A DNA stretch of 64,000 nucleotides from Arcobacteraceae bacterium. GTDB lineage: Bacteria; Campylobacterota; Campylobacteria; Campylobacterales; Arcobacteraceae. Below the pieces are notes generated by a model that did no database searches, had not been told where the DNA came from, and saw only the letters and a list, made by a program, of their open reading frames with translations. Location: the NCBI GenBank assembly GCA_021107755.1, contig JAIOSF010000032.1:18094-82093 (forward strand). The letters are read 5' to 3'. Made by a program: the position numbers and the translations under genes. Positions 1-64,000 of the stretch are shown piece by piece. Numbering within the stretch: the stretch's first letter is position 1; every line of letters starts with the position of its first letter.

Positions 1-568
1 CGATTTTTGCTAGAGGATTTTTACTCTCTTTTGAGAGTTGAAACCATGTTGTTCCATCATATGTTTTTTGGTGTTCAGGATTTTTTATCAAACTATTTAT
101 ATCTTGTATGTAATCAAGTGATTCATCAACAGCACCAACTAAAGCTTCATCTATTTTATCAATAGAGATATCAAAATATGCTAATTCAAAAGCTTTTTCA
201 AAGGAAACATCTTCAGCTGTAATATAAAAGTTATTTCCAAGAGTATTTAAAGCTTCAGAGATTAAAAATCCTACATTATTCCCATTGATATTTAAAAAAT
301 CAAAAGGCATAACTATCTCATCTGTTTTACTTACTTGCATAAGAACAGTATTCATATCTTCTATACAACCATACTCACTAGCAGTATAAATATTGATATT
401 GGTATCATATTGTTTATTTTCAAGAGCTCTGAGTGCACCATAAATTGCCATAATATTAAATTTTGATACTCTTCTAAATTGTTTTTGTGTAACTTCTTTT
501 AAAAGTTGTTTATACTCTTTTGTCGTTTTATTTTGAAAGGTTGCATGAAAAGTTGTGCTAATATACAT
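1..568 (-). CDS. beta-ketoacyl synthase N-terminal-like (chain-length-factor-like) protein, N-terminal part; gene continues past the left edge
   Basis: Not in the ORF track because there is no stop in the window. Own translation from ATG 568-566 gives MYISTTFHATFQNKTTKEYKQLLKEVTQKQFRRVSKFNIMAIYGALRAL..., with no in-frame stop down to nt 2. Same RR-x-S/T...A..A layout as the CLF-like ORF 16949-17620. Lies directly downstream of a KS gene. Confidence 0.45.
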   Translation of the reverse strand, partial: MYISTTFHATFQNKTTKEYKQLLKEVTQKQFRRVSKFNIMAIYGALRALENKQYDTNINIYTASEYGCIEDMNTVLMQVSKTDEIVMPFDFLNINGNNVGFLISEALNTLGNNFYITAEDVSFEKAFELAYFDISIDKIDEALVGAVDESLDYIQDINSLIKNPEHQKTYDGTTWFQLSKESKNPLAKI

Positions 569-574
569 ATAAAT

Positions 575-1723
575 TTAACCTTTGTTACTTAATATTAAAG
601 TGGTATTACTTCCACCAAAACCAATAAATTGGAATAATATAGTGGTATTTGATACAGGTTTATTTGCTAATAAAGGTTCAAAAGAGATATCTTCATAGCC
701 ATTTTGATAGTTGAGTGTTTTAGGGATAAATCCCTCTTTTATAAATTCACATAGTAAAACTATCTCAGAAGTTCCACAAGCCCCTAGTGTATGTCCTAAA
801 AAAGGTTTTAATATTACTACATCTGTTGTTTCATTATAAGTTTTAAAAAGAGTATCAAGTGCTTTTGCTTCAGAGAGATTTGAGTTCTCACTTCCTGTTG
901 CATGCGCTTTGATACAAGTTAAATCTTTAGGGGTAAGGTATGCTTTTTTTAAAGCTTTTTGCATAGAGTTACAAGTTGTTTCCCCTGATGGATTTGAACC
1001 CGTTATTGAATGGTTATCAAAAGAGGTATTAGTAGCTATTACTTTAAAACAAGTATTGTCTTTTTTTGCACTGTCTAAAACTACAGCAGAACAGGTTTCC
1101 CCTAAAATCAAACCATCACTTTCTTTATCAAATGGTTTGTATATTCCATTTTTACTCAGAAGCATAAGTGATTCAAAACCTTTATAGGTTGATTTATTAA
1201 AGAGTTCAAGTCCTATGATTAAAGCTCGTTTTATTTTGTTTGCTTGGATAAGTTCTGTTGCATATGATATTGAGTTTGCTGTTGAGGTACAAGCTGTTTG
1301 TAGTATAGTGGCTTTATATTTTGAATCTACTAAGTTTTCAACAAAAGTACCAATATTTCCATACCCAACCTCTTCAAGCATTTTTGTTGATTGGTTATTG
1401 TAGTAGAGTTGACTTTGCTCTTCATTTATAGATATTGACATTGAGGTTGAACCTATAAAGATATGTAACTCTTTTTGTTCCTCTTGTGATAAGTTTGCAT
1501 CTTCTATAGCTTGAGAGATAGTATCTTTTAATATTGTATAAAATTTTTCTTTTTCATTCTGAAAAGTTTGATTGATTTTAAAAAAATTAAATCCATTGTG
1601 ATTATCTTGAACAAAATCTTTATAATTTGTATTGTCTATTTTTTTTGCAGTTTGGATACTTTGAAATTTATCATTACCTAGTGCACATACTAATGATGAA
1701 CCAGTGATATAAACTTGTTTCAT
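575..1723 (-). CDS. beta-ketoacyl-ACP synthase (KAS I/II family, APE-type)
   Basis: 382 aa. Active-site Cys context LQTACTSTANSISYA; His motifs KAHATGSENSN and GHTLGACGTSE; C-terminal GFGGSN. Confidence 0.85.
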   Translation of the reverse strand: MKQVYITGSSLVCALGNDKFQSIQTAKKIDNTNYKDFVQDNHNGFNFFKINQTFQNEKEKFYTILKDTISQAIEDANLSQEEQKELHIFIGSTSMSISINEEQSQLYYNNQSTKMLEEVGYGNIGTFVENLVDSKYKATILQTACTSTANSISYATELIQANKIKRALIIGLELFNKSTYKGFESLMLLSKNGIYKPFDKESDGLILGETCSAVVLDSAKKDNTCFKVIATNTSFDNHSITGSNPSGETTCNSMQKALKKAYLTPKDLTCIKAHATGSENSNLSEAKALDTLFKTYNETTDVVILKPFLGHTLGACGTSEIVLLCEFIKEGFIPKTLNYQNGYEDISFEPLLANKPVSNTTILFQFIGFGGSNTTLILSNKG

Positions 1724-1989
1724 TATTTTGATTGAATATGCTCTGTTAAAGAGTTTATAGAAACCATTATTTTTCGAAGTTCCTTACTATCAGTTGTATT
1801 GAGGTTGTATTTTTTGTTTAAAGCAAGTGAAATTTGCAACGCATCTAAAGAGTCTAGTTGAAGATTTGAATCGGAACCAAAAAGTATCTCATCATCTGTT
1901 ATATCATCAACTTCACACTCTTTTTCACACTCATCTATGATAAGTTGTTTGAGTTCATTTTTTAAATTCTCAGTGTCGAAATTTGACAT
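1723..1989 (-). CDS. acyl carrier protein
   Basis: 88 aa, acidic. Phosphopantetheine-Ser motif in LQLDSLDALQISLAL. Translationally coupled to flanking genes. Confidence 0.8.
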   Translation of the reverse strand: MSNFDTENLKNELKQLIIDECEKECEVDDITDDEILFGSDSNLQLDSLDALQISLALNKKYNLNTTDSKELRKIMVSINSLTEHIQSK

Positions 1990-3152
1990 TATACATTTTC
2001 CTTTTTCTTTAAAACCATATATGATAAAGCTAAAAAACTACATCCAAATATCACAAGATAAAGAATATAAGTTCTTATATCACTCAGCCCGCCACCCATT
2101 ACAAAAATCTCTAACAACCCTTCAAGTCCCCAATTCATAGGGGAAAAAGTTGTGATATTTTGCATAAATTCAGGCATTACAAATTTTGGTACCATGATAC
2201 CACCAAGTGCTGCTAATAATATATTAGAGACACCACCAATTGTAGTTGCTTCCTCTGAAGTACTACTTATATTTGCTATAAATATAGCAAAAGAGATAGC
2301 TGCAAACGAAATTGCACTACTCATCATAAAAATTAAACCATAGTTTCCATTTATTTGGAGAGTATCTCCATTTAGTAGAGGCACTATATAAATCCCAACT
2401 AATATCATAAATAATACTTGAATTTGGTTTATTATAAAATATGGTACCATTTTACCTAAAATAATTGAAATAAAAGGTATATCCATACTTTTCAATCTAT
2501 CAATTGTTCCAAAATTCTTTTCATTTATAAAAGCATTTGAGATAGGAATGAGAATAAAAAACATTGAAAAAACAAGCCAAGATGGTACACTATATTGTAC
2601 AGAAGTTGGTTTGATTTTAAATTTTTCCTCTTTATAAGTTGGGATAATAGAGATTTTATCATTTAACTTTGACAAAGTTTTTCCATCTATTTTATTTTTT
2701 ATAAAATACTCTTTCATAATTTGTTTTGAAATGATCTCAGTAAGTAGGTTTTTAAATAACAATTGGTTTTGTAAAGAGATACTTGGATTTAGATAAATAT
2801 CAATATGAAAATCTTTTTTATTTGTATTAATTTGAGTTTTATACTCTTGTACTATATTGACAATAAAATCAAAATTTTTCTTATACATAAGTTCTTTTAT
2901 ATTTTCATTATTTGTAATTTTAGCTTGAAAATAATTGTTTTTATTGATCTCTTGTGTTAAGTGTGTTGTATCTTTATTACTCAAAGTATTTATTGCAACT
3001 TGTAGTTTTGTATCTATAGTATTTGAATAGGTATTTTGGAGTGCCAATGACATAATAATAATAAAAAGTGTAGGCATAATAAAAAGTACTAAAAGAGCAT
3101 GGATATCTCTGCTAATGAGTAAAAATTCTTTTTTTAAAATATATCTAAACAT
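1989..3152 (-). CDS. ABC-2 type transporter permease
   Basis: 387 aa. N-terminal TM, long soluble loop, then a cluster of C-terminal TM helices. Start abuts the stop of the ATPase gene. Confidence 0.7.
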   Translation of the reverse strand: MFRYILKKEFLLISRDIHALLVLFIMPTLFIIIMSLALQNTYSNTIDTKLQVAINTLSNKDTTHLTQEINKNNYFQAKITNNENIKELMYKKNFDFIVNIVQEYKTQINTNKKDFHIDIYLNPSISLQNQLLFKNLLTEIISKQIMKEYFIKNKIDGKTLSKLNDKISIIPTYKEEKFKIKPTSVQYSVPSWLVFSMFFILIPISNAFINEKNFGTIDRLKSMDIPFISIILGKMVPYFIINQIQVLFMILVGIYIVPLLNGDTLQINGNYGLIFMMSSAISFAAISFAIFIANISSTSEEATTIGGVSNILLAALGGIMVPKFVMPEFMQNITTFSPMNWGLEGLLEIFVMGGGLSDIRTYILYLVIFGCSFLALSYMVLKKKENV

Positions 3153-4012
3153 CAGTCTCTTAAATTCCCTTTTGTAAGATTTAAAAACAGCTCTTCTAAG
3201 TTTTTGTTATTAAAAACTATATTTTCTATAGGGGTGTTTCTGTTTTTAAGAAGAGCAAGTGTTTCAATAAGGTTATTATAATCATCTTTAACATTAACTT
3301 GAATATCTTCTGTATCTGTTTTTATAGTGACAAAAGAGTTTTTTTCTAAAAGTAACTCTTTTTTCTCATGTAAAATAATTTTATGATTATCAAGTATTGC
3401 GATATCATCACAAAGGTATTCTATCTCTTCCATATAGTGTGAGGTGTATATAATAGTTGTTTTATCTTCTTGATTGATTCGTTTTATAACATCAAGTATA
3501 TATTTTCTAGATTGTGGGTCAATTCCTACTGTTGGTTCATCAAGATAGAGTATTTTTGGATTATTGAGTAAGCCAATAGCGATATTTAATCTTCTTTTTA
3601 CACCACCTGAATATGTATGGGCTCTTTTATCTAAAAATTTTTCTAAAGAAGTTACCTCTACACAATACTCTATTCTTTTTCTTAGTTCACTATTTTTAAG
3701 TCCATATAATGCACCAAAAAACTCTAGGTTTTCATAAGCAGTAAGATTTGGATAGAAAGCATAAGTTTGTGGCACATAAGAGCTTATTTGTTTGATCTGT
3801 TTTTTATCTTTTTGATAATCATATCCAAAGATATCTATCTCTCCTGAATCGCTAGTTTGCAGATAATTCATAATTGATACAAGGGTAGTTTTACCTGCAC
3901 CATTAGGTCCTAAGAGTCCAAAAAGTGAACCCTCTTTTATTTCTAAAGAAAGATTATCTAGTACCTTATTTTTTTTATAGGATTTTGTTAAGTTTTTTAT
4001 CTCTATAGTCAT
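3152..4012 (-). CDS. ABC transporter ATP-binding protein
   Basis: Walker A GPNGAGKTT, ABC signature YSGGVKRRL, Walker B ILYLDEPTVGID. Confidence 0.9.
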   Translation of the reverse strand: MTIEIKNLTKSYKKNKVLDNLSLEIKEGSLFGLLGPNGAGKTTLVSIMNYLQTSDSGEIDIFGYDYQKDKKQIKQISSYVPQTYAFYPNLTAYENLEFFGALYGLKNSELRKRIEYCVEVTSLEKFLDKRAHTYSGGVKRRLNIAIGLLNNPKILYLDEPTVGIDPQSRKYILDVIKRINQEDKTTIIYTSHYMEEIEYLCDDIAILDNHKIILHEKKELLLEKNSFVTIKTDTEDIQVNVKDDYNNLIETLALLKNRNTPIENIVFNNKNLEELFLNLTKGNLRD

Positions 4013-4013
4013 C

Positions 4014-5198
4014 TTATTGTATCAACATCTTTTTGCCTACTAGGGTTGTTTTTATCTCATCAACTAATTTTAGGTTTATAGTAAATCTCATATTTGATAA
4101 CTCTTTTTTAAGAAGGGATTTTATATCTTTGATTAGAATATTTTCTTTTGTTTGCAGTGTAATATTTAACTCTTCACCTCGTAAAGCATCTTTGTCTGTA
4201 GTTACAAACACTACAGCTTTTTCTATGTTTGGTTGTGTTTCTAATATATTTTCTATTTGTATAGTTGAGTATCTTTTTCCTGCTAGTTTTATAATTTGTG
4301 AACTTCGTCCAACAAGTTTGAATTGATTTTCTTCTATCTCTACAAAATCAAAAGTTTGAATCTCATGATTTGTCACTTTAAATTTATCTTCATAAAGGAT
4401 ATTTGAGATAAAAGGGGATTTTACTTTGAGTTCCCCCTCTTTGTTTTGAGATATTTTCACACGATTCATAGGTGTCCATTTTTCATCATCATTATATTTA
4501 TATGCAATACCACCTGTTTCAGTTGAGCCAAATATTTGGATAATATCAGTAGAAAAATTGTTATAAAACTCTTTTGATACCTCTGGAAAAAGTGGTGCTG
4601 TTGAGCTTACAAAAATTGATTTACTTAAATCTTTTTTTATTTGAAGTTTATTAAGAGATTTTATATAAAGTGGCGTTGTAACTACCATCGAATATTCATC
4701 TACAAGTTCAAGTAGATCATGAGGTAAAAAATGCTCTTTTATAATTATATCTATATCATTTACCAAAGGATAAATTGCACCAAAAAGTGAACCATAAAAA
4801 TGGATAAAAGGGACGGTTACGATGATTCTTTTAATAGTATATTGTTCAAAAAGTTTTGTAAGTTGTTCTATCTCACTTAAGAAGTTTTCTTTTGTTTTGA
4901 AAGCACCTATGGGTGCACCAGTTGTCCCTGAGGTAAAATAGATAAATGAAAAATCTTTCTTTTTAAAATCATTAAAATCTAGTTTATTAATTTTTTCTAT
5001 GATAGCTTTATTACTCTTGTCAAAAAGAATTGCTTTTGAATTATTAAAATAAGTTTTAAAAATATTTAAAATATTTTCCTCTTTTGTACTAAGTCCAATA
5101 TAGGAGATGTCACTTTGTATCTCTGTATTAGTCAGAGTATCAGCCGATATGATATGTTCTGTTATAGAGCCATTATCATTGTAAACTTTTAGAGTCAT
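4014..5198 (-). CDS. AMP-dependent synthetase/ligase (aryl-acid adenylating enzyme, ApeH / 4-coumarate ligase-like role)
   Basis: 394 aa. AMP-binding motif FTSGTTGAPIG and GSTETGG. Sits in a cluster with an ammonia-lyase and ACPs. Confidence 0.7.
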   Translation of the reverse strand: MTLKVYNDNGSITEHIISADTLTNTEIQSDISYIGLSTKEENILNIFKTYFNNSKAILFDKSNKAIIEKINKLDFNDFKKKDFSFIYFTSGTTGAPIGAFKTKENFLSEIEQLTKLFEQYTIKRIIVTVPFIHFYGSLFGAIYPLVNDIDIIIKEHFLPHDLLELVDEYSMVVTTPLYIKSLNKLQIKKDLSKSIFVSSTAPLFPEVSKEFYNNFSTDIIQIFGSTETGGIAYKYNDDEKWTPMNRVKISQNKEGELKVKSPFISNILYEDKFKVTNHEIQTFDFVEIEENQFKLVGRSSQIIKLAGKRYSTIQIENILETQPNIEKAVVFVTTDKDALRGEELNITLQTKENILIKDIKSLLKKELSNMRFTINLKLVDEIKTTLVGKKMLIQ

Positions 5199-7267
5199 CG
5201 AGGAACCTTATGTGTTAATAATAAAATTATAAGTGACACTATACCAAGAGTTGCTATAAGACCAATTGAAAATAGGGCATTTACTTTTGAAAAAATCAAA
5301 ACACCAAAGCCAGCAAAAGTAGAGAGCAAAGAGTAAAATATCGCTTTTTGTGTATTGCTACTAAGCTTTGTATTATTCATGTAAATTCCATAATCAATAC
5401 TTAAAGAGACAAGAACTATCATCATAAAAATATGTAAGATATTTAACTCTACAAAAAAAGATACTAAAAGAATCAAAGCTATTGGAAATAAAATATAATT
5501 TAAAGCTTGGAAAAATCTATTTTTTACTGCAATATATAACATTACACAAATAAATACTAAAGCAATGATAGATAAAAACTGTAAACTTTGTAAAGACTTT
5601 GTTAAATCTTTTTTGAAAAGCTCTTTAAAACTTAATGTTTTGATATATGGTTCTTTAATGATATTGTCATAATCACTATTTGATACTATCGCATAACTTA
5701 TAAAGAGATTTTTGTATTTACCTATAGGAAAGTTTTGTAACTCTTGGTAAGTGTATTGTGGTAAATTACTTTGAAGTTTATAACTCTCATGAAATAAATT
5801 TTCTCGAAATCCAACTTCTTTTGTTACTGTATTTAATTTTTGATTGAGAGTTTCAAATCTCCTAGTATCAAACTTTTCAAAACTATTTTTAGTTGGTATA
5901 TTTTCTAAAGCACTTTTCGTTTTAGGATAGGTAGTTTGTAGATTATGTGTATTGTTCACTAACTCTTCTATTGAATTACCATAGAGTAACACAGCAGTTT
6001 TTTTATCTTTATTTATATATTTGTTAAAAAAGTTATCTAAAGATTGTAATTCAATATTATCTACATCAAGATTTTTAATATTAAAATCAATTTTGATATT
6101 TGGTATTGCAAGAGCTATTAAAATCACAGAGACAAGAGTTATATATATTGGTTTGAGTGTAAATCTATTTTTTGTTATATATGTTGATTGTGTTGATTTG
6201 ATATTTAAGTAAGGGAATAAAAAAGTAAATTGAATATATGAAAAAAGTAAAGCAGATATAGAAAAAATAGTTAGTTGTTGAATAAAACTAAAATCTACAA
6301 AAGAGAGTATAAAAAAAGCTCCAATTGTTGTACTCATACCAAAAAAAACATCTTTGTTTAAAGGTTTTCTTTGTTCATAATATCCATGCAGATAGTTGTG
6401 AAACATATAATCAATAGCAATAGTAGAAATAGAGATACCAAAAACAACGGTAAATATAGATAACTCATCAAAAATAAAAGCACTTATAACAAGTGCAAAT
6501 AATACAGAGGAACCAAGTGTTGTAACAGTATGCACTAAAAGTTTGAAATTTCGAAGAATAACAATATATAAAATAAATAAAACACTCAAAGCAAGAGTGA
6601 TGATGATATTTACATCACTTTTAATTTTTTCTTGATTTTCCACAAAATAAAACAAAGTGGAAAATGCCTCTATCTTTGCATCTGTTTGTTTTAAGTTTTG
6701 AACTAAATCATAAATCTCTTTATATTTGACAAAACTATTAACACTTTTGTCAAGTTGTAGAAAAGTTATATATCCATAGTTTTCTATTTTTATATAAGGT
6801 GACTTTAGTATGGTATTTTTTTCAAAAAGATTGAGTGGATCAATTGTATCGAGTGAAAAACTAAAAGGTGATGTGATTATTTTTTGATATATCTTTGTAA
6901 GTTCTTGTTTTATATCTAAGGAGTCGTATTTTTTCTCATCAAACTTATGAAGTAAATAGTAATATTTTTTTTCATACTCTTTATTGATAATAGAATTTGT
7001 TATTGGATCTATATTTTTATGTTCTAAAAGTTGCTTTTCTATTTTTTTTAAACTATTTAAAGTGTTTTTATCTTCCCCTTTATAAGCTATAAAAAGTTGT
7101 TTGTTTGTATTAAGTTTTTCAAACTCTCTTAAAAGTGCTTTATTTTCACCAGCAGGGAGAATACTTGTGATTTGTGTTGAGATATGATTAGGGACATCAC
7201 TAGCAAAAAAAATTGCTAGTAAAACAAATAATATTATAAAGTTAAGGTATTTACTCAATCTCTTCAA
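5195..7267 (-). CDS. MMPL/RND-superfamily membrane exporter (ApeM-like)
   Basis: 690 aa. Two bundles of hydrophobic helices separated by large soluble domains. Position next to the LolA-like gene matches APE clusters. Confidence 0.6.
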   Translation of the reverse strand: MKRLSKYLNFIILFVLLAIFFASDVPNHISTQITSILPAGENKALLREFEKLNTNKQLFIAYKGEDKNTLNSLKKIEKQLLEHKNIDPITNSIINKEYEKKYYYLLHKFDEKKYDSLDIKQELTKIYQKIITSPFSFSLDTIDPLNLFEKNTILKSPYIKIENYGYITFLQLDKSVNSFVKYKEIYDLVQNLKQTDAKIEAFSTLFYFVENQEKIKSDVNIIITLALSVLFILYIVILRNFKLLVHTVTTLGSSVLFALVISAFIFDELSIFTVVFGISISTIAIDYMFHNYLHGYYEQRKPLNKDVFFGMSTTIGAFFILSFVDFSFIQQLTIFSISALLFSYIQFTFLFPYLNIKSTQSTYITKNRFTLKPIYITLVSVILIALAIPNIKIDFNIKNLDVDNIELQSLDNFFNKYINKDKKTAVLLYGNSIEELVNNTHNLQTTYPKTKSALENIPTKNSFEKFDTRRFETLNQKLNTVTKEVGFRENLFHESYKLQSNLPQYTYQELQNFPIGKYKNLFISYAIVSNSDYDNIIKEPYIKTLSFKELFKKDLTKSLQSLQFLSIIALVFICVMLYIAVKNRFFQALNYILFPIALILLVSFFVELNILHIFMMIVLVSLSIDYGIYMNNTKLSSNTQKAIFYSLLSTFAGFGVLIFSKVNALFSIGLIATLGIVSLIILLLTHKVPR

Positions 7268-7733
7268 TAGTTATCCTATCTTGGTTCACAAAATTTATTT
7301 TTAGATATTTGAGTTTGTCTTTATTTTTCTCATATTCTATATTTTCTATAACAGAAGAGAGATACTCATTTGGTAAAAGAGTTGTTGTATTATCATTGTT
7401 TTTGATTGTGAAATTTTCATTAAGTAGGGTTGTATTGTTTGTATATACACCTAAGACTAGTTGAAAAAAAAGATTATATTCTACACTTTCCTCATGTGTA
7501 AAAGTTTCTGTAGTTTCTTGAGTTATAATTTGAATATTTTCATTTGTATAAATAATATTTTTATCACTATTTTTGTAGTGTAAAGTAACTTTACTCTCTT
7601 CAATATTTAAAGTACCAATTTTACTAAATACATTATCTAATGCATAAATATATTTAGTTTCATTAAAGAGTACCTCTTTTGAAAATAAAATGTTGATTGC
7701 AATTAATAGAATAAGAGATATTTTAAACATCAT
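7251..7733 (-). CDS. LolA-like outer-membrane lipoprotein carrier family protein (ApeL-like)
   Basis: 160 aa. Signal peptide MMFKISLILLIAINILFS, beta-rich remainder. Synteny with the MMPL exporter. Assignment by context only. Confidence 0.4.
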   Translation of the reverse strand: MMFKISLILLIAINILFSKEVLFNETKYIYALDNVFSKIGTLNIEESKVTLHYKNSDKNIIYTNENIQIITQETTETFTHEESVEYNLFFQLVLGVYTNNTTLLNENFTIKNNDNTTTLLPNEYLSSVIENIEYEKNKDKLKYLKINFVNQDRITIEEIE

Positions 7734-8259
7734 AATCCTTTTTTAGATATATTTTTTTATGTATCATTTGCAAAATAAATGCAACAATAAAAACAAAATA
7801 CCAGCCAATAGAGCTATAGTATATCCAATAGTTTATATTATCAGATTGTAAAACAACAATATGAATTAAGATATTTATTATAGAGATTATACACCAAAAA
7901 AGTGTTGATTTTTGGATATATTCTTTTTCATTTGTAGATACTTCCTTTTTAAATCTATCCAATACTAAAAGTATAAAAGAGTTGTTTGTAAAGTAACTAT
8001 AGAAAAAATACAAACTCACAAGGATAGATATAAAAAGAGGTAAACTTTTTAGTAGTAAGAAATTGTCAAAACTAAAAGCTAGAATTGCAACTATGATATA
8101 AAAAAGAGGAAAGACACTCTCTTTGTAACTTTTTCTAATCGCTATAAGTAACCAAATAAGTGCTATAGTAAAAACTATACTTGAGACAACTTTTAAATCA
8201 AAATATCGTAATGATAAAAAAACAAAAGGTGCATAAAGAAGCGAAAATAATATATGCAT
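7723..8259 (-). CDS. integral membrane protein of APE-type clusters (COG4648-like, function unknown)
   Basis: 178 aa, about 5 TM helices. Overlaps neighbours in an operon arrangement. Confidence 0.45.
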   Translation of the reverse strand: MHILFSLLYAPFVFLSLRYFDLKVVSSIVFTIALIWLLIAIRKSYKESVFPLFYIIVAILAFSFDNFLLLKSLPLFISILVSLYFFYSYFTNNSFILLVLDRFKKEVSTNEKEYIQKSTLFWCIISIINILIHIVVLQSDNINYWIYYSSIGWYFVFIVAFILQMIHKKIYLKKDYDV

Positions 8260-8261
8260 CT

Positions 8262-8969
8262 TTAGCGAACCATACCACCACTAATATTAAGCGTTTCACC
8301 TGTGATAAATGTAGCATCAACAGCCATAAAATAAGTTGCTTTTGCTACCTCTTCAGGTTTTCCAAATCTATTTAAAGGGATAGCTTTTTTCATCTCTTTT
8401 ACATTTGGAATATTTTCTATCATCTCTGATTCTATAATACCTGGAGCTATTGTATTGACTCTTATTTTATATCGACCTAGTTCAATTGCTAGAGTTTTAG
8501 TCAACGCTATAATTCCACCTTTTGAAGCAGAATAGTTAGCTTGACCACTATTACCCACAATTCCAGAAATAGAAGCCATATTTATGATACTTCCATTTTT
8601 GTTCATCATCATATCTTTTGAAAGAGTTTTTGTCACATAATACAAACCTTTTAAGTTTGTATCAATAACATCTTCAAATTCATCATCTTCCATAAAGAAA
8701 AAAAGATTATCTTTGATAATACCAGCATTATTTATAAGAACATCTACACTTATATTTTCTAAAGCTTCTTGAATAGCGTTTTTATCTTTGATATTAAAAG
8801 TGATTAGCTCTCCAGAATTTCCTATATCTTCAAGGATATCTAAAGCTTTTGCCTTATTTGAGTTGTAGTGTATATAAACAAAGTATCCATTTTTAGCAAA
8901 CTCTTTGACTATCGCTTCGCCGATACTTCCAGTGGCTCCTGTAACTAATACTTTTTTTGTTTCCATCAT
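8262..8969 (-). CDS. 3-oxoacyl-ACP reductase (SDR, FabG-like)
   Basis: NAD(P)-binding TGATGSIGEAI, NNAG, catalytic YSASKGG. Confidence 0.9.
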   Translation of the reverse strand: MMETKKVLVTGATGSIGEAIVKEFAKNGYFVYIHYNSNKAKALDILEDIGNSGELITFNIKDKNAIQEALENISVDVLINNAGIIKDNLFFFMEDDEFEDVIDTNLKGLYYVTKTLSKDMMMNKNGSIINMASISGIVGNSGQANYSASKGGIIALTKTLAIELGRYKIRVNTIAPGIIESEMIENIPNVKEMKKAIPLNRFGKPEEVAKATYFMAVDATFITGETLNISGGMVR

Positions 8970-8977
8970 AGACTTCT

Positions 8978-10498
8978 TTATATAAATTTTGCTTCTTGTA
9001 GAATTATATTGATATTCTTTATATCAATATCCATTCTTCTATCTTCATACAATGGTTTTACTATTTTTCTTATCTCTTTATAGATATTTGCAAGATGTGG
9101 CGATACTTCACTTACCCCTCTTATATCAACAGCCTGAGCCATCCCTATAAATGCAATTGAGAGCATATTATGCAACTCTGGCATCATCTTAGCAAAATCA
9201 TTTGCAGCTGTTGTTCCCATAGATACTTTATCTTGATTTAGAGATTCTGTCGGTCTTGAGTGGATTGAAGCAGCTGTTGTATTTTTGATAACATCAGCAC
9301 TTAATGAGCTTAATGAAATTTGCATAGCTTTAAATCCATGAAAAAATGGCTCTGTTGAAAGCTTTAAATTTTCTCCTAAACCACGATTAAATTTATGGTC
9401 AACTAAAAGTGCAAACTCTTTATCGAGTAAGTCAGCTAAATTTGCAGCACAAATTTTAAGAGTATCCATAGCATGAGCTACATATCCACCATAAAAATTT
9501 CCAGAAGTATATATTTTTTGATTTTCTCCATCTATTAGTGGATTATCGTTTACACTGTTTATCTCTGTTTCTACCCAGTTTTTAGATATCTCAAGATTGT
9601 CTCTTATTACACCTAGAACTTGTGGGGCACATCGCATAGAATAGGTATCTTGGATATTTAAGTCATTATCTGCAAAAAACTTATCATATCTATCATCTCT
9701 ACCGTGAGTGAGTTTAGAACCAGAAATTTTAGTTTGTATGTTTTTGGCAGCTTTTATTTGTCCACTAAAAGGTTTTGAATCATGCACAAAATCTGCAACA
9801 GGTGTATCATCTCCTAGTAAAACTTCAAACATCCCAGCAACATATGATTCCATTGAATCTAAGATAACTTCAAATTCCTCTATAGCTTTGAGTGCTATGG
9901 CACTCATTATAGTAGTACCATTCATAATAGCTAAAGCTTCTTTGGGTTCAAAACTATAAGGTGTGATATTAAGTTCATTATAAACTTCCATCACATCTTT
10001 TATCTCACCTTTGTAATATACTTCTCTTTCCCCTGCAATCACAGCAGCTATATAAGATAATGGTGTTAAATCTCCACTTGCACCAACAGACCCTTGCGAT
10101 GGAATCACAGGAATAATATCTTTTTGAATTAGCATTTCAAGTCTATGTAAAAGATTCATAGATACTCCAGAACGAGCTTTACTTAGAGAAATAGTTCTAC
10201 AAATCACTGCATATCTACACACTTCATAACTTAGGTTTTTCCCTATACCACATCCATGAAAACGAAAGAGATTTGTTTGTAATGTTGCTGCATCATCGTA
10301 GGTTACATAGTTTTTACCACTTGCACCATATCCTGTAGTAATACCATATATTGGTTTACCAGCTTTGATTGTATTCATCATAAAATCATGTGTATGATTC
10401 ATAAAAGTGATAAATGTTTCATCTTTTGAAATCTCTATATTTGTAGCTTTTATTATCTCTTCTAAAGATATCGTTCTTTTATCTATTGTTAATTTCAT
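8978..10498 (-). CDS. aromatic amino-acid ammonia-lyase (HAL/TAL/PAL family, MIO cofactor)
   Basis: 506 aa. MIO-forming Ala-Ser-Gly in SQGSVGASGDLTPLS. Family-typical GITTGYG and NDNPL. Confidence 0.9.
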   Translation of the reverse strand: MKLTIDKRTISLEEIIKATNIEISKDETFITFMNHTHDFMMNTIKAGKPIYGITTGYGASGKNYVTYDDAATLQTNLFRFHGCGIGKNLSYEVCRYAVICRTISLSKARSGVSMNLLHRLEMLIQKDIIPVIPSQGSVGASGDLTPLSYIAAVIAGEREVYYKGEIKDVMEVYNELNITPYSFEPKEALAIMNGTTIMSAIALKAIEEFEVILDSMESYVAGMFEVLLGDDTPVADFVHDSKPFSGQIKAAKNIQTKISGSKLTHGRDDRYDKFFADNDLNIQDTYSMRCAPQVLGVIRDNLEISKNWVETEINSVNDNPLIDGENQKIYTSGNFYGGYVAHAMDTLKICAANLADLLDKEFALLVDHKFNRGLGENLKLSTEPFFHGFKAMQISLSSLSADVIKNTTAASIHSRPTESLNQDKVSMGTTAANDFAKMMPELHNMLSIAFIGMAQAVDIRGVSEVSPHLANIYKEIRKIVKPLYEDRRMDIDIKNINIILQEAKFI

Positions 10499-10527
10499 AT
10501 ATTATTTATTCTCCCAGTCTTATATAT

Positions 10528-11400
10528 TTATTTCTTCCAGAAATTATAAAAATTGAACCATTGTGTAGGGTATTGTATCAAGGTATTTGAAAGATATTTT
10601 ACATACTGTTTCATACTTTGATTGATAGCTTCTTCAACAGGTAGATTATAATCTAATTCTATTTTGTGAAATTTTACCTCATATTTGAGTAATTCTTTAT
10701 AAATTACAAAAATTAAGATGATTGGTTTTTTTGTTTTGTATGCAATAACAAAAGGATTTTTGTTAAAATTTGCTTTTTCTCCAAAAAACTCTACTGGATA
10801 ATTATGTTTAGAATCGATAGCTCTATCACCCATTAGAGCAACAGATTCATTATCTAGTAGTGCATTAGCTATAGTTATATAAGCGTGAATTAAACCTTTT
10901 GAAAGATCTATAATATTGATATTTTTCGTATGTTTTCTATCTATAATATCTTCAAACTCTTTAGCACTATTTAACATAGCTTCACTCATAACAACATGAA
11001 TATTAGTTTCATTATCACGAAAATAATTTGTGGAAGTTGCCCATCCACCAAAATGATTTGCAAGTAATATTGAACCACTTTTTATCTCTTTTAGAAGTGT
11101 TTCTCGTTCTTTGTTTTCAAATTGATATAATTCTGGATCAGATTTAGATATAAATCTATCTGAGGTTGCGATAGCATAGTGTAATAGATGTTGAAAATAT
11201 ACTTTATTTGAAAATGGAATATTAAGATGTTTATAATATATCTTTAATGATTCTCGTACATTTCTCGCAAATAAAAAGTAGTACGATACGACGAAGTACA
11301 AACTATAATAAACGAACTTGTAGCCAAATAACTTATATAATTTATAAAGAGTTTTTACAATAATACCACCAACTCTTTGTTTCTGAGACATAAAGAACAA
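10528..11400 (-). CDS. lysophospholipid / lipid A (LpxL-HtrB-like) acyltransferase
   Basis: 290 aa. N-terminal TM, NHFGGW (HX4-type acyltransferase region). Typical member of APE clusters. Confidence 0.6.
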   Translation of the reverse strand: MFFMSQKQRVGGIIVKTLYKLYKLFGYKFVYYSLYFVVSYYFLFARNVRESLKIYYKHLNIPFSNKVYFQHLLHYAIATSDRFISKSDPELYQFENKERETLLKEIKSGSILLANHFGGWATSTNYFRDNETNIHVVMSEAMLNSAKEFEDIIDRKHTKNINIIDLSKGLIHAYITIANALLDNESVALMGDRAIDSKHNYPVEFFGEKANFNKNPFVIAYKTKKPIILIFVIYKELLKYEVKFHKIELDYNLPVEEAINQSMKQYVKYLSNTLIQYPTQWFNFYNFWKK

Positions 11401-11495
11401 TTCCTACCTATAATATATATTAATTTTTATAATCTAAATTATAACTAAAGTTAACTAATTATATAATAAGATTATGTTTTAACTTAGGAGAAATA

Positions 11496-12707
11496 ATGGT
11501 AAATACTGATGTGGTAATAATTGGTGGTGGTCCTAGTGGTAGCCTTGCAGCATGTAAACTTTTAAAAGAGGGATACAGTGTTACTGTTCTTGAGAGACTG
11601 GAGTTTCCCAGATTTGTAATAGGTGAATCACTACTTCCTAGATGTAATGAACTTTTAGATAAAAATGGATTAATAGATATTATAAAAGAACAAGGCTATA
11701 TAGTAAAAGGTGGAGCTATTTTTATTGATGAAAATAAACAAGAAGAGATAGTTGATTTTACAAATAACCTTGGGCAAAAATGGGGAACAAGTTTTCAAGT
11801 AAAAAGAGAAGAGTTTGATAATGTTCTTTTAGAAACAGCAAAAAAATTAGGTGCAGTTGTACTTCATAAATACACTGTAACTGATTATAACAATGACGAA
11901 AATATTATTACAGCTATAGATGATAAAGATGCAACACATACTTTTAAAGCAAAATTTGTTTTAGATGCTTCTGGTTACGGAAGAGTATTACCAAAATTAT
12001 TAGACTTAGATATCCCATCAGATTTGAAACTTAGAAATGCAATATTTACAAGAATTAAGGGTGAAAAAAGAAGAGCCCAAGAGAAAGAGGGATTTATAGA
12101 TATTGTAATTCATGATAACAATCAAGCTTGGCTTTGGATTATACCTTTTAGTGATGGTACAACTTCTATGGGGATAGTATGCCAAGAGGATTATTTTAAA
12201 AATACAAATTTATCCTTAGAAGAGTTTTTTGATAAAGTTGTTGATACTCATCCATATTTAAAAGAAAAATTAGAAAATGCAGTAAAATTACAACCAGTTG
12301 GCATCATAGAAGGGTACTCATCTGCAATTAAAAAAATGTATGGAAAAGGATTTGCTCTTAGTGGAAATGCTACAGAATTTTTAGACCCAGTTTTCTCGTC
12401 AGGAGTTACTCTTGCCTTAGAATCTTCAGACAGAGTTGCAGATATGATTATCAAAGAACTTAAAGGTGAAAATCCAGATTGGGAAAAAGATTATGAAGAG
12501 TATATGATGATAGGTATCAATGTATTTAGAGAGTTTGTATATGCATGGTATGAGGGGAAACTTAGAAAAATATTCTATTGTTCTAAAAAATCAGTAACGA
12601 TTAAAAAATCAATAGCATCTATATTATCAGGATATGTATGGGATGAAGATAATTATTTCACAACAAATACAAAAGAGAAAATTGATACTCTTGTGAGTTT
12701 ATGTTAA
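11496..12707 (+). CDS. flavin-dependent halogenase-like FAD monooxygenase
   Basis: FAD fingerprint VVIIGGGPSGS. Both halogenase signatures are present: WxWxIP (AWLWIIPF) and FxxPxxSxG (FLDPVFSSG). Confidence 0.75.
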   Translation: MVNTDVVIIGGGPSGSLAACKLLKEGYSVTVLERLEFPRFVIGESLLPRCNELLDKNGLIDIIKEQGYIVKGGAIFIDENKQEEIVDFTNNLGQKWGTSFQVKREEFDNVLLETAKKLGAVVLHKYTVTDYNNDENIITAIDDKDATHTFKAKFVLDASGYGRVLPKLLDLDIPSDLKLRNAIFTRIKGEKRRAQEKEGFIDIVIHDNNQAWLWIIPFSDGTTSMGIVCQEDYFKNTNLSLEEFFDKVVDTHPYLKEKLENAVKLQPVGIIEGYSSAIKKMYGKGFALSGNATEFLDPVFSSGVTLALESSDRVADMIIKELKGENPDWEKDYEEYMMIGINVFREFVYAWYEGKLRKIFYCSKKSVTIKKSIASILSGYVWDEDNYFTTNTKEKIDTLVSLC

Positions 12708-12731
12708 AAAAGAGGATTTATCCTCTTTTTT
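12706..12731. terminator. bidirectional rho-independent terminator between convergent genes
   Basis: aaaaaagaggatttatcctctttttt: GC-containing stem flanked by an A-run and a T-run. Confidence 0.75.
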
Positions 12732-12739
12732 ATAATTTA

Positions 12740-13264
12740 TTATAGTTTTAACTGACTAATAATTTCTAAAGCTTTTAAAATATTGTTTTTAGCAGCTTCT
12801 TCTGTAGCGGCAACTACTCTATTATAAGCATTTTCTATCTCTTTAGATGTTTTTGTACTAGAGGTTGTAATTGATTTTTGCCATATAATTTGATTGATTT
12901 TTTTAAGCGTCCATGCAAACTCTACATTAACAGTCATATCTCGACCAGCTACAGGTTGTCCAACTTTTACAACAAATATTTCTAATCTATAATCTGCATC
13001 TTTATCTAATACAGTTGAAAATAATTTAGAAGTAGTTATTGTATTTTTTACTGCATTGAAAAGTTCTTCATTCCCAATCTCTTGAATACCTAAAATATCT
13101 ACTTTTTTCCCACCATCTACTGATAATTCAATAGTAGCTTGATGAATAGAGTTTTTATTAAATTGTGGAGTTAATGACTGTGCTGTAATGACACTTCTTT
13201 CACAGCCTGTGAAGGCAAGAGTTATTACAAAAAACAATATTGTAGTTAGTACTTTTTTTAACAT
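12740..13264 (-). CDS. lipoprotein, unknown function
   Basis: 174 aa, lipobox LAFTGC. Confidence 0.6.
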   Translation of the reverse strand: MLKKVLTTILFFVITLAFTGCERSVITAQSLTPQFNKNSIHQATIELSVDGGKKVDILGIQEIGNEELFNAVKNTITTSKLFSTVLDKDADYRLEIFVVKVGQPVAGRDMTVNVEFAWTLKKINQIIWQKSITTSSTKTSKEIENAYNRVVAATEEAAKNNILKALEIISQLKL

Positions 13265-13265
13265 A

Positions 13266-13712
13266 TTATTTACCTTCTTTCATTTTTTCTAACATAGTTT
13301 CAATAGTTTCTAATATCATACCTTCACTAGTTTTTCTAGCTAGTGAAGTTCTAATAGTTTCACCTGCAACAAAAGGATACATATCTCTTGCATCCCTAAA
13401 TTGCATATCAAGTTGTATCATGTAATTACTAATATCCCACATCCATCTATCTTCATATGTTACAAGTACATCAACATTTTGAGGTCTATTTTCATATTTT
13501 CCAGATATAGCATTAAAACCTTTTTGCTGTAATGTAGTAGCAATAATTTCAGAAAGATTTCGCTTATCTGTTTTTAATTGAATTACATAAAAAAGTTTCT
13601 GGGACTCTACTGATGAGTTTGGTACAAGTTTAGCAGTTGATCCAGTGATTGCACAGCCACTGAATAATGCCACTATTAGTAAAGTTACTATTAGTTTATA
13701 TATATTTTTCAT
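13266..13712 (-). CDS. lipoprotein, unknown function
   Basis: 148 aa, lipobox ALFSGC. Confidence 0.6.
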   Translation of the reverse strand: MKNIYKLIVTLLIVALFSGCAITGSTAKLVPNSSVESQKLFYVIQLKTDKRNLSEIIATTLQQKGFNAISGKYENRPQNVDVLVTYEDRWMWDISNYMIQLDMQFRDARDMYPFVAGETIRTSLARKTSEGMILETIETMLEKMKEGK

Positions 13713-13736
13713 TTTTACCTCATTTTAATTTTGTTA

Positions 13737-14519
13737 TTATTTTATAGCAAGAAGTTCAATATTAATTGCAAGTTCTAGATTTTTAATCCAAATATTATAA
13801 TTTTTATGGATAGAATAATCTTTATAAGAAAGTTTATCACTTGTAATATATGTAATATTATATTCTGTAGTTGTATAATCAATTCTTACAATTGCAGTAT
13901 GTACTCTTTGTACCATTCTTGCTAAAATAAAACCATCTTTTTGTTTAGCCATGATCCAACCATTATCCCTACCAGCTTTAATGATTTTATCTCCTATTTC
14001 TGATAAGTTAGTCGATTCTGCTTTAATTTGAGCTTGAGTTACATTATAAATTTTTTCTAATTTACCCGTTGACTCCAAATTAGTATTATTTTTACTATCT
14101 AACATAGCTTTTTTTTCTTCTTCAATAAGGGTACTATTCATCTTTAAAGGTTCAAGTCTAGAGTCAATCTGATTTTCTAAATTACCAATCCATCCATTGT
14201 AATTGTTGTGTATAGTATTATTAGTTTTATCATATTTAAGATTTTTTGCACCGACAAAATGAATTTTATAACTATTATTTGTATATTCTATTTTTATAGT
14301 TGCAGAGTGATTTCTTTTTAATAATGTCGCAATGATAATCTCTTTATTATCTATTTTTTTCATTGTCCAACCTAGAGATTCCCCTGACTCTATAATGATA
14401 GATTCCATAGAACGGTTATCTAACCTTTTTTGAAAGATTTTATTTTCAACATTATATACTGTACCTACTCCACAACCTGCTAAGATTATAGTTGCTATGA
14501 TTAATAAAATATATTTCAT
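13737..14519 (-). CDS. lipoprotein with two copies of a ~85-aa module (IHxNYNxWIxNLE motif)
   Basis: 260 aa, lipobox ILAGC. Internal duplication: ...GWTMKKIDNKEIIIATLLKRNHSATIKIEYTNNSYKIHF...TIHNNYNGWIGNLENQI versus ...GWIMAKQKDGFILARMVQRVHTAIVRIDYTTTEYNITY...SIHKNYNIWIKNLELAI. Confidence 0.65.
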   Translation of the reverse strand: MKYILLIIATIILAGCGVGTVYNVENKIFQKRLDNRSMESIIIESGESLGWTMKKIDNKEIIIATLLKRNHSATIKIEYTNNSYKIHFVGAKNLKYDKTNNTIHNNYNGWIGNLENQIDSRLEPLKMNSTLIEEEKKAMLDSKNNTNLESTGKLEKIYNVTQAQIKAESTNLSEIGDKIIKAGRDNGWIMAKQKDGFILARMVQRVHTAIVRIDYTTTEYNITYITSDKLSYKDYSIHKNYNIWIKNLELAINIELLAIK

Positions 14520-14544
14520 ATAAAATTCCTTTTATTTGAATGAT

Positions 14545-15504
14545 TTAATATCTTATTAAGTAAGTATCACCAAGTTTAGCACCATCCATAGGACTTGATA
14601 ACCATACTGCTGTATCTTTTCCTAAAGCTTCTACAGTTCTACCGAGTACTGCACAAGAGCCTTTGTAAGCACCCCAAAATCCACCACCAGAAATTCTGGC
14701 TGCTTTAAAAGTTTGGTATACCTTATCTCCTTGGACCAGTGCACCACTAATTGTTACATATTTATTATGACCTCTAAATGCTCCACCACGACTAACGGCA
14801 TCAACAATTTCAACTTTAAGTTGAATATCATTTTTCCCAATATCATTTTTGACTACCACATTTAAACCACTTGCTTGTGCTGATTTTAAAATAAACTCAC
14901 TCAATTGTTGATCAATAATACACTCAGCTTTAATATTTGGAGCAATTGGTGCTGTTGGAGCATAAGGGATAATACTTTTGATATAAACAGTTTTCCCCTC
15001 AAGATTTAAATCGCCTGATTTTTTTAGATTACTAGCTACTGTTGTAACTGGTCGAGCAACTACTGGTTGAGATACAGGAGCTTTTCTAACTGCTGAAGTA
15101 GTTTGTGTCATACCAATTTGAGCTAATTCATAGTTGATATTTCTCTCTAAGCTTGTAATCCATTTATTATAGTTTTTGTGAATAGTATTGGCTGTTGCAT
15201 CATAGCTTAACCCTTGACTAGTTTTATAATCTATTTTATACCCTTTTTCTGTATAAGGGATAGATACAACAGCGATATGCTTACCTCTTACATTAATAGT
15301 AGCAGTTAAAAGTCCCTCTTTTACTTTTTTAACAGACCAGTTTTTTCGTAAAGCTCCTTTTTTAATAGCTGTTTCAACTTGCTTGAGTGAACTCTTATTA
15401 GCAATAGTATTACTATTATCTATATTATATATAGTAGCACCGCCACAACCTGCTAACACTAAGATAACTAGCGCAGAGCCAATGTATTGAAGAAAGTTTT
15501 TCAT
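14545..15504 (-). CDS. lipoprotein: one copy of the same module plus a Gly-rich C-terminal domain
   Basis: 319 aa, lipobox VLAGC. N-terminal module ...NWSVKKVKEGLLTATINVRGKHIAVVSIPYTEKGYKIDY...TIHKNYNKWITSLERNI. C-terminal part is possibly DUF4410-like (recollection only). Confidence 0.6.
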   Translation of the reverse strand: MKNFLQYIGSALVILVLAGCGGATIYNIDNSNTIANKSSLKQVETAIKKGALRKNWSVKKVKEGLLTATINVRGKHIAVVSIPYTEKGYKIDYKTSQGLSYDATANTIHKNYNKWITSLERNINYELAQIGMTQTTSAVRKAPVSQPVVARPVTTVASNLKKSGDLNLEGKTVYIKSIIPYAPTAPIAPNIKAECIIDQQLSEFILKSAQASGLNVVVKNDIGKNDIQLKVEIVDAVSRGGAFRGHNKYVTISGALVQGDKVYQTFKAARISGGGFWGAYKGSCAVLGRTVEALGKDTAVWLSSPMDGAKLGDTYLIRY

Positions 15505-15577
15505 TTTTATTCCTTATTTTTTTATAGGGTAATATGATACTTGAATAAGTTTTATAATCTAATAAGATTAGTTAATT

Positions 15578-16273
15578 TTATTTTAAAATTTTTAAAAAAA
15601 ATAGTTTAAGGTGTAATAAAATAAATCTTGTAGTATCTCTATAGTTATCAAAATGACTTACTCTATCTTCAGGCTTAGGGTAAAAACACTCTATAATTGT
15701 TTGTGTAATATGTTTATGTTTCCATATATGTTTGACTATTACTTCTATCTCAAAACTAAATCCCACTTTTGTAGTGCCTAAATCAATAATTGACACAGGG
15801 TAAAGTCTAAATCCACTTAAAGAGTCTTCAATATCATAGCCACTATTCAATCGTATCCAAAAGTTATGAAATGCTCTTCCTATTTTGGACTTTTTTGGAA
15901 TATTATCTATATTGAAATTTCTTGAACCTATAATAATTTGATTTACTAATGTATTTTTTTCAATAAGCTTAATTACTTCACTAGCTAGATGTTGCCCATC
16001 TCCATCCATACTTACAATATTTTTATATCCTAGTTGTTTTGCTTTATTAGCACCTGTTAAAATTGCTTGCCCTTTACCAATATTATGCGGGTGTGTTTCT
16101 ATATGAATACTTTTGTATTTTTCTTCATTTAAAATATCTACTACTTTACTAATAGAACCATCATCTACTACAATTACATTATAGTTATTATCTAAAATAT
16201 CATCTACAACATTTTTTATTGTTTTAGGATTATTAAAAGTAGGAACAACTACTATCGTATCTTGTTTACTCAT
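15578..16273 (-). CDS. family 2 glycosyltransferase (ApeJ-like)
   Basis: VVVPTFNN, VVDDGS, DGDGQH motifs. Confidence 0.8.
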   Translation of the reverse strand: MSKQDTIVVVPTFNNPKTIKNVVDDILDNNYNVIVVDDGSISKVVDILNEEKYKSIHIETHPHNIGKGQAILTGANKAKQLGYKNIVSMDGDGQHLASEVIKLIEKNTLVNQIIIGSRNFNIDNIPKKSKIGRAFHNFWIRLNSGYDIEDSLSGFRLYPVSIIDLGTTKVGFSFEIEVIVKHIWKHKHITQTIIECFYPKPEDRVSHFDNYRDTTRFILLHLKLFFLKILK

Positions 16274-16580
16274 AGGTTATCTCAGCAATCTTACTATTTT
16301 TTTCATCATCTTTTACAATTTTTATTTTTGTTTTCAAGCCATCTTTTTTTATATTATATATTATTGTATCATTGGGTAAAGTATGGGATATAAATTTTGC
16401 AGAATGAAGTTTTTTTATAGGATTATTGAGTATATTTACTATTATCTCTATGAGTAAAAAACCTGGTAGTATTGGATAGTTTGGAAAATGTGCTTTAAAT
16501 ATAGGGTGATCTTCATCGCTTAATTTTACAACTACTTGTGTATTTTCATTTTGAACTATAGTGAATAAATTTTCTAACAA
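16266..16580 (-). CDS. 3-hydroxyacyl-ACP dehydratase (FabZ/FabA-like hotdog)
   Basis: 104 aa; HFPNYPILPGFLLIE catalytic-His region. Confidence 0.7.
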   Translation of the reverse strand: MLENLFTIVQNENTQVVVKLSDEDHPIFKAHFPNYPILPGFLLIEIIVNILNNPIKKLHSAKFISHTLPNDTIIYNIKKDGLKTKIKIVKDDEKNSKIAEITYE

Positions 16581-16592
16581 TTTAATATACCT

Positions 16593-16952
16593 TTATGCTT
16601 CTTTTATAATAACACTAAAGTTACCAGAAATATATGGTTCTGTAGTGTTGGAGAGGTTAAATACTTCAAAATAAAATTGTTTAAATTCTGCAATTTGAGC
16701 TTCTAGTTTTAAGTGAATATGATATTGTAAACTATCAAATTCTCTATGTTGTTCAATATTTTTAACTGTAGCTAGAAAACCTAGTTTTGGTTTACTTTGA
16801 TCTACAAAAGATGAGCTAGATTGTGCAGCAGCCTCTATAAAAGTTGTTAAAGTTGGTATCTCTTTAAATTCACAAAATACAATAGAATTATTTTCATCTT
16901 TTTGGATAATTTTTTTAGCAAAAATTAAAGGGTCTAAATGGGGTAGTGTCAT
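16593..16952 (-). CDS. hotdog-fold protein (dehydratase partner or thioesterase of APE clusters)
   Basis: 119 aa. Adjacent to the FabZ-like gene, as for the ApeI/ApeP pair. No clear catalytic motif was read. Confidence 0.45.
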   Translation of the reverse strand: MTLPHLDPLIFAKKIIQKDENNSIVFCEFKEIPTLTTFIEAAAQSSSSFVDQSKPKLGFLATVKNIEQHREFDSLQYHIHLKLEAQIAEFKQFYFEVFNLSNTTEPYISGNFSVIIKEA

Positions 16953-17620
16953 ATTTTAATCTCTACAATATTTTGTTTTGTTTCATCAAACTGTTTTGCA
17001 ATAACAAATAACTCATAAAGAGAACTTGGAATTTTTATTGAATTATTATCTTTATTTATATCAATATTTGGTGACATTTTAGTTACTCTTATTTTTAAAG
17101 CTACACCAGACTCAAGATACTCTATACAGTTATTTACCTCTTCTATATTTGGGATATTGAGTGTTTCTGTAGCAATAATAAGAATCTCATCCCCATCAAG
17201 TGCCTTAATGGCTCCCATTTTAAGTAAATTTTGTGCTGTATTATCCCCACTTGAAACTGTCATAATTTCGCTTTTATTTCCGTATAACATAGAAAGGTAA
17301 GAGGCTGCTGTATTATAAACAGAATTTTGAAAATCTGTTGGACTTATATGGTCATTACATTTTATACTTTTTAATATACTAGCAGTTGCTGGAATCTCTC
17401 CAAAACTACTTCCATACACAATTCTTCCAATTTTAAAATCAACAGCATTTGCTAAATAAATAGCAATTTTAGCTGCCCTAGTAAGTCTTCTTCTTGTTAC
17501 CATTTTAGGAACTAACTCTTTTGTTTTCAGTTCTACAATCTCATCTTGTTCATAGATAAAAGCAGTATCTAGTATCTCTAAATTTATAGTCATTTTACTT
17601 TCCCAAATACTAAACTGCAA
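16949..17620 (-). CDS. beta-ketoacyl synthase chain-length-factor-like protein (no active-site Cys)
   Basis: 223 aa. Overlaps the KS gene by 31 nt. RRRLTRAAKIAIY... and YGSSFGE regions. Confidence 0.6.
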   Translation of the reverse strand: MQFSIWESKMTINLEILDTAFIYEQDEIVELKTKELVPKMVTRRRLTRAAKIAIYLANAVDFKIGRIVYGSSFGEIPATASILKSIKCNDHISPTDFQNSVYNTAASYLSMLYGNKSEIMTVSSGDNTAQNLLKMGAIKALDGDEILIIATETLNIPNIEEVNNCIEYLESGVALKIRVTKMSPNIDINKDNNSIKIPSSLYELFVIAKQFDETKQNIVEIKI

Positions 17621-18702
17621 TTATTTCCACCAAAAGCAAAAGAGTTACTTATTACATAGTTAATCTCTTTAGATATATTTTGTGTTGATAAATTGATATT
17701 TTTATTTTCTGCATCATTAAGATTTGTACTTGTAGGTATAGTTTGATTATTAATAATTAATTTACAAATAATTGCTTCTAGTGCTCCAGCTGCTCCTAGT
17801 GTATGACCAGTAATTGATTTAGTTGAAGTTACATAAGTGATATTCCCAAATAAACTCTCAATAGCTTTTGCTTCGGCTGAATCATTTGCGCTAGTACCTG
17901 TCCCATGTGCATTGATATAATTTATATTTTCTGTAGTTATTTTTGCTTTGAAAATTGCTTTTTCCATTGCCCTTTTTGCCCCTAACCCATCAGGGTGTGG
18001 ATGTGTCATATGATATGCATCAGAACTATATCCAACACCACAAATTTCTATACTATTTTCATTTGGTTCTGTTTGTACTAAAAGACAAGCGATAGCTTCA
18101 GATACATTCATCCCGTCACGGCTTGTATCAAAAGGTTTACAAGGCTCACTTGAAAGTACACCTAAAGATAAAAAGCCACCAACAGTAGTTTGGGATAATT
18201 GGTCTACTCCTAAAACTAATACATTTTTATAGATACCTTTTGTTATAACTTCATGTGCATATCCTAAAGCATTAGCACTTGAGGTACAGGCTGTAGAGAA
18301 AGAGATTCCATCAAGAAATTTGAATTTTTTTTCAAGTATTGTTTGTATTGTCTGTATATTGTGGTAGTTTGGGTCTACTTTTTTATAATCACCATATTTA
18401 AGATAAATCTCTTCAGTGATTGCTATTCCACCAACTGAAGAACCTACAACTAGCAGGGTGTCTTCAAATGTTGTTAAGTTACTATGAAGAAGAACCTCTT
18501 CACATTTTAATAGTAGATTATCAAAAAAACTTTTTTCTGAAGATATTTTTCCAATAGCTGCTGGAGTATTATTAAAATAATTTGAATCATTTTTTATAAA
18601 ACTATTTTGAGTACAAATATTATGAAAAAGTTGTTCTTCATTATCTCCAGAACAACAAATTAAAGCTGTATTTGTTATATAAGCTTTATTTTTTATTGTC
18701 AT
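17590..18702 (-). CDS. beta-ketoacyl-ACP synthase (KAS II-like, APE-type)
   Basis: Cys context FSTACTSSANALGYA, His motifs NAHGTGTSANDSAE and GHTLGAAGALE. Confidence 0.85.
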   Translation of the reverse strand: MTIKNKAYITNTALICCSGDNEEQLFHNICTQNSFIKNDSNYFNNTPAAIGKISSEKSFFDNLLLKCEEVLLHSNLTTFEDTLLVVGSSVGGIAITEEIYLKYGDYKKVDPNYHNIQTIQTILEKKFKFLDGISFSTACTSSANALGYAHEVITKGIYKNVLVLGVDQLSQTTVGGFLSLGVLSSEPCKPFDTSRDGMNVSEAIACLLVQTEPNENSIEICGVGYSSDAYHMTHPHPDGLGAKRAMEKAIFKAKITTENINYINAHGTGTSANDSAEAKAIESLFGNITYVTSTKSITGHTLGAAGALEAIICKLIINNQTIPTSTNLNDAENKNINLSTQNISKEINYVISNSFAFGGNNCSLVFGKVK

Positions 18703-18940
18703 TTATATAAGTTAAAAGTGATGAGATTGTTGCGAATATAGTATCGTATTTTGTTGAGTCAGTGATCTTCACACCATACTCTTTCTCTATAGCTAAAACA
18801 AGTTCAATAGAATCAACTGAATCTAAACCTAACCCAACATCACCAAATAATGGATCATTGTCATCTATCTCATTTGTTTCTATATCTTCAAGATTAAGAT
18901 ATTTTATTAAAACCTCTTTTAACTCTGTATTGCTTACTAT
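18686..18940 (-). CDS. acyl carrier protein, no canonical start codon (ATA at 18940?)
   Basis: Absent from the ORF track. Own translation gives I-VSNTELKEVLIKYLNLEDIETNEIDDNDPLFGDVGLGLDSVDSIELVLAIEKEYGVKITDSTKYDTIFATISSLLTYINDNKK*. The DSVDS(I/L) ACP motif is present. The frame opens right after TAA 18943-18941, with AAGG 7-8 nt upstream of ATA. The stop overlaps the KS start. Confidence 0.6.
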   Translation of the reverse strand: MVSNTELKEVLIKYLNLEDIETNEIDDNDPLFGDVGLGLDSVDSIELVLAIEKEYGVKITDSTKYDTIFATISSLLTYINDNKK

Positions 18941-19005
18941 TTATTACCTTTTTACTTTACTGTTAATTATCCTGCTATTTTATAATAGAGTTACTTATTA
19001 TCGAA

Positions 19006-20001
19006 TTAGATTGTTTTTAAAATTTTAAAAGCTTCCTCTTCTATTTTTGAAGCTTCAACCAAAAATTTGGCTATCTCTTTGGAATCTAATCTATCTATAT
19101 GCTTTGCACCCATCACACATTTTAAAGCAAATTCTCTTAAAATATCACCAGATTGTGTTATAAGTTCACTTGCAGTTTGCAGTTTGTTATTATCTAAATT
19201 ATATTGCTTTGCCTCTTGTAAAAATGCTGAATATAAAAATCTGAAACCACCACCACCAGTTCCTATCTCTTCTTGCATTCTTACGATATGAGTAAGATAG
19301 TTTTTTACATATCTTTCATCATCATTATTTTCTATTTTTTCAATTGCACTTGCTAGTTTTCTCATCCCTTTTATCCCCGCAAATGGAAAAGGTGTTGTCA
19401 TTGATTTTGCATTTTTTTTGATTGATTTTTTTAATATATTCTCATAGTCAATATTTTGTGGAATATGTTGTGGATAGTATAAAAAACCTTTTGGTGCAAA
19501 AACACCTTTAGCAAATCTTGCGATTGTCAATTTATTTTCTTTTGCTCTTACTACATCTTCAAATACAGGGTCAGAAATAAGATACTCATCATTTTCTTTC
19601 CCATACACAAGTAGATTATGAGCATTAAAATGAAATCTCATATCTTCTGGCATATATGGAAGATAATATACTGAAGTTTGAAGTCCAACAAGTTTCTTTT
19701 CATCTTGTACTAAACGGGTAAGTTCCTTATTTGCTTCAACCATATTTTTATATTGTTTTTTATATATTTTTACACCAAGTCTTTTATCAATATTTTTAAT
19801 AATATTTTTTGGTACCTCTCTATATGCAATTAAGGGCATATTATTAAGTTTTATAATTGGTAAAAAAACAAATGATAAAGAGTGAGTTATTCCAAAAGCC
19901 ATAGGTTCACTAATTGGAAGTCCATAGCTTGTTAAAAGTGTTGAAACTACACCACTTTCACAATGTGCAAATTGATTATGTTTAAAATTATTTTCCATCA
20001 C
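19006..20001 (-). CDS. BtrH N-terminal-domain-like / DUF4872-like protein (putative ACP-dependent acyltransferase, papain-like Cys)
   Basis: 331 aa. N-terminal FAHCESGVVSTLL resembles the remembered BtrH_N Cys motif. Family assignment not verified. Confidence 0.45.
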   Translation of the reverse strand: MMENNFKHNQFAHCESGVVSTLLTSYGLPISEPMAFGITHSLSFVFLPIIKLNNMPLIAYREVPKNIIKNIDKRLGVKIYKKQYKNMVEANKELTRLVQDEKKLVGLQTSVYYLPYMPEDMRFHFNAHNLLVYGKENDEYLISDPVFEDVVRAKENKLTIARFAKGVFAPKGFLYYPQHIPQNIDYENILKKSIKKNAKSMTTPFPFAGIKGMRKLASAIEKIENNDDERYVKNYLTHIVRMQEEIGTGGGGFRFLYSAFLQEAKQYNLDNNKLQTASELITQSGDILREFALKCVMGAKHIDRLDSKEIAKFLVEASKIEEEAFKILKTI

Positions 20002-20389
20002 TAAACCCTTTTAAATCATTTATCGTTATACCAAAAATATCACTATACTTTTGAAGAATTTTATCATTTAATTTTCTAAAATATTTAGCTTTTAAATGTC
20101 TTTTAACTTTAAATTGAAAAAAACCAACAACAGAAGCTAAAGTAGGTATATCCATTCTGTTTTTATACATATAGTATTCTATTGGGGAAGAGATATTATT
20201 TTTTATATTTTCTAAACACTCTTTTTGTAGTATTTTATACTCCTCTACAGCTAGCTTAGTTGCATATTCTTCTATATTACTTCCATAGTTAAATGTTTGA
20301 AACTTTCCATTTTCATTAGGGGCATACATCACTTTTTGATGCCCATCTAGTGTTGAGTTTTCCTCATTTGGAATTTTGATTTGTTTCAT
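19988..20389 (-). CDS. hypothetical protein with possible C-terminal XRE-like HTH
   Basis: 133 aa. MDIPTLASVVGFFQFKVKRHL...YSDIFGITINDL resembles an HTH_XRE layout. Confidence 0.35.
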   Translation of the reverse strand: MKQIKIPNEENSTLDGHQKVMYAPNENGKFQTFNYGSNIEEYATKLAVEEYKILQKECLENIKNNISSPIEYYMYKNRMDIPTLASVVGFFQFKVKRHLKAKYFRKLNDKILQKYSDIFGITINDLKGFSDGK

Positions 20390-21528
20390 ACTACCTCTAA
20401 AGCCATAAATGAAGTTGAGAACCTGCCACTCTCAGGTATATAACAAAGTATTTTTTCACCTTTATTAAGTTTACCACTATTAAAAAGTTCCTCCAACATA
20501 ATATAGATAGATGCACTTCCCGTATTCCCAAATTTTGTTAAGTTAGTAAACCATTTTTCATAAGGTATCTCAAAATTTGCTTTTTTCAGACCTTCATATA
20601 CTTTATCTCTAAAATATGTTGAAGAGTAGTGTGGTAAAAAATAATCAAATTGTTCAGGCTTTAAAGATCGTTTTTTAGCAATTGTAATGATAGGTTTTGT
20701 TACTGTAAATTCAATAATATTTTCATTTAATAGTTTTACATCTTGTTTTATAGCAAGTAGAGATTTTTCCATCACTTCATCCTGAGAATAAGCTCTCCAT
20801 GAAGTTACCTTATTATCTTCTACATTTAATCCACTATACATACATACAGGCATCTCTCCAGCATAAGAGAGTATATCTATAAAATCAATTTTTAAAGAGA
20901 GTCCATTTTTATTTGGCTTATTTTGAAGTTTCATTGCCCCCGCACCATCTGAAAGCATCCATCGTAAAAAATCTTTTTCAAAGGCAATACTTGTATTTTT
21001 TTTAAGTTCATCAATGAGATGTTCAGATTCTTTTTGAAAGTTTTTAGCACTTAAAATAGGAGATGAAGTTTCACTTCCAGTTGCTATTGCACAAGATAAG
21101 TCACCACATTTAATACCATAATAAAGGTATTTTAAAGCATTAATTCCACTTAAGCAAATACCACTAGTACTTATTGTTTCTATCTCACTAATTTTAAGTT
21201 CCCCTTGTACCATAAGTGTGTGATTTGGCATAAGTTGATCAGGTGAAGTTGTACCACAGGAAAGAGATTCAATCTCATCTAAAGAAAAATTCTCATTTTC
21301 TAATTTTTTTATAGCGTTTGCTGTTAGTTGTGCATTTGAAAAGAGTGGTTTTTGAGTCCCTTTTTCAAGCACATAGTATCGTGTTTGTATACCATTACTT
21401 TTTAAAACAATTTTTCTAGCTTTTGATTTTTTGCCACCAATATATCCAAGATACTCTTCCATCTCATCATTACTAACAGGTTCATTTGGCATAAACTTTT
21501 CTATTTGATTGATATAAACATTATTCAT
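20386..21528 (-). CDS. FabH-like beta-ketoacyl synthase III (DarB-like dialkylresorcinol-forming KS)
   Basis: 380 aa. Cys in STSGICLSGINAL, His in LPHYSSTYF, Asn in FGNTGSASIY. Paired with the DarA-like gene. Confidence 0.65.
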   Translation of the reverse strand: MNNVYINQIEKFMPNEPVSNDEMEEYLGYIGGKKSKARKIVLKSNGIQTRYYVLEKGTQKPLFSNAQLTANAIKKLENENFSLDEIESLSCGTTSPDQLMPNHTLMVQGELKISEIETISTSGICLSGINALKYLYYGIKCGDLSCAIATGSETSSPILSAKNFQKESEHLIDELKKNTSIAFEKDFLRWMLSDGAGAMKLQNKPNKNGLSLKIDFIDILSYAGEMPVCMYSGLNVEDNKVTSWRAYSQDEVMEKSLLAIKQDVKLLNENIIEFTVTKPIITIAKKRSLKPEQFDYFLPHYSSTYFRDKVYEGLKKANFEIPYEKWFTNLTKFGNTGSASIYIMLEELFNSGKLNKGEKILCYIPESGRFSTSFMALEVV

Positions 21529-22477
21529 CTAACATAAATTCCTTCATTCTTTCATCCCCATTACCAGAGGGTTGTTCATAGGTTTCTTTCTCTACTTGTA
21601 CTTGATCTTTATTTGTTCTTCTTAAAATTGATTGAACAATCATATTAATTGGGACTACAGTTACAATAATAAGAAGTAAAAACATAAGATAAAGTATAAC
21701 CACAGGTTTTCTTTTTATATCACCTGGTTTCCCTAGTTTTTGTATTAAATTACCCCAAATATGAAAACTTTTTGTTGCAATCTTTTCACTTCTTATTAGT
21801 TTTGAGTTTACTTCTACTGCTTTTAAGCCTTGTAGTAAAGAGATATGTTCTTTCTCTTTATCGTTTTTTAAAGCTTCAACAATAGCTTTTCCAAATCTTT
21901 TAGTGTTATTTATCTGCTTTGGATCGATTCCAGCTTCACTCATACCCCATAAAGAATTAGTTTTCCCTGTAAGCATCCATCGTGGAGTTGTGATAAAAGT
22001 TTCAAGAGAGTTTCCTCTATCTATAAGTACAACATTATCAATAAGTTTTGCCCCGATATTATTTAATAAAGTTTTTACTTTTTCTTGTGCCATAATCCAC
22101 ATATTTCTACAACCAATAAGTGTTATAACTGGTTTATTTTGGAGTTTTTGTTTTGCATATTTAGATTTTAAAAATGCTGTTATAGGAATAGATGGAGATA
22201 AAAACCATACTTGATAAGCGAGTATAACTAAATCATAATTAGTCTCATCATCCTTGAAATTCTTGATATCACACCCGTTAAGATGAACAGACTCAGGGAA
22301 AGTATCCATAAAAGTCATTAAATCCCAAGGGAAGGGATAAGGTTTAATAGGTTCTATGTTTCTATAAGTAATTTGTATCGTAGTGTCATTTTGCTCAAGA
22401 GGTGCTATAAAGTTTTTTACAACATTATCAAGCTGTCCTGTTTGAGAATATGATACAACTAAAATATGTTTCTTCAA
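21521..22477 (-). CDS. DarA-like dialkylresorcinol biosynthesis protein (flavodoxin-like N-terminus, C-terminal TM)
   Basis: 318 aa. MKKHILVVSYSQTGQL flavodoxin-like start. TM segment VVILYLMFLLLIIVTVVPI. Lies immediately upstream of and overlapping the FabH-like gene. Recognised from memory of DarA proteins. Confidence 0.55.
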   Translation of the reverse strand: MKKHILVVSYSQTGQLDNVVKNFIAPLEQNDTTIQITYRNIEPIKPYPFPWDLMTFMDTFPESVHLNGCDIKNFKDDETNYDLVILAYQVWFLSPSIPITAFLKSKYAKQKLQNKPVITLIGCRNMWIMAQEKVKTLLNNIGAKLIDNVVLIDRGNSLETFITTPRWMLTGKTNSLWGMSEAGIDPKQINNTKRFGKAIVEALKNDKEKEHISLLQGLKAVEVNSKLIRSEKIATKSFHIWGNLIQKLGKPGDIKRKPVVILYLMFLLLIIVTVVPINMIVQSILRRTNKDQVQVEKETYEQPSGNGDERMKEFMLDE

Positions 22478-22564
22478 TATTTGTCCATTTATTTAGTGCT
22501 TTATTTGAATATATATTATAGTATTTTAATATTTAAATTAAGGTAAGGTACTACTTTATCTAAC

Positions 22565-22728
22565 ACAATCATAGGTTAAGTTTTAGTTAAGATTAACAAA
22601 AAAATTACGCGTGACTTGAAAATGAATATCCAGTGAATTAAGGCAAATTAAGCTCAAAGAATAATAAAAAGAGCTTAATTGCTAAAGCTATTTTCTTTAA
22701 TCTTAACTAAAACTTAACCTGTGATTGT
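22565..22728 (+). repeat. long-hairpin palindromic element, copy 1 (32-bp terminal arms, ~100-nt core)
   Basis: Arms 22565-22596 and 22697-22728 are complementary except for one T:G pair. Conserved boxes are shared with the copy at 47225-47392 (inverted). Inner 10-bp hairpin aattaagctc/gagcttaatt. Confidence 0.7.
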
Positions 22729-22774
22729 ACTATACTTTATCCTTTTTTTTAAAACATTTTTGTACAATAATAAG

Positions 22775-23728
22775 ATGAATAAGTTTTTAATCAATATTGG
22801 GTTTATTGTTTTTGGTATTTGTATTTTTACAGGTTGTGGATTTGTTAATTCTATTAAAGATTTGAAACAAAATGTAGTAGCCTCAATTAACTACAATGAA
22901 AATGAAAAATTAAATACAATACAGATGGAAAAGCAACTAACTCTTTATAAACAAAATTTTACATACGATAGAATCACTGAATTAAATTACAATAACTTTG
23001 ATCCTACTTTTGGTAAAACTGGCTTATGGCTACCAATGAAGTTTATTGAAAATATTGGTGGAGGAGTTTATTTTTTAAACTCTTTTAATCCAAATAAAAC
23101 ACCAATAGTTTTAGTGCATGGTGCAGGTGGAAACCCAAGAGAGTGGACAACTATGATTCAAACATTGGAAAATGACTTTCAAATTATTGTAGTTTCTTAT
23201 CCTTCTGGTATGCGATTGTCTCAAAGTTCACAGGTGATATATGAAGCTTTATCATATCTAATACAAAAATATAATTTTCAATATATGCCAATAATTGCTC
23301 ATAGTATGGGTGGATTAGTTATGAAAGATGCAATATCAAGAATGACTCCAATAGAGTTACAAATAGTTCAAAAATTTATCACCATCTCAACACCTTGGGA
23401 TGGTGATAAGTTAGCAAAAAGATCATCATCTTTAGATTATTCATTACCATATTGGGTTGATATGAAGCCCAATAGTATCTTTTTAAATGAGCTTAACAAC
23501 AAAGAGATACCTAGTTCTGTACAACACTATTTGTTTTTTGGATATAAAGGGAAAGTAACCTTAACTGCTGGTATTAATAATGATGGAGTTATATCATTAC
23601 AAAGTCAACTGAAAAGCCAGAGACAATATAATGCTTATAAAGTATTTGGATACAATGAAACTCATACTTCTATACTGCGTTCAAAAGAAGTTATAAACAA
23701 TATTCATACTATTCTTTTAAAAAATTAA
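22775..23728 (+). CDS. alpha/beta-hydrolase lipoprotein (lipase/esterase-like)
   Basis: Lipobox IFTGCG after ATG 22775, preferred over the track's GTG at 22721. Oxyanion region VLVHGAGG, nucleophile elbow AHSMGG. Confidence 0.7.
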   Translation: MNKFLINIGFIVFGICIFTGCGFVNSIKDLKQNVVASINYNENEKLNTIQMEKQLTLYKQNFTYDRITELNYNNFDPTFGKTGLWLPMKFIENIGGGVYFLNSFNPNKTPIVLVHGAGGNPREWTTMIQTLENDFQIIVVSYPSGMRLSQSSQVIYEALSYLIQKYNFQYMPIIAHSMGGLVMKDAISRMTPIELQIVQKFITISTPWDGDKLAKRSSSLDYSLPYWVDMKPNSIFLNELNNKEIPSSVQHYLFFGYKGKVTLTAGINNDGVISLQSQLKSQRQYNAYKVFGYNETHTSILRSKEVINNIHTILLKN

Positions 23729-23819
23729 ATGAAAAAAGTTTCCTAGATTTTCACTTAACCATCTCCTAAAAACTTTTTGGCTATAATCCAAAAAAATTAT
23801 ATATTTAAGGTAAATAAAT

Positions 23820-26033
23820 ATGTCACAACAAACACCATTAGAAATTGCACTTGCACACTCTATGACTGAAGAAGAGTATCACAATACAGTGAAGATTTTA
23901 GGACGAGAGCCTAACTATACAGAAATTGGGGTTGTCTCTGCTATGTGGTCTGAGCACTGTTCTTACAAATCAAGTAAAAAATACTTAAACGGTTTTCCAG
24001 TCAGCGCTCCATGGGTTATACAAGGGCCAGGGGAAAATGCTGGGGTTATTGATATTGGTGATGGATATGCAGCAGTATTTAAAATGGAATCACACAACCA
24101 CCCAAGTTTTATAGAACCTTACCAAGGTGCTGCAACTGGTGTTGGTGGTATTATGAGAGATGTTTTTACAATGGGGGCACGACCGGTTGCTTCTTTAAAT
24201 CTTATCCAGTTTGCTTCAATTGATGGAGATAGTGAAACTGCTAAAAGACATAGATTTTTACTAAGAGGTGTTGTTGAGGGTATCGGTGGATATGGTAACT
24301 GTATGGGTGTTCCAACTATTGGTGGACAAACAGGTTTTGAAGAGTGTTATGCTGGAAATAACCTTGTAAATGCTTTCAATCTAGGTATTTGTAAATCAGA
24401 TGAGATATTTTTAGGACGAGCAGAGGGTATTGGAAATCCTGTAATGTATGTTGGGTCTAAAACAGGACGAGATGGTCTTGGTGGGGCTGTTATGTCAAGT
24501 GCTGCATTTGATGAAGATAGCGAGTCAAAAAGACCGACGGTACAAGTTGGAGATCCGTTTACTGAGAAACTTTTACTTGAAGCTTGTATGGAACTATTTC
24601 AAAAAGATTTAATCATCGGTATTCAAGATATGGGTGCTGCTGGATTAACTTCAAGTTCATTTGAGATGGCTGGTAGAACTGGTTCAGGGATGATTATGCA
24701 TTTAGACAAAGTACCTGCAAGAGAAGAGGGTATGACACCTTATGATTTCATGTTAAGTGAATCACAAGAGAGAATGCTTATCTGTGCTAAAAAAGGGTGT
24801 GAACAAGCTGTTATTGATATTTTCCATAAGTGGGAACTTGATGCTGCTGTTATTGGTGAAGTTACAAATACTGGAAATATGGAACTATTTTGGCATGGAG
24901 AAAAATGTGCTGATATACCTATTCAACCACTTTCAGAGGAAGCTCCTGTTTTAGATAGACCAGTGAAAGAACCTGAATATTTAAAAACTATCAAAAATGT
25001 AGATTTTATGGATGAAGATGTAAATATTCAAGACACATTTGAAGCACTTTTATATGATATGGAAGTTGTAGATAAATCTTGGATATATGAACAATATGAC
25101 TCAATGGTACAAACAAATACTATAAAAGGGCCTGGAAAACTTGATGGAAGTGTAATTCGTATCAAAGAAACAGGGCGAGCTTTGGCTATGAGTGCTGATT
25201 GTAACACTAGATTTTGTTATATAGACCCAGAACTTGGAAGTAGTGCTGCTGTTATGGAAGCTGGAAGAAATGTAGCTATGACAGGTGCAACTCCAAAAGC
25301 AATCACAGATTGTCTTAACTTTGGAAACCCTCAAAACCCAGAAGTTATGTGGCAGTTTATGATGTCTTGTGAAGGGATTAAAAAAGCTTGTAAAGAGTTA
25401 AATACTCCTGTTATTGGTGGAAATGTATCTTTATACAATGAAACAAATGGAGTGGGAGTTTTCCCAACACCAGCAATTGCAACAGTTGGTGTAAATGATG
25501 ATATGAACAAAGTTTTACCTAGTAGCCTACAAAAAGATGGAAATATCATCTATATTTTAGGTGATACAAAAGGTGAATTTGGTGGAAGTTTATTTTTAAA
25601 GAAACTTTTTGGAAAAGTAGCTGGAACACACCCTGAAGTAAATTTTGAGAAAGAGTTAAGTCTTTGGAATTTAGTAATTGATGCAAATAAACAAGATTTA
25701 TTAGTAGCTGCAAAAGATATAGGGGTAGGTGGATTAGCTATTGCACTAGCAAAAATGGCAGCAGTTGGAAGTAAAGGGCTTGATGTAGATGTAGTTCTGC
25801 TAGACCAAAAAGATATGTTTGCTGAAAGTTTAAGTAGAGCAATAGTTGAAGTTGAACCAAAAAATTGTGATGCATTTGAAGCTATGGCACACTCAATGGG
25901 TGTTACTTGCGCAAATGTTGGTGTTGTAGGTGGAGATGAGTTTTCTATAAACAATACAATTCACATGGAAGTTTCAACACTAAAAGATATCTATTTCAAT
26001 ACATTTAAAAAAATTATTGAACAAGATTTATAA
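23820..26033 (+). CDS. purL: phosphoribosylformylglycinamidine synthase subunit II
   Basis: 737 aa. [19 protein letters not shown] and duplicated AIR-synthase-like domains. Confidence 0.95.
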
Positions 26034-26047
26034 AAGCGAATAATACT

Positions 26048-27004
26048 TTGTTAATAGATGGGCATGGGAGAAAAGTAGATTACTTAAGAGTCTCAGTAAC
26101 AGAGCGATGTAATTTTCGATGTCAATATTGTATGCCTGAGAAACCATTTTCTTGGGTACCTCATGAAAAACTTTTATCTTATGAAGATATGTTTGAATTT
26201 ATTAAAGTAGCTATTGATGAGGGTGTCACAAAAGTTCGTCTTACAGGTGGAGAGCCACTTTTAAGACATGGACTTGAAAACTTTGTCAAAATGATAGCTG
26301 ACTATTCTCCTACTCTTGATCTAGCACTTACTACAAATGCCTTTTTATTAGAAGAAGCAGCACAAAAATTAAAAGATGCAGGTCTAAAAAGAATCAATGT
26401 TTCCCTTGATAGTTTAAAACCAGAAGTTGCCCATCATATAGCACAAAAAGATGTATTAGGAAAAGTGTTAGCTGGGATCCAAAAAGCCAGTGAAGTTGGA
26501 CTAAAAGTAAAAGTAAACTGTGTTCCTATGAAAGATATCAATGATGGTGAACTTATAGATATATTAGAATTTTGTAAAGAAAAAGGGTATGAGGTACGAT
26601 TTATAGAATTTATGGAAAACTCTCATGCTTCAGTAAAAAAAGGTCTCAATTCTGCCCAGATACAAGAGATAATCAAATCAAAATACAACTTTACTAAAAA
26701 TGAGAGAGAGGGGAATAGCCCATCTCAAAGTTATGAGCTAGAAGATGGTTATAAATTTGGAATCATAGAGCCACATCTTGATGATTTTTGTAGTGATTGT
26801 AATCGTTTACGAATCACAGCTGAGGGGTATTTAATCCCTTGTTTATATTTTGAAGATGCGTTAAGTATTGCAGATGCGATAAAAGCAAAAGATATAGATA
26901 GTGCAAAAGAGATATTAAGAAAAGTATTACAAGATAAACCAGAAAAAAATAAATGGGGAAGTGAAGATCAATCTGACCGAGCATTTTATGAAACAGGTGG
27001 TTGA
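26048..27004 (+). CDS. moaA: GTP 3',8-cyclase (molybdenum cofactor biosynthesis protein A)
   Basis: Radical-SAM CNFRCQYC, C-terminal [13 protein letters not shown] cluster, TTG start. Confidence 0.9.
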
Positions 27005-27075
27005 TTTGTTGAAGTGAGTTATAAAAATATGATTCATTTCAATAAATAATTTAATATTCAAAAAAGGAAAGAAAA

Positions 27076-28608
27076 TTGAGAGCATTAATTAGTGTTAGTG
27101 ATAAAAGTGGTGTTGAGAACTTTGCAAAAGAGTTAGTATCTTTAGGATATGAGATAATAAGTACAGGTGGAACATACAAAGCATTACAAGATGCAGGAAT
27201 AGCTGTAATTGAAGCAAACGAAGTGACAAAATTCCCAGAGTGTTTTGAAGGTAGAGTAAAAACTTTAAATCCATTTATCCACGGTGGAATATTACACAGA
27301 CGAGATAAACAATCACACTTAGACCAAGCAAAAGAACTAGGTGTTGAAGGTATTGATTTAGTATGTGTAAATTTATATCCATTTAAAGCTACTATTGAAA
27401 AAACAGATGATTTTGAAGAGATTATTGAAAACATTGATATTGGTGGACCTGCAATGGTAAGAAGTGCCGCTAAAAATTTTGATTCTGTAATTATTGTAAC
27501 TGATGTTGCAGATTATGATTTAGTATTAAACAATCTAAAAAACGATACAAATACAGTTGAATTTAGAAGAGATATGATGATAAAAGCATATGAGCATACA
27601 GCAGCGTATGATTCTATGATAGCAAACTATATGAACAAAAGATTCAATGGTGGATTTGGTGATAAACAATTTATTGTAGGGGAAAAAGTATTTGATACAA
27701 GATATGGGGAAAATCCACATCAAAAAGGTGCTTTATACGAGTTTGATAAACACCTATCAAATAAATTTATCACTGTAAAAGGTGAAGCTAGTTTCAACAA
27801 TATGGGAGATATCTCAGGAGCTGCAAAAATAGCAAGTGCATTTGGTGATGATAATGCAGTATGTATAGTAAAACATGGTAATCCTTGTGGATTTGCTATC
27901 AAAGATACATTATTAGAGTCTTACACAGAAGCTTTAAAATGTGACCCAGTAAGTGCATTTGGTGGAGTTGTTGCTGTTAATGGAATTGTAGATTTAGATT
28001 TAGCTGTTAAGATGAACGAAATTTTCTTAGAAGTTGTATTTGCAGCTGATTTTACACCAGAAGCAGAAGTTGAATTAAACAGAAAAAATAGAATCAAACT
28101 ATTCAAACAAGGTACTGCAAAACTAGAACTTGCAAATGATGATTTTAACTTCAAAATTGTTGATGGTGGATTTGTTTACCAAGATAGCGATAAAGTTGAA
28201 GATGACGAAGTTAAAAACTCAGAGTTAAAAACTACAAGAGAAGCAACTGCACAAGAGATGAAAGATATGGAGATAGCTTACAAAGTAGCATCTTTAACAA
28301 AATCAAACTGTGTAGTGTATGTAAAAAATTCTGCAATGGTAGCTGTTGGTATGGGTATGACTTCAAGAGTTGATGCAGCAAAAGCAGCACTTAGAAAAGC
28401 AGAAGATATGGGACTAGATACAAAAGGTTCTGTTCTTGCTAGCGAAGCGTTCTTCCCATTTAGAGATAGTATTGACTCAGCTGCTGAGGCTGGTGTAAAA
28501 TGTGTTATTGAACCAGGTGGTAGTGTAAGAGATGATGAGGTTATAGAAGCTGCAAATGAGTTTGGTATGGCACTATACTTCTCAGGAAAAAGACACTTTT
28601 TACACTAG
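27076..28608 (+). CDS. purH: bifunctional AICAR transformylase / IMP cyclohydrolase
   Basis: 510 aa. [13 protein letters not shown] (MGS-like domain), [16 protein letters not shown]-terminal RHFLH. Confidence 0.95.
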
Positions 28609-28667
28609 TTTAAGAAAGAATATTTTAAACATTTTTTTTGCAATAAAGCTGTTAGATAATTTTATTA

Positions 28668-30116
28668 TTATTTAACAGTATTTATAATGTTTTTTGTTAA
28701 TTCATTAATAGTATTATTCATGTATCCTAATTCTTCTTTCATTTTATAATTTTCATTTTTTGTATTAAATTGATCTGAATATTTATTATTTTCTAAAGCA
28801 TTATTAATAAGTTTATAAATAATATTTTCAATTTTACTTATGAAATTTTCACCGCTAGTAATTTGATTTAAGGCGTTTAGTGTAGAATCTATATTGTGAA
28901 TATATGTATAGTACTGGTCAATTTCTTTTAATTCATGTTCTTTAATATTACTTTGACGGAAGGATAAAAAAGAAACTATAATAGGAAAAAAAACTGGAAA
29001 GGTTATAGATAGATAGGTTACTATTTTAATATCTTTATCTGTTGATATGAAATAATAAATACAGGTAATATAAATACAACTAAAAATGAAAGATACGATT
29101 AGAAGCCATTTCCCTAAACTATTAAAATAACTAATTCTTTTTAATATATAATTCCTTTTTTCTTCAATTTCTTTTGTTTTAACATTTAGTGATGATATTG
29201 TTTTCTGGATAATTTTAGTTTCTTCTTGTTTATTCAAAATATAATTATCTTGTGCAATAGTAAGTTTTTCAACTTGTTTTTTATAATCTTCTACTATTTT
29301 ATCTTTTTCTTTAATGAATTCTTGTGTTTCAATGGATTTTTTTGTATTGTTTTCTACGATAACATCTTTGTCTTTTTCTAACTGATTAATCTTTTCCTGT
29401 AATGATAAAATTTCAGATTTAATATTTAATTGTTGTACAATATCATTATTATCAGAATTTATTTTAAGGTATAAATATTGGTTTGGTAATATGGAGTTGT
29501 TAAATATTGCCTTATCTAAAAATGCACCTGTTAAATTAATATTAGTTAGATCTGCATTAGAAAAATCTGATTCAACCAAATTTGTTAAGCTTAGATTTGA
29601 ATTTTTAAATATTGACTGAGTACAATCTGAAGTTGATAAATCTGAATTACTTAAATTAGAGTGGAGTAATATAGAGTTTTTAAATATACACATAGTTAAG
29701 TTAGCGTTTTGAAGTTTTGAATTTGACAAATCAGCATATGTAAAATCAGCACCATAAATTGTAGAGTTATTTAGGTTTGATGATTTAATTGTTGCTCTAT
29801 TAAACTTTGATAAACTTAACGTAGCATTATTTAAATTTGAGTTATTTAGATATGTATAACTTAAATCAGAGTCTGTTAAATCAGCATTGTTTAAATTAAT
29901 ATTATTTAGATTGGAATTACTTAAATTTACTTCTATTAAATCAAAATTTGACAAATTTTTATTGCTTAAATCAATTCTAGATAAATCTAGTTTTTGTAAA
30001 TTGGATTTGTTGTATTCAGATTTTAACCTATTCCATTCTTCAGAATTATTATTATCAGCACATTCAATTAAAAATTCAACTATTTCTCTCTTTGTCATTA
30101 ATTCAATTTTCTTCAC
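28668..30116 (-). CDS. pentapeptide-repeat protein fused to a coiled coil, two TM helices and a C-terminal domain
   Basis: 482 aa. Residues ~45-215 are continuous A(D/N)LxX pentapeptides (NLSNFDLIEVNLSNSNLNNINLNNADLTDSDLS...). A coiled-coil region follows, then TM segments LLIVSFIFSCIYITCIYYFI and YLSITFPVFFPIIVSFLSF. Confidence 0.7.
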   Translation of the reverse strand: MKKIELMTKREIVEFLIECADNNNSEEWNRLKSEYNKSNLQKLDLSRIDLSNKNLSNFDLIEVNLSNSNLNNINLNNADLTDSDLSYTYLNNSNLNNATLSLSKFNRATIKSSNLNNSTIYGADFTYADLSNSKLQNANLTMCIFKNSILLHSNLSNSDLSTSDCTQSIFKNSNLSLTNLVESDFSNADLTNINLTGAFLDKAIFNNSILPNQYLYLKINSDNNDIVQQLNIKSEILSLQEKINQLEKDKDVIVENNTKKSIETQEFIKEKDKIVEDYKKQVEKLTIAQDNYILNKQEETKIIQKTISSLNVKTKEIEEKRNYILKRISYFNSLGKWLLIVSFIFSCIYITCIYYFISTDKDIKIVTYLSITFPVFFPIIVSFLSFRQSNIKEHELKEIDQYYTYIHNIDSTLNALNQITSGENFISKIENIIYKLINNALENNKYSDQFNTKNENYKMKEELGYMNNTINELTKNIINTVK

Positions 30117-30253
30117 AGTAACTCCTTCCTTATAACCTTAAATATCATATACTTTTGTTTATTAGATATTAATTAAAGTGTTTCGAATATTAAAAAAGTA
30201 AGAGGAAAGAAAAGAGAGTTTAGATTTCATCATAAGTTCATATGCCATAACCA

Positions 30254-30349
30254 GTCGCAAAATGCGACCAGTTCAAAACTTGAAGTCGCATTTTGCGACA
30301 TCAAGTATATCTCACATTTTGTGATAACCTTCAAATTGCATTCTGCAAT
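30254..30349. promoter_or_regulatory. four 6-3-6 type palindromes (operator-like) upstream of the TA pair
   Basis: GTCGCAAAATGCGAC 30254-30268, GTCGCATTTTGCGAC 30285-30299, TCACATTTTGTGA 30312-30324, ATTGCATTCTGCAAT 30335-30349. Confidence 0.5.
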
Positions 30350-30481
30350 ATTTTCAAATCAAACTAAAATTTCATGATATTATATACAAAACCAAAAAAG
30401 ATAAATTGACAAAAGTGTATCCTATAGGATACAATTATAAAATATGATATAAAACAAACAGATATTTTTTCTAAGTGGCTT

Positions 30482-30742
30482 TTGAAACTAAAAGATATCA
30501 AAGGAAAAGTTTCTATACTTCGTAGAATTGATAGGATAAGAAAAGGAAACTTTGGAGACCATAAAGGTTTAGGGGATGAAGTATCTGAACTTAGGATAAG
30601 TGTTGGTGCTGGATATAGAGTGTATTACACCATAGAAAATAAAAAAGTTGTATTGCTTTTGGTTGGTGGAGATAAATCTTCTCAAAAAGTAGATATACAA
30701 AAAGCAAAAGAGTTGGCAAAGGAGTTAAAAGATGATAAATGA
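30482..30742 (+). CDS. addiction-module killer protein (RelE/HigB superfamily toxin); true start probably upstream at a non-canonical codon
   Basis: GNFGDHKGLGDEVSELRISVGAGYRVYY...VVLLLVGGDKSSQKVDIQKAKELA matches the remembered family pattern. The frame is open from 30428 and encodes (I)KQTDIFSKWLLKL, which is typical of the family N-terminus. Only ATT/ATA codons (30434, 30437, 30449) are available there. Confidence 0.7.
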   Translation: MKLKDIKGKVSILRRIDRIRKGNFGDHKGLGDEVSELRISVGAGYRVYYTIENKKVVLLLVGGDKSSQKVDIQKAKELAKELKDDK

Positions 30743-31004
30743 TTTTGATATATCACAATATTTAGACTCAAAAGAGATGATAGCAGAGTATCTATCGCAA
30801 GTATTAGAAGATGGCGATATGGATGAGCTTTTAACAGCAATTGGTCATATCGCAAAAGCAAAAGGTATGAGTCAAGTATCAAAAGATACTAGTCTTGGTC
30901 GAGAGAGTTTATATAAAACATTTGCCAAGGGATCTAAACCTAAGTTTGATACTGTATTAAAAGTTCTTAATTCATTTGGTATAAAATTAAAAGCAAGTGC
31001 TTAA
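30732..31004 (+). CDS. addiction-module antidote protein (HigA-family HTH antitoxin)
   Basis: 90 aa. Overlaps the toxin stop by 11 nt. HIAKAKGMSQVSKDTSLGRESLYKTF HTH segment. Confidence 0.7.
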   Translation: MINDFDISQYLDSKEMIAEYLSQVLEDGDMDELLTAIGHIAKAKGMSQVSKDTSLGRESLYKTFAKGSKPKFDTVLKVLNSFGIKLKASA

Positions 31005-31053
31005 ATAGTACAAGTAACCCCTTTTTGATTGAAATTCAGATAAAATTCTATAT

Positions 31054-31404
31054 ATGAAAACAAAAGAAGATATTTACAACACTATAGAAGCATTAAAATC
31101 TGAACTTATAACATCCAGTGAGATAGATGATGTAGTTATTGATGGATTAACCATACTAAACAAACTTAGAAATTTATACAAAGAGGATAGAACACTTTTC
31201 GATACCCATCTTATTGGCGAGTTACAAAACCTCAAAAAGAGTATAGAATCAATTGATGAATGTTCTGAATTAATATATGACGATTTTTCAAAACATAATT
31301 GTAAAGAGCTTCAAAGAATAAAAGCTGTAATACCACAAAATGAGTATCTTTTATCACTTATAGATGAAAAAATAAAACAGTTTGAGCAGAATGAATACAA
31401 CTAA
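31054..31404 (+). CDS. hypothetical protein
   Basis: 116 aa, helical/acidic, no motif recognised. Confidence 0.4.
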   Translation: MKTKEDIYNTIEALKSELITSSEIDDVVIDGLTILNKLRNLYKEDRTLFDTHLIGELQNLKKSIESIDECSELIYDDFSKHNCKELQRIKAVIPQNEYLLSLIDEKIKQFEQNEYN

Positions 31405-31434
31405 TCTTCACAAAGCTCAACCCCAACTTTTAAT

Positions 31435-31470
31435 AAACCAATAGCCTTTAAAGTTATTGGTTTAATTTTA
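31435..31470. terminator. bidirectional terminator hairpin between convergent genes
   Basis: aaaccaata(31435-31443)/tattggttt(31455-31463), 9-bp stem followed by a T-rich tail. Confidence 0.55.
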
Positions 31471-33471
31471 TTAATCTATAGGTATAACAGGATTTAATCC
31501 TGCAGTAATATGTAAAAAGTGTCTGTGTTTTTCAAACTGATCAATAATGTCATTTGCAACTACATCCATCTCATATCCATAAATATCATACGCTTTATTA
31601 CCATCTTGTAAATAGACTTCAGCTCTAGCATATTTCTTTTGTTCATGGTTTGGATTAAGTATTTCTGGAAATGCATATGTTGGTGTATCATATCTACTGA
31701 ATCTTACTTCATAAATAAAGTCTAATTCACCATTGTGCTCTACTGTTAAAACAGAAACACTTTTTTCTTTATCATTGACAACTTCTACATTCCATCCATG
31801 TTTTTCAAGCTCTTCTTCTACATTTTCCATGGCAGTAATTACATCCTCATTGATGTACCTTCGTGTTTCTTCTGGCGGTGGAAATTCAATAAGTCTTGAA
31901 AGTCTATTTTGCCATGTTCCACTCACTTTTCCATGTCGACCTGCATTCATATGATGTTGCAGTGACTCGTACCGAATAGATTCTAAATGTAAAGCTTTAT
32001 AAAGTCCCCAGCAAGCAATAAGCATAATAATAGCAAATGGTAAAGCAATTACAATAGAAGCTGCCTGTAAAGCACCAAGTCCACCAGCTATTAATAATGC
32101 TGCTGCAACAACACCTTCAAGTACTGCCCAAAAGATTCTTTGCCATACAGGATTATTTTCTCTTCCACCACTTGAAATAGTATCAACTACCAAAGAACCT
32201 GAATCAGAAGAAGTTACAAAGAAAGTTATAACTAAAATAATAGCCACAATTGAAACTACACTAGCAAATGGAAAGTGTTCTAAAAACTTAAACAACGCAG
32301 TTGCAACATCTGCTGAAACAGCTGTACTTAAAGTCGTAAATCCTTCTTTCATGATTGCATGCAGTGCACTGTTTCCAAAAACTGTCATCCAAATAAAAGT
32401 AAATCCTACAGGGACAAAAAGCACACCAAGTACAAACTCTCTTATAGTTCTACCTCGTGAAACTCGTGCAATAAACATCCCAACAAAAGGTGCCCAGGCA
32501 ATCCACCAAGCCCAATAAAAGAATGTCCACCATCCCATCCATTGGGTATCTTCATAAATATATTGGTTAAAAGTCATTTGTACAATATGAGTTAAATAAC
32601 CCCCTATATTTTCAACCAATGCACCAAGTAAGAAAAAAGTGGGACCTGCTATAAATATAAATAAAACAAGACCAACAGCAAGATAAAGATTTAGCTCAGA
32701 TAATCGCTTAATCCCTCCATCAAGTCCTAAAACAACCGAAACTGTTGCCATTGCTGTAATAATAGCAATTAATATAATTTGTGTGGTAAGTTCCACAGGA
32801 ACATCAAAGATATAATTAAGTCCCGCATTGACTTGTAAAACCCCCAAGCCAAGAGAGGTCGCAACACCAAAAATAGTTCCAAGTATGGCAACAGTATCAA
32901 CACTATGTCCTATTTTTCCATAAATCTTGTCTCCAATCATTGGATAGAGTGCTGATCTAACAGAAAGAGGTAATCCATGTCTAAAAGAGAAGTAGGCCAG
33001 TACCAAACCAACAACAGCATAGATTGACCAAGCATGTAATCCCCAGTGAAAAAAAGTAATTCTCATGGCTTGTTTAGCTGCTTCTATTGTCTCTTTATCT
33101 CCAGTTGGAGGTGCACCATAGTGCATAACAGGTTCTGCTACACCCCAAAACATCAATCCAATACCCATACCAGCACTAAAAAGCATAGCAAACCATGAAG
33201 CATGACTATAAGCTGGTTTTGATTGGTCAGGTCCAAGTTTAAATCGTCCAAAGGGAGAAACAGCTAAAAATATTACAAACATAGTAAAAATTCCAACACT
33301 AAGCATATAAAGCCAACCAAATTTATCTGCTATAAACTGTTTCATACCATTAAAAGTTTCACCTGCTATTTGAGGCATTGCCATTGCAAATATTACAAGT
33401 ATTACAATAATCACAACAGAAGGATAAAAAACAGGCTTTAAAATGGTTGATTGTTTTTTCTTATTTTCCAT
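31471..33471 (-). CDS. BCCT family (betaine/carnitine/choline) transporter, BetT-like with C-terminal cytoplasmic extension
   Basis: 666 aa. About 12 TM helices, Trp-rich WTFFYWAWWIAWAPFVGMFIARVSRGRTIREF signature. Confidence 0.9.
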   Translation of the reverse strand: MENKKKQSTILKPVFYPSVVIIVILVIFAMAMPQIAGETFNGMKQFIADKFGWLYMLSVGIFTMFVIFLAVSPFGRFKLGPDQSKPAYSHASWFAMLFSAGMGIGLMFWGVAEPVMHYGAPPTGDKETIEAAKQAMRITFFHWGLHAWSIYAVVGLVLAYFSFRHGLPLSVRSALYPMIGDKIYGKIGHSVDTVAILGTIFGVATSLGLGVLQVNAGLNYIFDVPVELTTQIILIAIITAMATVSVVLGLDGGIKRLSELNLYLAVGLVLFIFIAGPTFFLLGALVENIGGYLTHIVQMTFNQYIYEDTQWMGWWTFFYWAWWIAWAPFVGMFIARVSRGRTIREFVLGVLFVPVGFTFIWMTVFGNSALHAIMKEGFTTLSTAVSADVATALFKFLEHFPFASVVSIVAIILVITFFVTSSDSGSLVVDTISSGGRENNPVWQRIFWAVLEGVVAAALLIAGGLGALQAASIVIALPFAIIMLIACWGLYKALHLESIRYESLQHHMNAGRHGKVSGTWQNRLSRLIEFPPPEETRRYINEDVITAMENVEEELEKHGWNVEVVNDKEKSVSVLTVEHNGELDFIYEVRFSRYDTPTYAFPEILNPNHEQKKYARAEVYLQDGNKAYDIYGYEMDVVANDIIDQFEKHRHFLHITAGLNPVIPID

Positions 33472-33530
33472 AATTCTCCCTTAATTTAAATCCATTGTAT
33501 CTTAAAGTAATAAAATATTCCTAAAAGAGG

Positions 33531-33561
33531 GGGAACTTATATTATTTAGATATAAGTTCCC
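33531..33561 (-). terminator. rho-independent terminator of the 33574-34203 gene
   Basis: Perfect 11-bp stem gggaacttata/tataagttccc with a 9-nt loop. T-rich tract follows on the minus strand. Confidence 0.6.
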
Positions 33562-33573
33562 TTTTACAGTAAA

Positions 33574-34203
33574 CTAATCCTCACAAATTTCAATCCCAAT
33601 TTTCAAAAATCCAGTAAAAGCAGCATTATCAAAAGTAAGTGAGTCATCTATATTCGATTTCATCTCATTTAAAATTTCAGTATAGTTCTCATAAAACTCA
33701 AAACTAGGTTTTGGTTTGTAGATTAGACTTTCAAGTTCAAAATATTTGATAATATTTTTGGTGGTAGTTGGTTTGATGAAATACTCTGTTTGTCTATTTA
33801 TACTATATGGAATGATACTAATAAGAGTCCATTTTGCTAAGTTATATTGAGCCAAGAATTCTACTAAACCCTCAAATCCCTCTTTTTTATCCCCATATAA
33901 AAGTTCATATATCTCGATACTTAGCATATCTTTTTCATAAGAGTTTAAACTTGTAATGGCATCTTTTAATTTTAACTTATCAAAGAGTGAAACCATAACT
34001 GACTTTTGTATAGTTTTAAAAAAGCCATCAACCACTAGGTGTGGATTTGAAAAATTCTCTTTTTTAAGTGCCTCTTTTGCAAATTCTTCTAGCTTTTCAG
34101 GTTTAAACTTTTTCATTGTAGGAAAAAAGTGTGCATCCTCAAAACCTTTTGGGTATCTCTCTAAAAATTCTGATTCTAAATCTTTTAATTTTTCTAAATT
34201 CAT
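33574..34203 (-). CDS. hypothetical protein
   Basis: 209 aa, no motif recognised. Confidence 0.45.
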   Translation of the reverse strand: MNLEKLKDLESEFLERYPKGFEDAHFFPTMKKFKPEKLEEFAKEALKKENFSNPHLVVDGFFKTIQKSVMVSLFDKLKLKDAITSLNSYEKDMLSIEIYELLYGDKKEGFEGLVEFLAQYNLAKWTLISIIPYSINRQTEYFIKPTTTKNIIKYFELESLIYKPKPSFEFYENYTEILNEMKSNIDDSLTFDNAAFTGFLKIGIEICED

Positions 34204-34268
34204 AGTATAATTGTACCATATTAAGTAAAGAAGCGATAACCTTTTATAAGAAAATTAGTGGAGTTGTA

Positions 34269-34517
34269 ATGTCATATTTTGTTTATATTTTAGAGTGTAG
34301 TGATGGAAGCTTATATACGGGTATCACCAAAGATGTATCAAAGAGATTAGATGAACATAACTCAAAAGATACTGGTGCAAAATATACAAAAGCAAGACGA
34401 CCTGTAAAGTTAGTATATCAAGAATCATCGAAGGATAGAAGTAGTGCATCAAAGCGTGAATATGAGATTAAACAATTTACAAGATCAAAAAAACTGCAAC
34501 TGATACAAAAAAGTTAA
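34269..34517 (+). CDS. GIY-YIG nuclease family protein (small, stand-alone)
   Basis: YFVYILECSDGSLYTGITKDVSKRLDEHN = GIY-YIG motif. Confidence 0.8.
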   Translation: MSYFVYILECSDGSLYTGITKDVSKRLDEHNSKDTGAKYTKARRPVKLVYQESSKDRSSASKREYEIKQFTRSKKLQLIQKS

Positions 34518-34605
34518 CAAACTCCCATTAAATTATTTAATACCAAAATAACACTTTAAAAACAAAAGTACACTTTTTGCATATATAATAAAAAGGGGCT
34601 AATAT

Positions 34606-35124
34606 ATGCAAGAGAAGAGAGAGTATCTCGAAGTTGACTTTATCATTTGGAATAGCAACTATGGTGTTCGTGATTTTGTCACCATAGGACGAGTTGATGA
34701 TTCAAAAAATGCATGGCTAGATGACCCTTATGAAATGGTTGGGCCATTTAGTTTAGATGAGCTTTTAGAAACTGGACAAATTAGTTTCGCTACTTGTGTT
34801 GTAATGTCTGATAAAAAATGGCAAGAGAAACAAAGTTCATTACGCCAAGAGTCTTTGAAGAGGCAATATAAAGCACAACAACAGTTTCAAGAAGAGATAA
34901 ATAGACACAACAAAAGTAGAAGAACATACCATACAAATCTAGAACAAACAAGCCAAAAAGAGCATCGTGAATTATTGTGTTTACCTATTGAAGGAGTGCT
35001 TGAAGTATCTCAAATAAAAGCTGCATATCGTTTGATTGTAAAAAAGGTACATCCAGATATGGGTGGAACTCATGAACAGTTTATAAAAATCACTCAAGCT
35101 CGTGATGCTTTACTTGAAAACTAG
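34606..35124 (+). CDS. J-domain-containing protein
   Basis: C-terminal AYRLIVKKVHPDMGG (HPD motif). Confidence 0.7.
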   Translation: MQEKREYLEVDFIIWNSNYGVRDFVTIGRVDDSKNAWLDDPYEMVGPFSLDELLETGQISFATCVVMSDKKWQEKQSSLRQESLKRQYKAQQQFQEEINRHNKSRRTYHTNLEQTSQKEHRELLCLPIEGVLEVSQIKAAYRLIVKKVHPDMGGTHEQFIKITQARDALLEN

Positions 35125-35193
35125 GCTAAAAGAACTTATAACAAAGATTATCCTATAATCACTTTTTAAAAATCACTTATAGCAAAGAGAATT

Positions 35194-37026
35194 ATGATAC
35201 AACTAACAAATATTTCAAAACATTTCGGAACTAAAGAACTTTTTTCAAATTTAAATTTTAGATTAAACTCATGCAATAGAGTAGGACTTGTGGGAAGAAA
35301 TGGTACAGGTAAATCAACTTTATTTAAACTGATACTGGGTGAAGAAACGCCTGATGAGGGGGATATTTCGATCCCTAAAGGGTACAAAATAGGAGCACTA
35401 AAACAGCATTTGGAGTTTAGTGAAACAACATTGAGGGATGAAACAGCATTAGCTTTAAGTGAAGATGACAAGTTTAGTATCTATAAAGTTGAGAAGATAT
35501 TATTTGGTTTGGGGTTTTCACAAGAAGATTTAGATAAAGACCCAATGTCATTTTCTGGGGGTTATCAGATTCGTATAAATCTTGCCAAACTGCTTATTAC
35601 AGAACCAAATCTATTACTTCTAGATGAGCCAACAAATTATCTTGATATTCTCTCACTTAGATGGTTAAAAAACTTTTTAAAAAACTTTGATGGAGAGGTT
35701 ATATTAATCACTCATGATAGAGATTTTATGGATGCTGTTTCAACTCATACTATGGGGATAGTGAGAAAAAATCTATTTACTATTCAAGGGAATACTTACA
35801 AGTTTTATGAACAACTAGCATCTGATGATGAACATCATGAAAAACAAAAAATTGCACAAGATAAAAAGAGAAAAGAACTAGAAGAGTTTATTGCAAAAAA
35901 TAAAGTCAGAGCCTCAACAGCAGCGCAAGCACAATCAAAAGTGAAACTCTTAGAAAAGATGGATGATATGGACTCAATAGTGGATGAAGCAACACTAGAG
36001 TTTAATTTTAACTACAAAGATACACCTGCAAAAGTATTGTTAGAGGTAAAAGATTTAACTTTTGGATACACAGCTGATAATATTTTATTTAAAGATATCT
36101 CTTTTACTCTTGAAAAAGGGGAAACACTTGGAATTATTGGTAAAAATGGAAAAGGGAAATCAACGCTTTTGAATACTATTGCAAAAGAGTTAAAGCAAAT
36201 AAGTGGAACAGTTGATTATCATCTCTCAACATCTTTTGGACATTTTGGACAAACAAATATTGCACACCTAAATCCAAACAATACAATTATGGATGAGATA
36301 TATGTAGCAAATTCTAAATTAGCAGAGTCAACAGTTCGAGGTATTTGTGGCTCTATGATGTTTAGTGGTGATGATGTAAAGAAAAAGATATCATTATTAT
36401 CAGGGGGAGAAAAAAGTAGAGTAATGCTTGGGCAAATTTTAGCAAAAGATGTGAATCTATTGTTTCTTGATGAGCCTACAAATCACCTTGATATGCAATC
36501 GATTGATTCTTTGACAAAAGCTATTAAAAACTTTAAAGGCTCTTGTATTGTTGTAACCCATAGTGAAGAGCTTTTACGACAAGTTTGTGATAGATTGATA
36601 GTCTTTTCAAAAGATGGTGCTGATTATTTCAATGGAACTTATGATGAGTTTTTAGAAAAAATTGGTTGGGAAGATGAAGAGTTTGATGATAAACCTAAAA
36701 AAGCTCCTAAAAAAGTAGATAAAAAAGAGAATAAAAAAATAAGAGCAGCTTTAATTACTGAAAAAAATAAACTTGCAACTCCTTTGAAAAAAGAGGTAGA
36801 AAAGTTAGAAAATAGTATTATGGAAATCGAAGATATGATTGAAAAAAAGCAAGCGGAACTTGTAAGTGCTTCAAATAGTGGAGATAATAGTAAGATAATA
36901 GAACTCTCCTCAATCATAGTAAAACATGAAAAAGAGGTTGAAGATAAGTTTGAACTACTTGAAGAAAATCAGTTAAAACTTGATGAGATCACACATGAGT
37001 ATGATAAAAAGTTAGAGATGATGTAA
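35194..37026 (+). CDS. ABC-F family ATPase (two NBDs, C-terminal coiled coil)
   Basis: Walker A GRNGTGKST and GKNGKGKST; signatures FSGGYQIR and LSGGEKSR; no TM segments. Confidence 0.9.
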   Translation: MIQLTNISKHFGTKELFSNLNFRLNSCNRVGLVGRNGTGKSTLFKLILGEETPDEGDISIPKGYKIGALKQHLEFSETTLRDETALALSEDDKFSIYKVEKILFGLGFSQEDLDKDPMSFSGGYQIRINLAKLLITEPNLLLLDEPTNYLDILSLRWLKNFLKNFDGEVILITHDRDFMDAVSTHTMGIVRKNLFTIQGNTYKFYEQLASDDEHHEKQKIAQDKKRKELEEFIAKNKVRASTAAQAQSKVKLLEKMDDMDSIVDEATLEFNFNYKDTPAKVLLEVKDLTFGYTADNILFKDISFTLEKGETLGIIGKNGKGKSTLLNTIAKELKQISGTVDYHLSTSFGHFGQTNIAHLNPNNTIMDEIYVANSKLAESTVRGICGSMMFSGDDVKKKISLLSGGEKSRVMLGQILAKDVNLLFLDEPTNHLDMQSIDSLTKAIKNFKGSCIVVTHSEELLRQVCDRLIVFSKDGADYFNGTYDEFLEKIGWEDEEFDDKPKKAPKKVDKKENKKIRAALITEKNKLATPLKKEVEKLENSIMEIEDMIEKKQAELVSASNSGDNSKIIELSSIIVKHEKEVEDKFELLEENQLKLDEITHEYDKKLEMM

Positions 37027-37034
37027 TGAGTTTT

Positions 37035-37412
37035 TTACTCATCATCAGTTTCTAACATCCCTAGGTTTTTTCTCACCATTTTTTTATATCTTTTCATATA
37101 TTTTTTTTCCATTGTTGGCATCACTTCCATTTTACAAGCATGGACAATGGGTGCAAATTCTGGTTTTGAAAATATAGTTTTTCTATTTCTTGCTAATTGT
37201 ATCAGTTGGTTCACATCGTTTTCAAGTTTTATATCACTTCTATCAGTAAGTGCATCATAAACATAAAAAAATACTTTTCTATCTTCATGGGTCATATTAC
37301 ATGAGTTGTCTAACATTTTAAGTGCAAGTTTTGATGCATATTCTATCTCTATTGGTTCAAAAGTATGATTAGTTGCCCAGTTGTAAGCTTTTTGGTAAAT
37401 ATTCTCTTCCAT
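37035..37412 (-). CDS. hypothetical protein
   Basis: Start moved to ATG 37412, which has GAAGGA 7 nt upstream. Begins MEENIYQKAY...; no motif recognised. Confidence 0.4.
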   Translation of the reverse strand: MEENIYQKAYNWATNHTFEPIEIEYASKLALKMLDNSCNMTHEDRKVFFYVYDALTDRSDIKLENDVNQLIQLARNRKTIFSKPEFAPIVHACKMEVMPTMEKKYMKRYKKMVRKNLGMLETDDE

Positions 37413-37538
37413 AGTAAATCCTTCAATTGTATCTAAATATAAATGCAAGATTTGTACCAATATATAAAACAAAGTAATAAACTTCAATTCAATTTAAACT
37501 TAATCCCTTATAATTATCTCTTATACTAGGAGAAAATT

Positions 37539-37985
37539 ATGAAACTACTTACTTTGGCTACAAGTGTAGCGTTATTATCAACAACTACTTTGGCAAAAGA
37601 GCCACGAACACCTGACCAAATCTTTGCAAAAAAGTGTGCTATGTGTCATACTATTGGAAAACCAGAGAGTAATATGGAGAGAATGAGAATGGTAGCACCT
37701 CCAATTGATGTTGCTATGTCGGGTGTTGTTATCACTATTGATGCAGTTGATGGACCTTTTAAAGATGATGAGTTAAGAAAGGAATCTATTGCATTTTTGA
37801 AAGATTATCTCTATAATCCAACAGCAGATAAAACAAATTGTGAAGATCAAGTTGTGAAAAATTTTGGACGAATGCCATCATTAAAAGGATTTTTATCTCC
37901 CGAAGAGTTAGATGTGGTAGTTCCTTGGGTATATGATACATTTAAGCCTGAAAAAGTAAATGGCGAATATCCAAAACATAACTAA
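37539..37985 (+). CDS. periplasmic c-type cytochrome
   Basis: Signal peptide and haem-binding CAMCH. Confidence 0.8.
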   Translation: MKLLTLATSVALLSTTTLAKEPRTPDQIFAKKCAMCHTIGKPESNMERMRMVAPPIDVAMSGVVITIDAVDGPFKDDELRKESIAFLKDYLYNPTADKTNCEDQVVKNFGRMPSLKGFLSPEELDVVVPWVYDTFKPEKVNGEYPKHN

Positions 37986-38548
37986 AAACTATTTTTAAAA
38001 CTTTTAAATATCACCTCTTTATGGTTGGTTCCTGTATCGGAACCTAGTACCATATTGACAAAATCATCATTTAAAAAACTTTTGTAAAATTTTTCTATTT
38101 TTGGATAAGAGTAAGTCTCTTTAAAAATAGGATAGATATAAACTTTTGCAAGATAAACTTGCATCAAAATATAAAGTGAAAATGTAAAAATAATTAATAC
38201 TTCAATAGCTGTAAAAACCTTAGCAAATACTATTTTTAGTTTTTCATTGTTGATATATGTTCTAGTAAATTGAAAAATATATTTCCAACTAAAATATATG
38301 ATAAAAAGATTTACCACAAAGGCTATAAGGATAAGTGTAGTATAGGTATCTGCTTTTGTGATATAAAGTTTTTGTAATAAAACTCCTGTATAGCTTGAAA
38401 GCTTTGCAGCAACGGTGATGATAAAAAATATTTTAAAATAGTGAAATATTTTGATATATATTTTTTTTTGGTAGCTATAGTAACAAGCAAAGATAATTAA
38501 CAATAAAAATAAAACATCTAAACTATAATAATAATTCAATACAAACAC
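37982..38548 (-). CDS. integral membrane protein (possibly CvpA family)
   Basis: 188 aa, 4-5 TM helices. Family guess only. Confidence 0.4.
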   Translation of the reverse strand: MFVLNYYYSLDVLFLLLIIFACYYSYQKKIYIKIFHYFKIFFIITVAAKLSSYTGVLLQKLYITKADTYTTLILIAFVVNLFIIYFSWKYIFQFTRTYINNEKLKIVFAKVFTAIEVLIIFTFSLYILMQVYLAKVYIYPIFKETYSYPKIEKFYKSFLNDDFVNMVLGSDTGTNHKEVIFKSFKNSF

Positions 38549-38647
38549 CTTGTTATTTTTAAAAACAGATTATACCAAATCTTTATAAATTCATATTTTA
38601 TTCATAAGGATTTACTATGATTTGACAAAAGGATGAAAGGGTAAAAT

Positions 38648-38773
38648 ATGGAAAAAGTTATTTTATTATTGCTGGCATCAATTGTAGCAATAACTTTGAT
38701 TACAGGTTGTACAAACCTTCAAAGCTATATGGAACAATCAAATGCACAACATAATCAACTAAAGCTAGGATAA
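38648..38773 (+). CDS. small lipoprotein (41 aa)
   Basis: Below the ORF-track size cut-off. MEKVILLLLASIVAITLITGCTNLQSYMEQSNAQHNQLKLG*, lipobox LITGC, AAAGGG SD 7 nt upstream. Confidence 0.5.
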   Translation: MEKVILLLLASIVAITLITGCTNLQSYMEQSNAQHNQLKLG

Positions 38774-38774
38774 T

Positions 38775-39419
38775 TTACCAAACTATAGGTTCTTTTCCTA
38801 TATTTTTTAAAAGAGTATTTGTTTGGCTAAAGTGTTTACAACCAAAAAATCCTCTATAACTTGAAAGTGGACTAGGATGAGGTGCGCTTAAAATATGATG
38901 TTTTTTTTCATCTATAAGTTTTGATTTTTTAATTGCAGGTGCACCCCATAGAATAAAAATAATATCCTCTTTATTTTTGGAAATATATTTGATAATATTA
39001 TCTGTAAAAATCTCCCAACCTTTTTTTTCATGAGATTTTGGTTTACTATCTTCTACGGTGAGAATAGTATTTATAAGTAAAACTCCTTGTTTTGCCCAAG
39101 GTGTTAAATCTCCATCTAAGCATTGACAATCTCCAATATCATCAATAATCTCTTTAATAATATTTACCATTGAGGGTGGGTTTTTGATATGATTTGGTGT
39201 TGAGAAAGCTAAACCTTGTGCTTGACCTTTTTGATGATATGGGTCTTGTCCTAGAATAACAACTTTAAGGTTATCATAATTACAAAGTTCAAATGCTTTA
39301 AAAATATTCTCTTTTTTTGGGTATACAGTAGCTATTTCATATTGTTTATCTATAAAGCTTTGTAACTCTTTATAATACTCTTTTTGTTGTTCTTCATATA
39401 TGATAGTTTTCCAGTCCAT
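38775..39419 (-). CDS. ung: uracil-DNA glycosylase
   Basis: GQDPYH water-activating loop, HPSPLS leucine-loop motif. Confidence 0.95.
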   Translation of the reverse strand: MDWKTIIYEEQQKEYYKELQSFIDKQYEIATVYPKKENIFKAFELCNYDNLKVVILGQDPYHQKGQAQGLAFSTPNHIKNPPSMVNIIKEIIDDIGDCQCLDGDLTPWAKQGVLLINTILTVEDSKPKSHEKKGWEIFTDNIIKYISKNKEDIIFILWGAPAIKKSKLIDEKKHHILSAPHPSPLSSYRGFFGCKHFSQTNTLLKNIGKEPIVW

Positions 39420-39482
39420 TTTCTGCCTATTAATTATTTTTTGGATATAATAGCCTAATTTTTATAAAAGGTATTATCAATT

Positions 39483-41294
39483 ATGTGTGGAATTGTCGGG
39501 TATATAGGGAAACAAAATACAAGTAAAATATTAATAGATGGATTAAGAGAGTTAGAGTATAGAGGCTATGACAGTGCAGGTATTGCAATACTTGAAGATG
39601 ATAAACTAGATGTTTTTAAAGCAGTTGGTAAGATTGCAAATTTAGAAGCTAAAATAGAAACTTCAGCTTATGATACAGAGTCATCAAATTTTTCTATTGG
39701 TATTGGACACACAAGATGGGCAACTCACGGTAAACCAACAGAACTAAATGCTCATCCACACTTAGGGGAATACTCTTATGTGGTACATAATGGTATTATT
39801 GAAAACTATAAAGAGTTAAAAGATGAACTTATAAATTCAGGTCATAAGTTTGTATCTCAAACAGATACAGAGGTTATTGTTCATCTTTTTGAATACTATT
39901 TCAATAAAACAAATGATGCAAAAAAATCATTTCTTGATACTATTGCTAGACTTGAAGGTGCATATTCAATCCTTCTTATTACAAAATCACAACCAAATAG
40001 AATATTTTTTATGAAGCATGGTTCCCCTTTAGCTATTGCACATGGAAATAATAAAGATGAAATATTATTTGCATCTTCTGATGCTCCACTTATTGGATTG
40101 GCTTCTGATGTAGTATATCTCGAAGATGGTGTAAGTGGATATGCAATTGATGGAAATATTGTATTTAATCAAGAGGTGAAGTGGACAACACTTCCAACAA
40201 GTAAACAATTTGCTCAAAAAGATGGATTTCGTTTTTTTATGGAAAAAGAGATATATGAGCAACATGATGTGGTAACTGATAGTATGCTTGGAAGAATTAA
40301 AGATGATGAGATCAATTTTGAAGAGCTAAATGAGTCTTTATGTTCTGGAATAAATGAGATTAAAATCTGTGCTTGTGGTACATCGTATCATGCTGGTTTA
40401 ACAGCATCATATCTTTTTGAACGAATATCAAAGGTGAGATGTAGTGTTGAAATAGCAAGTGAGTTTAGATATAAAGAGCCATTGCTTAAAGATGATACAC
40501 TCTTTATCGTTATTTCACAAAGTGGTGAAACTGCAGATACCCTTGAAGCTTTAAAGATGGCAAAAAAAGCAGGACTTAAAAGTATAGCAGTATGTAATGT
40601 TGATAATAGTTCTATGACAAGAGTTGCCGATGCTACAGTATTAACTCGTGCAGGGATTGAAAAAGGTGTAGCTAGTACAAAAGCATTTTCAACCCAAACA
40701 GTTGTATTATGGATGATGGCTTTATATTTTGCTAAAGTAAATGAAACTATCGCTAAACAAGAACTTCACGAGCAACTAAAAGTTTTAAGAGAGGTTCCAA
40801 AGTCACTTATTGTTGAAGATAAACTACATGAAAAATGTCGAAGGTTATCAAAAAGATATCTTCATGGACATGGATTTTTCTTTATAGGTCGAGATGTGTT
40901 TTATCCACTAGCACTTGAAGGTGCTTTAAAACTCAAAGAGATAAGTTATCTTCACGCTGAAGGATATCCAGCAGGTGAGATGAAACATGGACCAATAGCC
41001 CTAGCAGATCCAGAACTATTTACAATTGCACTTATGCCACAACATTGTCACTATGATAAAATCAAATCAAATGTTGAAGAACTTAGTGCCAGAGATAGTA
41101 CAATATGTGCTATCAGTCCACTAGAATTTGAACTTAGTGATGATTTTATCAAAACAAAACCAACAGATCATTATATGTTAGAGTTTTTTGAGATGTTAGT
41201 TGTACTACAACTTTTATCAATGGAGATAAGTGTACGACTTGGAAATGATGTGGATATGCCACGAAATTTAGCAAAATCTGTTACTGTAGAGTAG
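39483..41294 (+). CDS. glmS: glutamine--fructose-6-phosphate aminotransferase
   Basis: MCGIVGY N-terminal Cys, two SIS domains, C-terminal KSVTVE. Confidence 0.95.
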   Translation: MCGIVGYIGKQNTSKILIDGLRELEYRGYDSAGIAILEDDKLDVFKAVGKIANLEAKIETSAYDTESSNFSIGIGHTRWATHGKPTELNAHPHLGEYSYVVHNGIIENYKELKDELINSGHKFVSQTDTEVIVHLFEYYFNKTNDAKKSFLDTIARLEGAYSILLITKSQPNRIFFMKHGSPLAIAHGNNKDEILFASSDAPLIGLASDVVYLEDGVSGYAIDGNIVFNQEVKWTTLPTSKQFAQKDGFRFFMEKEIYEQHDVVTDSMLGRIKDDEINFEELNESLCSGINEIKICACGTSYHAGLTASYLFERISKVRCSVEIASEFRYKEPLLKDDTLFIVISQSGETADTLEALKMAKKAGLKSIAVCNVDNSSMTRVADATVLTRAGIEKGVASTKAFSTQTVVLWMMALYFAKVNETIAKQELHEQLKVLREVPKSLIVEDKLHEKCRRLSKRYLHGHGFFFIGRDVFYPLALEGALKLKEISYLHAEGYPAGEMKHGPIALADPELFTIALMPQHCHYDKIKSNVEELSARDSTICAISPLEFELSDDFIKTKPTDHYMLEFFEMLVVLQLLSMEISVRLGNDVDMPRNLAKSVTVE

Positions 41295-41410
41295 TTTTAT
41301 CATCTAATCTATTTTACAGTTTTGTTTTGTTAATATTCAAAACTTTTACAAATATGTAAAACACATACTTTAATTAAAAATTTTTACTTTTCAAAATCTT
41401 AACAGATTTT

Positions 41411-41513
41411 ATGGAAAACAAAGATGGACAACAAAAGAATGGAAAACAGACGATGACTTTTTTAGAGGTTATTGCGGAAAACAAAAGAATGGAAAACAAA
41501 AATGGAAAACAAA
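41411..41513 (+). repeat. tandem ATGGAAAACAAA-like units in the metK leader and start region
   Basis: Units start at 41411, 41424, 41439, 41474 (GCGG variant), 41489 and 41502. Perfect 19-nt direct repeat aacaaaagaatggaaaaca at 41430-41448 and 41480-41498. Confidence 0.7.
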
Positions 41514-42725
41514 CAACACAACAAAAATCATTACCTATTTACAAGTGAAGTGGTAAGCCCAGGACACCCTGATAAATGTGCAGATATTATTGCAGATAGT
41601 ATAGTTGATAAACTTATTATTGGTGATGCTAAATCAAGAGTTGCAAGTGAAGTATTTGTAGCTGGGAAACATGTAGTTATAGGTGGAGAGGTTACAAGTG
41701 CAACAACTCTAACAACAGATGAATACAAACAAATTGCAATTGATGCACTAGAGAAAATAGGGTATCATGATAATGAATTTTTTACAGATGAAGAGTGTTT
41801 AAAACCTCAAAATGTAGAGGTACAAGTATTATTAAATAGACAATCTCCAGATATCAACCAAGGTGTTGATCAAGAAGATGGTGAAACAGGTGCTGGTGAT
41901 CAAGGGATCATGTTTGGTTATGCTGACCATGAAACAGAAAACTATATGCCAAGTGCTATTACATACGCAAGAATGCTAATGCAAAAAGTATATGATTATG
42001 CCTTAGCAAATCCAAATGAGCTAGGAGTTGATATTAAAACTCAAGTTACTATGGATTATGGTTGTAAAGAAAACTTTGAAAAATCACAACCGCAAAAAAT
42101 TGATACTATAGTTGTAAGTGCACCTTGTGTATCTAGTATGAATATTGGAACAGTAAGAACTTTAATCCAAAAACTTATAGATGAGACAGGACTACCAAGT
42201 GAATTATATAACAAAGATGAGTGTATCATTCATATAAATCCAACAGGAAAATATGTATCACATTCAAGTTTACATGATAGTGGATTAACTGGTAGAAAAC
42301 TTATTGTTGATAGTTTTGGTGGGTATTCTCCAATAGGTGGAGGAGCACAAAGTTCTAAAGATTATACAAAAGTTGATAGAAGTGGATTATATGCAGCTAG
42401 ATATATTGCAAAACATATTGTTGCTGCTGGTCTTGCTACAAAAGCTGTTGTACAAATCTCTTATGCTATTGGTGTTGCAAAACCAACATCAGTTGCAGTT
42501 GATACATATGGAACATATACATCATTAAATGATGATGCCTTATCTACATTTGTTGAAGAGAATTTTTCACTTACTCCAAATTGGATTACAAAAAAGTTTA
42601 ATCTTGACCATCCAAGTGCAGATACTTTCCTTTATGCTGATGTAGCAGCTCGTGGGCAAGTGGGTCAACCTGATTATCCTTGGGAAAAGCTTGATGAACT
42701 TGAAAAATTTCAAGAATTAAGATAA
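41502..42725 (+). CDS. metK: S-adenosylmethionine synthase
   Basis: YLFTSEVVSPGHPDKCADIIADSIVD, GAGDQGIMFGYA, GGGAQSSKDYTKVDRSG. ATG 41502 preferred over the track's TTG at 41472. Confidence 0.95.
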   Translation: MENKQHNKNHYLFTSEVVSPGHPDKCADIIADSIVDKLIIGDAKSRVASEVFVAGKHVVIGGEVTSATTLTTDEYKQIAIDALEKIGYHDNEFFTDEECLKPQNVEVQVLLNRQSPDINQGVDQEDGETGAGDQGIMFGYADHETENYMPSAITYARMLMQKVYDYALANPNELGVDIKTQVTMDYGCKENFEKSQPQKIDTIVVSAPCVSSMNIGTVRTLIQKLIDETGLPSELYNKDECIIHINPTGKYVSHSSLHDSGLTGRKLIVDSFGGYSPIGGGAQSSKDYTKVDRSGLYAARYIAKHIVAAGLATKAVVQISYAIGVAKPTSVAVDTYGTYTSLNDDALSTFVEENFSLTPNWITKKFNLDHPSADTFLYADVAARGQVGQPDYPWEKLDELEKFQELR

Positions 42726-42756
42726 AATAGCGCACTAAAATAGAAAAGGTAACTAT

Positions 42757-43635
42757 ATGGATTTAAATTTAAAAAGTTTTTTCAAAAAAATAAAAACAGA
42801 TATTTTAGAGAAGCAAAAAAATGACCCTCAGTTTATAGAGAATCAAAGTCATTGGGTAAAATGTCCCTCTTGTGAAGCTCTAATGTTTTTTAAAGAGGTT
42901 GAAAATTTAAATCATGTATGTCCTAAATGTAATTTTCACATGAGAATAGGGGCTAAAAAAAGAATAGACCTTCTTGCTGATGAGGGAAGTTTTGTAGAGT
43001 TTGATAGTGAATTACACCCTACCGACCCACTAAGTTTCGTTGATAGTAAATCGTACCAAAAAAGATTAGAAGAGGCATTACATAAAACTGGTAAAACCTC
43101 TTCAGTTGTAAGTGGAGAGTGTACTATTGATGGAATTGCAGTACAACTTGTTGTATTTGATTTCTCATTTTTAGGGGGAAGTTTAGGAAGCGTTGAGGGT
43201 GAGAAGATTGTTCGAGCTTGTAATAGAGCTATTGAAAAACGACAAGGTGTTATTATCATAAGTGCATCTGGTGGAGCTCGAATGCAAGAGTCAACTTTTT
43301 CTTTAATGCAGATGGCAAAAACAAGTGCAGCTTTACGAAAACTTGATAATGAAGGATTACCTTTTATCTCAATTTTAACTGACCCAACATTTGGTGGGGT
43401 AAGTGCATCTTTTGCTTTTCTTGGTGATATTATCATGGCAGAACCAGGCGCTTTAATAGGTTTTGCAGGTGCTAGAGTTATTAAACAAACTATAGGAAAA
43501 GATCTACCAGATGGTTTCCAAAAATCAGAGTTTTTACTTGAACATGGAAGTATCGATATGGTAACTCAAAGAAGTGAGATGAAACAAACTTTACATGATC
43601 TTTTAAAATTATTCTATAAAGATGCCGTTGCATAA
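42757..43635 (+). CDS. accD: acetyl-CoA carboxylase carboxyltransferase beta subunit
   Basis: Zn-ribbon CPSC...CPKC, then the carboxyltransferase domain FSFLGGSLG. Confidence 0.9.
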
Positions 43636-44212
43636 TACACAAATTTATGCTTTATGTGATATTGAATTATTAAATAAATTTAATTTTTCAATTTCACAAT
43701 ATTTGCAACATATTTCACAATATAATATTGTCTATATTCAATATAGAGATAAAATAAACTCTTTAGAGATTCAAAAACAAAATATTATTTTACTTAAATC
43801 ACTTACAAATATTCCTATTATTATCAATGATAAATTAGAACTTTTATCAATTGCAGATGGTTTACATTTAGGACAAGAAGATATACAAAGAGTTAAAAAT
43901 AAAGAGTTGAAAATTACTAATGATGAATTACTTTTTAAATTCTTACGAAAAAAATATCCTAATAAAATTTTTGGTATTTCAACTCACAATGAAAGAGAAA
44001 TCTTAGAAGCAAATAGATTAGATTTAGACTACATTGGTCTGGGTGCTTATCGAACTACAAATACAAAAGATGTACCAAATATACTTGGAGAAAACATCTC
44101 TTATTTAGCAAAAATATCAAAACATCCTGTTGGTGTAATAGGTGGTGTTACACTAGATGATGAGATAAAAAATATAACGTATTATGTCATAGGAAGTGGA
44201 CTTTTACAATAA
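43622..44212 (+). CDS. thiE: thiamine-phosphate synthase
   Basis: 196 aa. TIM-barrel ThiE-like pattern ([32 protein letters not shown]). Confidence 0.7.
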
Positions 44213-44324
44213 GTACTCTAAACTTATAATAAGATTATAATATAAAATAAAATACAACACTATATTAATCTTAATAAATATAATGCTACTATTCTAAATA
44301 ATAATAATTATTAAGGAGTAATAA

Positions 44325-44696
44325 ATGGCACATGAAGGTTATCACGAAGATCCAAAAGAGTTATCAAGTTTTGCAAAAGATTATCATAGAATGATACAAA
44401 GTACTATGGAAGAGTTAGAAGCTGTTGATTGGTATAATCAAAGAGCTGAATGTGCTACTGATCCTGAAGCAAAAGCAGTTATGGAACATAATAGAGATGA
44501 AGAGATAGAACATGCTTGTATGGGTATTGAGTGGCTTAGGAAAAATTCTCCTGTATGGGATGCAATGTTACGTGAGTTTTTATTTCAAGATGGAAATATT
44601 GTGGGAAAAGAAAATGAGATGACAGGTAAAACTGAAGAGACTGATACACAAACAGTGACTAACAGTAGTCTAAATATTGGAAATAATAAAAAGTAA
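44325..44696 (+). CDS. encapsulated ferritin-like protein (EncFtn cargo)
   Basis: 123 aa. Di-iron EExxH-type motifs (MEELEAVDWY, RDEEIEHA). C-terminal SSLNIGNNKK resembles the encapsulin targeting peptide. Directly upstream of the shell gene. Confidence 0.75.
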   Translation: MAHEGYHEDPKELSSFAKDYHRMIQSTMEELEAVDWYNQRAECATDPEAKAVMEHNRDEEIEHACMGIEWLRKNSPVWDAMLREFLFQDGNIVGKENEMTGKTEETDTQTVTNSSLNIGNNKK

Positions 44697-44711
44697 AAAA
44701 GGAGAAATATA

Positions 44712-45515
44712 ATGGAAATTTTAAACAGAGCAAATGCCCCTTTTGGAGCTAGTGTTTGGAGTACAATAGATTTAACTTTAGGTGAATTTTTAACAAAAAG
44801 ATTGAACTTGAGAAGTGTTGTTGATTTTGATGGTGGATATAGTTATGAAACAGATAGTATACCTACAAAATATTCTACAGAAGTATCAAATAAAAATGGT
44901 GTATTAATTTCTACAAGAGAACCTATAAAAATGGTAGAGATTAAAAAAAGTTTTAAACTATCTAAATCTGTAATTGAAAATATAAAAAAAGGTATTGAAG
45001 ATTTTGATGATAAAGAGTTAGCAACTGCTGCAAATGAATTTTCATCTGTTGAAAACAATATGATATTAAGTGGATTGAAAGAGGCAAATATAGGAGGTAT
45101 CACAACAAATAAAGATATTAAAACAATAGAAGTTAAATCAACAAAAGATATTTTAGGTGCTGTTGCAAAATCATTAGGAACATTTAACCAAGAATTTGTG
45201 GATGGTACTTTTAAGTTAGTAATATCGAGTGCAACTATGGCAAAACTTTATACAGAATTTTTTGATGGAATTAGTGTCAAGACAAAACTAGATGATATTT
45301 TAGGTGCTGGAAATATTGTGATAAATCAAGATATTGGAGATAGTAAAGCTTTAATAATATCTCAAAGAGGTGGAGATTTTGAATTTTATAGTGGACTTGA
45401 CGTTTCAATTGGTTTTGAAAAAGATACTAAAGATACCGTAGAATTATTTCTTATTCAAAGTTGTGCTTTTAGAGTATTATCTCCAGAAGCAGCTATTGTT
45501 TTAGATATAAAATAA
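44712..45515 (+). CDS. family 1 encapsulin shell protein (linocin M18-like, HK97 fold)
   Basis: 267 aa. N-terminus MEILNRANAPFGASVWSTID is typical of encapsulins. Size and operon context fit. Confidence 0.75.
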   Translation: MEILNRANAPFGASVWSTIDLTLGEFLTKRLNLRSVVDFDGGYSYETDSIPTKYSTEVSNKNGVLISTREPIKMVEIKKSFKLSKSVIENIKKGIEDFDDKELATAANEFSSVENNMILSGLKEANIGGITTNKDIKTIEVKSTKDILGAVAKSLGTFNQEFVDGTFKLVISSATMAKLYTEFFDGISVKTKLDDILGAGNIVINQDIGDSKALIISQRGGDFEFYSGLDVSIGFEKDTKDTVELFLIQSCAFRVLSPEAAIVLDIK

Positions 45516-45522
45516 ATATAAA

Positions 45523-45545
45523 ACATAGAGATTTTTTCTCTATGT
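45523..45545 (+). terminator. rho-independent terminator of the encapsulin operon
   Basis: acatagaga-ttttt-tctctatgt, followed by a T-rich tract. Confidence 0.6.
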
Positions 45546-45624
45546 ACTTCTCTTTCTTCTTTTCAGATATTTAGTTCCATTATTGTAAAATACTTTTAAT
45601 AGATTAGTTATAATAGGAGTATGT

Positions 45625-46179
45625 ATGAAAACAATTTTAATACCAATAGCAAAAGGCTTTGAAGAGATTGAAGCTGTAAGCTTGATAGATGTTTTAAGAC
45701 GGGCAGAGATAAAAGTTATCGTTGCATCATTGGAAAATAATTTAGAAGTTCAAGGTGCTCATAATATAACTCTCATGGCAGATACAAATATCCAAAATGT
45801 CACTACTGAAGATATTGATATGATTTTATTACCAGGTGGTTGGGGTGGTACAAAATTATTAGCTCAAGATAAACATGTACAAAATTTATTAAAAGAGATG
45901 AATAATAAAAATAAAGATATAGCTGCAATTTGTGCAGCACCTTATGCTTTAAATAGTGCTGGAGTTTTATCTCAAAATTATACTTGTTATCCATCAGTTG
46001 AAGAAGAGATTAGAATAGAGGGATATCATCCAAATGAAAAAATTGTTGAAGATGGAAATATTATAACTTCAAGAGGTCCAGGAACTGCTATGTGTTTAGC
46101 ACTTTATATTGTGAAAAAATATAAAGGGGAAGAAACTTATAACTCTTTAAAGTCAGGATTATTAGTAGACTTTTGTTAA
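45625..46179 (+). CDS. DJ-1/PfpI family protein
   Basis: 184 aa. Nucleophile-elbow Cys in AAICAAP; LLPGGWGG. Confidence 0.85.
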   Translation: MKTILIPIAKGFEEIEAVSLIDVLRRAEIKVIVASLENNLEVQGAHNITLMADTNIQNVTTEDIDMILLPGGWGGTKLLAQDKHVQNLLKEMNNKNKDIAAICAAPYALNSAGVLSQNYTCYPSVEEEIRIEGYHPNEKIVEDGNIITSRGPGTAMCLALYIVKKYKGEETYNSLKSGLLVDFC

Positions 46180-46185
46180 TTAATT

Positions 46186-47130
46186 TTGATGGATAATTTT
46201 TCACAAGAACATACAGAACTATTACAATGGTATAAAAATAACGGACGCCATGATCTTCTATGGCGCAATACAAAAGAGATTTATCACATTTATCTAAGTG
46301 AGATAATGTTACAACAAACTCAAGTAAATAGAGTAATGAGTGAATATTACCCTAAATTTGTAGAGAAATTTCCAACACTAGAAAAACTCTCAACGGCATC
46401 CTTAGATGAAGTTTTATCTTATTGGAGTGGACTTGGATATTATTCAAGGGCAAGAAATCTTCATAAAACAGCCCAAAAGTGTCCAGATAGATTACCTGAA
46501 GATATAAATGAACTACAGAAACTACCAGGAATAGGGAGATATACCGCAAGTGCAATTTGTAGTTTTGGATATCATCAAGAGGTATCTGTAGTAGATACAA
46601 ATATTGCTCGTGTATTAAAACGATATTTTGCTACTTTAGATGTTTCAGATATAGAAGTTTGGGAAAGTGCGAATAAATTTTTGAATACGAAAGAACCAAC
46701 AAAACACAATCTTGCCCTTATGGATTTAGGTTCAATAGTTTGTACTCCTACAAATCCTTTATGTGAAAATTGTCCTTTATCTATAAGTTGTTTAGGGAAA
46801 AAAAATCCAGAACTGTACACACAAAAAAAGAAAAAAGAGTATGAGTCTTTAGAGTTATTTTACGGTATCTATGGAAGAGAAGATAAGATAGCTCTTGTTA
46901 AAACAACAGGAAAAATGTATAAAGGGATGTTAGAGTTACCTACTGTTGATCCTATAGAGGAGAATTTTATTGGACAGTTTAAACATAGTTATACAAAATA
47001 CCGATTAAGTGTAAAGCTTTATAAAATAGATAATTTAAGTGATGAAGTTATTTGGATTGATTTAGATAAAATTGATTCAACACCTATTTCATCATTGACA
47101 AAAAAGGCGTTGAAAAATTTTTTATTGTAG
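46186..47130 (+). CDS. mutY: A/G-specific adenine DNA glycosylase
   Basis: HhH-GPD LPGIGRYTA, catalytic VDTN, 4Fe-4S CTPTNPLCENCPLSISC, NUDIX-like C-terminus. Confidence 0.9.
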   Translation: MMDNFSQEHTELLQWYKNNGRHDLLWRNTKEIYHIYLSEIMLQQTQVNRVMSEYYPKFVEKFPTLEKLSTASLDEVLSYWSGLGYYSRARNLHKTAQKCPDRLPEDINELQKLPGIGRYTASAICSFGYHQEVSVVDTNIARVLKRYFATLDVSDIEVWESANKFLNTKEPTKHNLALMDLGSIVCTPTNPLCENCPLSISCLGKKNPELYTQKKKKEYESLELFYGIYGREDKIALVKTTGKMYKGMLELPTVDPIEENFIGQFKHSYTKYRLSVKLYKIDNLSDEVIWIDLDKIDSTPISSLTKKALKNFLL

Positions 47131-47131
47131 A

Positions 47132-47158
47132 GAGAGTTGAAAAGGAAACAACTCTTTT
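47132..47158 (+). terminator. terminator hairpin after mutY
   Basis: agagttg(47132-47138)/caactct(47148-47154) followed by TTTT. Confidence 0.5.
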
Positions 47159-47224
47159 GTATATGTCTTGTTAAATTTCGTACCTAATTGTAATAAACGA
47201 AAATGAAATGAAAATGAAATAGAC

Positions 47225-47392
47225 AACACAATCCAGTATTCAGTTTTAATTAAGATTAAAGAAAATAGCTTTAGTAGTTAACTACCTTTTATCTACTTCA
47301 AGTATAAATCTCTTAACTTATTGGATAAATCTCTTAAAATCACGCGTAATTTTTTTATTAATCTTAATCAAAACTGAATACTGGATTGTGTT
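47225..47392 (-). repeat. long-hairpin palindromic element, copy 2 (inverted relative to copy 1)
   Basis: Arms 47225-47259 and 47358-47392. Shares taacacaatc, gtttt..ttaagattaa.aaaaaaattacgcgtga and ctaaagctattttctttaatcttaa boxes with copy 1. Core carries a 13-nt direct repeat ataaatctcttaa at 47304 and 47325. Confidence 0.7.
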
Positions 47393-47401
47393 AAGAGGAT
47401 T

Positions 47402-48205
47402 TTAAAACTTAAAATCTTTTAAATTTCCTATCTCTGGTATTTTACCAACTTTTTCTCTAATAAGCATTGTTAGTCTATTGTTTGTATATGCAACATCAAA
47501 AAGCTCTAATGCTTTTATTAAGTCACCCAATTTATTAAAACCATGGTTAATTGGAGAAAATGAAGAGTTTTGTTTGATATATAATCCAATATTTTTTACA
47601 TCACTCCAATCATTGTCATCAGTAGTTTGATGTACTGCATTAAGGATAAATTTTTTGAGTTTTGTATCTCTTTTAATGTCATAGTTTTTTCCTATATATC
47701 CACTAGCTGAACTATAATCTTCAGTTACTAAAGTGTCATTCTCTTCTAATTTTGCAGGTGTAACTTTTGATGATAACTTTTCAACATAGATAAATTGAGA
47801 ACAGGCATTTGTAAAAGCCATTGGAGTTTTTTCTTCCCCATATCCATATACAGTTAACCCATTTGCTAATATTCTTGTAACTATTGGAGTAAAATCACTA
47901 TCACTTGTAACAAGTGCTACACCGCTTAACTCTTTTGTATACAATAGATCCATAATATCTATAATCATAGCTATATCTGTAGCATTTTTCCCTTGTGTGT
48001 AGGCAAATTGTTGAATTGGTTGGATATTATGTTGTTGTAACAGTTTCTCCCAACCTATGAGTTTTTTATCTTTCCAGTTCCCATAGGCCCGTCTTATATT
48101 TACTGTTCCATATTTTGCAATATCATTAAAAATATCTTCTGCATACTTATGACTTACATTATCACAATCTATAAGAATCGAAATGTTTTGTTGCTCATTT
48201 TTCAT
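47402..48205 (-). CDS. NYN (LabA-like) ribonuclease domain protein with C-terminal OST-HTH/LOTUS domain
   Basis: ISILIDCDNVSHKY...IRRAYGNW...LVTSDSDFTP (NYN/PIN-like acidic residues). C-terminal ~70 aa resembles LOTUS. Confidence 0.7.
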   Translation of the reverse strand: MKNEQQNISILIDCDNVSHKYAEDIFNDIAKYGTVNIRRAYGNWKDKKLIGWEKLLQQHNIQPIQQFAYTQGKNATDIAMIIDIMDLLYTKELSGVALVTSDSDFTPIVTRILANGLTVYGYGEEKTPMAFTNACSQFIYVEKLSSKVTPAKLEENDTLVTEDYSSASGYIGKNYDIKRDTKLKKFILNAVHQTTDDNDWSDVKNIGLYIKQNSSFSPINHGFNKLGDLIKALELFDVAYTNNRLTMLIREKVGKIPEIGNLKDFKF

Positions 48206-48259
48206 ATTGTTGTTACCACCATTTTTTGGATATTGTATACTTTACTTGTAAACTTAAAA

Positions 48260-48661
48260 TTAATCTTCCATCATCTCTTTATTACTTAAGATATCAATAA
48301 TACTTGAAGAGCGTTGAAATCCTGCGAAAGGGTATTTTACATCTATTTTATTGTCTTTGTTTATTTTTAAAATATATGTTGTAGGGAAATACTCAACCTC
48401 TCCAAAATTTCCTGTTTGAATAAGTTCTTTAAAAACTTTTGTACCTCTCATAACTTTTAGGAATTCAATCTCTTGAAATTTAGGTTGTACTTTTTTTACA
48501 ATACTTTTCTCTTGCCTCACACAATAAGGGCAAAACTCCATTGAAAATATTAAAACAATATTTTTGTTTTGAGGAATATCAGAGAATTTATCAATCACTT
48601 TTAAACTATCAGCAAAAATAACTTGGGTTAAAATCATTAATATAAAAATAGTTTTTTTCAT
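48260..48661 (-). CDS. periplasmic thioredoxin-fold protein
   Basis: Signal peptide, CPYC redox motif. Confidence 0.65.
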   Translation of the reverse strand: MKKTIFILMILTQVIFADSLKVIDKFSDIPQNKNIVLIFSMEFCPYCVRQEKSIVKKVQPKFQEIEFLKVMRGTKVFKELIQTGNFGEVEYFPTTYILKINKDNKIDVKYPFAGFQRSSSIIDILSNKEMMED

Positions 48662-49215
48662 TGCTTAGTACCTTTTTTTATAGTGTATCCTTCTGTAATA
48701 AACGAGAAGGCTCTGTTACCTGTATTATTTACCATAACTGCTTGAATTACAGGAGATAAAAGTGTTTGAGAACCTTCCCACTTGATGATAAAATTGGCTC
48801 CAGAACCACCTCTCATATCACGAAGGTCTACAATAAAATCTATTGAAGCCATGGGTTTTAAATAGTGTGGTTTATCAATAAAAGTTTCAATTAAATCACC
48901 TTTGGTGTTATAGTAAAGTATATTTTTAACTAACATATTCTCATCACTATCGGTATTTCTTATACTCAGTGTAATACCCATTCTTTCATATTTCTCTTCA
49001 GAGGTATATACATGAGAATAAACTGGTACATATACTGTTTTAGTAGTTTGTTGCTCCATATTAGAAGTAGTTGCCGGGTAAAAATAACTATGTTCTCTTT
49101 GTTTTTTATCAGTTACCTCCTTTTTATCACTGCAACCTATAGTGAAAAAAGAGTATAAAAATAGAACAATGAGTATTTTTAGAGTGGTTTTTGTTTTCAA
49201 ATTTTCAAACTCCAT
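48658..49215 (-). CDS. DUF3124-like lipoprotein
   Basis: Lipobox FTIGC. VYVPVYSHVY, LSIRNTD and GGSGANFIIKW match the remembered DUF3124 pattern. Confidence 0.55.
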   Translation of the reverse strand: MEFENLKTKTTLKILIVLFLYSFFTIGCSDKKEVTDKKQREHSYFYPATTSNMEQQTTKTVYVPVYSHVYTSEEKYERMGITLSIRNTDSDENMLVKNILYYNTKGDLIETFIDKPHYLKPMASIDFIVDLRDMRGGSGANFIIKWEGSQTLLSPVIQAVMVNNTGNRAFSFITEGYTIKKGTKQ

Positions 49216-49359
49216 ATTTTAATTATTTGTAACTGTAGAGATATTATACTAAATTATATTAAATTGTTTATAATAAGTAGATAACAAAATTTAGGGGATT
49301 TTTAAAAAATACTGATACAATTTATTCTTATTAGTTAGAATAGAAGTGGGAGTAGTAGT

Positions 49360-50406
49360 TTGAAATATTTAATTTTATTAATAGTAGTTTTCACTTTTTC
49401 ATTAAATGCTAAAGATTATAGTAAAAATGAAAAGACAGTTGAATTTATAAATATGATGGTAAAAGAGTATAACTATGAAAAAGCTTATTTAGAAAAGTTA
49501 TTTTCTAATGTAAAGGTTCAAAAAATACCTTTACGAATATATGCAAAAAGAACAAAAACAATAAATAAAAAAATAAAAAAAGTAAGTTATCCAACACATG
49601 GTGCATGGGATCGTTATGTTAAATATAAAGTAACACCCAAAAGGATAAGTCAAGGTATATCTTTTATAAATAAATATCGTTCAGCTTTTGAAGAAGTTGA
49701 AAAAGAATATGGAATCCCAGCTGAATATATAGCGGCAATTATAGGTATAGAAAGTGTATACGGCAAAAATGTGGGTAAATTTCCTGTATTTGATACTTTA
49801 ACTACACTCGCTTTTGAGGAAAATAGAAGAAATAAATTTTTTACCAAAGAGTTGAAAAATTTTATCAGACTTTCAAAAAAACATAATATTGATCCAAAAA
49901 AAGTAAAAGGTTCTTATGCAGGTGCTATTGGGTTAGGGCAGTTTATGCCAAGTAGTTACGAACACTTTGGAATTGATTTTAACCAAGATGGTAAAGTAAG
50001 TCTTCAACATCCTCTTGATGCAATTGCAAGTGTTGCAAATTATTTAAAAGAAAATGGTTGGAAAAAAGATGAAGAGGTTGCTACAAGAGTATCTTATACG
50101 GGTACAAGATTTACGCAATATAAAACAGGATACAACACAAAATATCACAGAAAAGAGTTAAAAGGTATTAGACCAAAACATGGAAAATGGGAATATAATG
50201 ATAAAGTAAGACTAATCAAACTTAGTAAAAAGTCTTACGATGAATTATGGTATGCAGCTAAAAACTTTTATGTGATTACAAGATATAATCAAAGTGCTTA
50301 TTATGCCATGTCAGTACATCAGTTAGCAGATAAAATCAACAAGAAAATCTCATCATACACACTATCCAAAGTTGAAAAAGAGAAAACTCAAAATAGAATG
50401 CAATAA
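49360..50406 (+). CDS. lytic murein transglycosylase (MltB family)
   Basis: IIGIESVYG (catalytic Glu), GAIGLGQFMPSS, YNQSAYYA. Confidence 0.85.
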   Translation: MKYLILLIVVFTFSLNAKDYSKNEKTVEFINMMVKEYNYEKAYLEKLFSNVKVQKIPLRIYAKRTKTINKKIKKVSYPTHGAWDRYVKYKVTPKRISQGISFINKYRSAFEEVEKEYGIPAEYIAAIIGIESVYGKNVGKFPVFDTLTTLAFEENRRNKFFTKELKNFIRLSKKHNIDPKKVKGSYAGAIGLGQFMPSSYEHFGIDFNQDGKVSLQHPLDAIASVANYLKENGWKKDEEVATRVSYTGTRFTQYKTGYNTKYHRKELKGIRPKHGKWEYNDKVRLIKLSKKSYDELWYAAKNFYVITRYNQSAYYAMSVHQLADKINKKISSYTLSKVEKEKTQNRMQ

Positions 50407-50410
50407 TTTA

Positions 50411-51202
50411 CTAAAGAGTTTTTAAAAATACTTTAAGGGTACTATTAAATTGCTCTGGCTTTTCAATCATACTTGCATGCCCACTATCACTTAACGAGAC
50501 TAGGGTACTGTTTTTTATACTATTGGACATTTGCTCCATAATATCAGGAGATATAATTTTATCATTTTTTCCACTTATTAATAACACAGGGATATCTATT
50601 TTTTGTAAGCTTTTAGTTGTATCAGTTCTACTAATCATAGCCAACAATCCACCCTTAATTCCTACAGGATTAAAATTCATGATTTTATCTTTAAGCTTTT
50701 TTAATCTTAATGGCTCTTTTTTCGTATAATCTTCACTAAATGCAACTGAAAAAAACTTATCTAAAAAAGGTTCAACTCCATCTTTATCAATACTAGAAAT
50801 AGCACCAGAGCGTTTTAATTTTGTTTCATCATTATCGCTAGTTGTAGCTGTATTTGCAAATATTAGTGCTTTATAGTTTTCGGGTTGTTTTTCATTTGCT
50901 CTAAATGTTATATAACCACCCATAGAAAAGCCACAAAGGATTGGTTTGTCTAACTGTAACTCTAAGATTATATTTTCTAAATCTTCTACATAACTTTCCA
51001 TTGTGTATTGTCCTGTATTACACTGGGAGTTACCAAAGCCTCTAATATCATAGGAGATACAGTAATATGTATCTTTGAATGTATCTATGACATTATCCCA
51101 AAGTGTATGGTCAAAAGGAAATCCATGGATGAAAATTATAGATTGATTAGTATTTTTACCGTAAGTTTGTACTTCTAGTCCGTTAATTATTATTTTATTC
51201 AT
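50411..51202 (-). CDS. alpha/beta hydrolase
   Basis: ATG 51202 has AAGGAG 7 nt upstream. HGFPFD, nucleophile elbow GFSMGG, C-terminal SGH. Confidence 0.8.
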   Translation of the reverse strand: MNKIIINGLEVQTYGKNTNQSIIFIHGFPFDHTLWDNVIDTFKDTYYCISYDIRGFGNSQCNTGQYTMESYVEDLENIILELQLDKPILCGFSMGGYITFRANEKQPENYKALIFANTATTSDNDETKLKRSGAISSIDKDGVEPFLDKFFSVAFSEDYTKKEPLRLKKLKDKIMNFNPVGIKGGLLAMISRTDTTKSLQKIDIPVLLISGKNDKIISPDIMEQMSNSIKNSTLVSLSDSGHASMIEKPEQFNSTLKVFLKTL

Positions 51203-51291
51203 AGTAACTCCTTGTAATGTACTAGTAAATACTAACATACACAAGTTATTGTATCCTTAATAAAAATAATTACACTTTAAATAAGAGTTAC

Positions 51292-51681
51292 CTATTCACT
51301 AAAATTACTAAAAGCAGCTTCAATACTTGTGATAGTTTTATAGTTTGTTTTTGTAAATCTTACTTTTTTTGTTTTAAGATCACAAATAGCAATTTTAAAA
51401 CTAGCTCCCATAAATGGTTCTACAGCACAGATAATTTTATCTTTAATTTGTCGTGTTAAATAAATTGTACCTTGTAAAGATGGAAAAAAATATTTTGGAT
51501 AACTCAATGGTGTTATTTCAACAACAGTTATAGATTCTTGATTTTCAAGAGTTTGTAATATAATCATAGCATCATCATAATTTTCAAACTGAACACACCA
51601 ATCATCGAAAATTTTATTGAAATGATTTAAATCCTCATCTAGGAATCCACCAACTAAAGATTGTATAGCAAAAATAGACAC
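51292..51681 (-). CDS. hypothetical protein
   Basis: 129 aa, no motif recognised. Confidence 0.4.
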   Translation of the reverse strand: MSIFAIQSLVGGFLDEDLNHFNKIFDDWCVQFENYDDAMIILQTLENQESITVVEITPLSYPKYFFPSLQGTIYLTRQIKDKIICAVEPFMGASFKIAICDLKTKKVRFTKTNYKTITSIEAAFSNFSE

Positions 51682-51830
51682 AAAAACACCTTGATATATA
51701 TAATTTTAATAGTTAATTATACCCTTAATTTTCTTATATCAAATTATCTATTTTATAGGTAAAAAGTTGTGTAAGATACTATTTAAAATAAAACCTGTAA
51801 AATACAAATAATTAATAAAGGATTTAAAAA

Positions 51831-51859
51831 TGCAAATAAGAGTATATTACGAAGATACA
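51831..51859 (+). repeat. attL: 29-bp direct repeat (duplicated first codons of the thioesterase gene)
   Basis: tgcaaataagagtatattacgaagataca is identical to 60847-60875. It is preceded by ATG and a native-looking AAAGGA SD, and the reading frame dies after ~16 codons. Confidence 0.8.
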
Positions 51860-52119
51860 ATAATTCTCTTATTTTCATAAAAACATAGTAATAAACAAGG
51901 CTTTTCAAAAATAATTTTCTTACAAATTATAGTCTTTAAGCTCATTTGTGGGGACTAAAATAGGGACTATTGAAGCGAGGGATTGATTAAGTCCCTCCTG
52001 TAGTTTAGTGAAGTGGTACTACAAGGATAAATCCTACCACTATGAAGATTAATATTAATCTCAACACAACGAACCTTTCGTAAAAGCTCCACCGCTTAAC
52101 TTCAAAAGTTCCCACTAAT

Positions 52120-52151
52120 AAAAAAAGGTAAGGATTGCTCCCTACCTTTTT
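52120..52151. terminator. bidirectional A-run/hairpin/T-run terminator-like structure
   Basis: aaaaaaaggtaaggattgctccctaccttttt. Confidence 0.5.
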
Positions 52152-52333
52152 AACTTCCCTTTACACGATAAGTAATCAGCTTATCATAAAAGGCTCATTG
52201 TGTTTCGTTCGTATTATATATTAATTGTTTTTAAATGTCAATATTAATGAAAGCAGATAATAAATTTTATTCCTTGGTCAACAAGTACCAGGAACAAATA
52301 GGAATAAATTTTATCAAGATATCTCTCGAGCTA

Positions 52334-52495
52334 CTACTGATCTAATTTTTGTATATTTTTTTCTGCAGTCTTTTGTTGCTTAGCTTTTTCCATAGCTTGT
52401 TTAAGACTTTGATATGTTTCATCATTTGCATTATAAAATGCAAAATATATAGCACCAGAAACAAATAAGATAATATACAATATTAGTTTTATCAT
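52334..52495 (-). CDS. small membrane protein (53 aa)
   Basis: Below the track cut-off. MIKLILYIILFVSGAIYFAFYNANDETYQSLKQAMEKAKQQKTAEKNIQKLDQ*. AAGGGA SD. Starts 19 nt after the MobC-like stop. Confidence 0.4.
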   Translation of the reverse strand: MIKLILYIILFVSGAIYFAFYNANDETYQSLKQAMEKAKQQKTAEKNIQKLDQ

Positions 52496-52513
52496 GATAT
52501 CCCTTGATCTACT

Positions 52514-53275
52514 TCAATTAAACTTTTTACTTTCATCATATAGTTTTATAACTATCTGGTGAACATTATGTAATACAATATTTAACTCTTTTACAACTTT
52601 TATCATTTCAACTTTCTCAACTTCATAATTACAATTCAATTCAAAAGCAATTCTATTAACATCATTTGTAATATTTGCTACATCATTATTTAACTTCATA
52701 AGCTCTCTAGCATATTTTATTTGATTATCTGATAGTATGTAGTACCTTTTATCTAAAAAGTATTTTAAAGCTGCTCTAATGAGTTTTGATTTATCCAATT
52801 TTAGATTTTTATAGATATCTATATTTCTCTTAACATCCAATAATATTGTTTGATCTACTCGAGCAATAATTGTATGATTTTTTATTTTGTTCTTTTCAAA
52901 AGGTCTTAAGAGTTTAATTAATCTTTTCAGTTCCTGGACATATTCTATATTTGACTTTTTACAATAGGAAAAATTATCTATTATAATATCTATATTTTCA
53001 TCTGCTGCAACTTCTAAATGTTCTGTTATTTGAGATATATTTGCAGTAAGTCCATTCATATCTAAAATCATTTCATTAGATACTTTTATGATCGTATCTA
53101 TATTTGAAATATAGTTAAATAAGTTTTGATCAACAAAATTATTAATAGCTGCTCTTAACAGTTTGCTTTCATCATAGTGTGAAAATTTCTTTAGCTGCAA
53201 CTTTTTAGATATTTGACTTTTCAAATCATCATCAAGTCTTGCTGTGATACGAGGATTGATAGACATTAATCTCAC
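52514..53275 (-). CDS. tandem-duplicated RHH + MobC-like relaxosome accessory protein
   Basis: 253 aa made of two homologous halves. Half 1: ITARLDDDLKSQI...SKLLRAAINNFV...MNGLTANISQITEHL. Half 2: IIARVDQTILLDV...SKLIRAALKYFL...LNNDVANITNDVNRIAFELN. The latter segments resemble the MobC G-x-NLNQIA-x-x-N motif. Confidence 0.5.
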   Translation of the reverse strand: MRLMSINPRITARLDDDLKSQISKKLQLKKFSHYDESKLLRAAINNFVDQNLFNYISNIDTIIKVSNEMILDMNGLTANISQITEHLEVAADENIDIIIDNFSYCKKSNIEYVQELKRLIKLLRPFEKNKIKNHTIIARVDQTILLDVKRNIDIYKNLKLDKSKLIRAALKYFLDKRYYILSDNQIKYARELMKLNNDVANITNDVNRIAFELNCNYEVEKVEMIKVVKELNIVLHNVHQIVIKLYDESKKFN

Positions 53276-53425
53276 TTTTCAATTAGTTTACTAGAAACTA
53301 ATTGTATCTAAAAAAGCAAAAATTATCTAGTCGGTTGGGGGGATTTGTCATACAAATTCCCTATCCTGCCAGTCTAAAAAATAAAATTTTTTAGACTTAA
53401 AACAGAAATTTACTTAATTTTTGTG

Positions 53426-53535
53426 TTAATTTTCCTTTTTTATTCTTAATTATTGGTTTTTTGTTGTTAATTCTTTGCTTTTAGGTGTTAATTATTGGTT
53501 TTGCAGTGTTAATTTTTAGTATAGGGGTGTTAATT
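53426..53535 (+). repeat. iteron-like array: six (T/G)GTTAATT boxes, five at exact 21-bp spacing
   Basis: TTAATT cores at 53426, 53446, 53467, 53488, 53509 and 53530. Confidence 0.75.
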
Positions 53536-53637
53536 CGTAAAAAAGTGCTTTGATTTATCGAATATTTGTATTTTAATAATTTAATTGAAAATTTAATATC
53601 ATAAAGAAAACTTTTAATACTTAGTGGAGAAGCAAAT

Positions 53638-54033
53638 ATGAATATAGAAGAAAAATTAAATATAATCCAAAAGATCATTCATAGAAATAAAAATTCATTA
53701 TGTAGTAGTGATGAATTAATGGAAAAATATGGCTTACATTTTGCTATATATCATGCTTATATTTTAGATAAATATGAAAAGAATATGAAAACTAATATTT
53801 TAAATAAAGAGTTTTATATTAAAATAGATGAGTGTAAAAGTAAAACAACTTTATCATATCATCATCAAAAAAAAGCAATGAAATTGGGAGAAAGTTTAAA
53901 ATGGTGGAGCTGTGAGTTAAAATATAATAAATCAATAAAAGCTAAAGTAGTACATTTTATTTTAGATGATAAAATAGCTATTGAAATGCTTACTAAGTTA
54001 AATCAATTTAAAAATACTTTTAAATCTATTTGA
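53638..54033 (+). CDS. hypothetical protein
   Basis: 131 aa, basic, no motif recognised. Confidence 0.4.
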   Translation: MNIEEKLNIIQKIIHRNKNSLCSSDELMEKYGLHFAIYHAYILDKYEKNMKTNILNKEFYIKIDECKSKTTLSYHHQKKAMKLGESLKWWSCELKYNKSIKAKVVHFILDDKIAIEMLTKLNQFKNTFKSI

Positions 54034-54102
54034 ATAGATCTTAATTACTTTTGATCTATTTCATGTAATGTATTATAAATATAATATCTAGTTATTAATT
54101 AT

Positions 54103-54705
54103 TTAATTATCTTCATCAATTTCATATAAAGTATTATAGACTTTGAATCTTGATAAAATATATAAAAGAATAGGAATGTCATTGATAGAAAAATCAAAGC
54201 CTACTTCTTTATTAAAATCATCAATTATAATTTGATTCATTTGATTATATTCTAAATTCTTCTCTTTATTCATATCCTCTAAAATTTCTAGAAAATATTT
54301 TAAAAAAATAAAATTTGTTTTTAGATTCTCTAATTTAGAAATAATTCGAGTATCAATACCTATACTATTTTTATCATATTGTTTTGTTATATTTAATAAT
54401 AAGATATTTGCAATGTCAGCAGGAGATGAAAGCTGCATAAATTTTATTATTTCGTGAACTCTTTGATCTCTATCATAATTTCCTATATTAGATAATTTTG
54501 CTTCAAGTTCTTCAACTGAAAGTTCTTTAATAAGTTCAAATTTTTTAATTTTATTTGATTCTAAAAACTCTTCAATTTCATTTTTGGCTATGTAGCCTTT
54601 TTCAAAAAAAGATATAACTGCTCTATCTTCTTTAGCCCAGTTAGAATAACTTCTTGCAGTAATTCCGAACAAATCACATAATATTTTTTTAAATCCACTT
54701 TCCAT
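54103..54705 (-). CDS. hypothetical protein with N-terminal HTH (candidate element repressor)
   Basis: ILCDLFGITARSYSNWAKEDR resembles an HTH. Diverges from the rep operon across the operator-like boxes. Confidence 0.4.
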   Translation of the reverse strand: MESGFKKILCDLFGITARSYSNWAKEDRAVISFFEKGYIAKNEIEEFLESNKIKKFELIKELSVEELEAKLSNIGNYDRDQRVHEIIKFMQLSSPADIANILLLNITKQYDKNSIGIDTRIISKLENLKTNFIFLKYFLEILEDMNKEKNLEYNQMNQIIIDDFNKEVGFDFSINDIPILLYILSRFKVYNTLYEIDEDN

Positions 54706-54720
54706 AGTTGCACCATATTT

Positions 54721-54837
54721 AGAAATATTTTCATATAAAAGAAAATATTTCTAATAAATTAAGTTTATTTTAAATATAAATTATTTATACTTCACAAATA
54801 GAAAATATTTCATTTTATATGAAAATATTTCTATAAT
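54721..54837. promoter_or_regulatory. four GAAAATATTTC(T) boxes on a 20-bp register plus a TATAAT -10 box
   Basis: Boxes at 54721 (inverted), 54741, 54801 and 54821. TATAAT at 54832-54837 abuts the last box. Confidence 0.55.
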
Positions 54838-54938
54838 GTATGTATTTTGTCTTTATATATTAATTTTAATTAATAGAATACCTTAAAAATGGTTAAACAT
54901 ATACATTTATACATAATTTTACAATTATTAAACATTTG

Positions 54939-55036
54939 GAGCTGACCAAACAGCTACTCGAAACTTTATAAGTTTTGAAGCTAATCACTTGATTAGCTCC
55001 AAGTGTTTTAAGGTAGCTGTTTGGTCGCTCTACCTT
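54939..55036 (+). other. nested palindrome / three-way-junction structure upstream of the Rep-like gene
   Basis: Outer stem 54939-54957 / 55013-55030 (14 perfect bp gaccaaacagctac/gtagctgtttggtc). Inner hairpins 54958-54978 and 54979-54998. Alternative hairpin aaggtag/ctacctt at 55010-55036. Confidence 0.6.
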
Positions 55037-55116
55037 AAATTGCTATATTAATGATAAGGTGGAACTATTCTATGAATAAATTCTGTATTTTTTTAATGCT
55101 TAGTGAAAAAAATTAA

Positions 55117-55815
55117 ATGAAATATATATTACATATAAATCAAGAACAAGCAATTAAACTTGGCATGAAAAACATAAACCAGGCTATTATATTTGATTTA
55201 TTGACTAGTGCCTCAACTTGGGCAGAACCAATAATATATGAAAATAAAGTTTACTATTGGGTTGCAAGACAAGTTGTAGTGAAAGAACTTCCTTTATTAA
55301 ATCTCAAAGAAGACACCGTATATAGACATTTTAAATTTTTAGATGAAATAGATCTAATCAACTACATAAAAGTGTCTAAAAAGGATTGTATCAATATTAC
55401 AAAAAAAGGAAAAAAATATGCTTTTAGCACTATGTCGGAAACAAATCCGAATTACTATGTCGGAAATAAATCCGAACTCGGAAATGAATCCGAAAAAAAC
55501 TCGGATTTAAATCCGACATATCAATATACTATTCCTTATCCCAAAGAAGAAGAAAAAGAAGAAGATTTAAAATATATAAAAAATATTTTAAGTGATGACA
55601 CAAGATATGAAGTTTTTTCAATTGAGTTTTATGACTTCATCTATCCAAAAAACAAAAAATCTAATCAACAAAAAATTTGGTATGGCAATAAAATCAAAAA
55701 AAATATTTTAGAAAAAGAAAAACAAACAATAGAAAATATTAGTAAATTTGTAGAGTTCCACGATCAATTAAATTTCAAATTAAAAAATCATAAAGGGAGG
55801 GAAAATGAAATATAA
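55117..55815 (+). CDS. putative replication initiator / replisome-organizer-like protein (N-terminal wHTH)
   Basis: 232 aa. N-terminal ~100 aa are wHTH-like (EDTVYRHFKFLDEIDLINYIK). The middle is encoded by dyad repeats, followed by an acidic EEEKEEDL stretch. Confidence 0.4.
   Translation: MKYILHINQEQAIKLGMKNINQAIIFDLLTSASTWAEPIIYENKVYYWVARQVVVKELPLLNLKEDTVYRHFKFLDEIDLINYIKVSKKDCINITKKGKKYAFSTMSETNPNYYVGNKSELGNESEKNSDLNPTYQYTIPYPKEEEKEEDLKYIKNILSDDTRYEVFSIEFYDFIYPKNKKSNQQKIWYGNKIKKNILEKEKQTIENISKFVEFHDQLNFKLKNHKGRENEI
55435..55516 (+). repeat. four TCGGA-N6-TCCGA dyad-symmetric repeats inside the Rep-like CDS
   Basis: Repeats at 55435-55450, 55460-55475, 55478-55493 and 55501-55516. Units 1 and 2 share actatgtcggaaa; unit 4 carries the same extension inverted (tccgacata). 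Confidence 0.75.
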
Positions 55816-56821
55816 AATAAATTCAAGAGATAGTTTTGAGTCTTCATTGTTCTTTTGGATACAAAGGTTTATATATAATCAAACACAAAAATCCAATAGC
55901 AGATATATTAAAGATTTATTTCAATATAAAATCAAAGTTATGACACTTTCAATTGATGATGTTTTTGAAGATATGAAGGAATTTGTACAGTTAACTAAGG
56001 AGATAAGAAATTTAGGTAATAAAAGCTTAAGTACATATTTTTATCCATTGTTAAATTTTTATAATTACAGTATAGGTTTAGGTTTACAAAAATTAACAGA
56101 TATCAATGAAGATATGTTAATGAAATATGTAAGTCAATTGAATTTTAAATCAGCAGTAACTCGAGAAAACTATAAAAGAATGATAATCATATTCTTTAAT
56201 TATTTAGATTTGAATAACGAAGATATGAATGGAGACCAATTTATTTTTGATATTAAACTTGATACTCTTCAAAGAACAAAGCATACAAATAAATTACCAT
56301 CATATTTAACAGAACAAGAATTAGAAAAGTTTTTAATAGCAAATGAAAATATTAAGTATCAAAAACAATCAGCTCCAATGAATCGTTTAATTATAAAACT
56401 TCTAGTATTTACAGGTATAAGAGTTGATGAACTAATAAACATTAAAAAAGATGATATTTATTTGGAAAATAATCAATATTATATAAAAGTTTTAGGTAAA
56501 GGGAATAAAGAGCGAGTAGTTACTGTAGATAATTACAAAATAGATAAAGATTATTTAAGATGTTTACGAATAAATAGATCTAATAATGAGTTTTTATTTA
56601 TAACTACACAAAAAGGAAAAGTATCTGCTCAATATGTGTACAATTTAGTTAAAAACTTATTAGAGTATTCTAATATTGTTAAAGACAAAAGCGGTGCTCA
56701 CATGCTAAGACATACATTTGCAACACATCTATATCGTAAAACTAAAGATATATTACTTGTTCAAAAAGCGTTGGGACATGAAGATCTTAAAACTACTCAA
56801 ATTTATACACATTTATCATGA
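55805..56821 (+). CDS. tyrosine recombinase (XerD-like)
   Basis: R...HMLRHTFATHL...LGHEDLKTTQIYTH catalytic motifs. Confidence 0.85.
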   Translation: MKYKINSRDSFESSLFFWIQRFIYNQTQKSNSRYIKDLFQYKIKVMTLSIDDVFEDMKEFVQLTKEIRNLGNKSLSTYFYPLLNFYNYSIGLGLQKLTDINEDMLMKYVSQLNFKSAVTRENYKRMIIIFFNYLDLNNEDMNGDQFIFDIKLDTLQRTKHTNKLPSYLTEQELEKFLIANENIKYQKQSAPMNRLIIKLLVFTGIRVDELINIKKDDIYLENNQYYIKVLGKGNKERVVTVDNYKIDKDYLRCLRINRSNNEFLFITTQKGKVSAQYVYNLVKNLLEYSNIVKDKSGAHMLRHTFATHLYRKTKDILLVQKALGHEDLKTTQIYTHLS

Positions 56822-57432
56822 AAACAATTAATGAACTTTTATTATTAAAAATTGATAATTCTGTAGATATCAATAGTCTAGTAGACAAAGTAATTGATGA
56901 TAAGGATTTGAAAGAAAGAATTATAGAAAGAACATTGGTAGAGCAATATGTGACAAATTTCTATAATAATTTAAATAAAGAAAAATTATATAGTGAGAAA
57001 TTAATTGTTGAAATAAATGAACAAATAAAAACAGCAATTTTAATAGGTAAAAATGATGATAAAATTTATAAAATTTTAGCTAAATCTAAAGATAAAATAG
57101 AAGCTATATTAACAGTAATAAATAAGTTGTCTAGTCTTAGTGAGCATGAAATGATTATTATGGATCATATTAAGAGTATAAGATTTAATTTATCAAAAAA
57201 AGATATTGAATTAGAAGAAGAAATCAAAAAAGAAATGTCTACATGGACTAATTCAAAATTAAATCTTAGTTTTGAAGATAAGAAAAAATTGATTGAAGAT
57301 GCAATAGATATTTTGAAAAAACATGATGAAAAAATAACATATATTGCTATTGCAAAAATCACGGGTAAACACCAAAGAACAATTAAAAATTATATGAAGT
57401 TATTAAAAAAGAAGGAGCTTTTAAATGATTAA
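56818..57432 (+). CDS. hypothetical protein with C-terminal HTH
   Basis: ITYIAIAKITGKHQRTIKNYMKLLKKKELL. Confidence 0.4.
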   Translation: MKTINELLLLKIDNSVDINSLVDKVIDDKDLKERIIERTLVEQYVTNFYNNLNKEKLYSEKLIVEINEQIKTAILIGKNDDKIYKILAKSKDKIEAILTVINKLSSLSEHEMIIMDHIKSIRFNLSKKDIELEEEIKKEMSTWTNSKLNLSFEDKKKLIEDAIDILKKHDEKITYIAIAKITGKHQRTIKNYMKLLKKKELLND

Positions 57433-58438
57433 AAAATTCATGATAGTAACTATTGCTTATCTTAATATATATGCAATGACCGCCGTAACAGATATTACAA
57501 GTTATCAATATTTGATAAGTGGTATCAAACAATATACACAGATGATCAATGGTATTACACAACAAATACAATCACTTGGTGGTATTCGTAGTTCTGTAGA
57601 AGATTTAAAAGATGCCCTTAATTCTTCTAAATCTGAACTTACTGGCTCTTTAGCTTCATTAGAAAAAGCGAGAAACAATTTAAAAAACACAGTTGACAAT
57701 ACAGAAATAAAAAGTTTATTTGACATGAACGCAGCACGAAAAAGTGCAAGTGGTACTGGTATAGCTTATGATGATATAGCAAAGGTATTTTCTGATAGCT
57801 TTAAAAAAGCCGATGATGGACTAGTGAATTTATTAGGTGGCAAAGAAAAAGCAAAAGAATTTTTGTCAACACAATATAAAATCAATCAAGGACTTGACAC
57901 AACTAATGTCGATGATTTTATGACTATTATGAATAATAAAGAGTTAGTAGATCCAATTAAGATCAAAGAAAATATTTTAATCAAAGATTATATAGATGAG
58001 ACTCATAAAATGGATAGAGATGCTAAACAATCAGTTGCAGCTGAATTGATAAGTGAAGAGTGGAAAGCTACTTTTTTCCCATCATCAGAAGAAGAGATCG
58101 AGGCAATCGAAAAAAGAACAGAAAGATTAAAAGAGCTTAGCGAATTTATAGAGAACTCAAAAGATGTTAAACAATCAATAAAAACAACAAATATGATTTT
58201 AATGGAGATGTTACAGTTGTTACAAAAAGATTTTAATTCGGCTTTACACTATAGAAATGCTATGGCTTCATTATTTTTAAAAAATGGTGAAGGTTCAAAG
58301 TTAGCACTAGAGCTTGAAAAGAGATATGAGGAAATAGATAATACATCAAAAGGACTACCCAAGTCACTGAAAAAAAGTAAATTATCAATAATGGAAGGTA
58401 GTAATCCATATGGAATAGGTTGGAGGCCATTGAAATGA
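57425..58438 (+). CDS. secreted coiled-coil protein, TrbJ/VirB5-like
   Basis: Signal peptide. VTDITSYQYLISGIKQYTQMINGITQQIQSL resembles a TrbJ/VirB5 N-terminus. Followed by a polytopic membrane protein. Confidence 0.4.
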   Translation: MIKKFMIVTIAYLNIYAMTAVTDITSYQYLISGIKQYTQMINGITQQIQSLGGIRSSVEDLKDALNSSKSELTGSLASLEKARNNLKNTVDNTEIKSLFDMNAARKSASGTGIAYDDIAKVFSDSFKKADDGLVNLLGGKEKAKEFLSTQYKINQGLDTTNVDDFMTIMNNKELVDPIKIKENILIKDYIDETHKMDRDAKQSVAAELISEEWKATFFPSSEEEIEAIEKRTERLKELSEFIENSKDVKQSIKTTNMILMEMLQLLQKDFNSALHYRNAMASLFLKNGEGSKLALELEKRYEEIDNTSKGLPKSLKKSKLSIMEGSNPYGIGWRPLK

Positions 58439-59322
58439 ACAAAAGTACTATAGAACTAGTAGCAGACTTATATGACACTGCACTAAGTAATATATTTAAA
58501 CATATTTATACAGTAAGTGCAAATACAATAGAGGGTTTTTTACCTGCATTTATTTCATTGTATTTTATTGTTATGGGCTATAAGTGGATGATAGGAGATA
58601 TGGCAAAAGGTAAGAAAAACTTTTTTAGAGTATTTATATTTTTACCTATATTGATATCTTTTATATTTAACTATAAATTTTACTTGGAATATATAGTTAC
58701 ACCAATATTTATGTTAAAAGATTATGTTGTTGCAGCTATAAATGAAATAACTACTAATGCAAATGATGTAAATACATTTAAAAAGCTTGATACAACTTAC
58801 ATAAACTTATTTTCTTATGTAAAGAATGAGCTAATGGGTAATATTATAACAAGTACACTTGATTTTTTCCTTGGAGTAATAGTTCTTATTATATATGGAG
58901 CACTATATATTTGGACAGGGTTTTATATGATTGCTTCTCTTGTTTTAACTTCTTTATTTTTAATGATAGGACCATTTCCAGCAATTTTATTTGCATTTGA
59001 TTCTACTCAACATATAACTATGGCATGGATTAGAACAATTGCAACATATTTTTTATTTGCTGTTTTTGCTGCTTTTTTTATGATATTTAATTATTGGATT
59101 TCTCAATCTGTGGTCTCTGAAATTGAAACAAATATGGAGTATTTATTTTTATTAATAGTATCAGGATCTATACAAATTATATTTGTAAAATCTATACCTG
59201 AATATGTGAATGCTATCACAGGTGCAATGTCAAGCGGAGGCGATGCTATGAGTGGTGTTTCACAAGCCTTTAAGTGGGGTAATTTAACGGGTAGAAGCGT
59301 AAGTAGCGTAATGAGAAAATAA
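58420..59322 (+). CDS. polytopic membrane protein, TrbL/VirB6-like
   Basis: 300 aa, about 6 TM helices. Overlaps the upstream gene. Confidence 0.4.
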   Translation: MEAIEMNKSTIELVADLYDTALSNIFKHIYTVSANTIEGFLPAFISLYFIVMGYKWMIGDMAKGKKNFFRVFIFLPILISFIFNYKFYLEYIVTPIFMLKDYVVAAINEITTNANDVNTFKKLDTTYINLFSYVKNELMGNIITSTLDFFLGVIVLIIYGALYIWTGFYMIASLVLTSLFLMIGPFPAILFAFDSTQHITMAWIRTIATYFLFAVFAAFFMIFNYWISQSVVSEIETNMEYLFLLIVSGSIQIIFVKSIPEYVNAITGAMSSGGDAMSGVSQAFKWGNLTGRSVSSVMRK

Positions 59323-59332
59323 GGAGAAATAA

Positions 59333-59671
59333 ATGACACTAGAAGATACATTAAAATTAATATTAGACAAGTTAGCAGATCAACAAGAGTTGCTGCAACT
59401 TTCTATCTCGACTTTAACTACTAAAAAAGAGGTAGCTAGGTTTTTAAATAAAAGTGAAAAAACAATAGACAACTATGTGAAAAATAATACTTTAAAAAAA
59501 GATATACATTATTTTTACAATGAAAAAGATAGAGTTGAGTTTATCCCTTTTGCTATATTGGAGTTTAAAAAAGCTCCTAAAATAGTTATTGTAAAAGATA
59601 ACATTGATGAAACTAAAAAGATGTATCATAGTTCAGTAAATAGTATAACTCAAGGTTTAAAAGTTGGCTGA
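59333..59671 (+). CDS. excisionase/AlpA-like HTH protein
   Basis: LTTKKEVARFLNKSEKTIDNYVKNNTL. Lies immediately upstream of and overlapping the integrase. Confidence 0.5.
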   Translation: MTLEDTLKLILDKLADQQELLQLSISTLTTKKEVARFLNKSEKTIDNYVKNNTLKKDIHYFYNEKDRVEFIPFAILEFKKAPKIVIVKDNIDETKKMYHSSVNSITQGLKVG

Positions 59672-60812
59672 TAATATCAAATATAACTATATGGACTTTA
59701 AGTTTACTATCTTTGTTAAAAATGGTAAATGGTGGTTAGATTTTTACTATCAAAAAAAGAGATCTAAACGAAGTACAAAATTAGCCAATACAAAAGAAAA
59801 TTTAGTAATAGTCAAAAAAGAGATCATTCCCTCTGTTGTTGAATATTTAACTGGAGATATCCAACTTATTCAAGAACAGAAAGAATACACACTCAAGAGT
59901 TTTGCAGAAGAATATTTTACAATTCATAAAAAAGATGTAAGAGAGCATACATACAAAAGAAATGTAAATCATTTTAATAAACATATTTTACCATATTTTG
60001 GGCATAGGCTATTAGCAAGTCTTTTACCTATGGAACTTGAGAAGTGGCAATATAAATTATTAGAAAACTATAGGATCTTAACAGTACAAAAATTTAGATC
60101 TATTTTATACTCAATTTTTGATATGGCAGTATTAAATGATATATTAGATAAAAACCCATTATCAAAAGTTAAAGCTCCTAAAGTACAAAAAGAGTTTTTA
60201 TTGGATAGTAGTAATGATGAAGTGCAACCATTTACAACTGATGAAATAAAGTTATTGTTAGAACATACAACAGGTTATATGCATAACTTTATATTGTTTA
60301 TGTATTCATCTGGAATAAGACCAGGGGAAATTATTGCATTAAATTGGAAAGATATAGATTTTGATAAAAAACAAATAGCAGTGTATAAAACAATTGTAAA
60401 TAATAAGATAGGTAATCCTAAAACTCAATCAAGTGTTAGAAATGTGGATATGCTGCCAATGGCACAAAAAGCACTAGAAAGTCAATATAAGCTTACTAAA
60501 GAGTATGAATATGTTTTTGTAAACTCTTCAAATAAATACTTTTATTCTCATGATATTATAAATTTGAATTTTAAAAGATTATTGAAGTTAAATAATATTG
60601 AACAAAGAACATTGTATAATTTGCGACATACATTCGCATCACAACTTATAAGTAATGGTGCTGATATAGTTTGGGTAAGTAAGATGTTAGGGCATAAAGA
60701 TGTTTCTATCACTTTAAAAGTTTATACCAAATTTATAAAAGAAAATGAAGATACTAGATTTAAGAAAATTGAACAAATGGGGACTATTTTGGGGACTGTT
60801 TCAGGTTTTTAA
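59664..60812 (+). CDS. tyrosine-type site-specific integrase
   Basis: 382 aa. GIRPGEIIAL, LRHTFASQLISNGADI, LGHKDVSITLKVYTKF. Its end lies 34 nt from attR. Confidence 0.9.
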   Translation: MADNIKYNYMDFKFTIFVKNGKWWLDFYYQKKRSKRSTKLANTKENLVIVKKEIIPSVVEYLTGDIQLIQEQKEYTLKSFAEEYFTIHKKDVREHTYKRNVNHFNKHILPYFGHRLLASLLPMELEKWQYKLLENYRILTVQKFRSILYSIFDMAVLNDILDKNPLSKVKAPKVQKEFLLDSSNDEVQPFTTDEIKLLLEHTTGYMHNFILFMYSSGIRPGEIIALNWKDIDFDKKQIAVYKTIVNNKIGNPKTQSSVRNVDMLPMAQKALESQYKLTKEYEYVFVNSSNKYFYSHDIINLNFKRLLKLNNIEQRTLYNLRHTFASQLISNGADIVWVSKMLGHKDVSITLKVYTKFIKENEDTRFKKIEQMGTILGTVSGF

Positions 60813-60845
60813 ATCTAAGATTGCTTTAAATAAAGGGTTTTAAAG

Positions 60846-61220
60846 GTGCAAATAAGAGTATATTACGAAGATACAGATGCTGGTGGAATTGTTTATCATG
60901 CAAATTATTTGAATTTTTGTGAAAGAGCTAGAAGTGAGTTTTTTTTTAGAAAAGAGATGTTGCCTATAGTTGATGGGGCACATTTTGTTGTTCGTAAAAT
61001 GAGTTGTGATTTTATATCTAGTGCAAAATTTGGTGATGTGGTAGAAGTGACAACACAAGTTACTCAAATGAAAGGTTCCTCTTTTGAATTGTTTCATGAA
61101 ATTTATAGAGATGAAGAGCTTTTATTTAGTTCAACTGTTTTGTTAGTACTAGTGGATAATGGAAAAGTAAAAAGATTAACAAAAGATATTCAAAATTTAT
61201 TGAACTCACTTTTTCATTAG
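60846..61220 (+). CDS. YbgC-like 4HBT acyl-CoA thioesterase
   Basis: MQIRVYYEDTDAGGIVYHANYLNFCERARSEFF. GTG start supplied by element DNA. Confidence 0.85.
   Translation: MQIRVYYEDTDAGGIVYHANYLNFCERARSEFFFRKEMLPIVDGAHFVVRKMSCDFISSAKFGDVVEVTTQVTQMKGSSFELFHEIYRDEELLFSSTVLLVLVDNGKVKRLTKDIQNLLNSLFH
60847..60875 (+). repeat. attR: 29-bp direct repeat
   Basis: Identical to 51831-51859. Confidence 0.8.
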
Positions 61221-61285
61221 CAATTTATTTTCAGCATATTTTAGATAAAATCAAACAATATAATTTTAACTAAAATAGGAATGAA

Positions 61286-62320
61286 ATGATTGTAAATATC
61301 ACCCTCCCTGACACCTCATACGACATAACAATAGATAACTTACAACAAATAGATATAGATAAAAAAGTAGTGGTTGTAACAAATCCAACTATCTCAAAGT
61401 TACATTTAGATTATTTGCTTTCAAAAATTAAGGCAAAAGATTTAAGTGTAGTTACTATTCCAGACGGGGAACAATACAAAACTTTAAAAACAATAGAAGA
61501 TATTTTAGAACATTGTTTTACCCATAAACTTAATAGAAGTTCAGTATTAATAGCTTTTGGTGGTGGTGTAATAGGTGATATGACAGGATTTACTGCAAGT
61601 ATTTATCAAAGAGGTATAGACTTTATACAGATACCAACAACACTTTTAAGTCAAGTAGATGCAAGTGTAGGTGGAAAAACTGGTATTAATAATAAGTTTG
61701 GTAAAAATCTTGTTGGGGCATTTCATCAACCAATTGCTGTACATATTGATCCACATTTTTTAACAACACTTCCAAAAAGAGAGTTTGGTGCAGGAGTTGC
61801 AGAGATTATAAAAATGGCAGTGTGTTTTAATAAAGATTTTTTCCAATGGATTGAAAATAATGATTTATATGATCCTGAAAATATAAAAGTAGCAATTCAA
61901 AAGTCAGTAGAAACAAAAGCTTGGGTAGTAAGTCAAGATGAGAAAGAGAAAGGGCTTCGTGCTGCACTAAACTATGGGCATACTTTTGGCCATGTGGTTG
62001 AAAATGAGACAAATTATGATACATACTTACATGGGGAAGCTGTAGGTATTGGGATGATGATGGCAAATGATGTTTCAGTTAAATTAGGACTAATGAGTTT
62101 AGATGATGCAACAAGAGTAAGATCTACTTTAGAAAGATATGAAATTCCTACAACTTACAAAATAAGAGATGTGGAAGATTTTTATGAACATTTTTTCTTA
62201 GATAAAAAATCATTAGATGATAAAATTAAATTTATACTAGCTGTTGGTATTGGTGATTGTAAGATTACAGATGAAGTTTCAAAAAATGATGTGATAGATG
62301 TTTTAAAGGATTTTAGTTGA
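61286..62320 (+). CDS. aroB: 3-dehydroquinate synthase
   Basis: GGGVIGDMTGFTAS, PTTLLSQVDASVGGKTGIN, NYGHTFGHVVE. Confidence 0.95.
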   Translation: MIVNITLPDTSYDITIDNLQQIDIDKKVVVVTNPTISKLHLDYLLSKIKAKDLSVVTIPDGEQYKTLKTIEDILEHCFTHKLNRSSVLIAFGGGVIGDMTGFTASIYQRGIDFIQIPTTLLSQVDASVGGKTGINNKFGKNLVGAFHQPIAVHIDPHFLTTLPKREFGAGVAEIIKMAVCFNKDFFQWIENNDLYDPENIKVAIQKSVETKAWVVSQDEKEKGLRAALNYGHTFGHVVENETNYDTYLHGEAVGIGMMMANDVSVKLGLMSLDDATRVRSTLERYEIPTTYKIRDVEDFYEHFFLDKKSLDDKIKFILAVGIGDCKITDEVSKNDVIDVLKDFS

Positions 62321-63957
62321 AAAATATATTTAAAATTTTAGTTGTATTTATTGTATTAGTTTCATCCATTATAGCTGAAGATACACAAGTAGTTGTAGAT
62401 AAAAAAGAGGCAGATGCTCAAAAAATAATCACTTTACAAAAAGAGCTTATTGATATCAATGAAGAATTATCTACAAATATTTGGATAACAAGATACAATA
62501 ACTATTTAACATATCGAAAACTTGAAAAAGAGTTAGCAAAAATTAAAGTAGATGCTAAAAAATATGCTAATTGGAAAGGTGAAAAATATAAAGAACTTTC
62601 TTATCAGCTTTATAACAAAATTAAAATTAAAGAAAATGAGTTAGAGTTAATAAGTGAATATAAAGACTCCCCAATTGGTAAACAAATAACACCCCCAACT
62701 ATAGAAAAAATACCATCAGTAACAAATCCAGTTGCTATTATAGAAGCTATGACTTATATTCAGCAATTAGACGAAAGTTTGGATAGTTATAATAGTATTA
62801 AAAAAGAGTTACAAAAAGTTCTTGTAAAACTTGAATCAAAGACCACAATTTTAAAAAGTATGTATGATTTGGGAAAAGATGAAAAAACACAAGAGTTATT
62901 GGAAAAAACAATATCAGAAGTGAAAGATTTTACAATGGTAGTTGACATTGTTTCAACTACTAGTGAAGTGTATACAAAAAAAGTTTTACAAACAAGACAA
63001 GAGGTAAAAAACTCTATTACAGATGAAATTTGGCATACGGTTAAATTACTTTCTATTATTATTGTTCTATTTGGGATAGCTTTTGGGGTAAAAAGAGCTT
63101 TTAAAAAATATGTTGATGATGATGACAAACATTACACAACCAACAAACTTATCAATTTTATTTTTATTGTATTAGTAATATTTATATTGCTATTTTCATA
63201 TATTGATAACGTATCTTATTTAGTTACGATTCTGGGTTTTGCATCTGCTGGGATTGCTATTGCTTTAAAAGATTGGTTTATGTCTATATTTGGATGGATG
63301 GCTATTATGACAAGTGGGGCTATCTCTGTTGGAGATAGAATCAAAGTTACTCGAGATGGAACAGAAGTTGTGGGAGATGTACTGGATATATCGATTTTTA
63401 AAATTGCTGTAAGGGAAGATATTACACTTACTTCATATATGAAAAATAGAAGAACTGGAAGGGTGTTTTTTATCCCTAATAATTATATTTTTACAGATAT
63501 GATTGCAAATTACACATTTGATGAATTACGAACAGTTTGGGATGGGATAGATTTGTATATAACTTTTGAATCTAATCATCAAAGAGCAATAGAGTTAGCA
63601 AAATCAATTGTATCAACACACTCAAAAGGGTATACTGATCTTACTAAAAAAAGATTACAAAAAATGAGAAGAAAATATGTGTTACGAAGTGCAAATCCTG
63701 AACCTAGAGTATTTTCTTTTATTGAGCCTTATGGGATAGTGATATCTTCTTGGTACCATACAAATTCTTACGCTACTTTAGCTTTAAGAAGTACTATTAG
63801 TATGGAAATACTTGAAGCTTTTAAAGCAGCGGATGATATACATATAGCTTACCCTACACAAACATTACGAGTATCTGCGAATGCACAAGTTGAAGCAGAA
63901 AACTTACTCCCAGGTGGAAGTGCGAATGGACTATTTGATGGTCCCATTTCAAACTAA
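62317..63957 (+). CDS. MscS-family mechanosensitive channel with N-terminal periplasmic coiled-coil domain
   Basis: 546 aa. Signal peptide, TM helices, then GDRIKV...GDVLDISIFKIAVRE beta-domain. Confidence 0.85.
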   Translation: MKNIFKILVVFIVLVSSIIAEDTQVVVDKKEADAQKIITLQKELIDINEELSTNIWITRYNNYLTYRKLEKELAKIKVDAKKYANWKGEKYKELSYQLYNKIKIKENELELISEYKDSPIGKQITPPTIEKIPSVTNPVAIIEAMTYIQQLDESLDSYNSIKKELQKVLVKLESKTTILKSMYDLGKDEKTQELLEKTISEVKDFTMVVDIVSTTSEVYTKKVLQTRQEVKNSITDEIWHTVKLLSIIIVLFGIAFGVKRAFKKYVDDDDKHYTTNKLINFIFIVLVIFILLFSYIDNVSYLVTILGFASAGIAIALKDWFMSIFGWMAIMTSGAISVGDRIKVTRDGTEVVGDVLDISIFKIAVREDITLTSYMKNRRTGRVFFIPNNYIFTDMIANYTFDELRTVWDGIDLYITFESNHQRAIELAKSIVSTHSKGYTDLTKKRLQKMRRKYVLRSANPEPRVFSFIEPYGIVISSWYHTNSYATLALRSTISMEILEAFKAADDIHIAYPTQTLRVSANAQVEAENLLPGGSANGLFDGPISN

Positions 63958-63961
63958 AAAT

Positions 63962-64000
63962 ATGAAAAAAGTTTTTTTTAAAACCTTTGGGTGTCGTACC
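63962..64000 (+). CDS. radical-SAM methylthiotransferase (MiaB/RimO family), first 13 codons only
   Basis: MKKVFFKTFGCRT is typical of the UPF0004 N-terminal domain (FGC-x-x-N). Truncated by the window edge. Confidence 0.4.
   Translation, partial: MKKVFFKTFGCRT

Follow-up and report, generated by a model that had tools for sequence, protein, structure and literature searches.

The window, a stretch of 64,000 nucleotides from an Arcobacteraceae bacterium, opens with a gene array (positions 1 to 22,477) that the original prediction read as a flexirubin-type cluster combining aryl-polyene (APE) and dialkylresorcinol (DAR) genes, an unusual hybrid that suggested horizontal acquisition. This raises the question of whether the array is a genuine cluster, what it would produce, and whether it was imported. 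Gene classes were assigned by Pfam and NCBIfam scans, and all of those predicted were found where they had been placed, which supports the gene content of an APE-plus-DAR cluster. The array is one biosynthetic cluster, real and intact, for a flexirubin-like membrane pigment, and it is not a chance pattern, because many genomes contain this combination of genes. All genes are intact, with lengths similar to those of their Arcobacter nitrofigilis orthologues, and form the near-contiguous minus-strand array that was foreseen, with only the flavin halogenase on the plus strand.

The DAR module is complete:

1-568, minus strand: KS-like partner, last cluster gene, cut by the window edge (weak ketoacyl-synt match, E=0.014)
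575-1723, minus strand: DarD-like DAR beta-ketoacyl-ACP synthase (PF00109, PF02801; Cys/His/His motifs TACTST, AHATGS, GHTLGACG)
1723-1989, minus strand: DarC-like DAR acyl carrier protein (PP-binding; NF006617, 49 bits)
1989-3152, minus strand: DarJ-like ABC-2 permease (PF12698, 109 bits)
3152-4012, minus strand: DarI-like ABC transporter ATPase (PF00005, 106 bits; DrrA subfamily, 252 bits)
19006-20001, minus strand: DarH, BtrH-related acyltransferase (NF053550 DarH, 467.8 bits, passing the equivalog cutoff of 300; BtrH_N and DUF4872)
19988-20389, minus strand: DarG-family protein (NF053536, 138 bits; cutoff 70)
20386-21528, minus strand: DarB, KAS III-like cyclohexanedione-forming ketosynthase (StlD/DarB family, 603.5 bits; cutoff 450)
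21521-22477, minus strand: DarA (orthologues named "dialkylrecorsinol condensing enzyme" by NCBI)

DarA had no match in the Pfam and NCBIfam scans. Its AF2 model (pLDDT 91) has a flavodoxin fold, with Foldseek matches to flavodoxins and WrbA, and the protein consists of a flavodoxin/WrbA-like oxidoreductase domain and C-terminal helices, including a hydrophobic stretch that probably spans the membrane; it is presumed to be the aromatase. DarH is the candidate esterifying enzyme. Of the two chain-length-factor (CLF)-like proteins predicted, the one at 16949-17620 holds (PF13723), whereas the other, the KS-like partner, is only weakly KS-like; the window contains the first 189 of its 277 residues, without an active-site Cys. 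A full 277-amino-acid gene is present in the related contig L004, followed by cdsA and dxr, and the A. nitrofigilis orthologue is 53% identical. The predicted left-edge truncation thus does cut the last gene, but the loss is limited to about 88 codons, with housekeeping genes beyond.

The APE module comprises the following genes:

4014-5198, minus strand: short AMP-forming ligase (PF00501, 70 bits)
5195-7267, minus strand: MMPL/RND-like membrane exporter (weak MMPL match, 17.9 bits, under the 20.5 cutoff)
7251-7733, minus strand: LolA-like secreted lipid carrier (orthologue profile A2 versus PDB 8t5j, "LolA family protein", E=2.4e-4, ~135 residues)
8262-8969, minus strand: FabG-like ketoreductase (KR) (best NCBIfam match FlxB, 251.7 bits, cutoff 340; FabG TIGR01830, 250 bits)
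8978-10498, minus strand: MIO-dependent aromatic amino acid ammonia-lyase (PF00221, 475 bits; MIO motif GASGD)
10528-11400, minus strand: LpxL-like lipid acyltransferase (PF03279, 53.8 bits)
11496-12707, plus strand: flavin-dependent halogenase (PF04820; motifs GGGPSG [GxGxxG], WLWIIP, FLDPVFSSG)
15578-16273, minus strand: family 2 glycosyltransferase, GT2 (PF00535, 64 bits)
16266-16580, minus strand: ApeI-like hotdog dehydratase subunit (FabA/FabZ matches; catalytic His motif HFPNYPILPG kept)
16593-16952, minus strand: FabZ/ApeP-like hotdog subunit (EAAAQ Glu motif kept; Cys replaces His)
16949-17620, minus strand: ApeC-like CLF-like KS partner (PF13723, 68 bits; PDB 6qsp_B, 1e-5, and 7f28_A, 5e-6)
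17590-18702, minus strand: ApeO-like APE ketosynthase (best match PRK09185, 312 bits, under the 407 cutoff; Cys/His/His motifs)
18686-18940, minus strand: APE acyl carrier protein, 84 amino acids (DSVDS serine motif; start codon ATA, not ATG)

The lyase carries the NQD motif of the PAL/TAL type, and in the PDB ranking a cyanobacterial PAL, SgTAM and RsTAL came out on top, with HAL behind. It is probably a TAL, judging from these similarities; its selectivity pair is F-H, as opposed to H-L in the TAL pattern and F-L in the PAL pattern, which makes the starter uncertain. In every Campylobacterota locus with a lyase gene, that gene lies within the APE array. The ligase scores 77 bits, below cutoff, against the bacterial 4-coumarate-CoA ligase model TIGR02372, which ranks third among its NCBIfam matches; it ends the lyase-APE array in a Sulfurovum (L011) and a Sulfurospirillaceae locus (L019) and presumably activates a (hydroxy)cinnamate. 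Against the CmlS model, the halogenase scored 161 bits, far under the 900-bit cutoff.

Both predicted hotdog dehydratases were confirmed, the ApeI-like one by its motif and by an A. nitrofigilis orthologue matching PF22818 (ApeI-like), and its neighbor, which had no match in the Pfam and NCBIfam scans, by an AF2 model (pLDDT 86.6) with a FabZ-type hotdog fold (Foldseek TM 0.76 to 0.80 to FabZ) that also matches the ApeI:P complex, 6qsr_B; JGI names a 91%-identical homologue (P0422) "hotdog family 3-hydroxylacyl-ACP dehydratase." The CLF-like protein matches 6qsp_B, the non-KS chain of a Xenorhabdus KS heterodimer entry, which we take to be ApeC. Both predicted acyl carrier proteins are present, although the second is missing from the open reading frame list because of its ATA start. 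This codon is ATG in the relatives L007 and L008 and ATA again in the separately assembled contig L001, and from the sequence it may reduce or abolish expression of the APE carrier protein in this strain.

The LolA-like protein, likewise confirmed, has by eye a signal-peptide-like hydrophobic N-terminal stretch. The MMPL exporter does yield its match, but a weak one; by eye, the protein has two hydrophobic, apparently membrane-spanning regions with long polar stretches between them, and its gene position is conserved across all APE-bearing loci. Several further features lie within or beside the array:

7723-8259, minus strand: 178-amino-acid multi-pass membrane protein (several hydrophobic, apparently membrane-spanning stretches, by eye)
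12705-12732, no strand: bidirectional terminator-like hairpin (12-bp stem between A and T runs)
12740-15504, minus strand: four tandem lipoprotein genes, 12740-13264, 13266-13712, 13737-14519 and 14545-15504 (lipobox-like L(A/S)G/C motifs by eye)
22721-23728, plus strand: lipoprotein alpha/beta-hydrolase (DUF915/PGAP1-like; lipobox-like FTGC motif by eye)

The multi-pass protein, the four lipoprotein genes, DarG and DarH had not been part of the original prediction. The multi-pass protein had no family match in the Pfam and NCBIfam scans, and its gene adjoins the KR gene in every APE locus. The lipoproteins have in common an ~100-amino-acid repeated domain; the one at 13266-13712 gave a Sbal_3080-family match (40.5 bits, under the 80-bit cutoff). 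The block varies between genomes (two of the four genes are missing in L006/L007) and is unmatched in other Campylobacterota loci except for one weak match to 13737-14519 in L024. The hairpin lies where the halogenase gene and the lipoprotein genes converge, and it would divide the minus-strand genes into two transcription units; it is a consensus match only, and such sites occur in the region at the shuffle expectation. The hydrolase gene, divergent from darA, has the same place in L006 to L008, does not adjoin darA in A. nitrofigilis, and is a possible but not a certain member of the cluster.

Enzyme families, motifs and gene-set conservation come from sequence and structure comparison, and from characterized homologues we infer the following pathway. 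Tyrosine, or less likely phenylalanine, would be deaminated by the lyase to 4-coumarate (or cinnamate), which the short ligase would activate and load as the starter. Malonyl extension on the carrier protein by the KS/CLF, the KR and the heterodimeric ApeI/ApeP-like dehydratase would yield an aryl-polyenoyl-ACP, because there is no enoyl reduction. Chlorination or bromination of the ring by the halogenase is possible, and the ring should be unmethylated, since this lineage has neither an O- nor a C-methyltransferase. Acyl thioesters from DarD, its partner and DarC would be condensed by DarB to a dialkyl-cyclohexanedione and oxidized by the flavodoxin-like DarA to a dialkylresorcinol, onto whose hydroxyl DarH would move the polyenoyl chain from its carrier protein; no thioesterase was found. 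The LpxL-like acyltransferase, GT2, LolA-like carrier, MMPL-like pump, ABC transporter and lineage-specific lipoproteins would anchor the lipid and move it to the outer membrane. The most likely product is thus an unmethylated, tyrosine-primed and possibly halogenated aryl-polyene that DarH joins to DAR through an ester bond and that is exported to the outer membrane. There it would probably serve as an antioxidant or photoprotectant, a role reported for APEs in other organisms. Neither a publication on pigments, APEs or flexirubins of Arcobacter nor product chemistry for any Campylobacterota strain was found in the searchable literature.

The proposed horizontal acquisition of an unusual hybrid is not supported by the distribution of the cluster, which is a native, conserved feature of the Arcobacter family and not an unusual recent import. 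Orthologues of all cluster genes are present in the type species A. nitrofigilis DSM 7299 (CP001999) and in Aliarcobacter cryaerophilus, and three Arcobacteraceae MAG chromosomes are syntenic over the part of the cluster spanned by the fetched loci, from KR/lyase to DarA, and likewise have the hydrolase and purL next to it. Lyase identity is 84 to 96% in Halarcobacter, Malaciobacter, Ca. Marinarcus and many metagenomic Arcobacteraceae, and DarA identity is 63 to 72% across named Arcobacter and Malaciobacter species; conservation this strong across the family implies selection. The Arcobacter-like host was correctly recognized, an identical DarA protein being recorded from "MAG: Arcobacteraceae bacterium," as was the native base composition (GC of 28.2% in the cluster versus 29.0% elsewhere in the window; tetranucleotide r, 0.993). 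DarB's nearest relatives outside the phylum, from Marinobacter and a Bacteroidota MAG, are only ~50% identical, and these sequences give no specific tie to Bacteroidota. In other Campylobacterota the modules occur apart (Sulfurovum with lyase-APE alone, some Campylobacteraceae MAGs with mainly DAR), so they are able to work independently, and it is DarH only that points to the ester link. On a related contig, the cluster measures ~22.7 kb and is flanked by cdsA/dxr on one side and the lipoprotein hydrolase and purL on the other. Overall, the evidence is best explained by a cluster of this size that resides on the chromosome, is maintained by vertical descent and directs synthesis of a flexirubin-like outer-membrane pigment, a reading to which we give a probability of about 0.6.

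Among known systems, the Xenorhabdus APE structures are matched by the CLF-like protein (6qsp) and the dehydratase (6qsr). In contrast to Bacteroidota flexirubin clusters, the specific NCBIfam equivalogs FlxA, FlxB, flexirubin_DarG (114, under the 170 cutoff) and resorcinol_DarB (504 bits, under 550) were all missed here. The combination of TAL, ligase, APE-FAS and DarAB, said to define flexirubin clusters of Bacteroidota, is moreover not confined to them, since arcuflavin is an APE-DAR hybrid known from Azoarcus (PMC3949708). The DarD-like KS lies where dar clusters described in the literature have DarD/DarJ (PMC3949708, PMC12968099), and the KS-like partner occupies the same place as DarK after darJ in Azoarcus. 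As a set, DarA, B, G, H, I, J, C and D match the dar clusters published for Chitinophaga, Flavobacterium and Azoarcus, each of which makes proven APE-DAR esters (PMC3992019, PMC3949708, PMC12968099).

Open reading frame listing together with Pfam and NCBIfam scans showed a tight, mostly overlapping minus-strand array that runs from the left edge of the window to position 22477, with the halogenase as the sole plus-strand gene of the cluster. The genes are listed here from the darA side leftward, preceded by one neighbor (APE, aryl-polyene; KS, ketosynthase; CLF, chain-length factor; KR, ketoreductase).

22721-23728, plus strand: lipoprotein alpha/beta-hydrolase, DUF915/PGAP1-like, divergent from darA
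21521-22477, minus strand: DarA-like protein, first in the direction of transcription
20386-21528, minus strand: DarB, StlD/DarB family (603 bits; family cutoff, 450)
19988-20389, minus strand: DarG-family protein (DarG_fam, 138 bits; cutoff, 70)
19006-20001, minus strand: DarH, BtrH-related acyltransferase (NF053550, 467.8 bits; cutoff, 300; full length)
18686-18940, minus strand: APE ACP, 84 aa, ATA start
17590-18702, minus strand: KS (APE), Cys/His/His triad, top match PRK09185 (312 bits)
16949-17620, minus strand: CLF-like partner (PF13723, 68 bits, cutoff 25; 6qsp_B at 1e-5)
16593-16952, minus strand: small hotdog protein, 119 aa, fold from AF2/Foldseek
16266-16580, minus strand: small hotdog protein, 104 aa, orthologue matches PF22818
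15578-16273, minus strand: GT2 (PF00535)
12740-15504, minus strand: four tandem lipoproteins, between GT2 and halogenase
11496-12707, plus strand: flavin halogenase, convergent, with GxGxxG, WxWxIP, and FxxPxxSxG motifs
10528-11400, minus strand: LpxL-like acyltransferase (PF03279)
8978-10498, minus strand: MIO ammonia-lyase, GASGD and NQD motifs
8262-8969, minus strand: FabG-like KR, best match FlxB model NF053542 (251.7 bits, below the cutoff of 340)
7723-8259, minus strand: multi-pass membrane protein
7251-7733, minus strand: LolA-like protein, 160 aa (orthologue profile against PDB LolA family, E = 2.4e-4)
5195-7267, minus strand: MMPL-like exporter, weak MMPL match
4014-5198, minus strand: short AMP-ligase, 394 aa (TIGR02372, 77 bits, below cutoff)
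3152-4012, minus strand: ABC ATPase
1989-3152, minus strand: ABC-2 permease
1723-1989, minus strand: second ACP
575-1723, minus strand: second KS
1-568, minus strand: KS-like partner, start only (full gene, 277 aa, in contig L004)

The original prediction had described the cluster as truncated on the left. The last gene is indeed cut by the window edge, but the loss is small: in L004, a metagenomic contig with an identical KS, cdsA, dxr, and further housekeeping genes come after the 277-aa KS-like partner, so that the cluster spans approximately 22.7 kb and the edge removes only about 88 codons. On the darA side, it is flanked by purL and the lipoprotein alpha/beta-hydrolase, whose position is kept in the three closest genomes and not in Arcobacter nitrofigilis; the hydrolase could be an accessory esterase or a mere neighbor. 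The remainder of the window carries housekeeping genes (moaA, purH, a BCCT transporter, glmS, and metK). Unrelated to the cluster, a 482-aa pentapeptide-repeat protein is encoded at 28668-30116 (minus strand), with a 60-bp tandem duplication in its gene (29823-29943). Between the convergent halogenase and lipoprotein genes lies a perfect hairpin with a 12-bp stem between an A run and a T run (12705-12732), which by its match to the consensus looks like a bidirectional terminator and suggests two minus-strand units, one from darA to the lipoproteins and one from the lpxL-like gene to the KS partner. Scanning for sigma-70 promoters was uninformative in this 28% GC DNA (83 sites, 82 expected), and tRNA and Rfam scans of the window returned no matches.

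The polyene KS (triad and PRK09185 match) and CLF (PF13723 and 6qsp_B) are of the APE KS:CLF heterodimer type (ApeO:ApeC). For the 119-aa protein downstream, sequence methods gave nothing: there was no HMM match, no PDB sequence match with either the protein or its orthologue profile, and no Pfam match in the orthologues, and profile-profile comparison of the two small dehydratase families yielded a probability of only 1.7%. Its fold therefore had to come from AF2 and Foldseek, and the model (pLDDT 87) resembles FabZ-type hotdog proteins (TM 0.76 to 0.80) as well as chain B of the Xenorhabdus ApeI:P complex (6qsr_B). Alignments showed that the catalytic His motif (HFPxxPILPG) is retained in the 104-aa protein, which lacks the Glu, and that the 119-aa protein keeps EAAAQ and has Cys in place of the His. 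Such complementarity is the pattern expected of a heterodimer with a single active site, which the two proteins would probably form; with two adjacent hotdog genes, these motifs, PF22818, and 6qsr_B, the pair is of the ApeI:ApeP heteromeric dehydratase type.

A set for lipid anchoring and export is also present, consisting of an LPLAT (PF03279), the GT2, a LolA-family protein recognized by its orthologue profile (the 160-aa protein itself has no HMM match), and the weakly matching MMPL protein. Neither a thioesterase (ApeK) nor a methyltransferase (ApeB) was detected in the cluster, Pfam and NCBIfam scans of 1-22477 found none of the multiple KS (FlxC, I, L, and N), FlxJ, FlxP, FlxV, and FlxW families, and tblastn with cluster queries from A. 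nitrofigilis and Aliarcobacter cryaerophilus found no O-methyltransferase homologue in the whole 64 kb. The four-lipoprotein block is specific to the clade of the window and variable within it: it is partly missing in two of the three closest Arcobacteraceae MAG chromosomes (L006 and L007), and elsewhere in the other Campylobacterota loci only a weak match to 13737-14519 was seen (L024, a "Campylobacteraceae" MAG locus). Within the block, a domain of about 100 aa without family match occurs in two copies in 13737-14519 and in one copy in 14545-15504.

The ammonia-lyase carries the MIO tripeptide in GASGD and an NQD motif of the PAL/TAL type rather than the QED of histidine ammonia-lyases. Cyanobacterial PALs were its best PDB matches, and these, a tyrosine aminomutase, and RsTAL all scored above the Pseudomonas HAL; together with the constant position in the APE array, these observations rule out a role in histidine utilization. 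Conservation of the lyase far exceeds that of its neighbors, at 80 to 87% identity among Arcobacteraceae, Sulfurovum, and Sulfurospirillaceae compared with 30 to 77% for adjacent cluster genes (loci L011, L012, L015, L019, L036, and L038). Every homologue listed is at least 84% identical and lies within Campylobacterota, and among these matches the selectivity pair is F-H (NLFRFHGCGIG) in 120 of 120. Motif alignment gives S-H for the tyrosine-specific SgTAM; the pair of PALs is F-L and that of RsTAL is H-L. The Phe of the lyase aligns with His89 of RsTAL, and Watts and colleagues are said to have found in 2006 that changing this His to Phe turns the TAL into a PAL.

This residue, the cyanobacterial PDB matches, and the name "phenylalanine ammonia-lyase" that NCBI gives to some orthologues are what a PAL would be expected to show, in which case the product would be a phenyl-polyene that lacks a phenolic OH unless hydroxylated later and that would fail the flexirubin KOH color-shift test. 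We consider phenylalanine priming unlikely, however, and favor tyrosine as the substrate, because the pair ends in His, like that of SgTAM, and because FlxA, a proven TAL, has a motif 1 reported to be HAL-like (PMC3992019). In addition, among the NCBIfam models the BagA/FevW TAL model ranks first for the lyase with a score under its cutoff, phenol-type halogenases normally require an activated hydroxy-aryl ring, and the known APEs and flexirubins are hydroxyaryl compounds. With 351.5 bits on the FlxA model NF053541 (cutoff, 700), the lyase is not a FlxA orthologue by the NCBI criterion, and its function may be equivalent. No FlxY-specific family was among the NCBIfam matches of the AMP-ligase, whose 77 bits are on a 4-coumarate-CoA ligase model. 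Since Pfam and NCBIfam scans of the cluster ORFs contained no chorismatase-type family (XanB2), the MIO lyase would fill the starter-supply role in its place.

The dialkylresorcinol (DAR) module contains both DarB and DarA. DarA is 63 to 100% identical to proteins that NCBI names dialkylresorcinol condensing enzyme and is recognized by no Pfam or NCBIfam family. AF2 predicts it with confidence (pLDDT 91): long C-terminal helices come after a domain resembling flavodoxin and WrbA, and the tail contains a hydrophobic stretch that, as read from the sequence, is probably membrane spanning. The model suggests a membrane-anchored, flavin-dependent aromatase, and the fold is consistent with the proposed oxidative aromatase role. 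DarH is a homologue of ACP-dependent acyltransferases without another obvious substrate. The cluster is functionally flexirubin-like, and to this extent the original prediction of a flexirubin-type cluster stands. By the NCBI equivalogs (NCBIfam models with a cutoff) it is not in the Bacteroidota flexirubin families, because FlxA, FlxB, flexirubin_DarG (114 bits on DarG; cutoff, 170), and resorcinol_DarB (504 bits on DarB; cutoff, 550) all remained below cutoff and, of the flexirubin equivalogs, only DarH passes.

Read by homology with characterized systems, namely, FlxA/FlxY priming and DAR formation by DarAB (PMC3992019), the Azoarcus dar cluster behind arcuflavin (PMC3949708), and the matched Xenorhabdus structures of the APE KS:CLF and ApeI:P, the enzyme families, motifs, and conservation found here suggest the following chemistry. 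The most likely product would contain an unmethylated, possibly halogenated hydroxyaryl-polyene assembled on the APE ACP. Acyl chains supplied by DarD, its partner, and DarC would be turned into a dialkylresorcinol by DarB and DarA, DarH would transfer the polyene to it, and the lipid-handling set would export the ester to the outer membrane.

The main rival to this proposal has the locus making two products independently: an APE lipid that the LpxL-like protein and GT2 anchor, as in Escherichia coli and Vibrio, and a free DAR or cyclohexanedione (CHD) with a signaling or antimicrobial role, like that of DarABC products in Pseudomonas and Photorhabdus. The two modules are separable: Sulfurovum and a Sulfurospirillaceae MAG (L011 to L015 and L019) carry the lyase-APE module and show no Dar gene up to 10 kb away from it (lyase, 80 to 83% identical; its neighbors, 30 to 67%), and "Campylobacteraceae" MAGs (L021 to L027) carry DarA, B, G, H, I, J, C, and D with KS, GT2, an LpxL-like protein, and an O-methyltransferase and no lyase, ligase, or KR. 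Module arrangement also differs between Arcobacteraceae, and the retained LpxL/GT2/LolA/MMPL set already serves as an anchor in plain APE clusters. Against two products, the modules are adjacent in every Arcobacteraceae genome examined, no other substrate is apparent for DarH, and free-DAR producers carry, to our knowledge, only DarABC, whereas here DarG, DarH, and the ABC transporter accompany DarAB, as they do in the proven hybrid producers Chitinophaga, Flavobacterium, and Azoarcus (PMC3949708 and PMC12968099). On balance, we regard two products as unlikely and favor the APE-DAR ester as the likelier outcome. Ring decoration differs by lineage, since the presence of two genes varies: a Methyltransf_2-type O-methyltransferase (L036:4585-5649 and L038:1987-3051) belongs to the cluster in A. 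nitrofigilis, A. cryaerophilus, Sulfurovum, and the Dar-only MAGs and is absent from the 64-kb window and the three closest MAG chromosomes (L006 to L008), and the halogenase is present in the window and A. cryaerophilus and not in the A. nitrofigilis locus.

The APE ACP gene starts with ATA where its relatives in L007 and L008 have ATG at the same codon, and because of this start it is missing from the open reading frame listing. The same ATA is present in the separately assembled contig L001, and no alternative in-frame ATG, GTG, or TTG was found before the phosphopantetheine serine. The ATA start may indicate lower expression or early pseudogenization in this population. That it silences or cripples the APE arm in this strain, leaving little or no pigment, seems improbable to us, as all other genes are intact and the second ACP might stand in. 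ATA and ATT can, moreover, initiate translation at low efficiency, and in our own reading a AAGGTAATAA stretch (plus-strand sequence), with 3 bases between it and the ATA, could serve as a ribosome-binding site.

A protein identical to the DarA of the window is recorded from "MAG: Arcobacteraceae bacterium," and such identical and near-identical proteins from Arcobacteraceae MAGs rule out a low-GC Bacteroidota host. Searching contigs for exact 8-residue patterns from one protein gave 30 loci and missed most named Arcobacter species; gene context in cultured strains was taken from contigs encoding orthologues (A. nitrofigilis and A. cryaerophilus). DarA orthologues with 63 to 72% identity occur in Arcobacter aquimarinus, A. 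nitrofigilis DSM 7299, Malaciobacter halophilus, M. marinus, and M. mytili, and among the matches listed the lyase is 84 to 96% identical in Halarcobacter mediterraneus, "Ca. Marinarcus," M. marinus, A. aquimarinus, A. nitrofigilis, and A. cryaerophilus. Over the fetched part (from KR/lyase to DarA), the three closest MAG chromosomes are collinear with the window, and they share the hydrolase and purL as neighbors. A. nitrofigilis (CP001999) and A. cryaerophilus have orthologues of every core cluster gene, meaning all but the four lineage-specific lipoproteins, in a different order: there, darABGH and the darK-D-C-J-I end run toward each other, and ACP-KS-CLF-DH is transcribed away from the remaining genes.

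The original prediction had taken such a hybrid in Campylobacterota as unusual and suggestive of horizontal acquisition while judging its base composition native. The composition is indeed native (28.2% GC in the cluster and 29.0% in the rest of the window; tetranucleotide correlation, 0.993), and with the family-wide orthologues and collinear MAGs this argues for a native family-level trait rather than a recent import. Flexirubin is classically a Bacteroidota trait, and the DarH and DarB family models score well, but a recent transfer from Bacteroidota is very improbable: housekeeping genes lie on both sides, the Bacteroidota-specific equivalogs are missed, and orthologous clusters extend across Arcobacteraceae genera and modules into Sulfurovum and other Campylobacterota, with identities that broadly drop with taxonomic distance. 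Outside the phylum, the closest DarB representatives reach about 50% identity, in Marinobacter as well as in a Bacteroidota MAG. They single out no donor lineage.

Metagenome mining has already tallied APE clusters among Campylobacterota (PMC13635244), and an APE-DAR hybrid outside Bacteroidota is already known, the arcuflavin of Azoarcus (PMC3949708). The A. nitrofigilis genome record (GCA_000092245.1, CP001999) likewise already carries the genes, with the DarA orthologue named "dialkylrecorsinol condensing enzyme" by NCBI and UniRef. A literature search for this cluster, or for aryl polyene, flexirubin, or pigment in Arcobacter or Arcobacteraceae, found nothing relevant. The cluster is thus no new kind of system, neither a surprise to specialists nor evidence of horizontal transfer, and is a tractable lead for chemistry. 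APE lipids are among the most widespread and least understood bacterial natural products and are linked to oxidative-stress protection and biofilm formation, and flexirubin-type pigments serve as a taxonomic marker of Bacteroidota. Here, a whole Campylobacterota family that includes cultivable type strains and food- and waterborne pathogens keeps a complete lyase-primed APE and DAR pathway. Arcobacteraceae, including the emerging pathogen A. cryaerophilus, might make a genuine flexirubin-type APE-DAR ester in the outer membrane, with a pigment that aids oxidative-stress tolerance and a lyase representing a new class of TAL/PAL enzymes, very highly conserved and set apart by the F-H selectivity pair; taken jointly, we put this forward as a tentative possibility. 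If true, the ester would be the first of its kind from Campylobacterota, "flexirubin-type pigment" would not be a Bacteroidota-specific chemotaxonomic marker, and a family-wide pigment might contribute to the aerotolerance that separates Arcobacter from Campylobacter. The family also offers an easy experimental system (A. nitrofigilis DSM 7299) for esterification by DarH, for the roles of the separate modules (Sulfurovum versus Arcobacter), and for the relation of pigment to oxygen tolerance.

Compared with the Bacteroidota flexirubin clusters (flxA-Y and darA-J of Chitinophaga pinensis; Fjoh_1075-1110 of Flavobacterium johnsoniae), the cluster is alike in lyase and ligase priming, type II FAS-like polyene assembly, the LpxL-like acyltransferase, LolA-like protein, GT, and MMPL-type exporter, and the full DarA, B, G, H, I, J, C, and D module, with DarH above its equivalog cutoff and FlxB as the best match of the KR. 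It differs in having one polyene KS/CLF pair rather than about five KS genes, in lacking the FlxJ methyltransferase, FlxP deacetylase, FlxV desaturase, and FlxW Ntn-hydrolase, in its four extra lipoproteins and campylobacterotal host, and in packing everything into one 22.7-kb unit, where the two halves of the dar module enclose the APE genes.

The arcuflavin of Azoarcus sp. BH72, a xanthomonadin-DAR hybrid, is likewise a non-Bacteroidota APE-DAR ester, and the two systems share DarA, DarB, a BtrH-like protein, an ABC transporter, an ACP, a KS, a trailing hypothetical gene (darK), a halogenase, and an AMP-ligase. Azoarcus, however, primes with 3- or 4-hydroxybenzoate from the XanB2 chorismatase (PMC3949708) where the present cluster has an MIO lyase, and its genes lie in three separate loci. 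The proteobacterial APE clusters (E. coli CFT073, Vibrio fischeri, and Xenorhabdus doucetiae ApeA-R) are similarly compact and likewise combine one KS:CLF heterodimer and a dehydratase pair of the ApeI:ApeP type with a FabG-like KR, an adenylating enzyme, LPLAT, GT, LolA-like protein, and MMPL, and the Xenorhabdus structures 6qsp and 6qsr are matched directly. Those clusters use a 4-hydroxybenzoate starter, usually include a thioesterase as well as a methyltransferase, and are not known to carry Dar genes, whereas the starter here would come from an in-cluster ammonia-lyase. With the DarABC pathways of Pseudomonas aurantiaca and Photorhabdus, which make free DAR or CHD and are not known to carry DarG, DarH, the ABC transporter, or polyene machinery, the cluster shares an StlD/DarB-family DarB, a DarA homologue, and a dedicated ACP. 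The polyene machinery thus has the compact proteobacterial APE architecture, the starter supply is flexirubin-like, and the DAR module matches those of Chitinophaga and Azoarcus.

What the first reader, a model, noticed from the sequence alone, without database searches (positions are those of the whole stretch)
22565..22728. ~165-nt long-hairpin element with compensatory stem changes between its two copies (candidate structured RNA or novel MITE/REP-like element)
Two copies exist, here and inverted at 47225-47392. They share outer boxes (taacacaatc ... gattgt), inner boxes (gtttt..ttaagattaa.aaaaaaattacgcgtga and ctaaagctattttctttaatcttaa) and a ~70-nt divergent core. Within the 32-35-bp terminal stem, a 9-nt block differs completely between copies: ataggttaa versus cagtattca. 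The opposite arm changes in step (ttaacctgt versus tgaatactg), so pairing is preserved. Each copy has a single non-Watson-Crick position, and in both it is a G:T pair on the same element strand (plus for copy 1, minus for copy 2). That fits a G-U wobble in a transcript of that strand. Genomic contexts differ: copy 1 lies between divergent genes 88 bp from the start of the pigment cluster, and copy 2 lies in the 3' region of the NYN gene. This argues against a gene-specific riboswitch. I do not recognise the element as any known RNA family.
Basis: seen in the sequence. Interest (0 to 1): 0.65.

Follow-up and report, generated by a model that had tools for sequence, protein, structure and literature searches.

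The report
Mobile hairpin repeat (MITE) in Arcobacteraceae
The two long hairpins are copies of an undescribed small "jumping" DNA element (a MITE) of marine Arcobacteraceae; its two arms change in step most likely because DNA copying keeps them identical, not because it is a folded RNA, although two short invariant boxes inside it look functional.

Summary
Both copies (22561-22732 +, 47224-47393 -) are 170-172 nt, with 36-nt inverted arms around a 98-100-nt core.

It is a dispersed repeat family. I recovered 27 distinct copies at about 22 loci in Arcobacteraceae/Campylobacterota MAGs and marine metagenomes, at roughly 10-25 copies per genome.

It is mobile. Five loci, including copy 1, have perfect 9-bp target-site duplications at identical boundaries. 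Related strains carry empty sites for both window copies. So it is a MITE, with no Rfam match and no mention in the literature searched.

The arm covariation is genuine: 23 of 36 pairs show double changes. However, 98% of pairs are Watson-Crick, and the changes include transversions and matched indels. They arise in place at orthologous loci, and one locus has the core inverted. This fits replication template switching between repeat arms (DNA level).

The core shows no covariation, and orientation relative to genes is random. The RNA reading is therefore unsupported but not excluded, since no RNA data exist.

One result was unexpected. Two core boxes plus the inner 10 nt of the arms are almost invariant between orthologous copies (1 difference against about 18 expected), which implies a retained function. 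No partner transposase was found.

The parts
22552..22560 (.). left copy of the 9-bp target-site duplication TACTTTATC (copy 1)
   Evidence: Identical 9-mer directly flanks both ends. A related strain in run X10 has one copy and no element.
22561..22596 (+). copy 1, left arm (36 nt; outer 26 nt variable between copies, inner TTAAGATTAA invariant)
22597..22614 (+). copy 1, left core box CAAAAAAATTACGCGTGA (contains the near-palindrome TTACGCGTGA)
   Evidence: Nearly invariant in 27 copies and between orthologous copies.
22615..22681 (+). copy 1, variable centre of the core
   Evidence: Diverges at about the neutral rate and has no conserved structure.
22682..22696 (+). copy 1, right core box CTAAAGCTATTTTCT
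   Evidence: Almost invariant in 27 copies: the inner AAAGCTATTTTCT is invariant and the first two bases vary in five copies. No differences between orthologous copies.
22697..22732 (+). copy 1, right arm (TTAATCTTAA plus 26 nt)
22733..22741 (.). right copy of the 9-bp target-site duplication TACTTTATC (copy 1)
47358..47393 (-). copy 2, left arm (in element orientation)
47340..47357 (-). copy 2, left core box
47275..47339 (-). copy 2, variable centre
47260..47274 (-). copy 2, right core box
47224..47259 (-). copy 2, right arm; its target duplication has decayed (only TCT shared)
   Evidence: The element is absent in a diverged strain: an X10 contig skips 47221-47399.

Best explanation
Both loci are copies of a non-autonomous transposable element (a MITE) of Arcobacteraceae. 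It is 170-172 bp long, with 36-bp terminal inverted repeats around a 98-100-bp non-coding core. It inserts into AT-rich intergenic DNA through a 9-bp staggered cut, so a transposase supplied in trans is inferred; that transposase was not found.

The 'compensatory' changes in the arms are produced at the DNA level. One arm is repeatedly copied onto the other by replication template switching or arm-to-arm gene conversion in the long palindrome. This same process occasionally inverts the core. Any mutation, indel included, is therefore either erased or fixed in both arms at once.

Shown here: family membership, mobility, the 9-bp duplication, in-place concerted change of the arms, one core inversion, and strong conservation of two core boxes plus the inner 10 bp of each arm in resident copies.

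Inferred: the template-switch mechanism, the DDE-type transposase, and the reading that the invariant boxes are a sequence-specific protein-binding module (for the transposase or a host factor) kept by selection.
For: Family: 10 copies in three Arcobacteraceae/Campylobacterota MAGs and 22 of 28 metagenome hits give 27 distinct sequences. The boxes have 7-26 times the depth of the flanks in four metagenomes.

Mobility: perfect 9/9 duplications at the same boundaries (26 nt outside TTAAGATTAA on both sides) occur at copy 1, L018/L024, L019, L033 and L034. An X10 contig joins 22550 to 22732, leaving flank plus one TACTTTATC. Copy 2 is also absent in a diverged strain. All copies are intergenic.

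Arms: 95.6% of cells are paired, 23 of 36 pairs show changes on both sides, 153 cells changed on both sides, and 0 of 500 shuffles reach this. In columns 8-39 there are 846 Watson-Crick cells, 7 G:T, 1 A:C and 9 other mismatches. AU<->UA and CG<->AU swaps are common.

In-place change: orthologous loci show 7 compensated double changes against 4 single changes. L016 and L025 have diverged outer arms (21 of 52 aligned columns differ, with length differences), yet each remains a perfect hairpin.

Inversion: L023 and L031 have identical flanks but the 98-nt core is inverted.

Literature: template switching between inverted-repeat arms is known to homogenise arms, invert spacers and mimic compensatory substitution (PMC8604942; PMC8794818).

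Against an RNA gene: no Rfam hit, no consensus structure or covariation in the core, and orientation among co-directional genes is 7 same against 6 opposite.
Against: No autonomous partner or transposase was found in the window or in about 300 kb of related loci.

The element tips are the least conserved part across subfamilies, while the boxes next to the core are invariant. This is the reverse of what sequence-specific end recognition predicts.

A purely selfish element should decay in place. Yet between orthologous copies the boxes show 1 difference where about 18 are expected from fourfold-degenerate sites, after correcting for the search patterns (P = 3e-7).

G:T outnumbers A:C 7 to 1 on the box-bearing strand (p = 0.07), which would suit an RNA or a strand-specific hairpin.

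The inversion rests on one metagenome contig. All copies were found with exact-match patterns that required parts of the boxes.
Confidence: 0.7

Rival explanations
1. It is a mobile structured non-coding RNA gene family. The element is transcribed from the box-bearing strand. The long stem is kept by selection on RNA pairing (for example as an RNase III substrate or a protective stem), and the invariant boxes are the functional single-stranded or internal-loop part.
For: Very stable hairpin. Massive covariation in the stem. Invariant boxes conserved in place. G:T exceeds A:C 7 to 1 on one strand. Precedent: bcr1 of the Bacillus cereus group is a transcribed mobile repeat with compensatory changes (PMC3184786).
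Against: The stem is 98% Watson-Crick with only 0.8% G:U. Non-wobble mismatches (9) are as common as G:T (7). Many double changes are transversions or matched indels with no wobble path. The core has no consensus structure or covariation. Orientation relative to genes is random. There is no Rfam family, no RNA run, and no promoter or terminator signal above background inside the element.
Confidence: 0.15
2. It is a programmed invertible switch (inverton). A site-specific recombinase flips the core between the inverted arms to change which box faces the neighbouring gene. The two arms must match in the crossover region, which would explain the matched changes.
For: One orthologous locus has the core in both orientations in closely related strains. 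The arms are identical within a copy but differ between copies. The invariant TTAAGATTAA could be a recombinase site. The window holds two tyrosine recombinases, in an unrelated island.
Against: 12 of 13 other orthologous comparisons keep the same orientation. Copies sit equally in convergent, divergent and co-directional gaps, including between two gene ends, where a promoter switch makes no sense. No recombinase is linked to the copies. The 9-bp duplications and empty sites show the whole unit, arms included, is what moves.
Confidence: 0.06
3. It is a REPIN-like element moved as a single-stranded hairpin by an HUH/Y1 (RAYT or IS200/IS605-type) transposase, or more generally by an enzyme that recognises the hairpin plus boxes rather than the tips.
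For: The architecture resembles REPINs: a hairpin with conserved blocks and common compensatory changes (PMC3116915). The tips vary while the distance from box to end is fixed at 26 nt wherever the duplication is intact.
Against: Y1/HUH elements make no target-site duplication, and here there are five perfect 9-bp duplications. No RAYT or Y1 gene was seen in the window proteins scanned with Pfam (30 of about 66 ORFs).
Confidence: 0.05

Closest known systems
Chunjie MITE of Geobacter uraniireducens (as summarised in PMC3184786)
   Same: Small (178-235 bp), A+T-rich and non-coding, with terminal inverted repeats and 9-bp direct repeats. It folds into a very stable hairpin.
   Different: Its repeats are 21 bp rather than 36 bp and its host phylum differs. 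I did not compare sequences. No report of arms changing in step or of invariant core boxes.
bcr1 repeat of the Bacillus cereus group (PMC3184786)
   Same: A mobile intergenic repeat of about 155 bp with presence/absence between strains and base-pair compensatory changes that keep a double-stranded structure.
   Different: bcr1 has 5-bp duplications and is shown to be transcribed. Here the duplication is 9 bp and transcription is untested.
REPINs / REP doublets with RAYT transposases (PMC3116915)
   Same: Hairpin-forming dispersed repeats with highly conserved blocks, a variable spacer and frequent compensatory changes. They persist for long periods.
   Different: REPINs have no target-site duplication and are tied to a RAYT gene. 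This element has 9-bp duplications and no RAYT was seen.
Correia/NEMIS elements of Neisseria and ERIC elements of enterobacteria (my own knowledge, not tested here)
   Same: Intergenic MITEs of 100-170 bp whose inverted repeats form RNA hairpins when co-transcribed. Some carry host-factor sites and have been co-opted by the host.
   Different: Correia duplicates TA. Their terminal repeats are conserved between copies rather than varying in step.
Template-switch homogenisation and spacer inversion at inverted repeats (PMC8604942, PMC8794818)
   Same: This process explains one-step 'compensatory' changes, perfect arms and inversion of the spacer, all three of which are seen here.
   Different: It is mostly described for short repeats with spacers of 70 nt or less. 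Here the arms are 36 bp and the spacer about 98 nt, inside a mobile element.

Membership tests
MITE (non-autonomous transposon with terminal inverted repeats) | Short, non-coding | tested here: met
   170-172 bp. By inspection of the copies printed, reading frames are broken by stops at different places and no open frame is shared between copies. All copies are intergenic.
MITE (non-autonomous transposon with terminal inverted repeats) | Terminal inverted repeats | tested here: met
   36-bp arms, 95.6% paired over 27 copies.
MITE (non-autonomous transposon with terminal inverted repeats) | Target-site duplication of fixed length | tested here: met
   Perfect 9/9 duplications at identical boundaries at five independent loci. 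Older copies score 6-8 of 9.
MITE (non-autonomous transposon with terminal inverted repeats) | Many dispersed copies and presence/absence between strains | tested here: met
   About 22 loci. Depth is 7-26 times the flanks. Empty sites exist for both window copies in run X10.
MITE (non-autonomous transposon with terminal inverted repeats) | A cognate autonomous insertion sequence with matching ends | tested here: inconclusive
   None found in the window or about 300 kb of loci.
Structured non-coding RNA family | Conserved secondary structure supported by covariation beyond a DNA inverted repeat | tested here: not met
   Only the terminal repeats covary, and almost purely as Watson-Crick pairs. 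The core has no consensus structure, and candidate inner helices match the shuffles.
Structured non-coding RNA family | Strand-specific transcript | not testable with these tools
   No RNA run holds either locus.
Structured non-coding RNA family | Match to a curated family | tested here: not met
   Rfam 15 gives nothing at gathering score in the window or three loci. Only chance-level hits appear at E up to 10.
REPIN / REP | No target-site duplication; linked RAYT (Y1) gene | tested here: not met
   9-bp duplications are present. No Y1/HUH domain was found among the 30 window proteins scanned with Pfam; the other ORFs were not scanned.
Integron attC site | R''/L''-L'/R' boxes at the base of the stem, in cassette arrays next to intI | tested here: not met
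   The conserved boxes lie at the loop side, not the base. Copies are solitary and carry duplications.
Inverton (invertible promoter) | Both orientations present, dedicated invertase, promoter inside | tested here: inconclusive
   One inversion between strains. There is no linked recombinase and no promoter signal above background. Logan contigs (word length 31, shorter than the 36-nt arms) cannot give orientation.

The most novel reading that the evidence does not exclude
The element is more than a selfish MITE. It may be a mobile module that the host retains, with two invariant core boxes (one holding the near-palindrome TTACGCGTGA) and the adjacent TTAAGATTAA forming a functional recognition site under purifying selection in resident copies. 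It may also be moved by an enzyme that reads the hairpin plus boxes and cuts at a fixed 26-nt distance rather than reading the tips. That would be a structure-guided transposition or regulatory system not yet described in Campylobacterota.
Probability: 0.15. Interest if true: 0.75.

Novelty: new member of a known kind. Interest (0 to 1): 0.42.

Why it matters
The result matters in three ways.

First, it gives a name and exact limits to an unannotated repeat of marine Arcobacteraceae. This repeat breaks short-read assemblies: contigs end or become chimeric in it. A 2024 review of prokaryotic MITEs never mentions Campylobacter, Arcobacter or Helicobacter.

Second, it is a clear natural example of stem 'covariation' that should not be read as evidence for an RNA. 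The arms of a mobile palindrome change in step, in place, including transversions and indels, and the spacer inverts.

Third, the in-place conservation of the core boxes, about 18-fold below the neutral expectation, is not explained by selfish transposition. It points to a testable function such as a protein-binding site or a regulatory module.

Tried and rejected
- Rfam at gathering score on the window and three loci, and at E up to 10 on copy 1: nothing real.
- RNA sequencing runs for both loci: none served.
- blastn of two copies, one against plasmids and one against phages: no match. Scans of viral contigs for the boxes gave one chance hit, L040, which is not an element.
- nhmmer with a family profile over all loci and the window: no extra, decayed or solo-arm copies.
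- Search for an insertion sequence: long-range inverted repeats at 600-3500 bp found nothing. Pfam on 30 window proteins found no transposase, only two tyrosine recombinases in an island.
- Candidate inner helices (GAAGATAnAnAGC with GCTATTTTC; TTAAG with CTTAA): no covariation.
- Promoter and terminator scans: no terminator, and promoter-like hits lie mostly in the flanks.
- Idea that only the core moves and lands in pre-existing palindromes: rejected, because the empty site lacks the arms too.
- Link between the variable arm block and the target: rejected, because identical arms (L019, L033, L034) have unrelated duplications.
- Logan contigs as evidence for core orientation or for a 'hypervariable' centre: rejected. 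Their word length of 31 is shorter than the 36-nt arms and than the 34-nt stretch shared between copies, so such contigs can be arbitrary or chimeric.

Full report
**1. The observation**

They align at 82% over the element and flanks, with long identical blocks. The two asymmetric boxes are exact repeats found nowhere else in the window; chance expectation is 0.46 and 0.00. Each copy folds into one long hairpin. As RNA the values are -58.9 and -59.7 kcal/mol (z = -10.8 and -9.5); as DNA copy 1 gives z = -10.3. They are two of only three long, closely spaced inverted repeats in the 64 kb.

The 9-nt block and its mirror change are real, but 6 of the 9 positions differ, not all nine. Copy 1 lies between a gene of the polyketide-like cluster (start 22477, minus strand, no Pfam hit) and a DUF915 alpha/beta-hydrolase gene (ATG 22775). 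Copy 2 lies between the ends of mutY (46186-47130) and an NYN-LOTUS gene (47402-48205), 9 nt after the latter's stop codon.

**2. A repeat family**

An exact two-box pattern found 10 real copies in two Arcobacteraceae MAGs and one Campylobacterota MAG, plus one chance hit, L008. A different pattern, which required neither ACGCGTGA nor AAAGCTA, found 28 metagenome stretches. Twenty-two of these were real elements from marine sediment, sand, microbial mat, vent and open-ocean samples.

After removing duplicates there are 27 distinct sequences at about 22 loci. In four metagenomes that hold the window's organism, the conserved boxes have 7 to 26 times the depth of the flanks, so there are roughly 10-25 copies per genome. 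The window has 28.7% G+C.

**3. It is mobile**

The boundaries are set 26 nt outside the invariant TTAAGATTAA on each side. With those boundaries, five independent loci have perfect 9/9 direct repeats:
- copy 1: TACTTTATC
- L018/L024: GTTTATTTG
- L019: ATGTAACAA
- L033: TTAAAAGTT
- L034: TTATTTACA

Older copies score 6-8 of 9. In run X10 a 6.1-kb contig of a related strain joins 22550 directly to 22732. It lacks the 172-nt element and one copy of the 9-mer, which is exactly the unoccupied target. A diverged strain in the same run also lacks copy 2: it skips 47221-47399 and has 7 other letters in their place. All copies are intergenic, and many lie 1-16 nt after a stop codon.

The unit that moves includes the arms. 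This is the signature of a non-autonomous transposon that inserts through a 9-bp staggered cut.

**4. Anatomy (alignment A4)**

- Ends: YARCNCAAT...ATTGNGYTR.
- Arms: 36 nt each. The outer 26 nt vary between copies and the inner TTAAGATTAA / TTAATCTTAA is invariant.
- Left box: YAAAAAAATTACGCGTGA.
- Centre: about 67 nt, variable.
- Right box: CTAAAGCTATTTTCT.
- Core length is always 118-120 nt counted from TTAAGATTAA to TTAATCTTAA.

By eye, the right half of the core looks like a degenerate mirror of the left half, with the left box sitting in an insertion of about 22 nt. The whole element therefore looks like a decayed long palindrome (my reading of the sequences; not tested).

**5. Why the arms change in step**

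The covariation is very strong:
- 95.6% of cells are paired.
- 23 of 36 pairs have changes on both sides.
- 153 cells changed on both sides, against 46 in shuffles (0 of 500 shuffles reach the observed value).
- Sliding the partner column by one drops pairing to 44-47%.

But the pattern is that of DNA, not of an RNA helix. In columns 8-39 there are 846 Watson-Crick cells, 7 G:T, 1 A:C and 9 other mismatches. AU<->UA and CG<->AU exchanges, which have no wobble intermediate, are common.

The changes also happen in place. At loci shared between genomes I count 7 compensated double changes against 4 single ones: L004/L014/L023, L005/L012, L009/L021 and W2/L030. The distinctive cores stay orthologous. 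Ectopic replacement from another copy is therefore unlikely.

L016 and L025 are orthologous: their flanks are about 92% identical and they share a distinctive core. Their outer arms have diverged strongly (21 of 52 aligned columns differ, and I estimate about 68% identity by hand alignment with three length differences), yet each is still a perfect hairpin.

L023 and L031 have 100% identical flanks on both sides and cores that differ at one position, but the 98-nt core is inverted between the arms. Twelve of 13 other orthologous comparisons, including independent SPAdes assemblies of copy 2, agree in orientation. Assemblers are therefore not orienting cores at random, and the inversion is probably real.

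Homogenisation of inverted-repeat arms together with spacer inversion is the documented outcome of polymerase template switching (PMC8604942). The same process has been shown to mimic compensatory substitution in hairpins (PMC8794818). I therefore attribute the 'compensation' to arm-to-arm copying. This mechanism is inferred, not demonstrated.

**6. Tests of the RNA reading**

- No Rfam family matches.
- RNAalifold finds no consensus structure in the core.
- My best candidate inner helices are indistinguishable from shuffles. The invariant right box faces variable, uncompensated positions on the left.
- Orientation is random. Among co-directional gene pairs there are 7 copies in the same sense and 6 in the opposite sense, plus 3 convergent and 3 divergent gaps.
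- No RNA run holds either locus, so transcription could not be tested.

The one hint in favour is 7 G:T against 1 A:C on the box-bearing strand (p = 0.07). Non-wobble mismatches are at least as frequent.

**7. The invariant boxes are kept in place**

In five orthologous pairs, the boxes plus the inner 10 nt of the arms differ at 2 of 259 sites. The centre differs at 35 of 335 sites and the outer arms at 38 of 260 (Fisher p = 1.7e-7).

Fourfold-degenerate sites of the flanking genes differ by 34% (L004/L014), 18% (L016/L025) and 12% (L009/L021). Summed over those three pairs, the arms (22%) and centre (15%) evolve at about the neutral rate (25%).

My search patterns forced parts of the boxes, so I counted only columns free in at least one lineage, and halved the expectation where one lineage was forced. 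The expected number of differences is 17.9 and the observed number is 1 (Poisson P = 3e-7). One forced block was offset by one column in that script, which has a negligible effect.

The target duplications of the same old copies have decayed to 6-7 of 9 matches. This serves as an internal neutral control (my manual comparison at the model boundaries of the sequences). Gene conversion between copies is an unlikely cause, because the identical tracts (25-28 nt) are too short to flank a mismatch on both sides (my own knowledge of minimal homology lengths).

A purely selfish element should not show this pattern. I infer a sequence-specific function retained in resident copies, most simply a protein-binding module. 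The boxes occur nowhere outside the elements in the window or loci.

**8. What is missing**

No transposase or matching longer element was found in the window or the loci. A 9-bp duplication is typical of several DDE families, including the IS4 group, the IS903 group of IS5, IS1, IS256 and ISAs1 (my own knowledge). I cannot choose among them.

The tips vary between subfamilies, while the box-to-end distance is fixed wherever the duplication is intact. This is odd for tip recognition and keeps open a structure-plus-box recognition mode.

**9. Comparison and verdict**

The closest described things are:
- Chunjie of Geobacter, an A+T-rich MITE with 9-bp duplications.
- bcr1 of the Bacillus cereus group, a mobile repeat with compensatory changes.
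- REPINs, hairpins with conserved blocks and compensatory changes but no duplication.

A 2024 review of prokaryotic MITEs does not mention Campylobacter, Arcobacter or Helicobacter, and a search for Arcobacter MITEs found nothing relevant.

The finding is a real, undescribed member of a known kind. The RNA alternative is unsupported but not excluded.

**Caveats**
- All copies came from exact-pattern scans.
- The inversion rests on one contig.
- Logan contigs inside the repeat are unreliable, because their word length of 31 is shorter than the arms.
- There are no expression data.

Noticed in passing
window 47140-47221: The 82 nt between the mutY stop and copy 2 include a terminator-like hairpin (AGAGTTG...CAACTCT followed by TTTTG) and catttt/cattt repeats. 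A near-copy exists elsewhere in the same genomes. There it is joined to only the last 13 nt of an element end (CTGGATTGAACTA) and then unrelated DNA. This could be a truncated element or a second small repeat.
   Followed up: partly
window 54720-54833: This is the third long inverted repeat in the window: 48-nt arms, 79% complementary, 18 nt apart. It lies in the gap between ORFs 54103-54705 (-) and 55117-55815 (+) of the island and is unrelated to the element.
   Followed up: no
window 52500-60812: A likely integrated element. It has two tyrosine recombinases (55805-56821, 59664-60812), a TrbL/VirB6-like protein (58420-59322), a weak T4SS hit, small HTH proteins and several ORFs with no Pfam family.
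   Followed up: partly
window 44325-45515: An encapsulated-ferritin (EncFtn-like) gene is followed by an encapsulin shell gene (Linocin_M18). DJ-1/PfpI and mutY lie downstream.
   Followed up: no
Only one of its ORFs was scanned with Pfam: 20386-21528 is a KAS III-like ketosynthase. Judging by N-terminal sequence alone it also encodes other ketosynthase-like, ABC-transporter, reductase and lipoprotein ORFs. It looks like an aryl-polyene-type locus. Copy 1 sits 83 nt upstream of its first gene.
   Followed up: no
window 30732-31004: A 90-aa HI1420-type 'addiction module antidote' protein (E = 2e-43). No partner toxin was examined.
   Followed up: no
L010 6144-6315: A copy whose right arm has lost about 9 nt (taaaactgaaca), so the hairpin is broken. 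It is the only clearly damaged copy seen.
   Followed up: no
L004 / L014 / L023 / L031 locus: This is an old insertion retained across genomes that differ at 34% of fourfold sites. The whole element (arms 10%, centre 12%) and the 55-nt gap to the downstream 96-aa gene are far more conserved than that. This copy may have been co-opted locally.
   Followed up: partly
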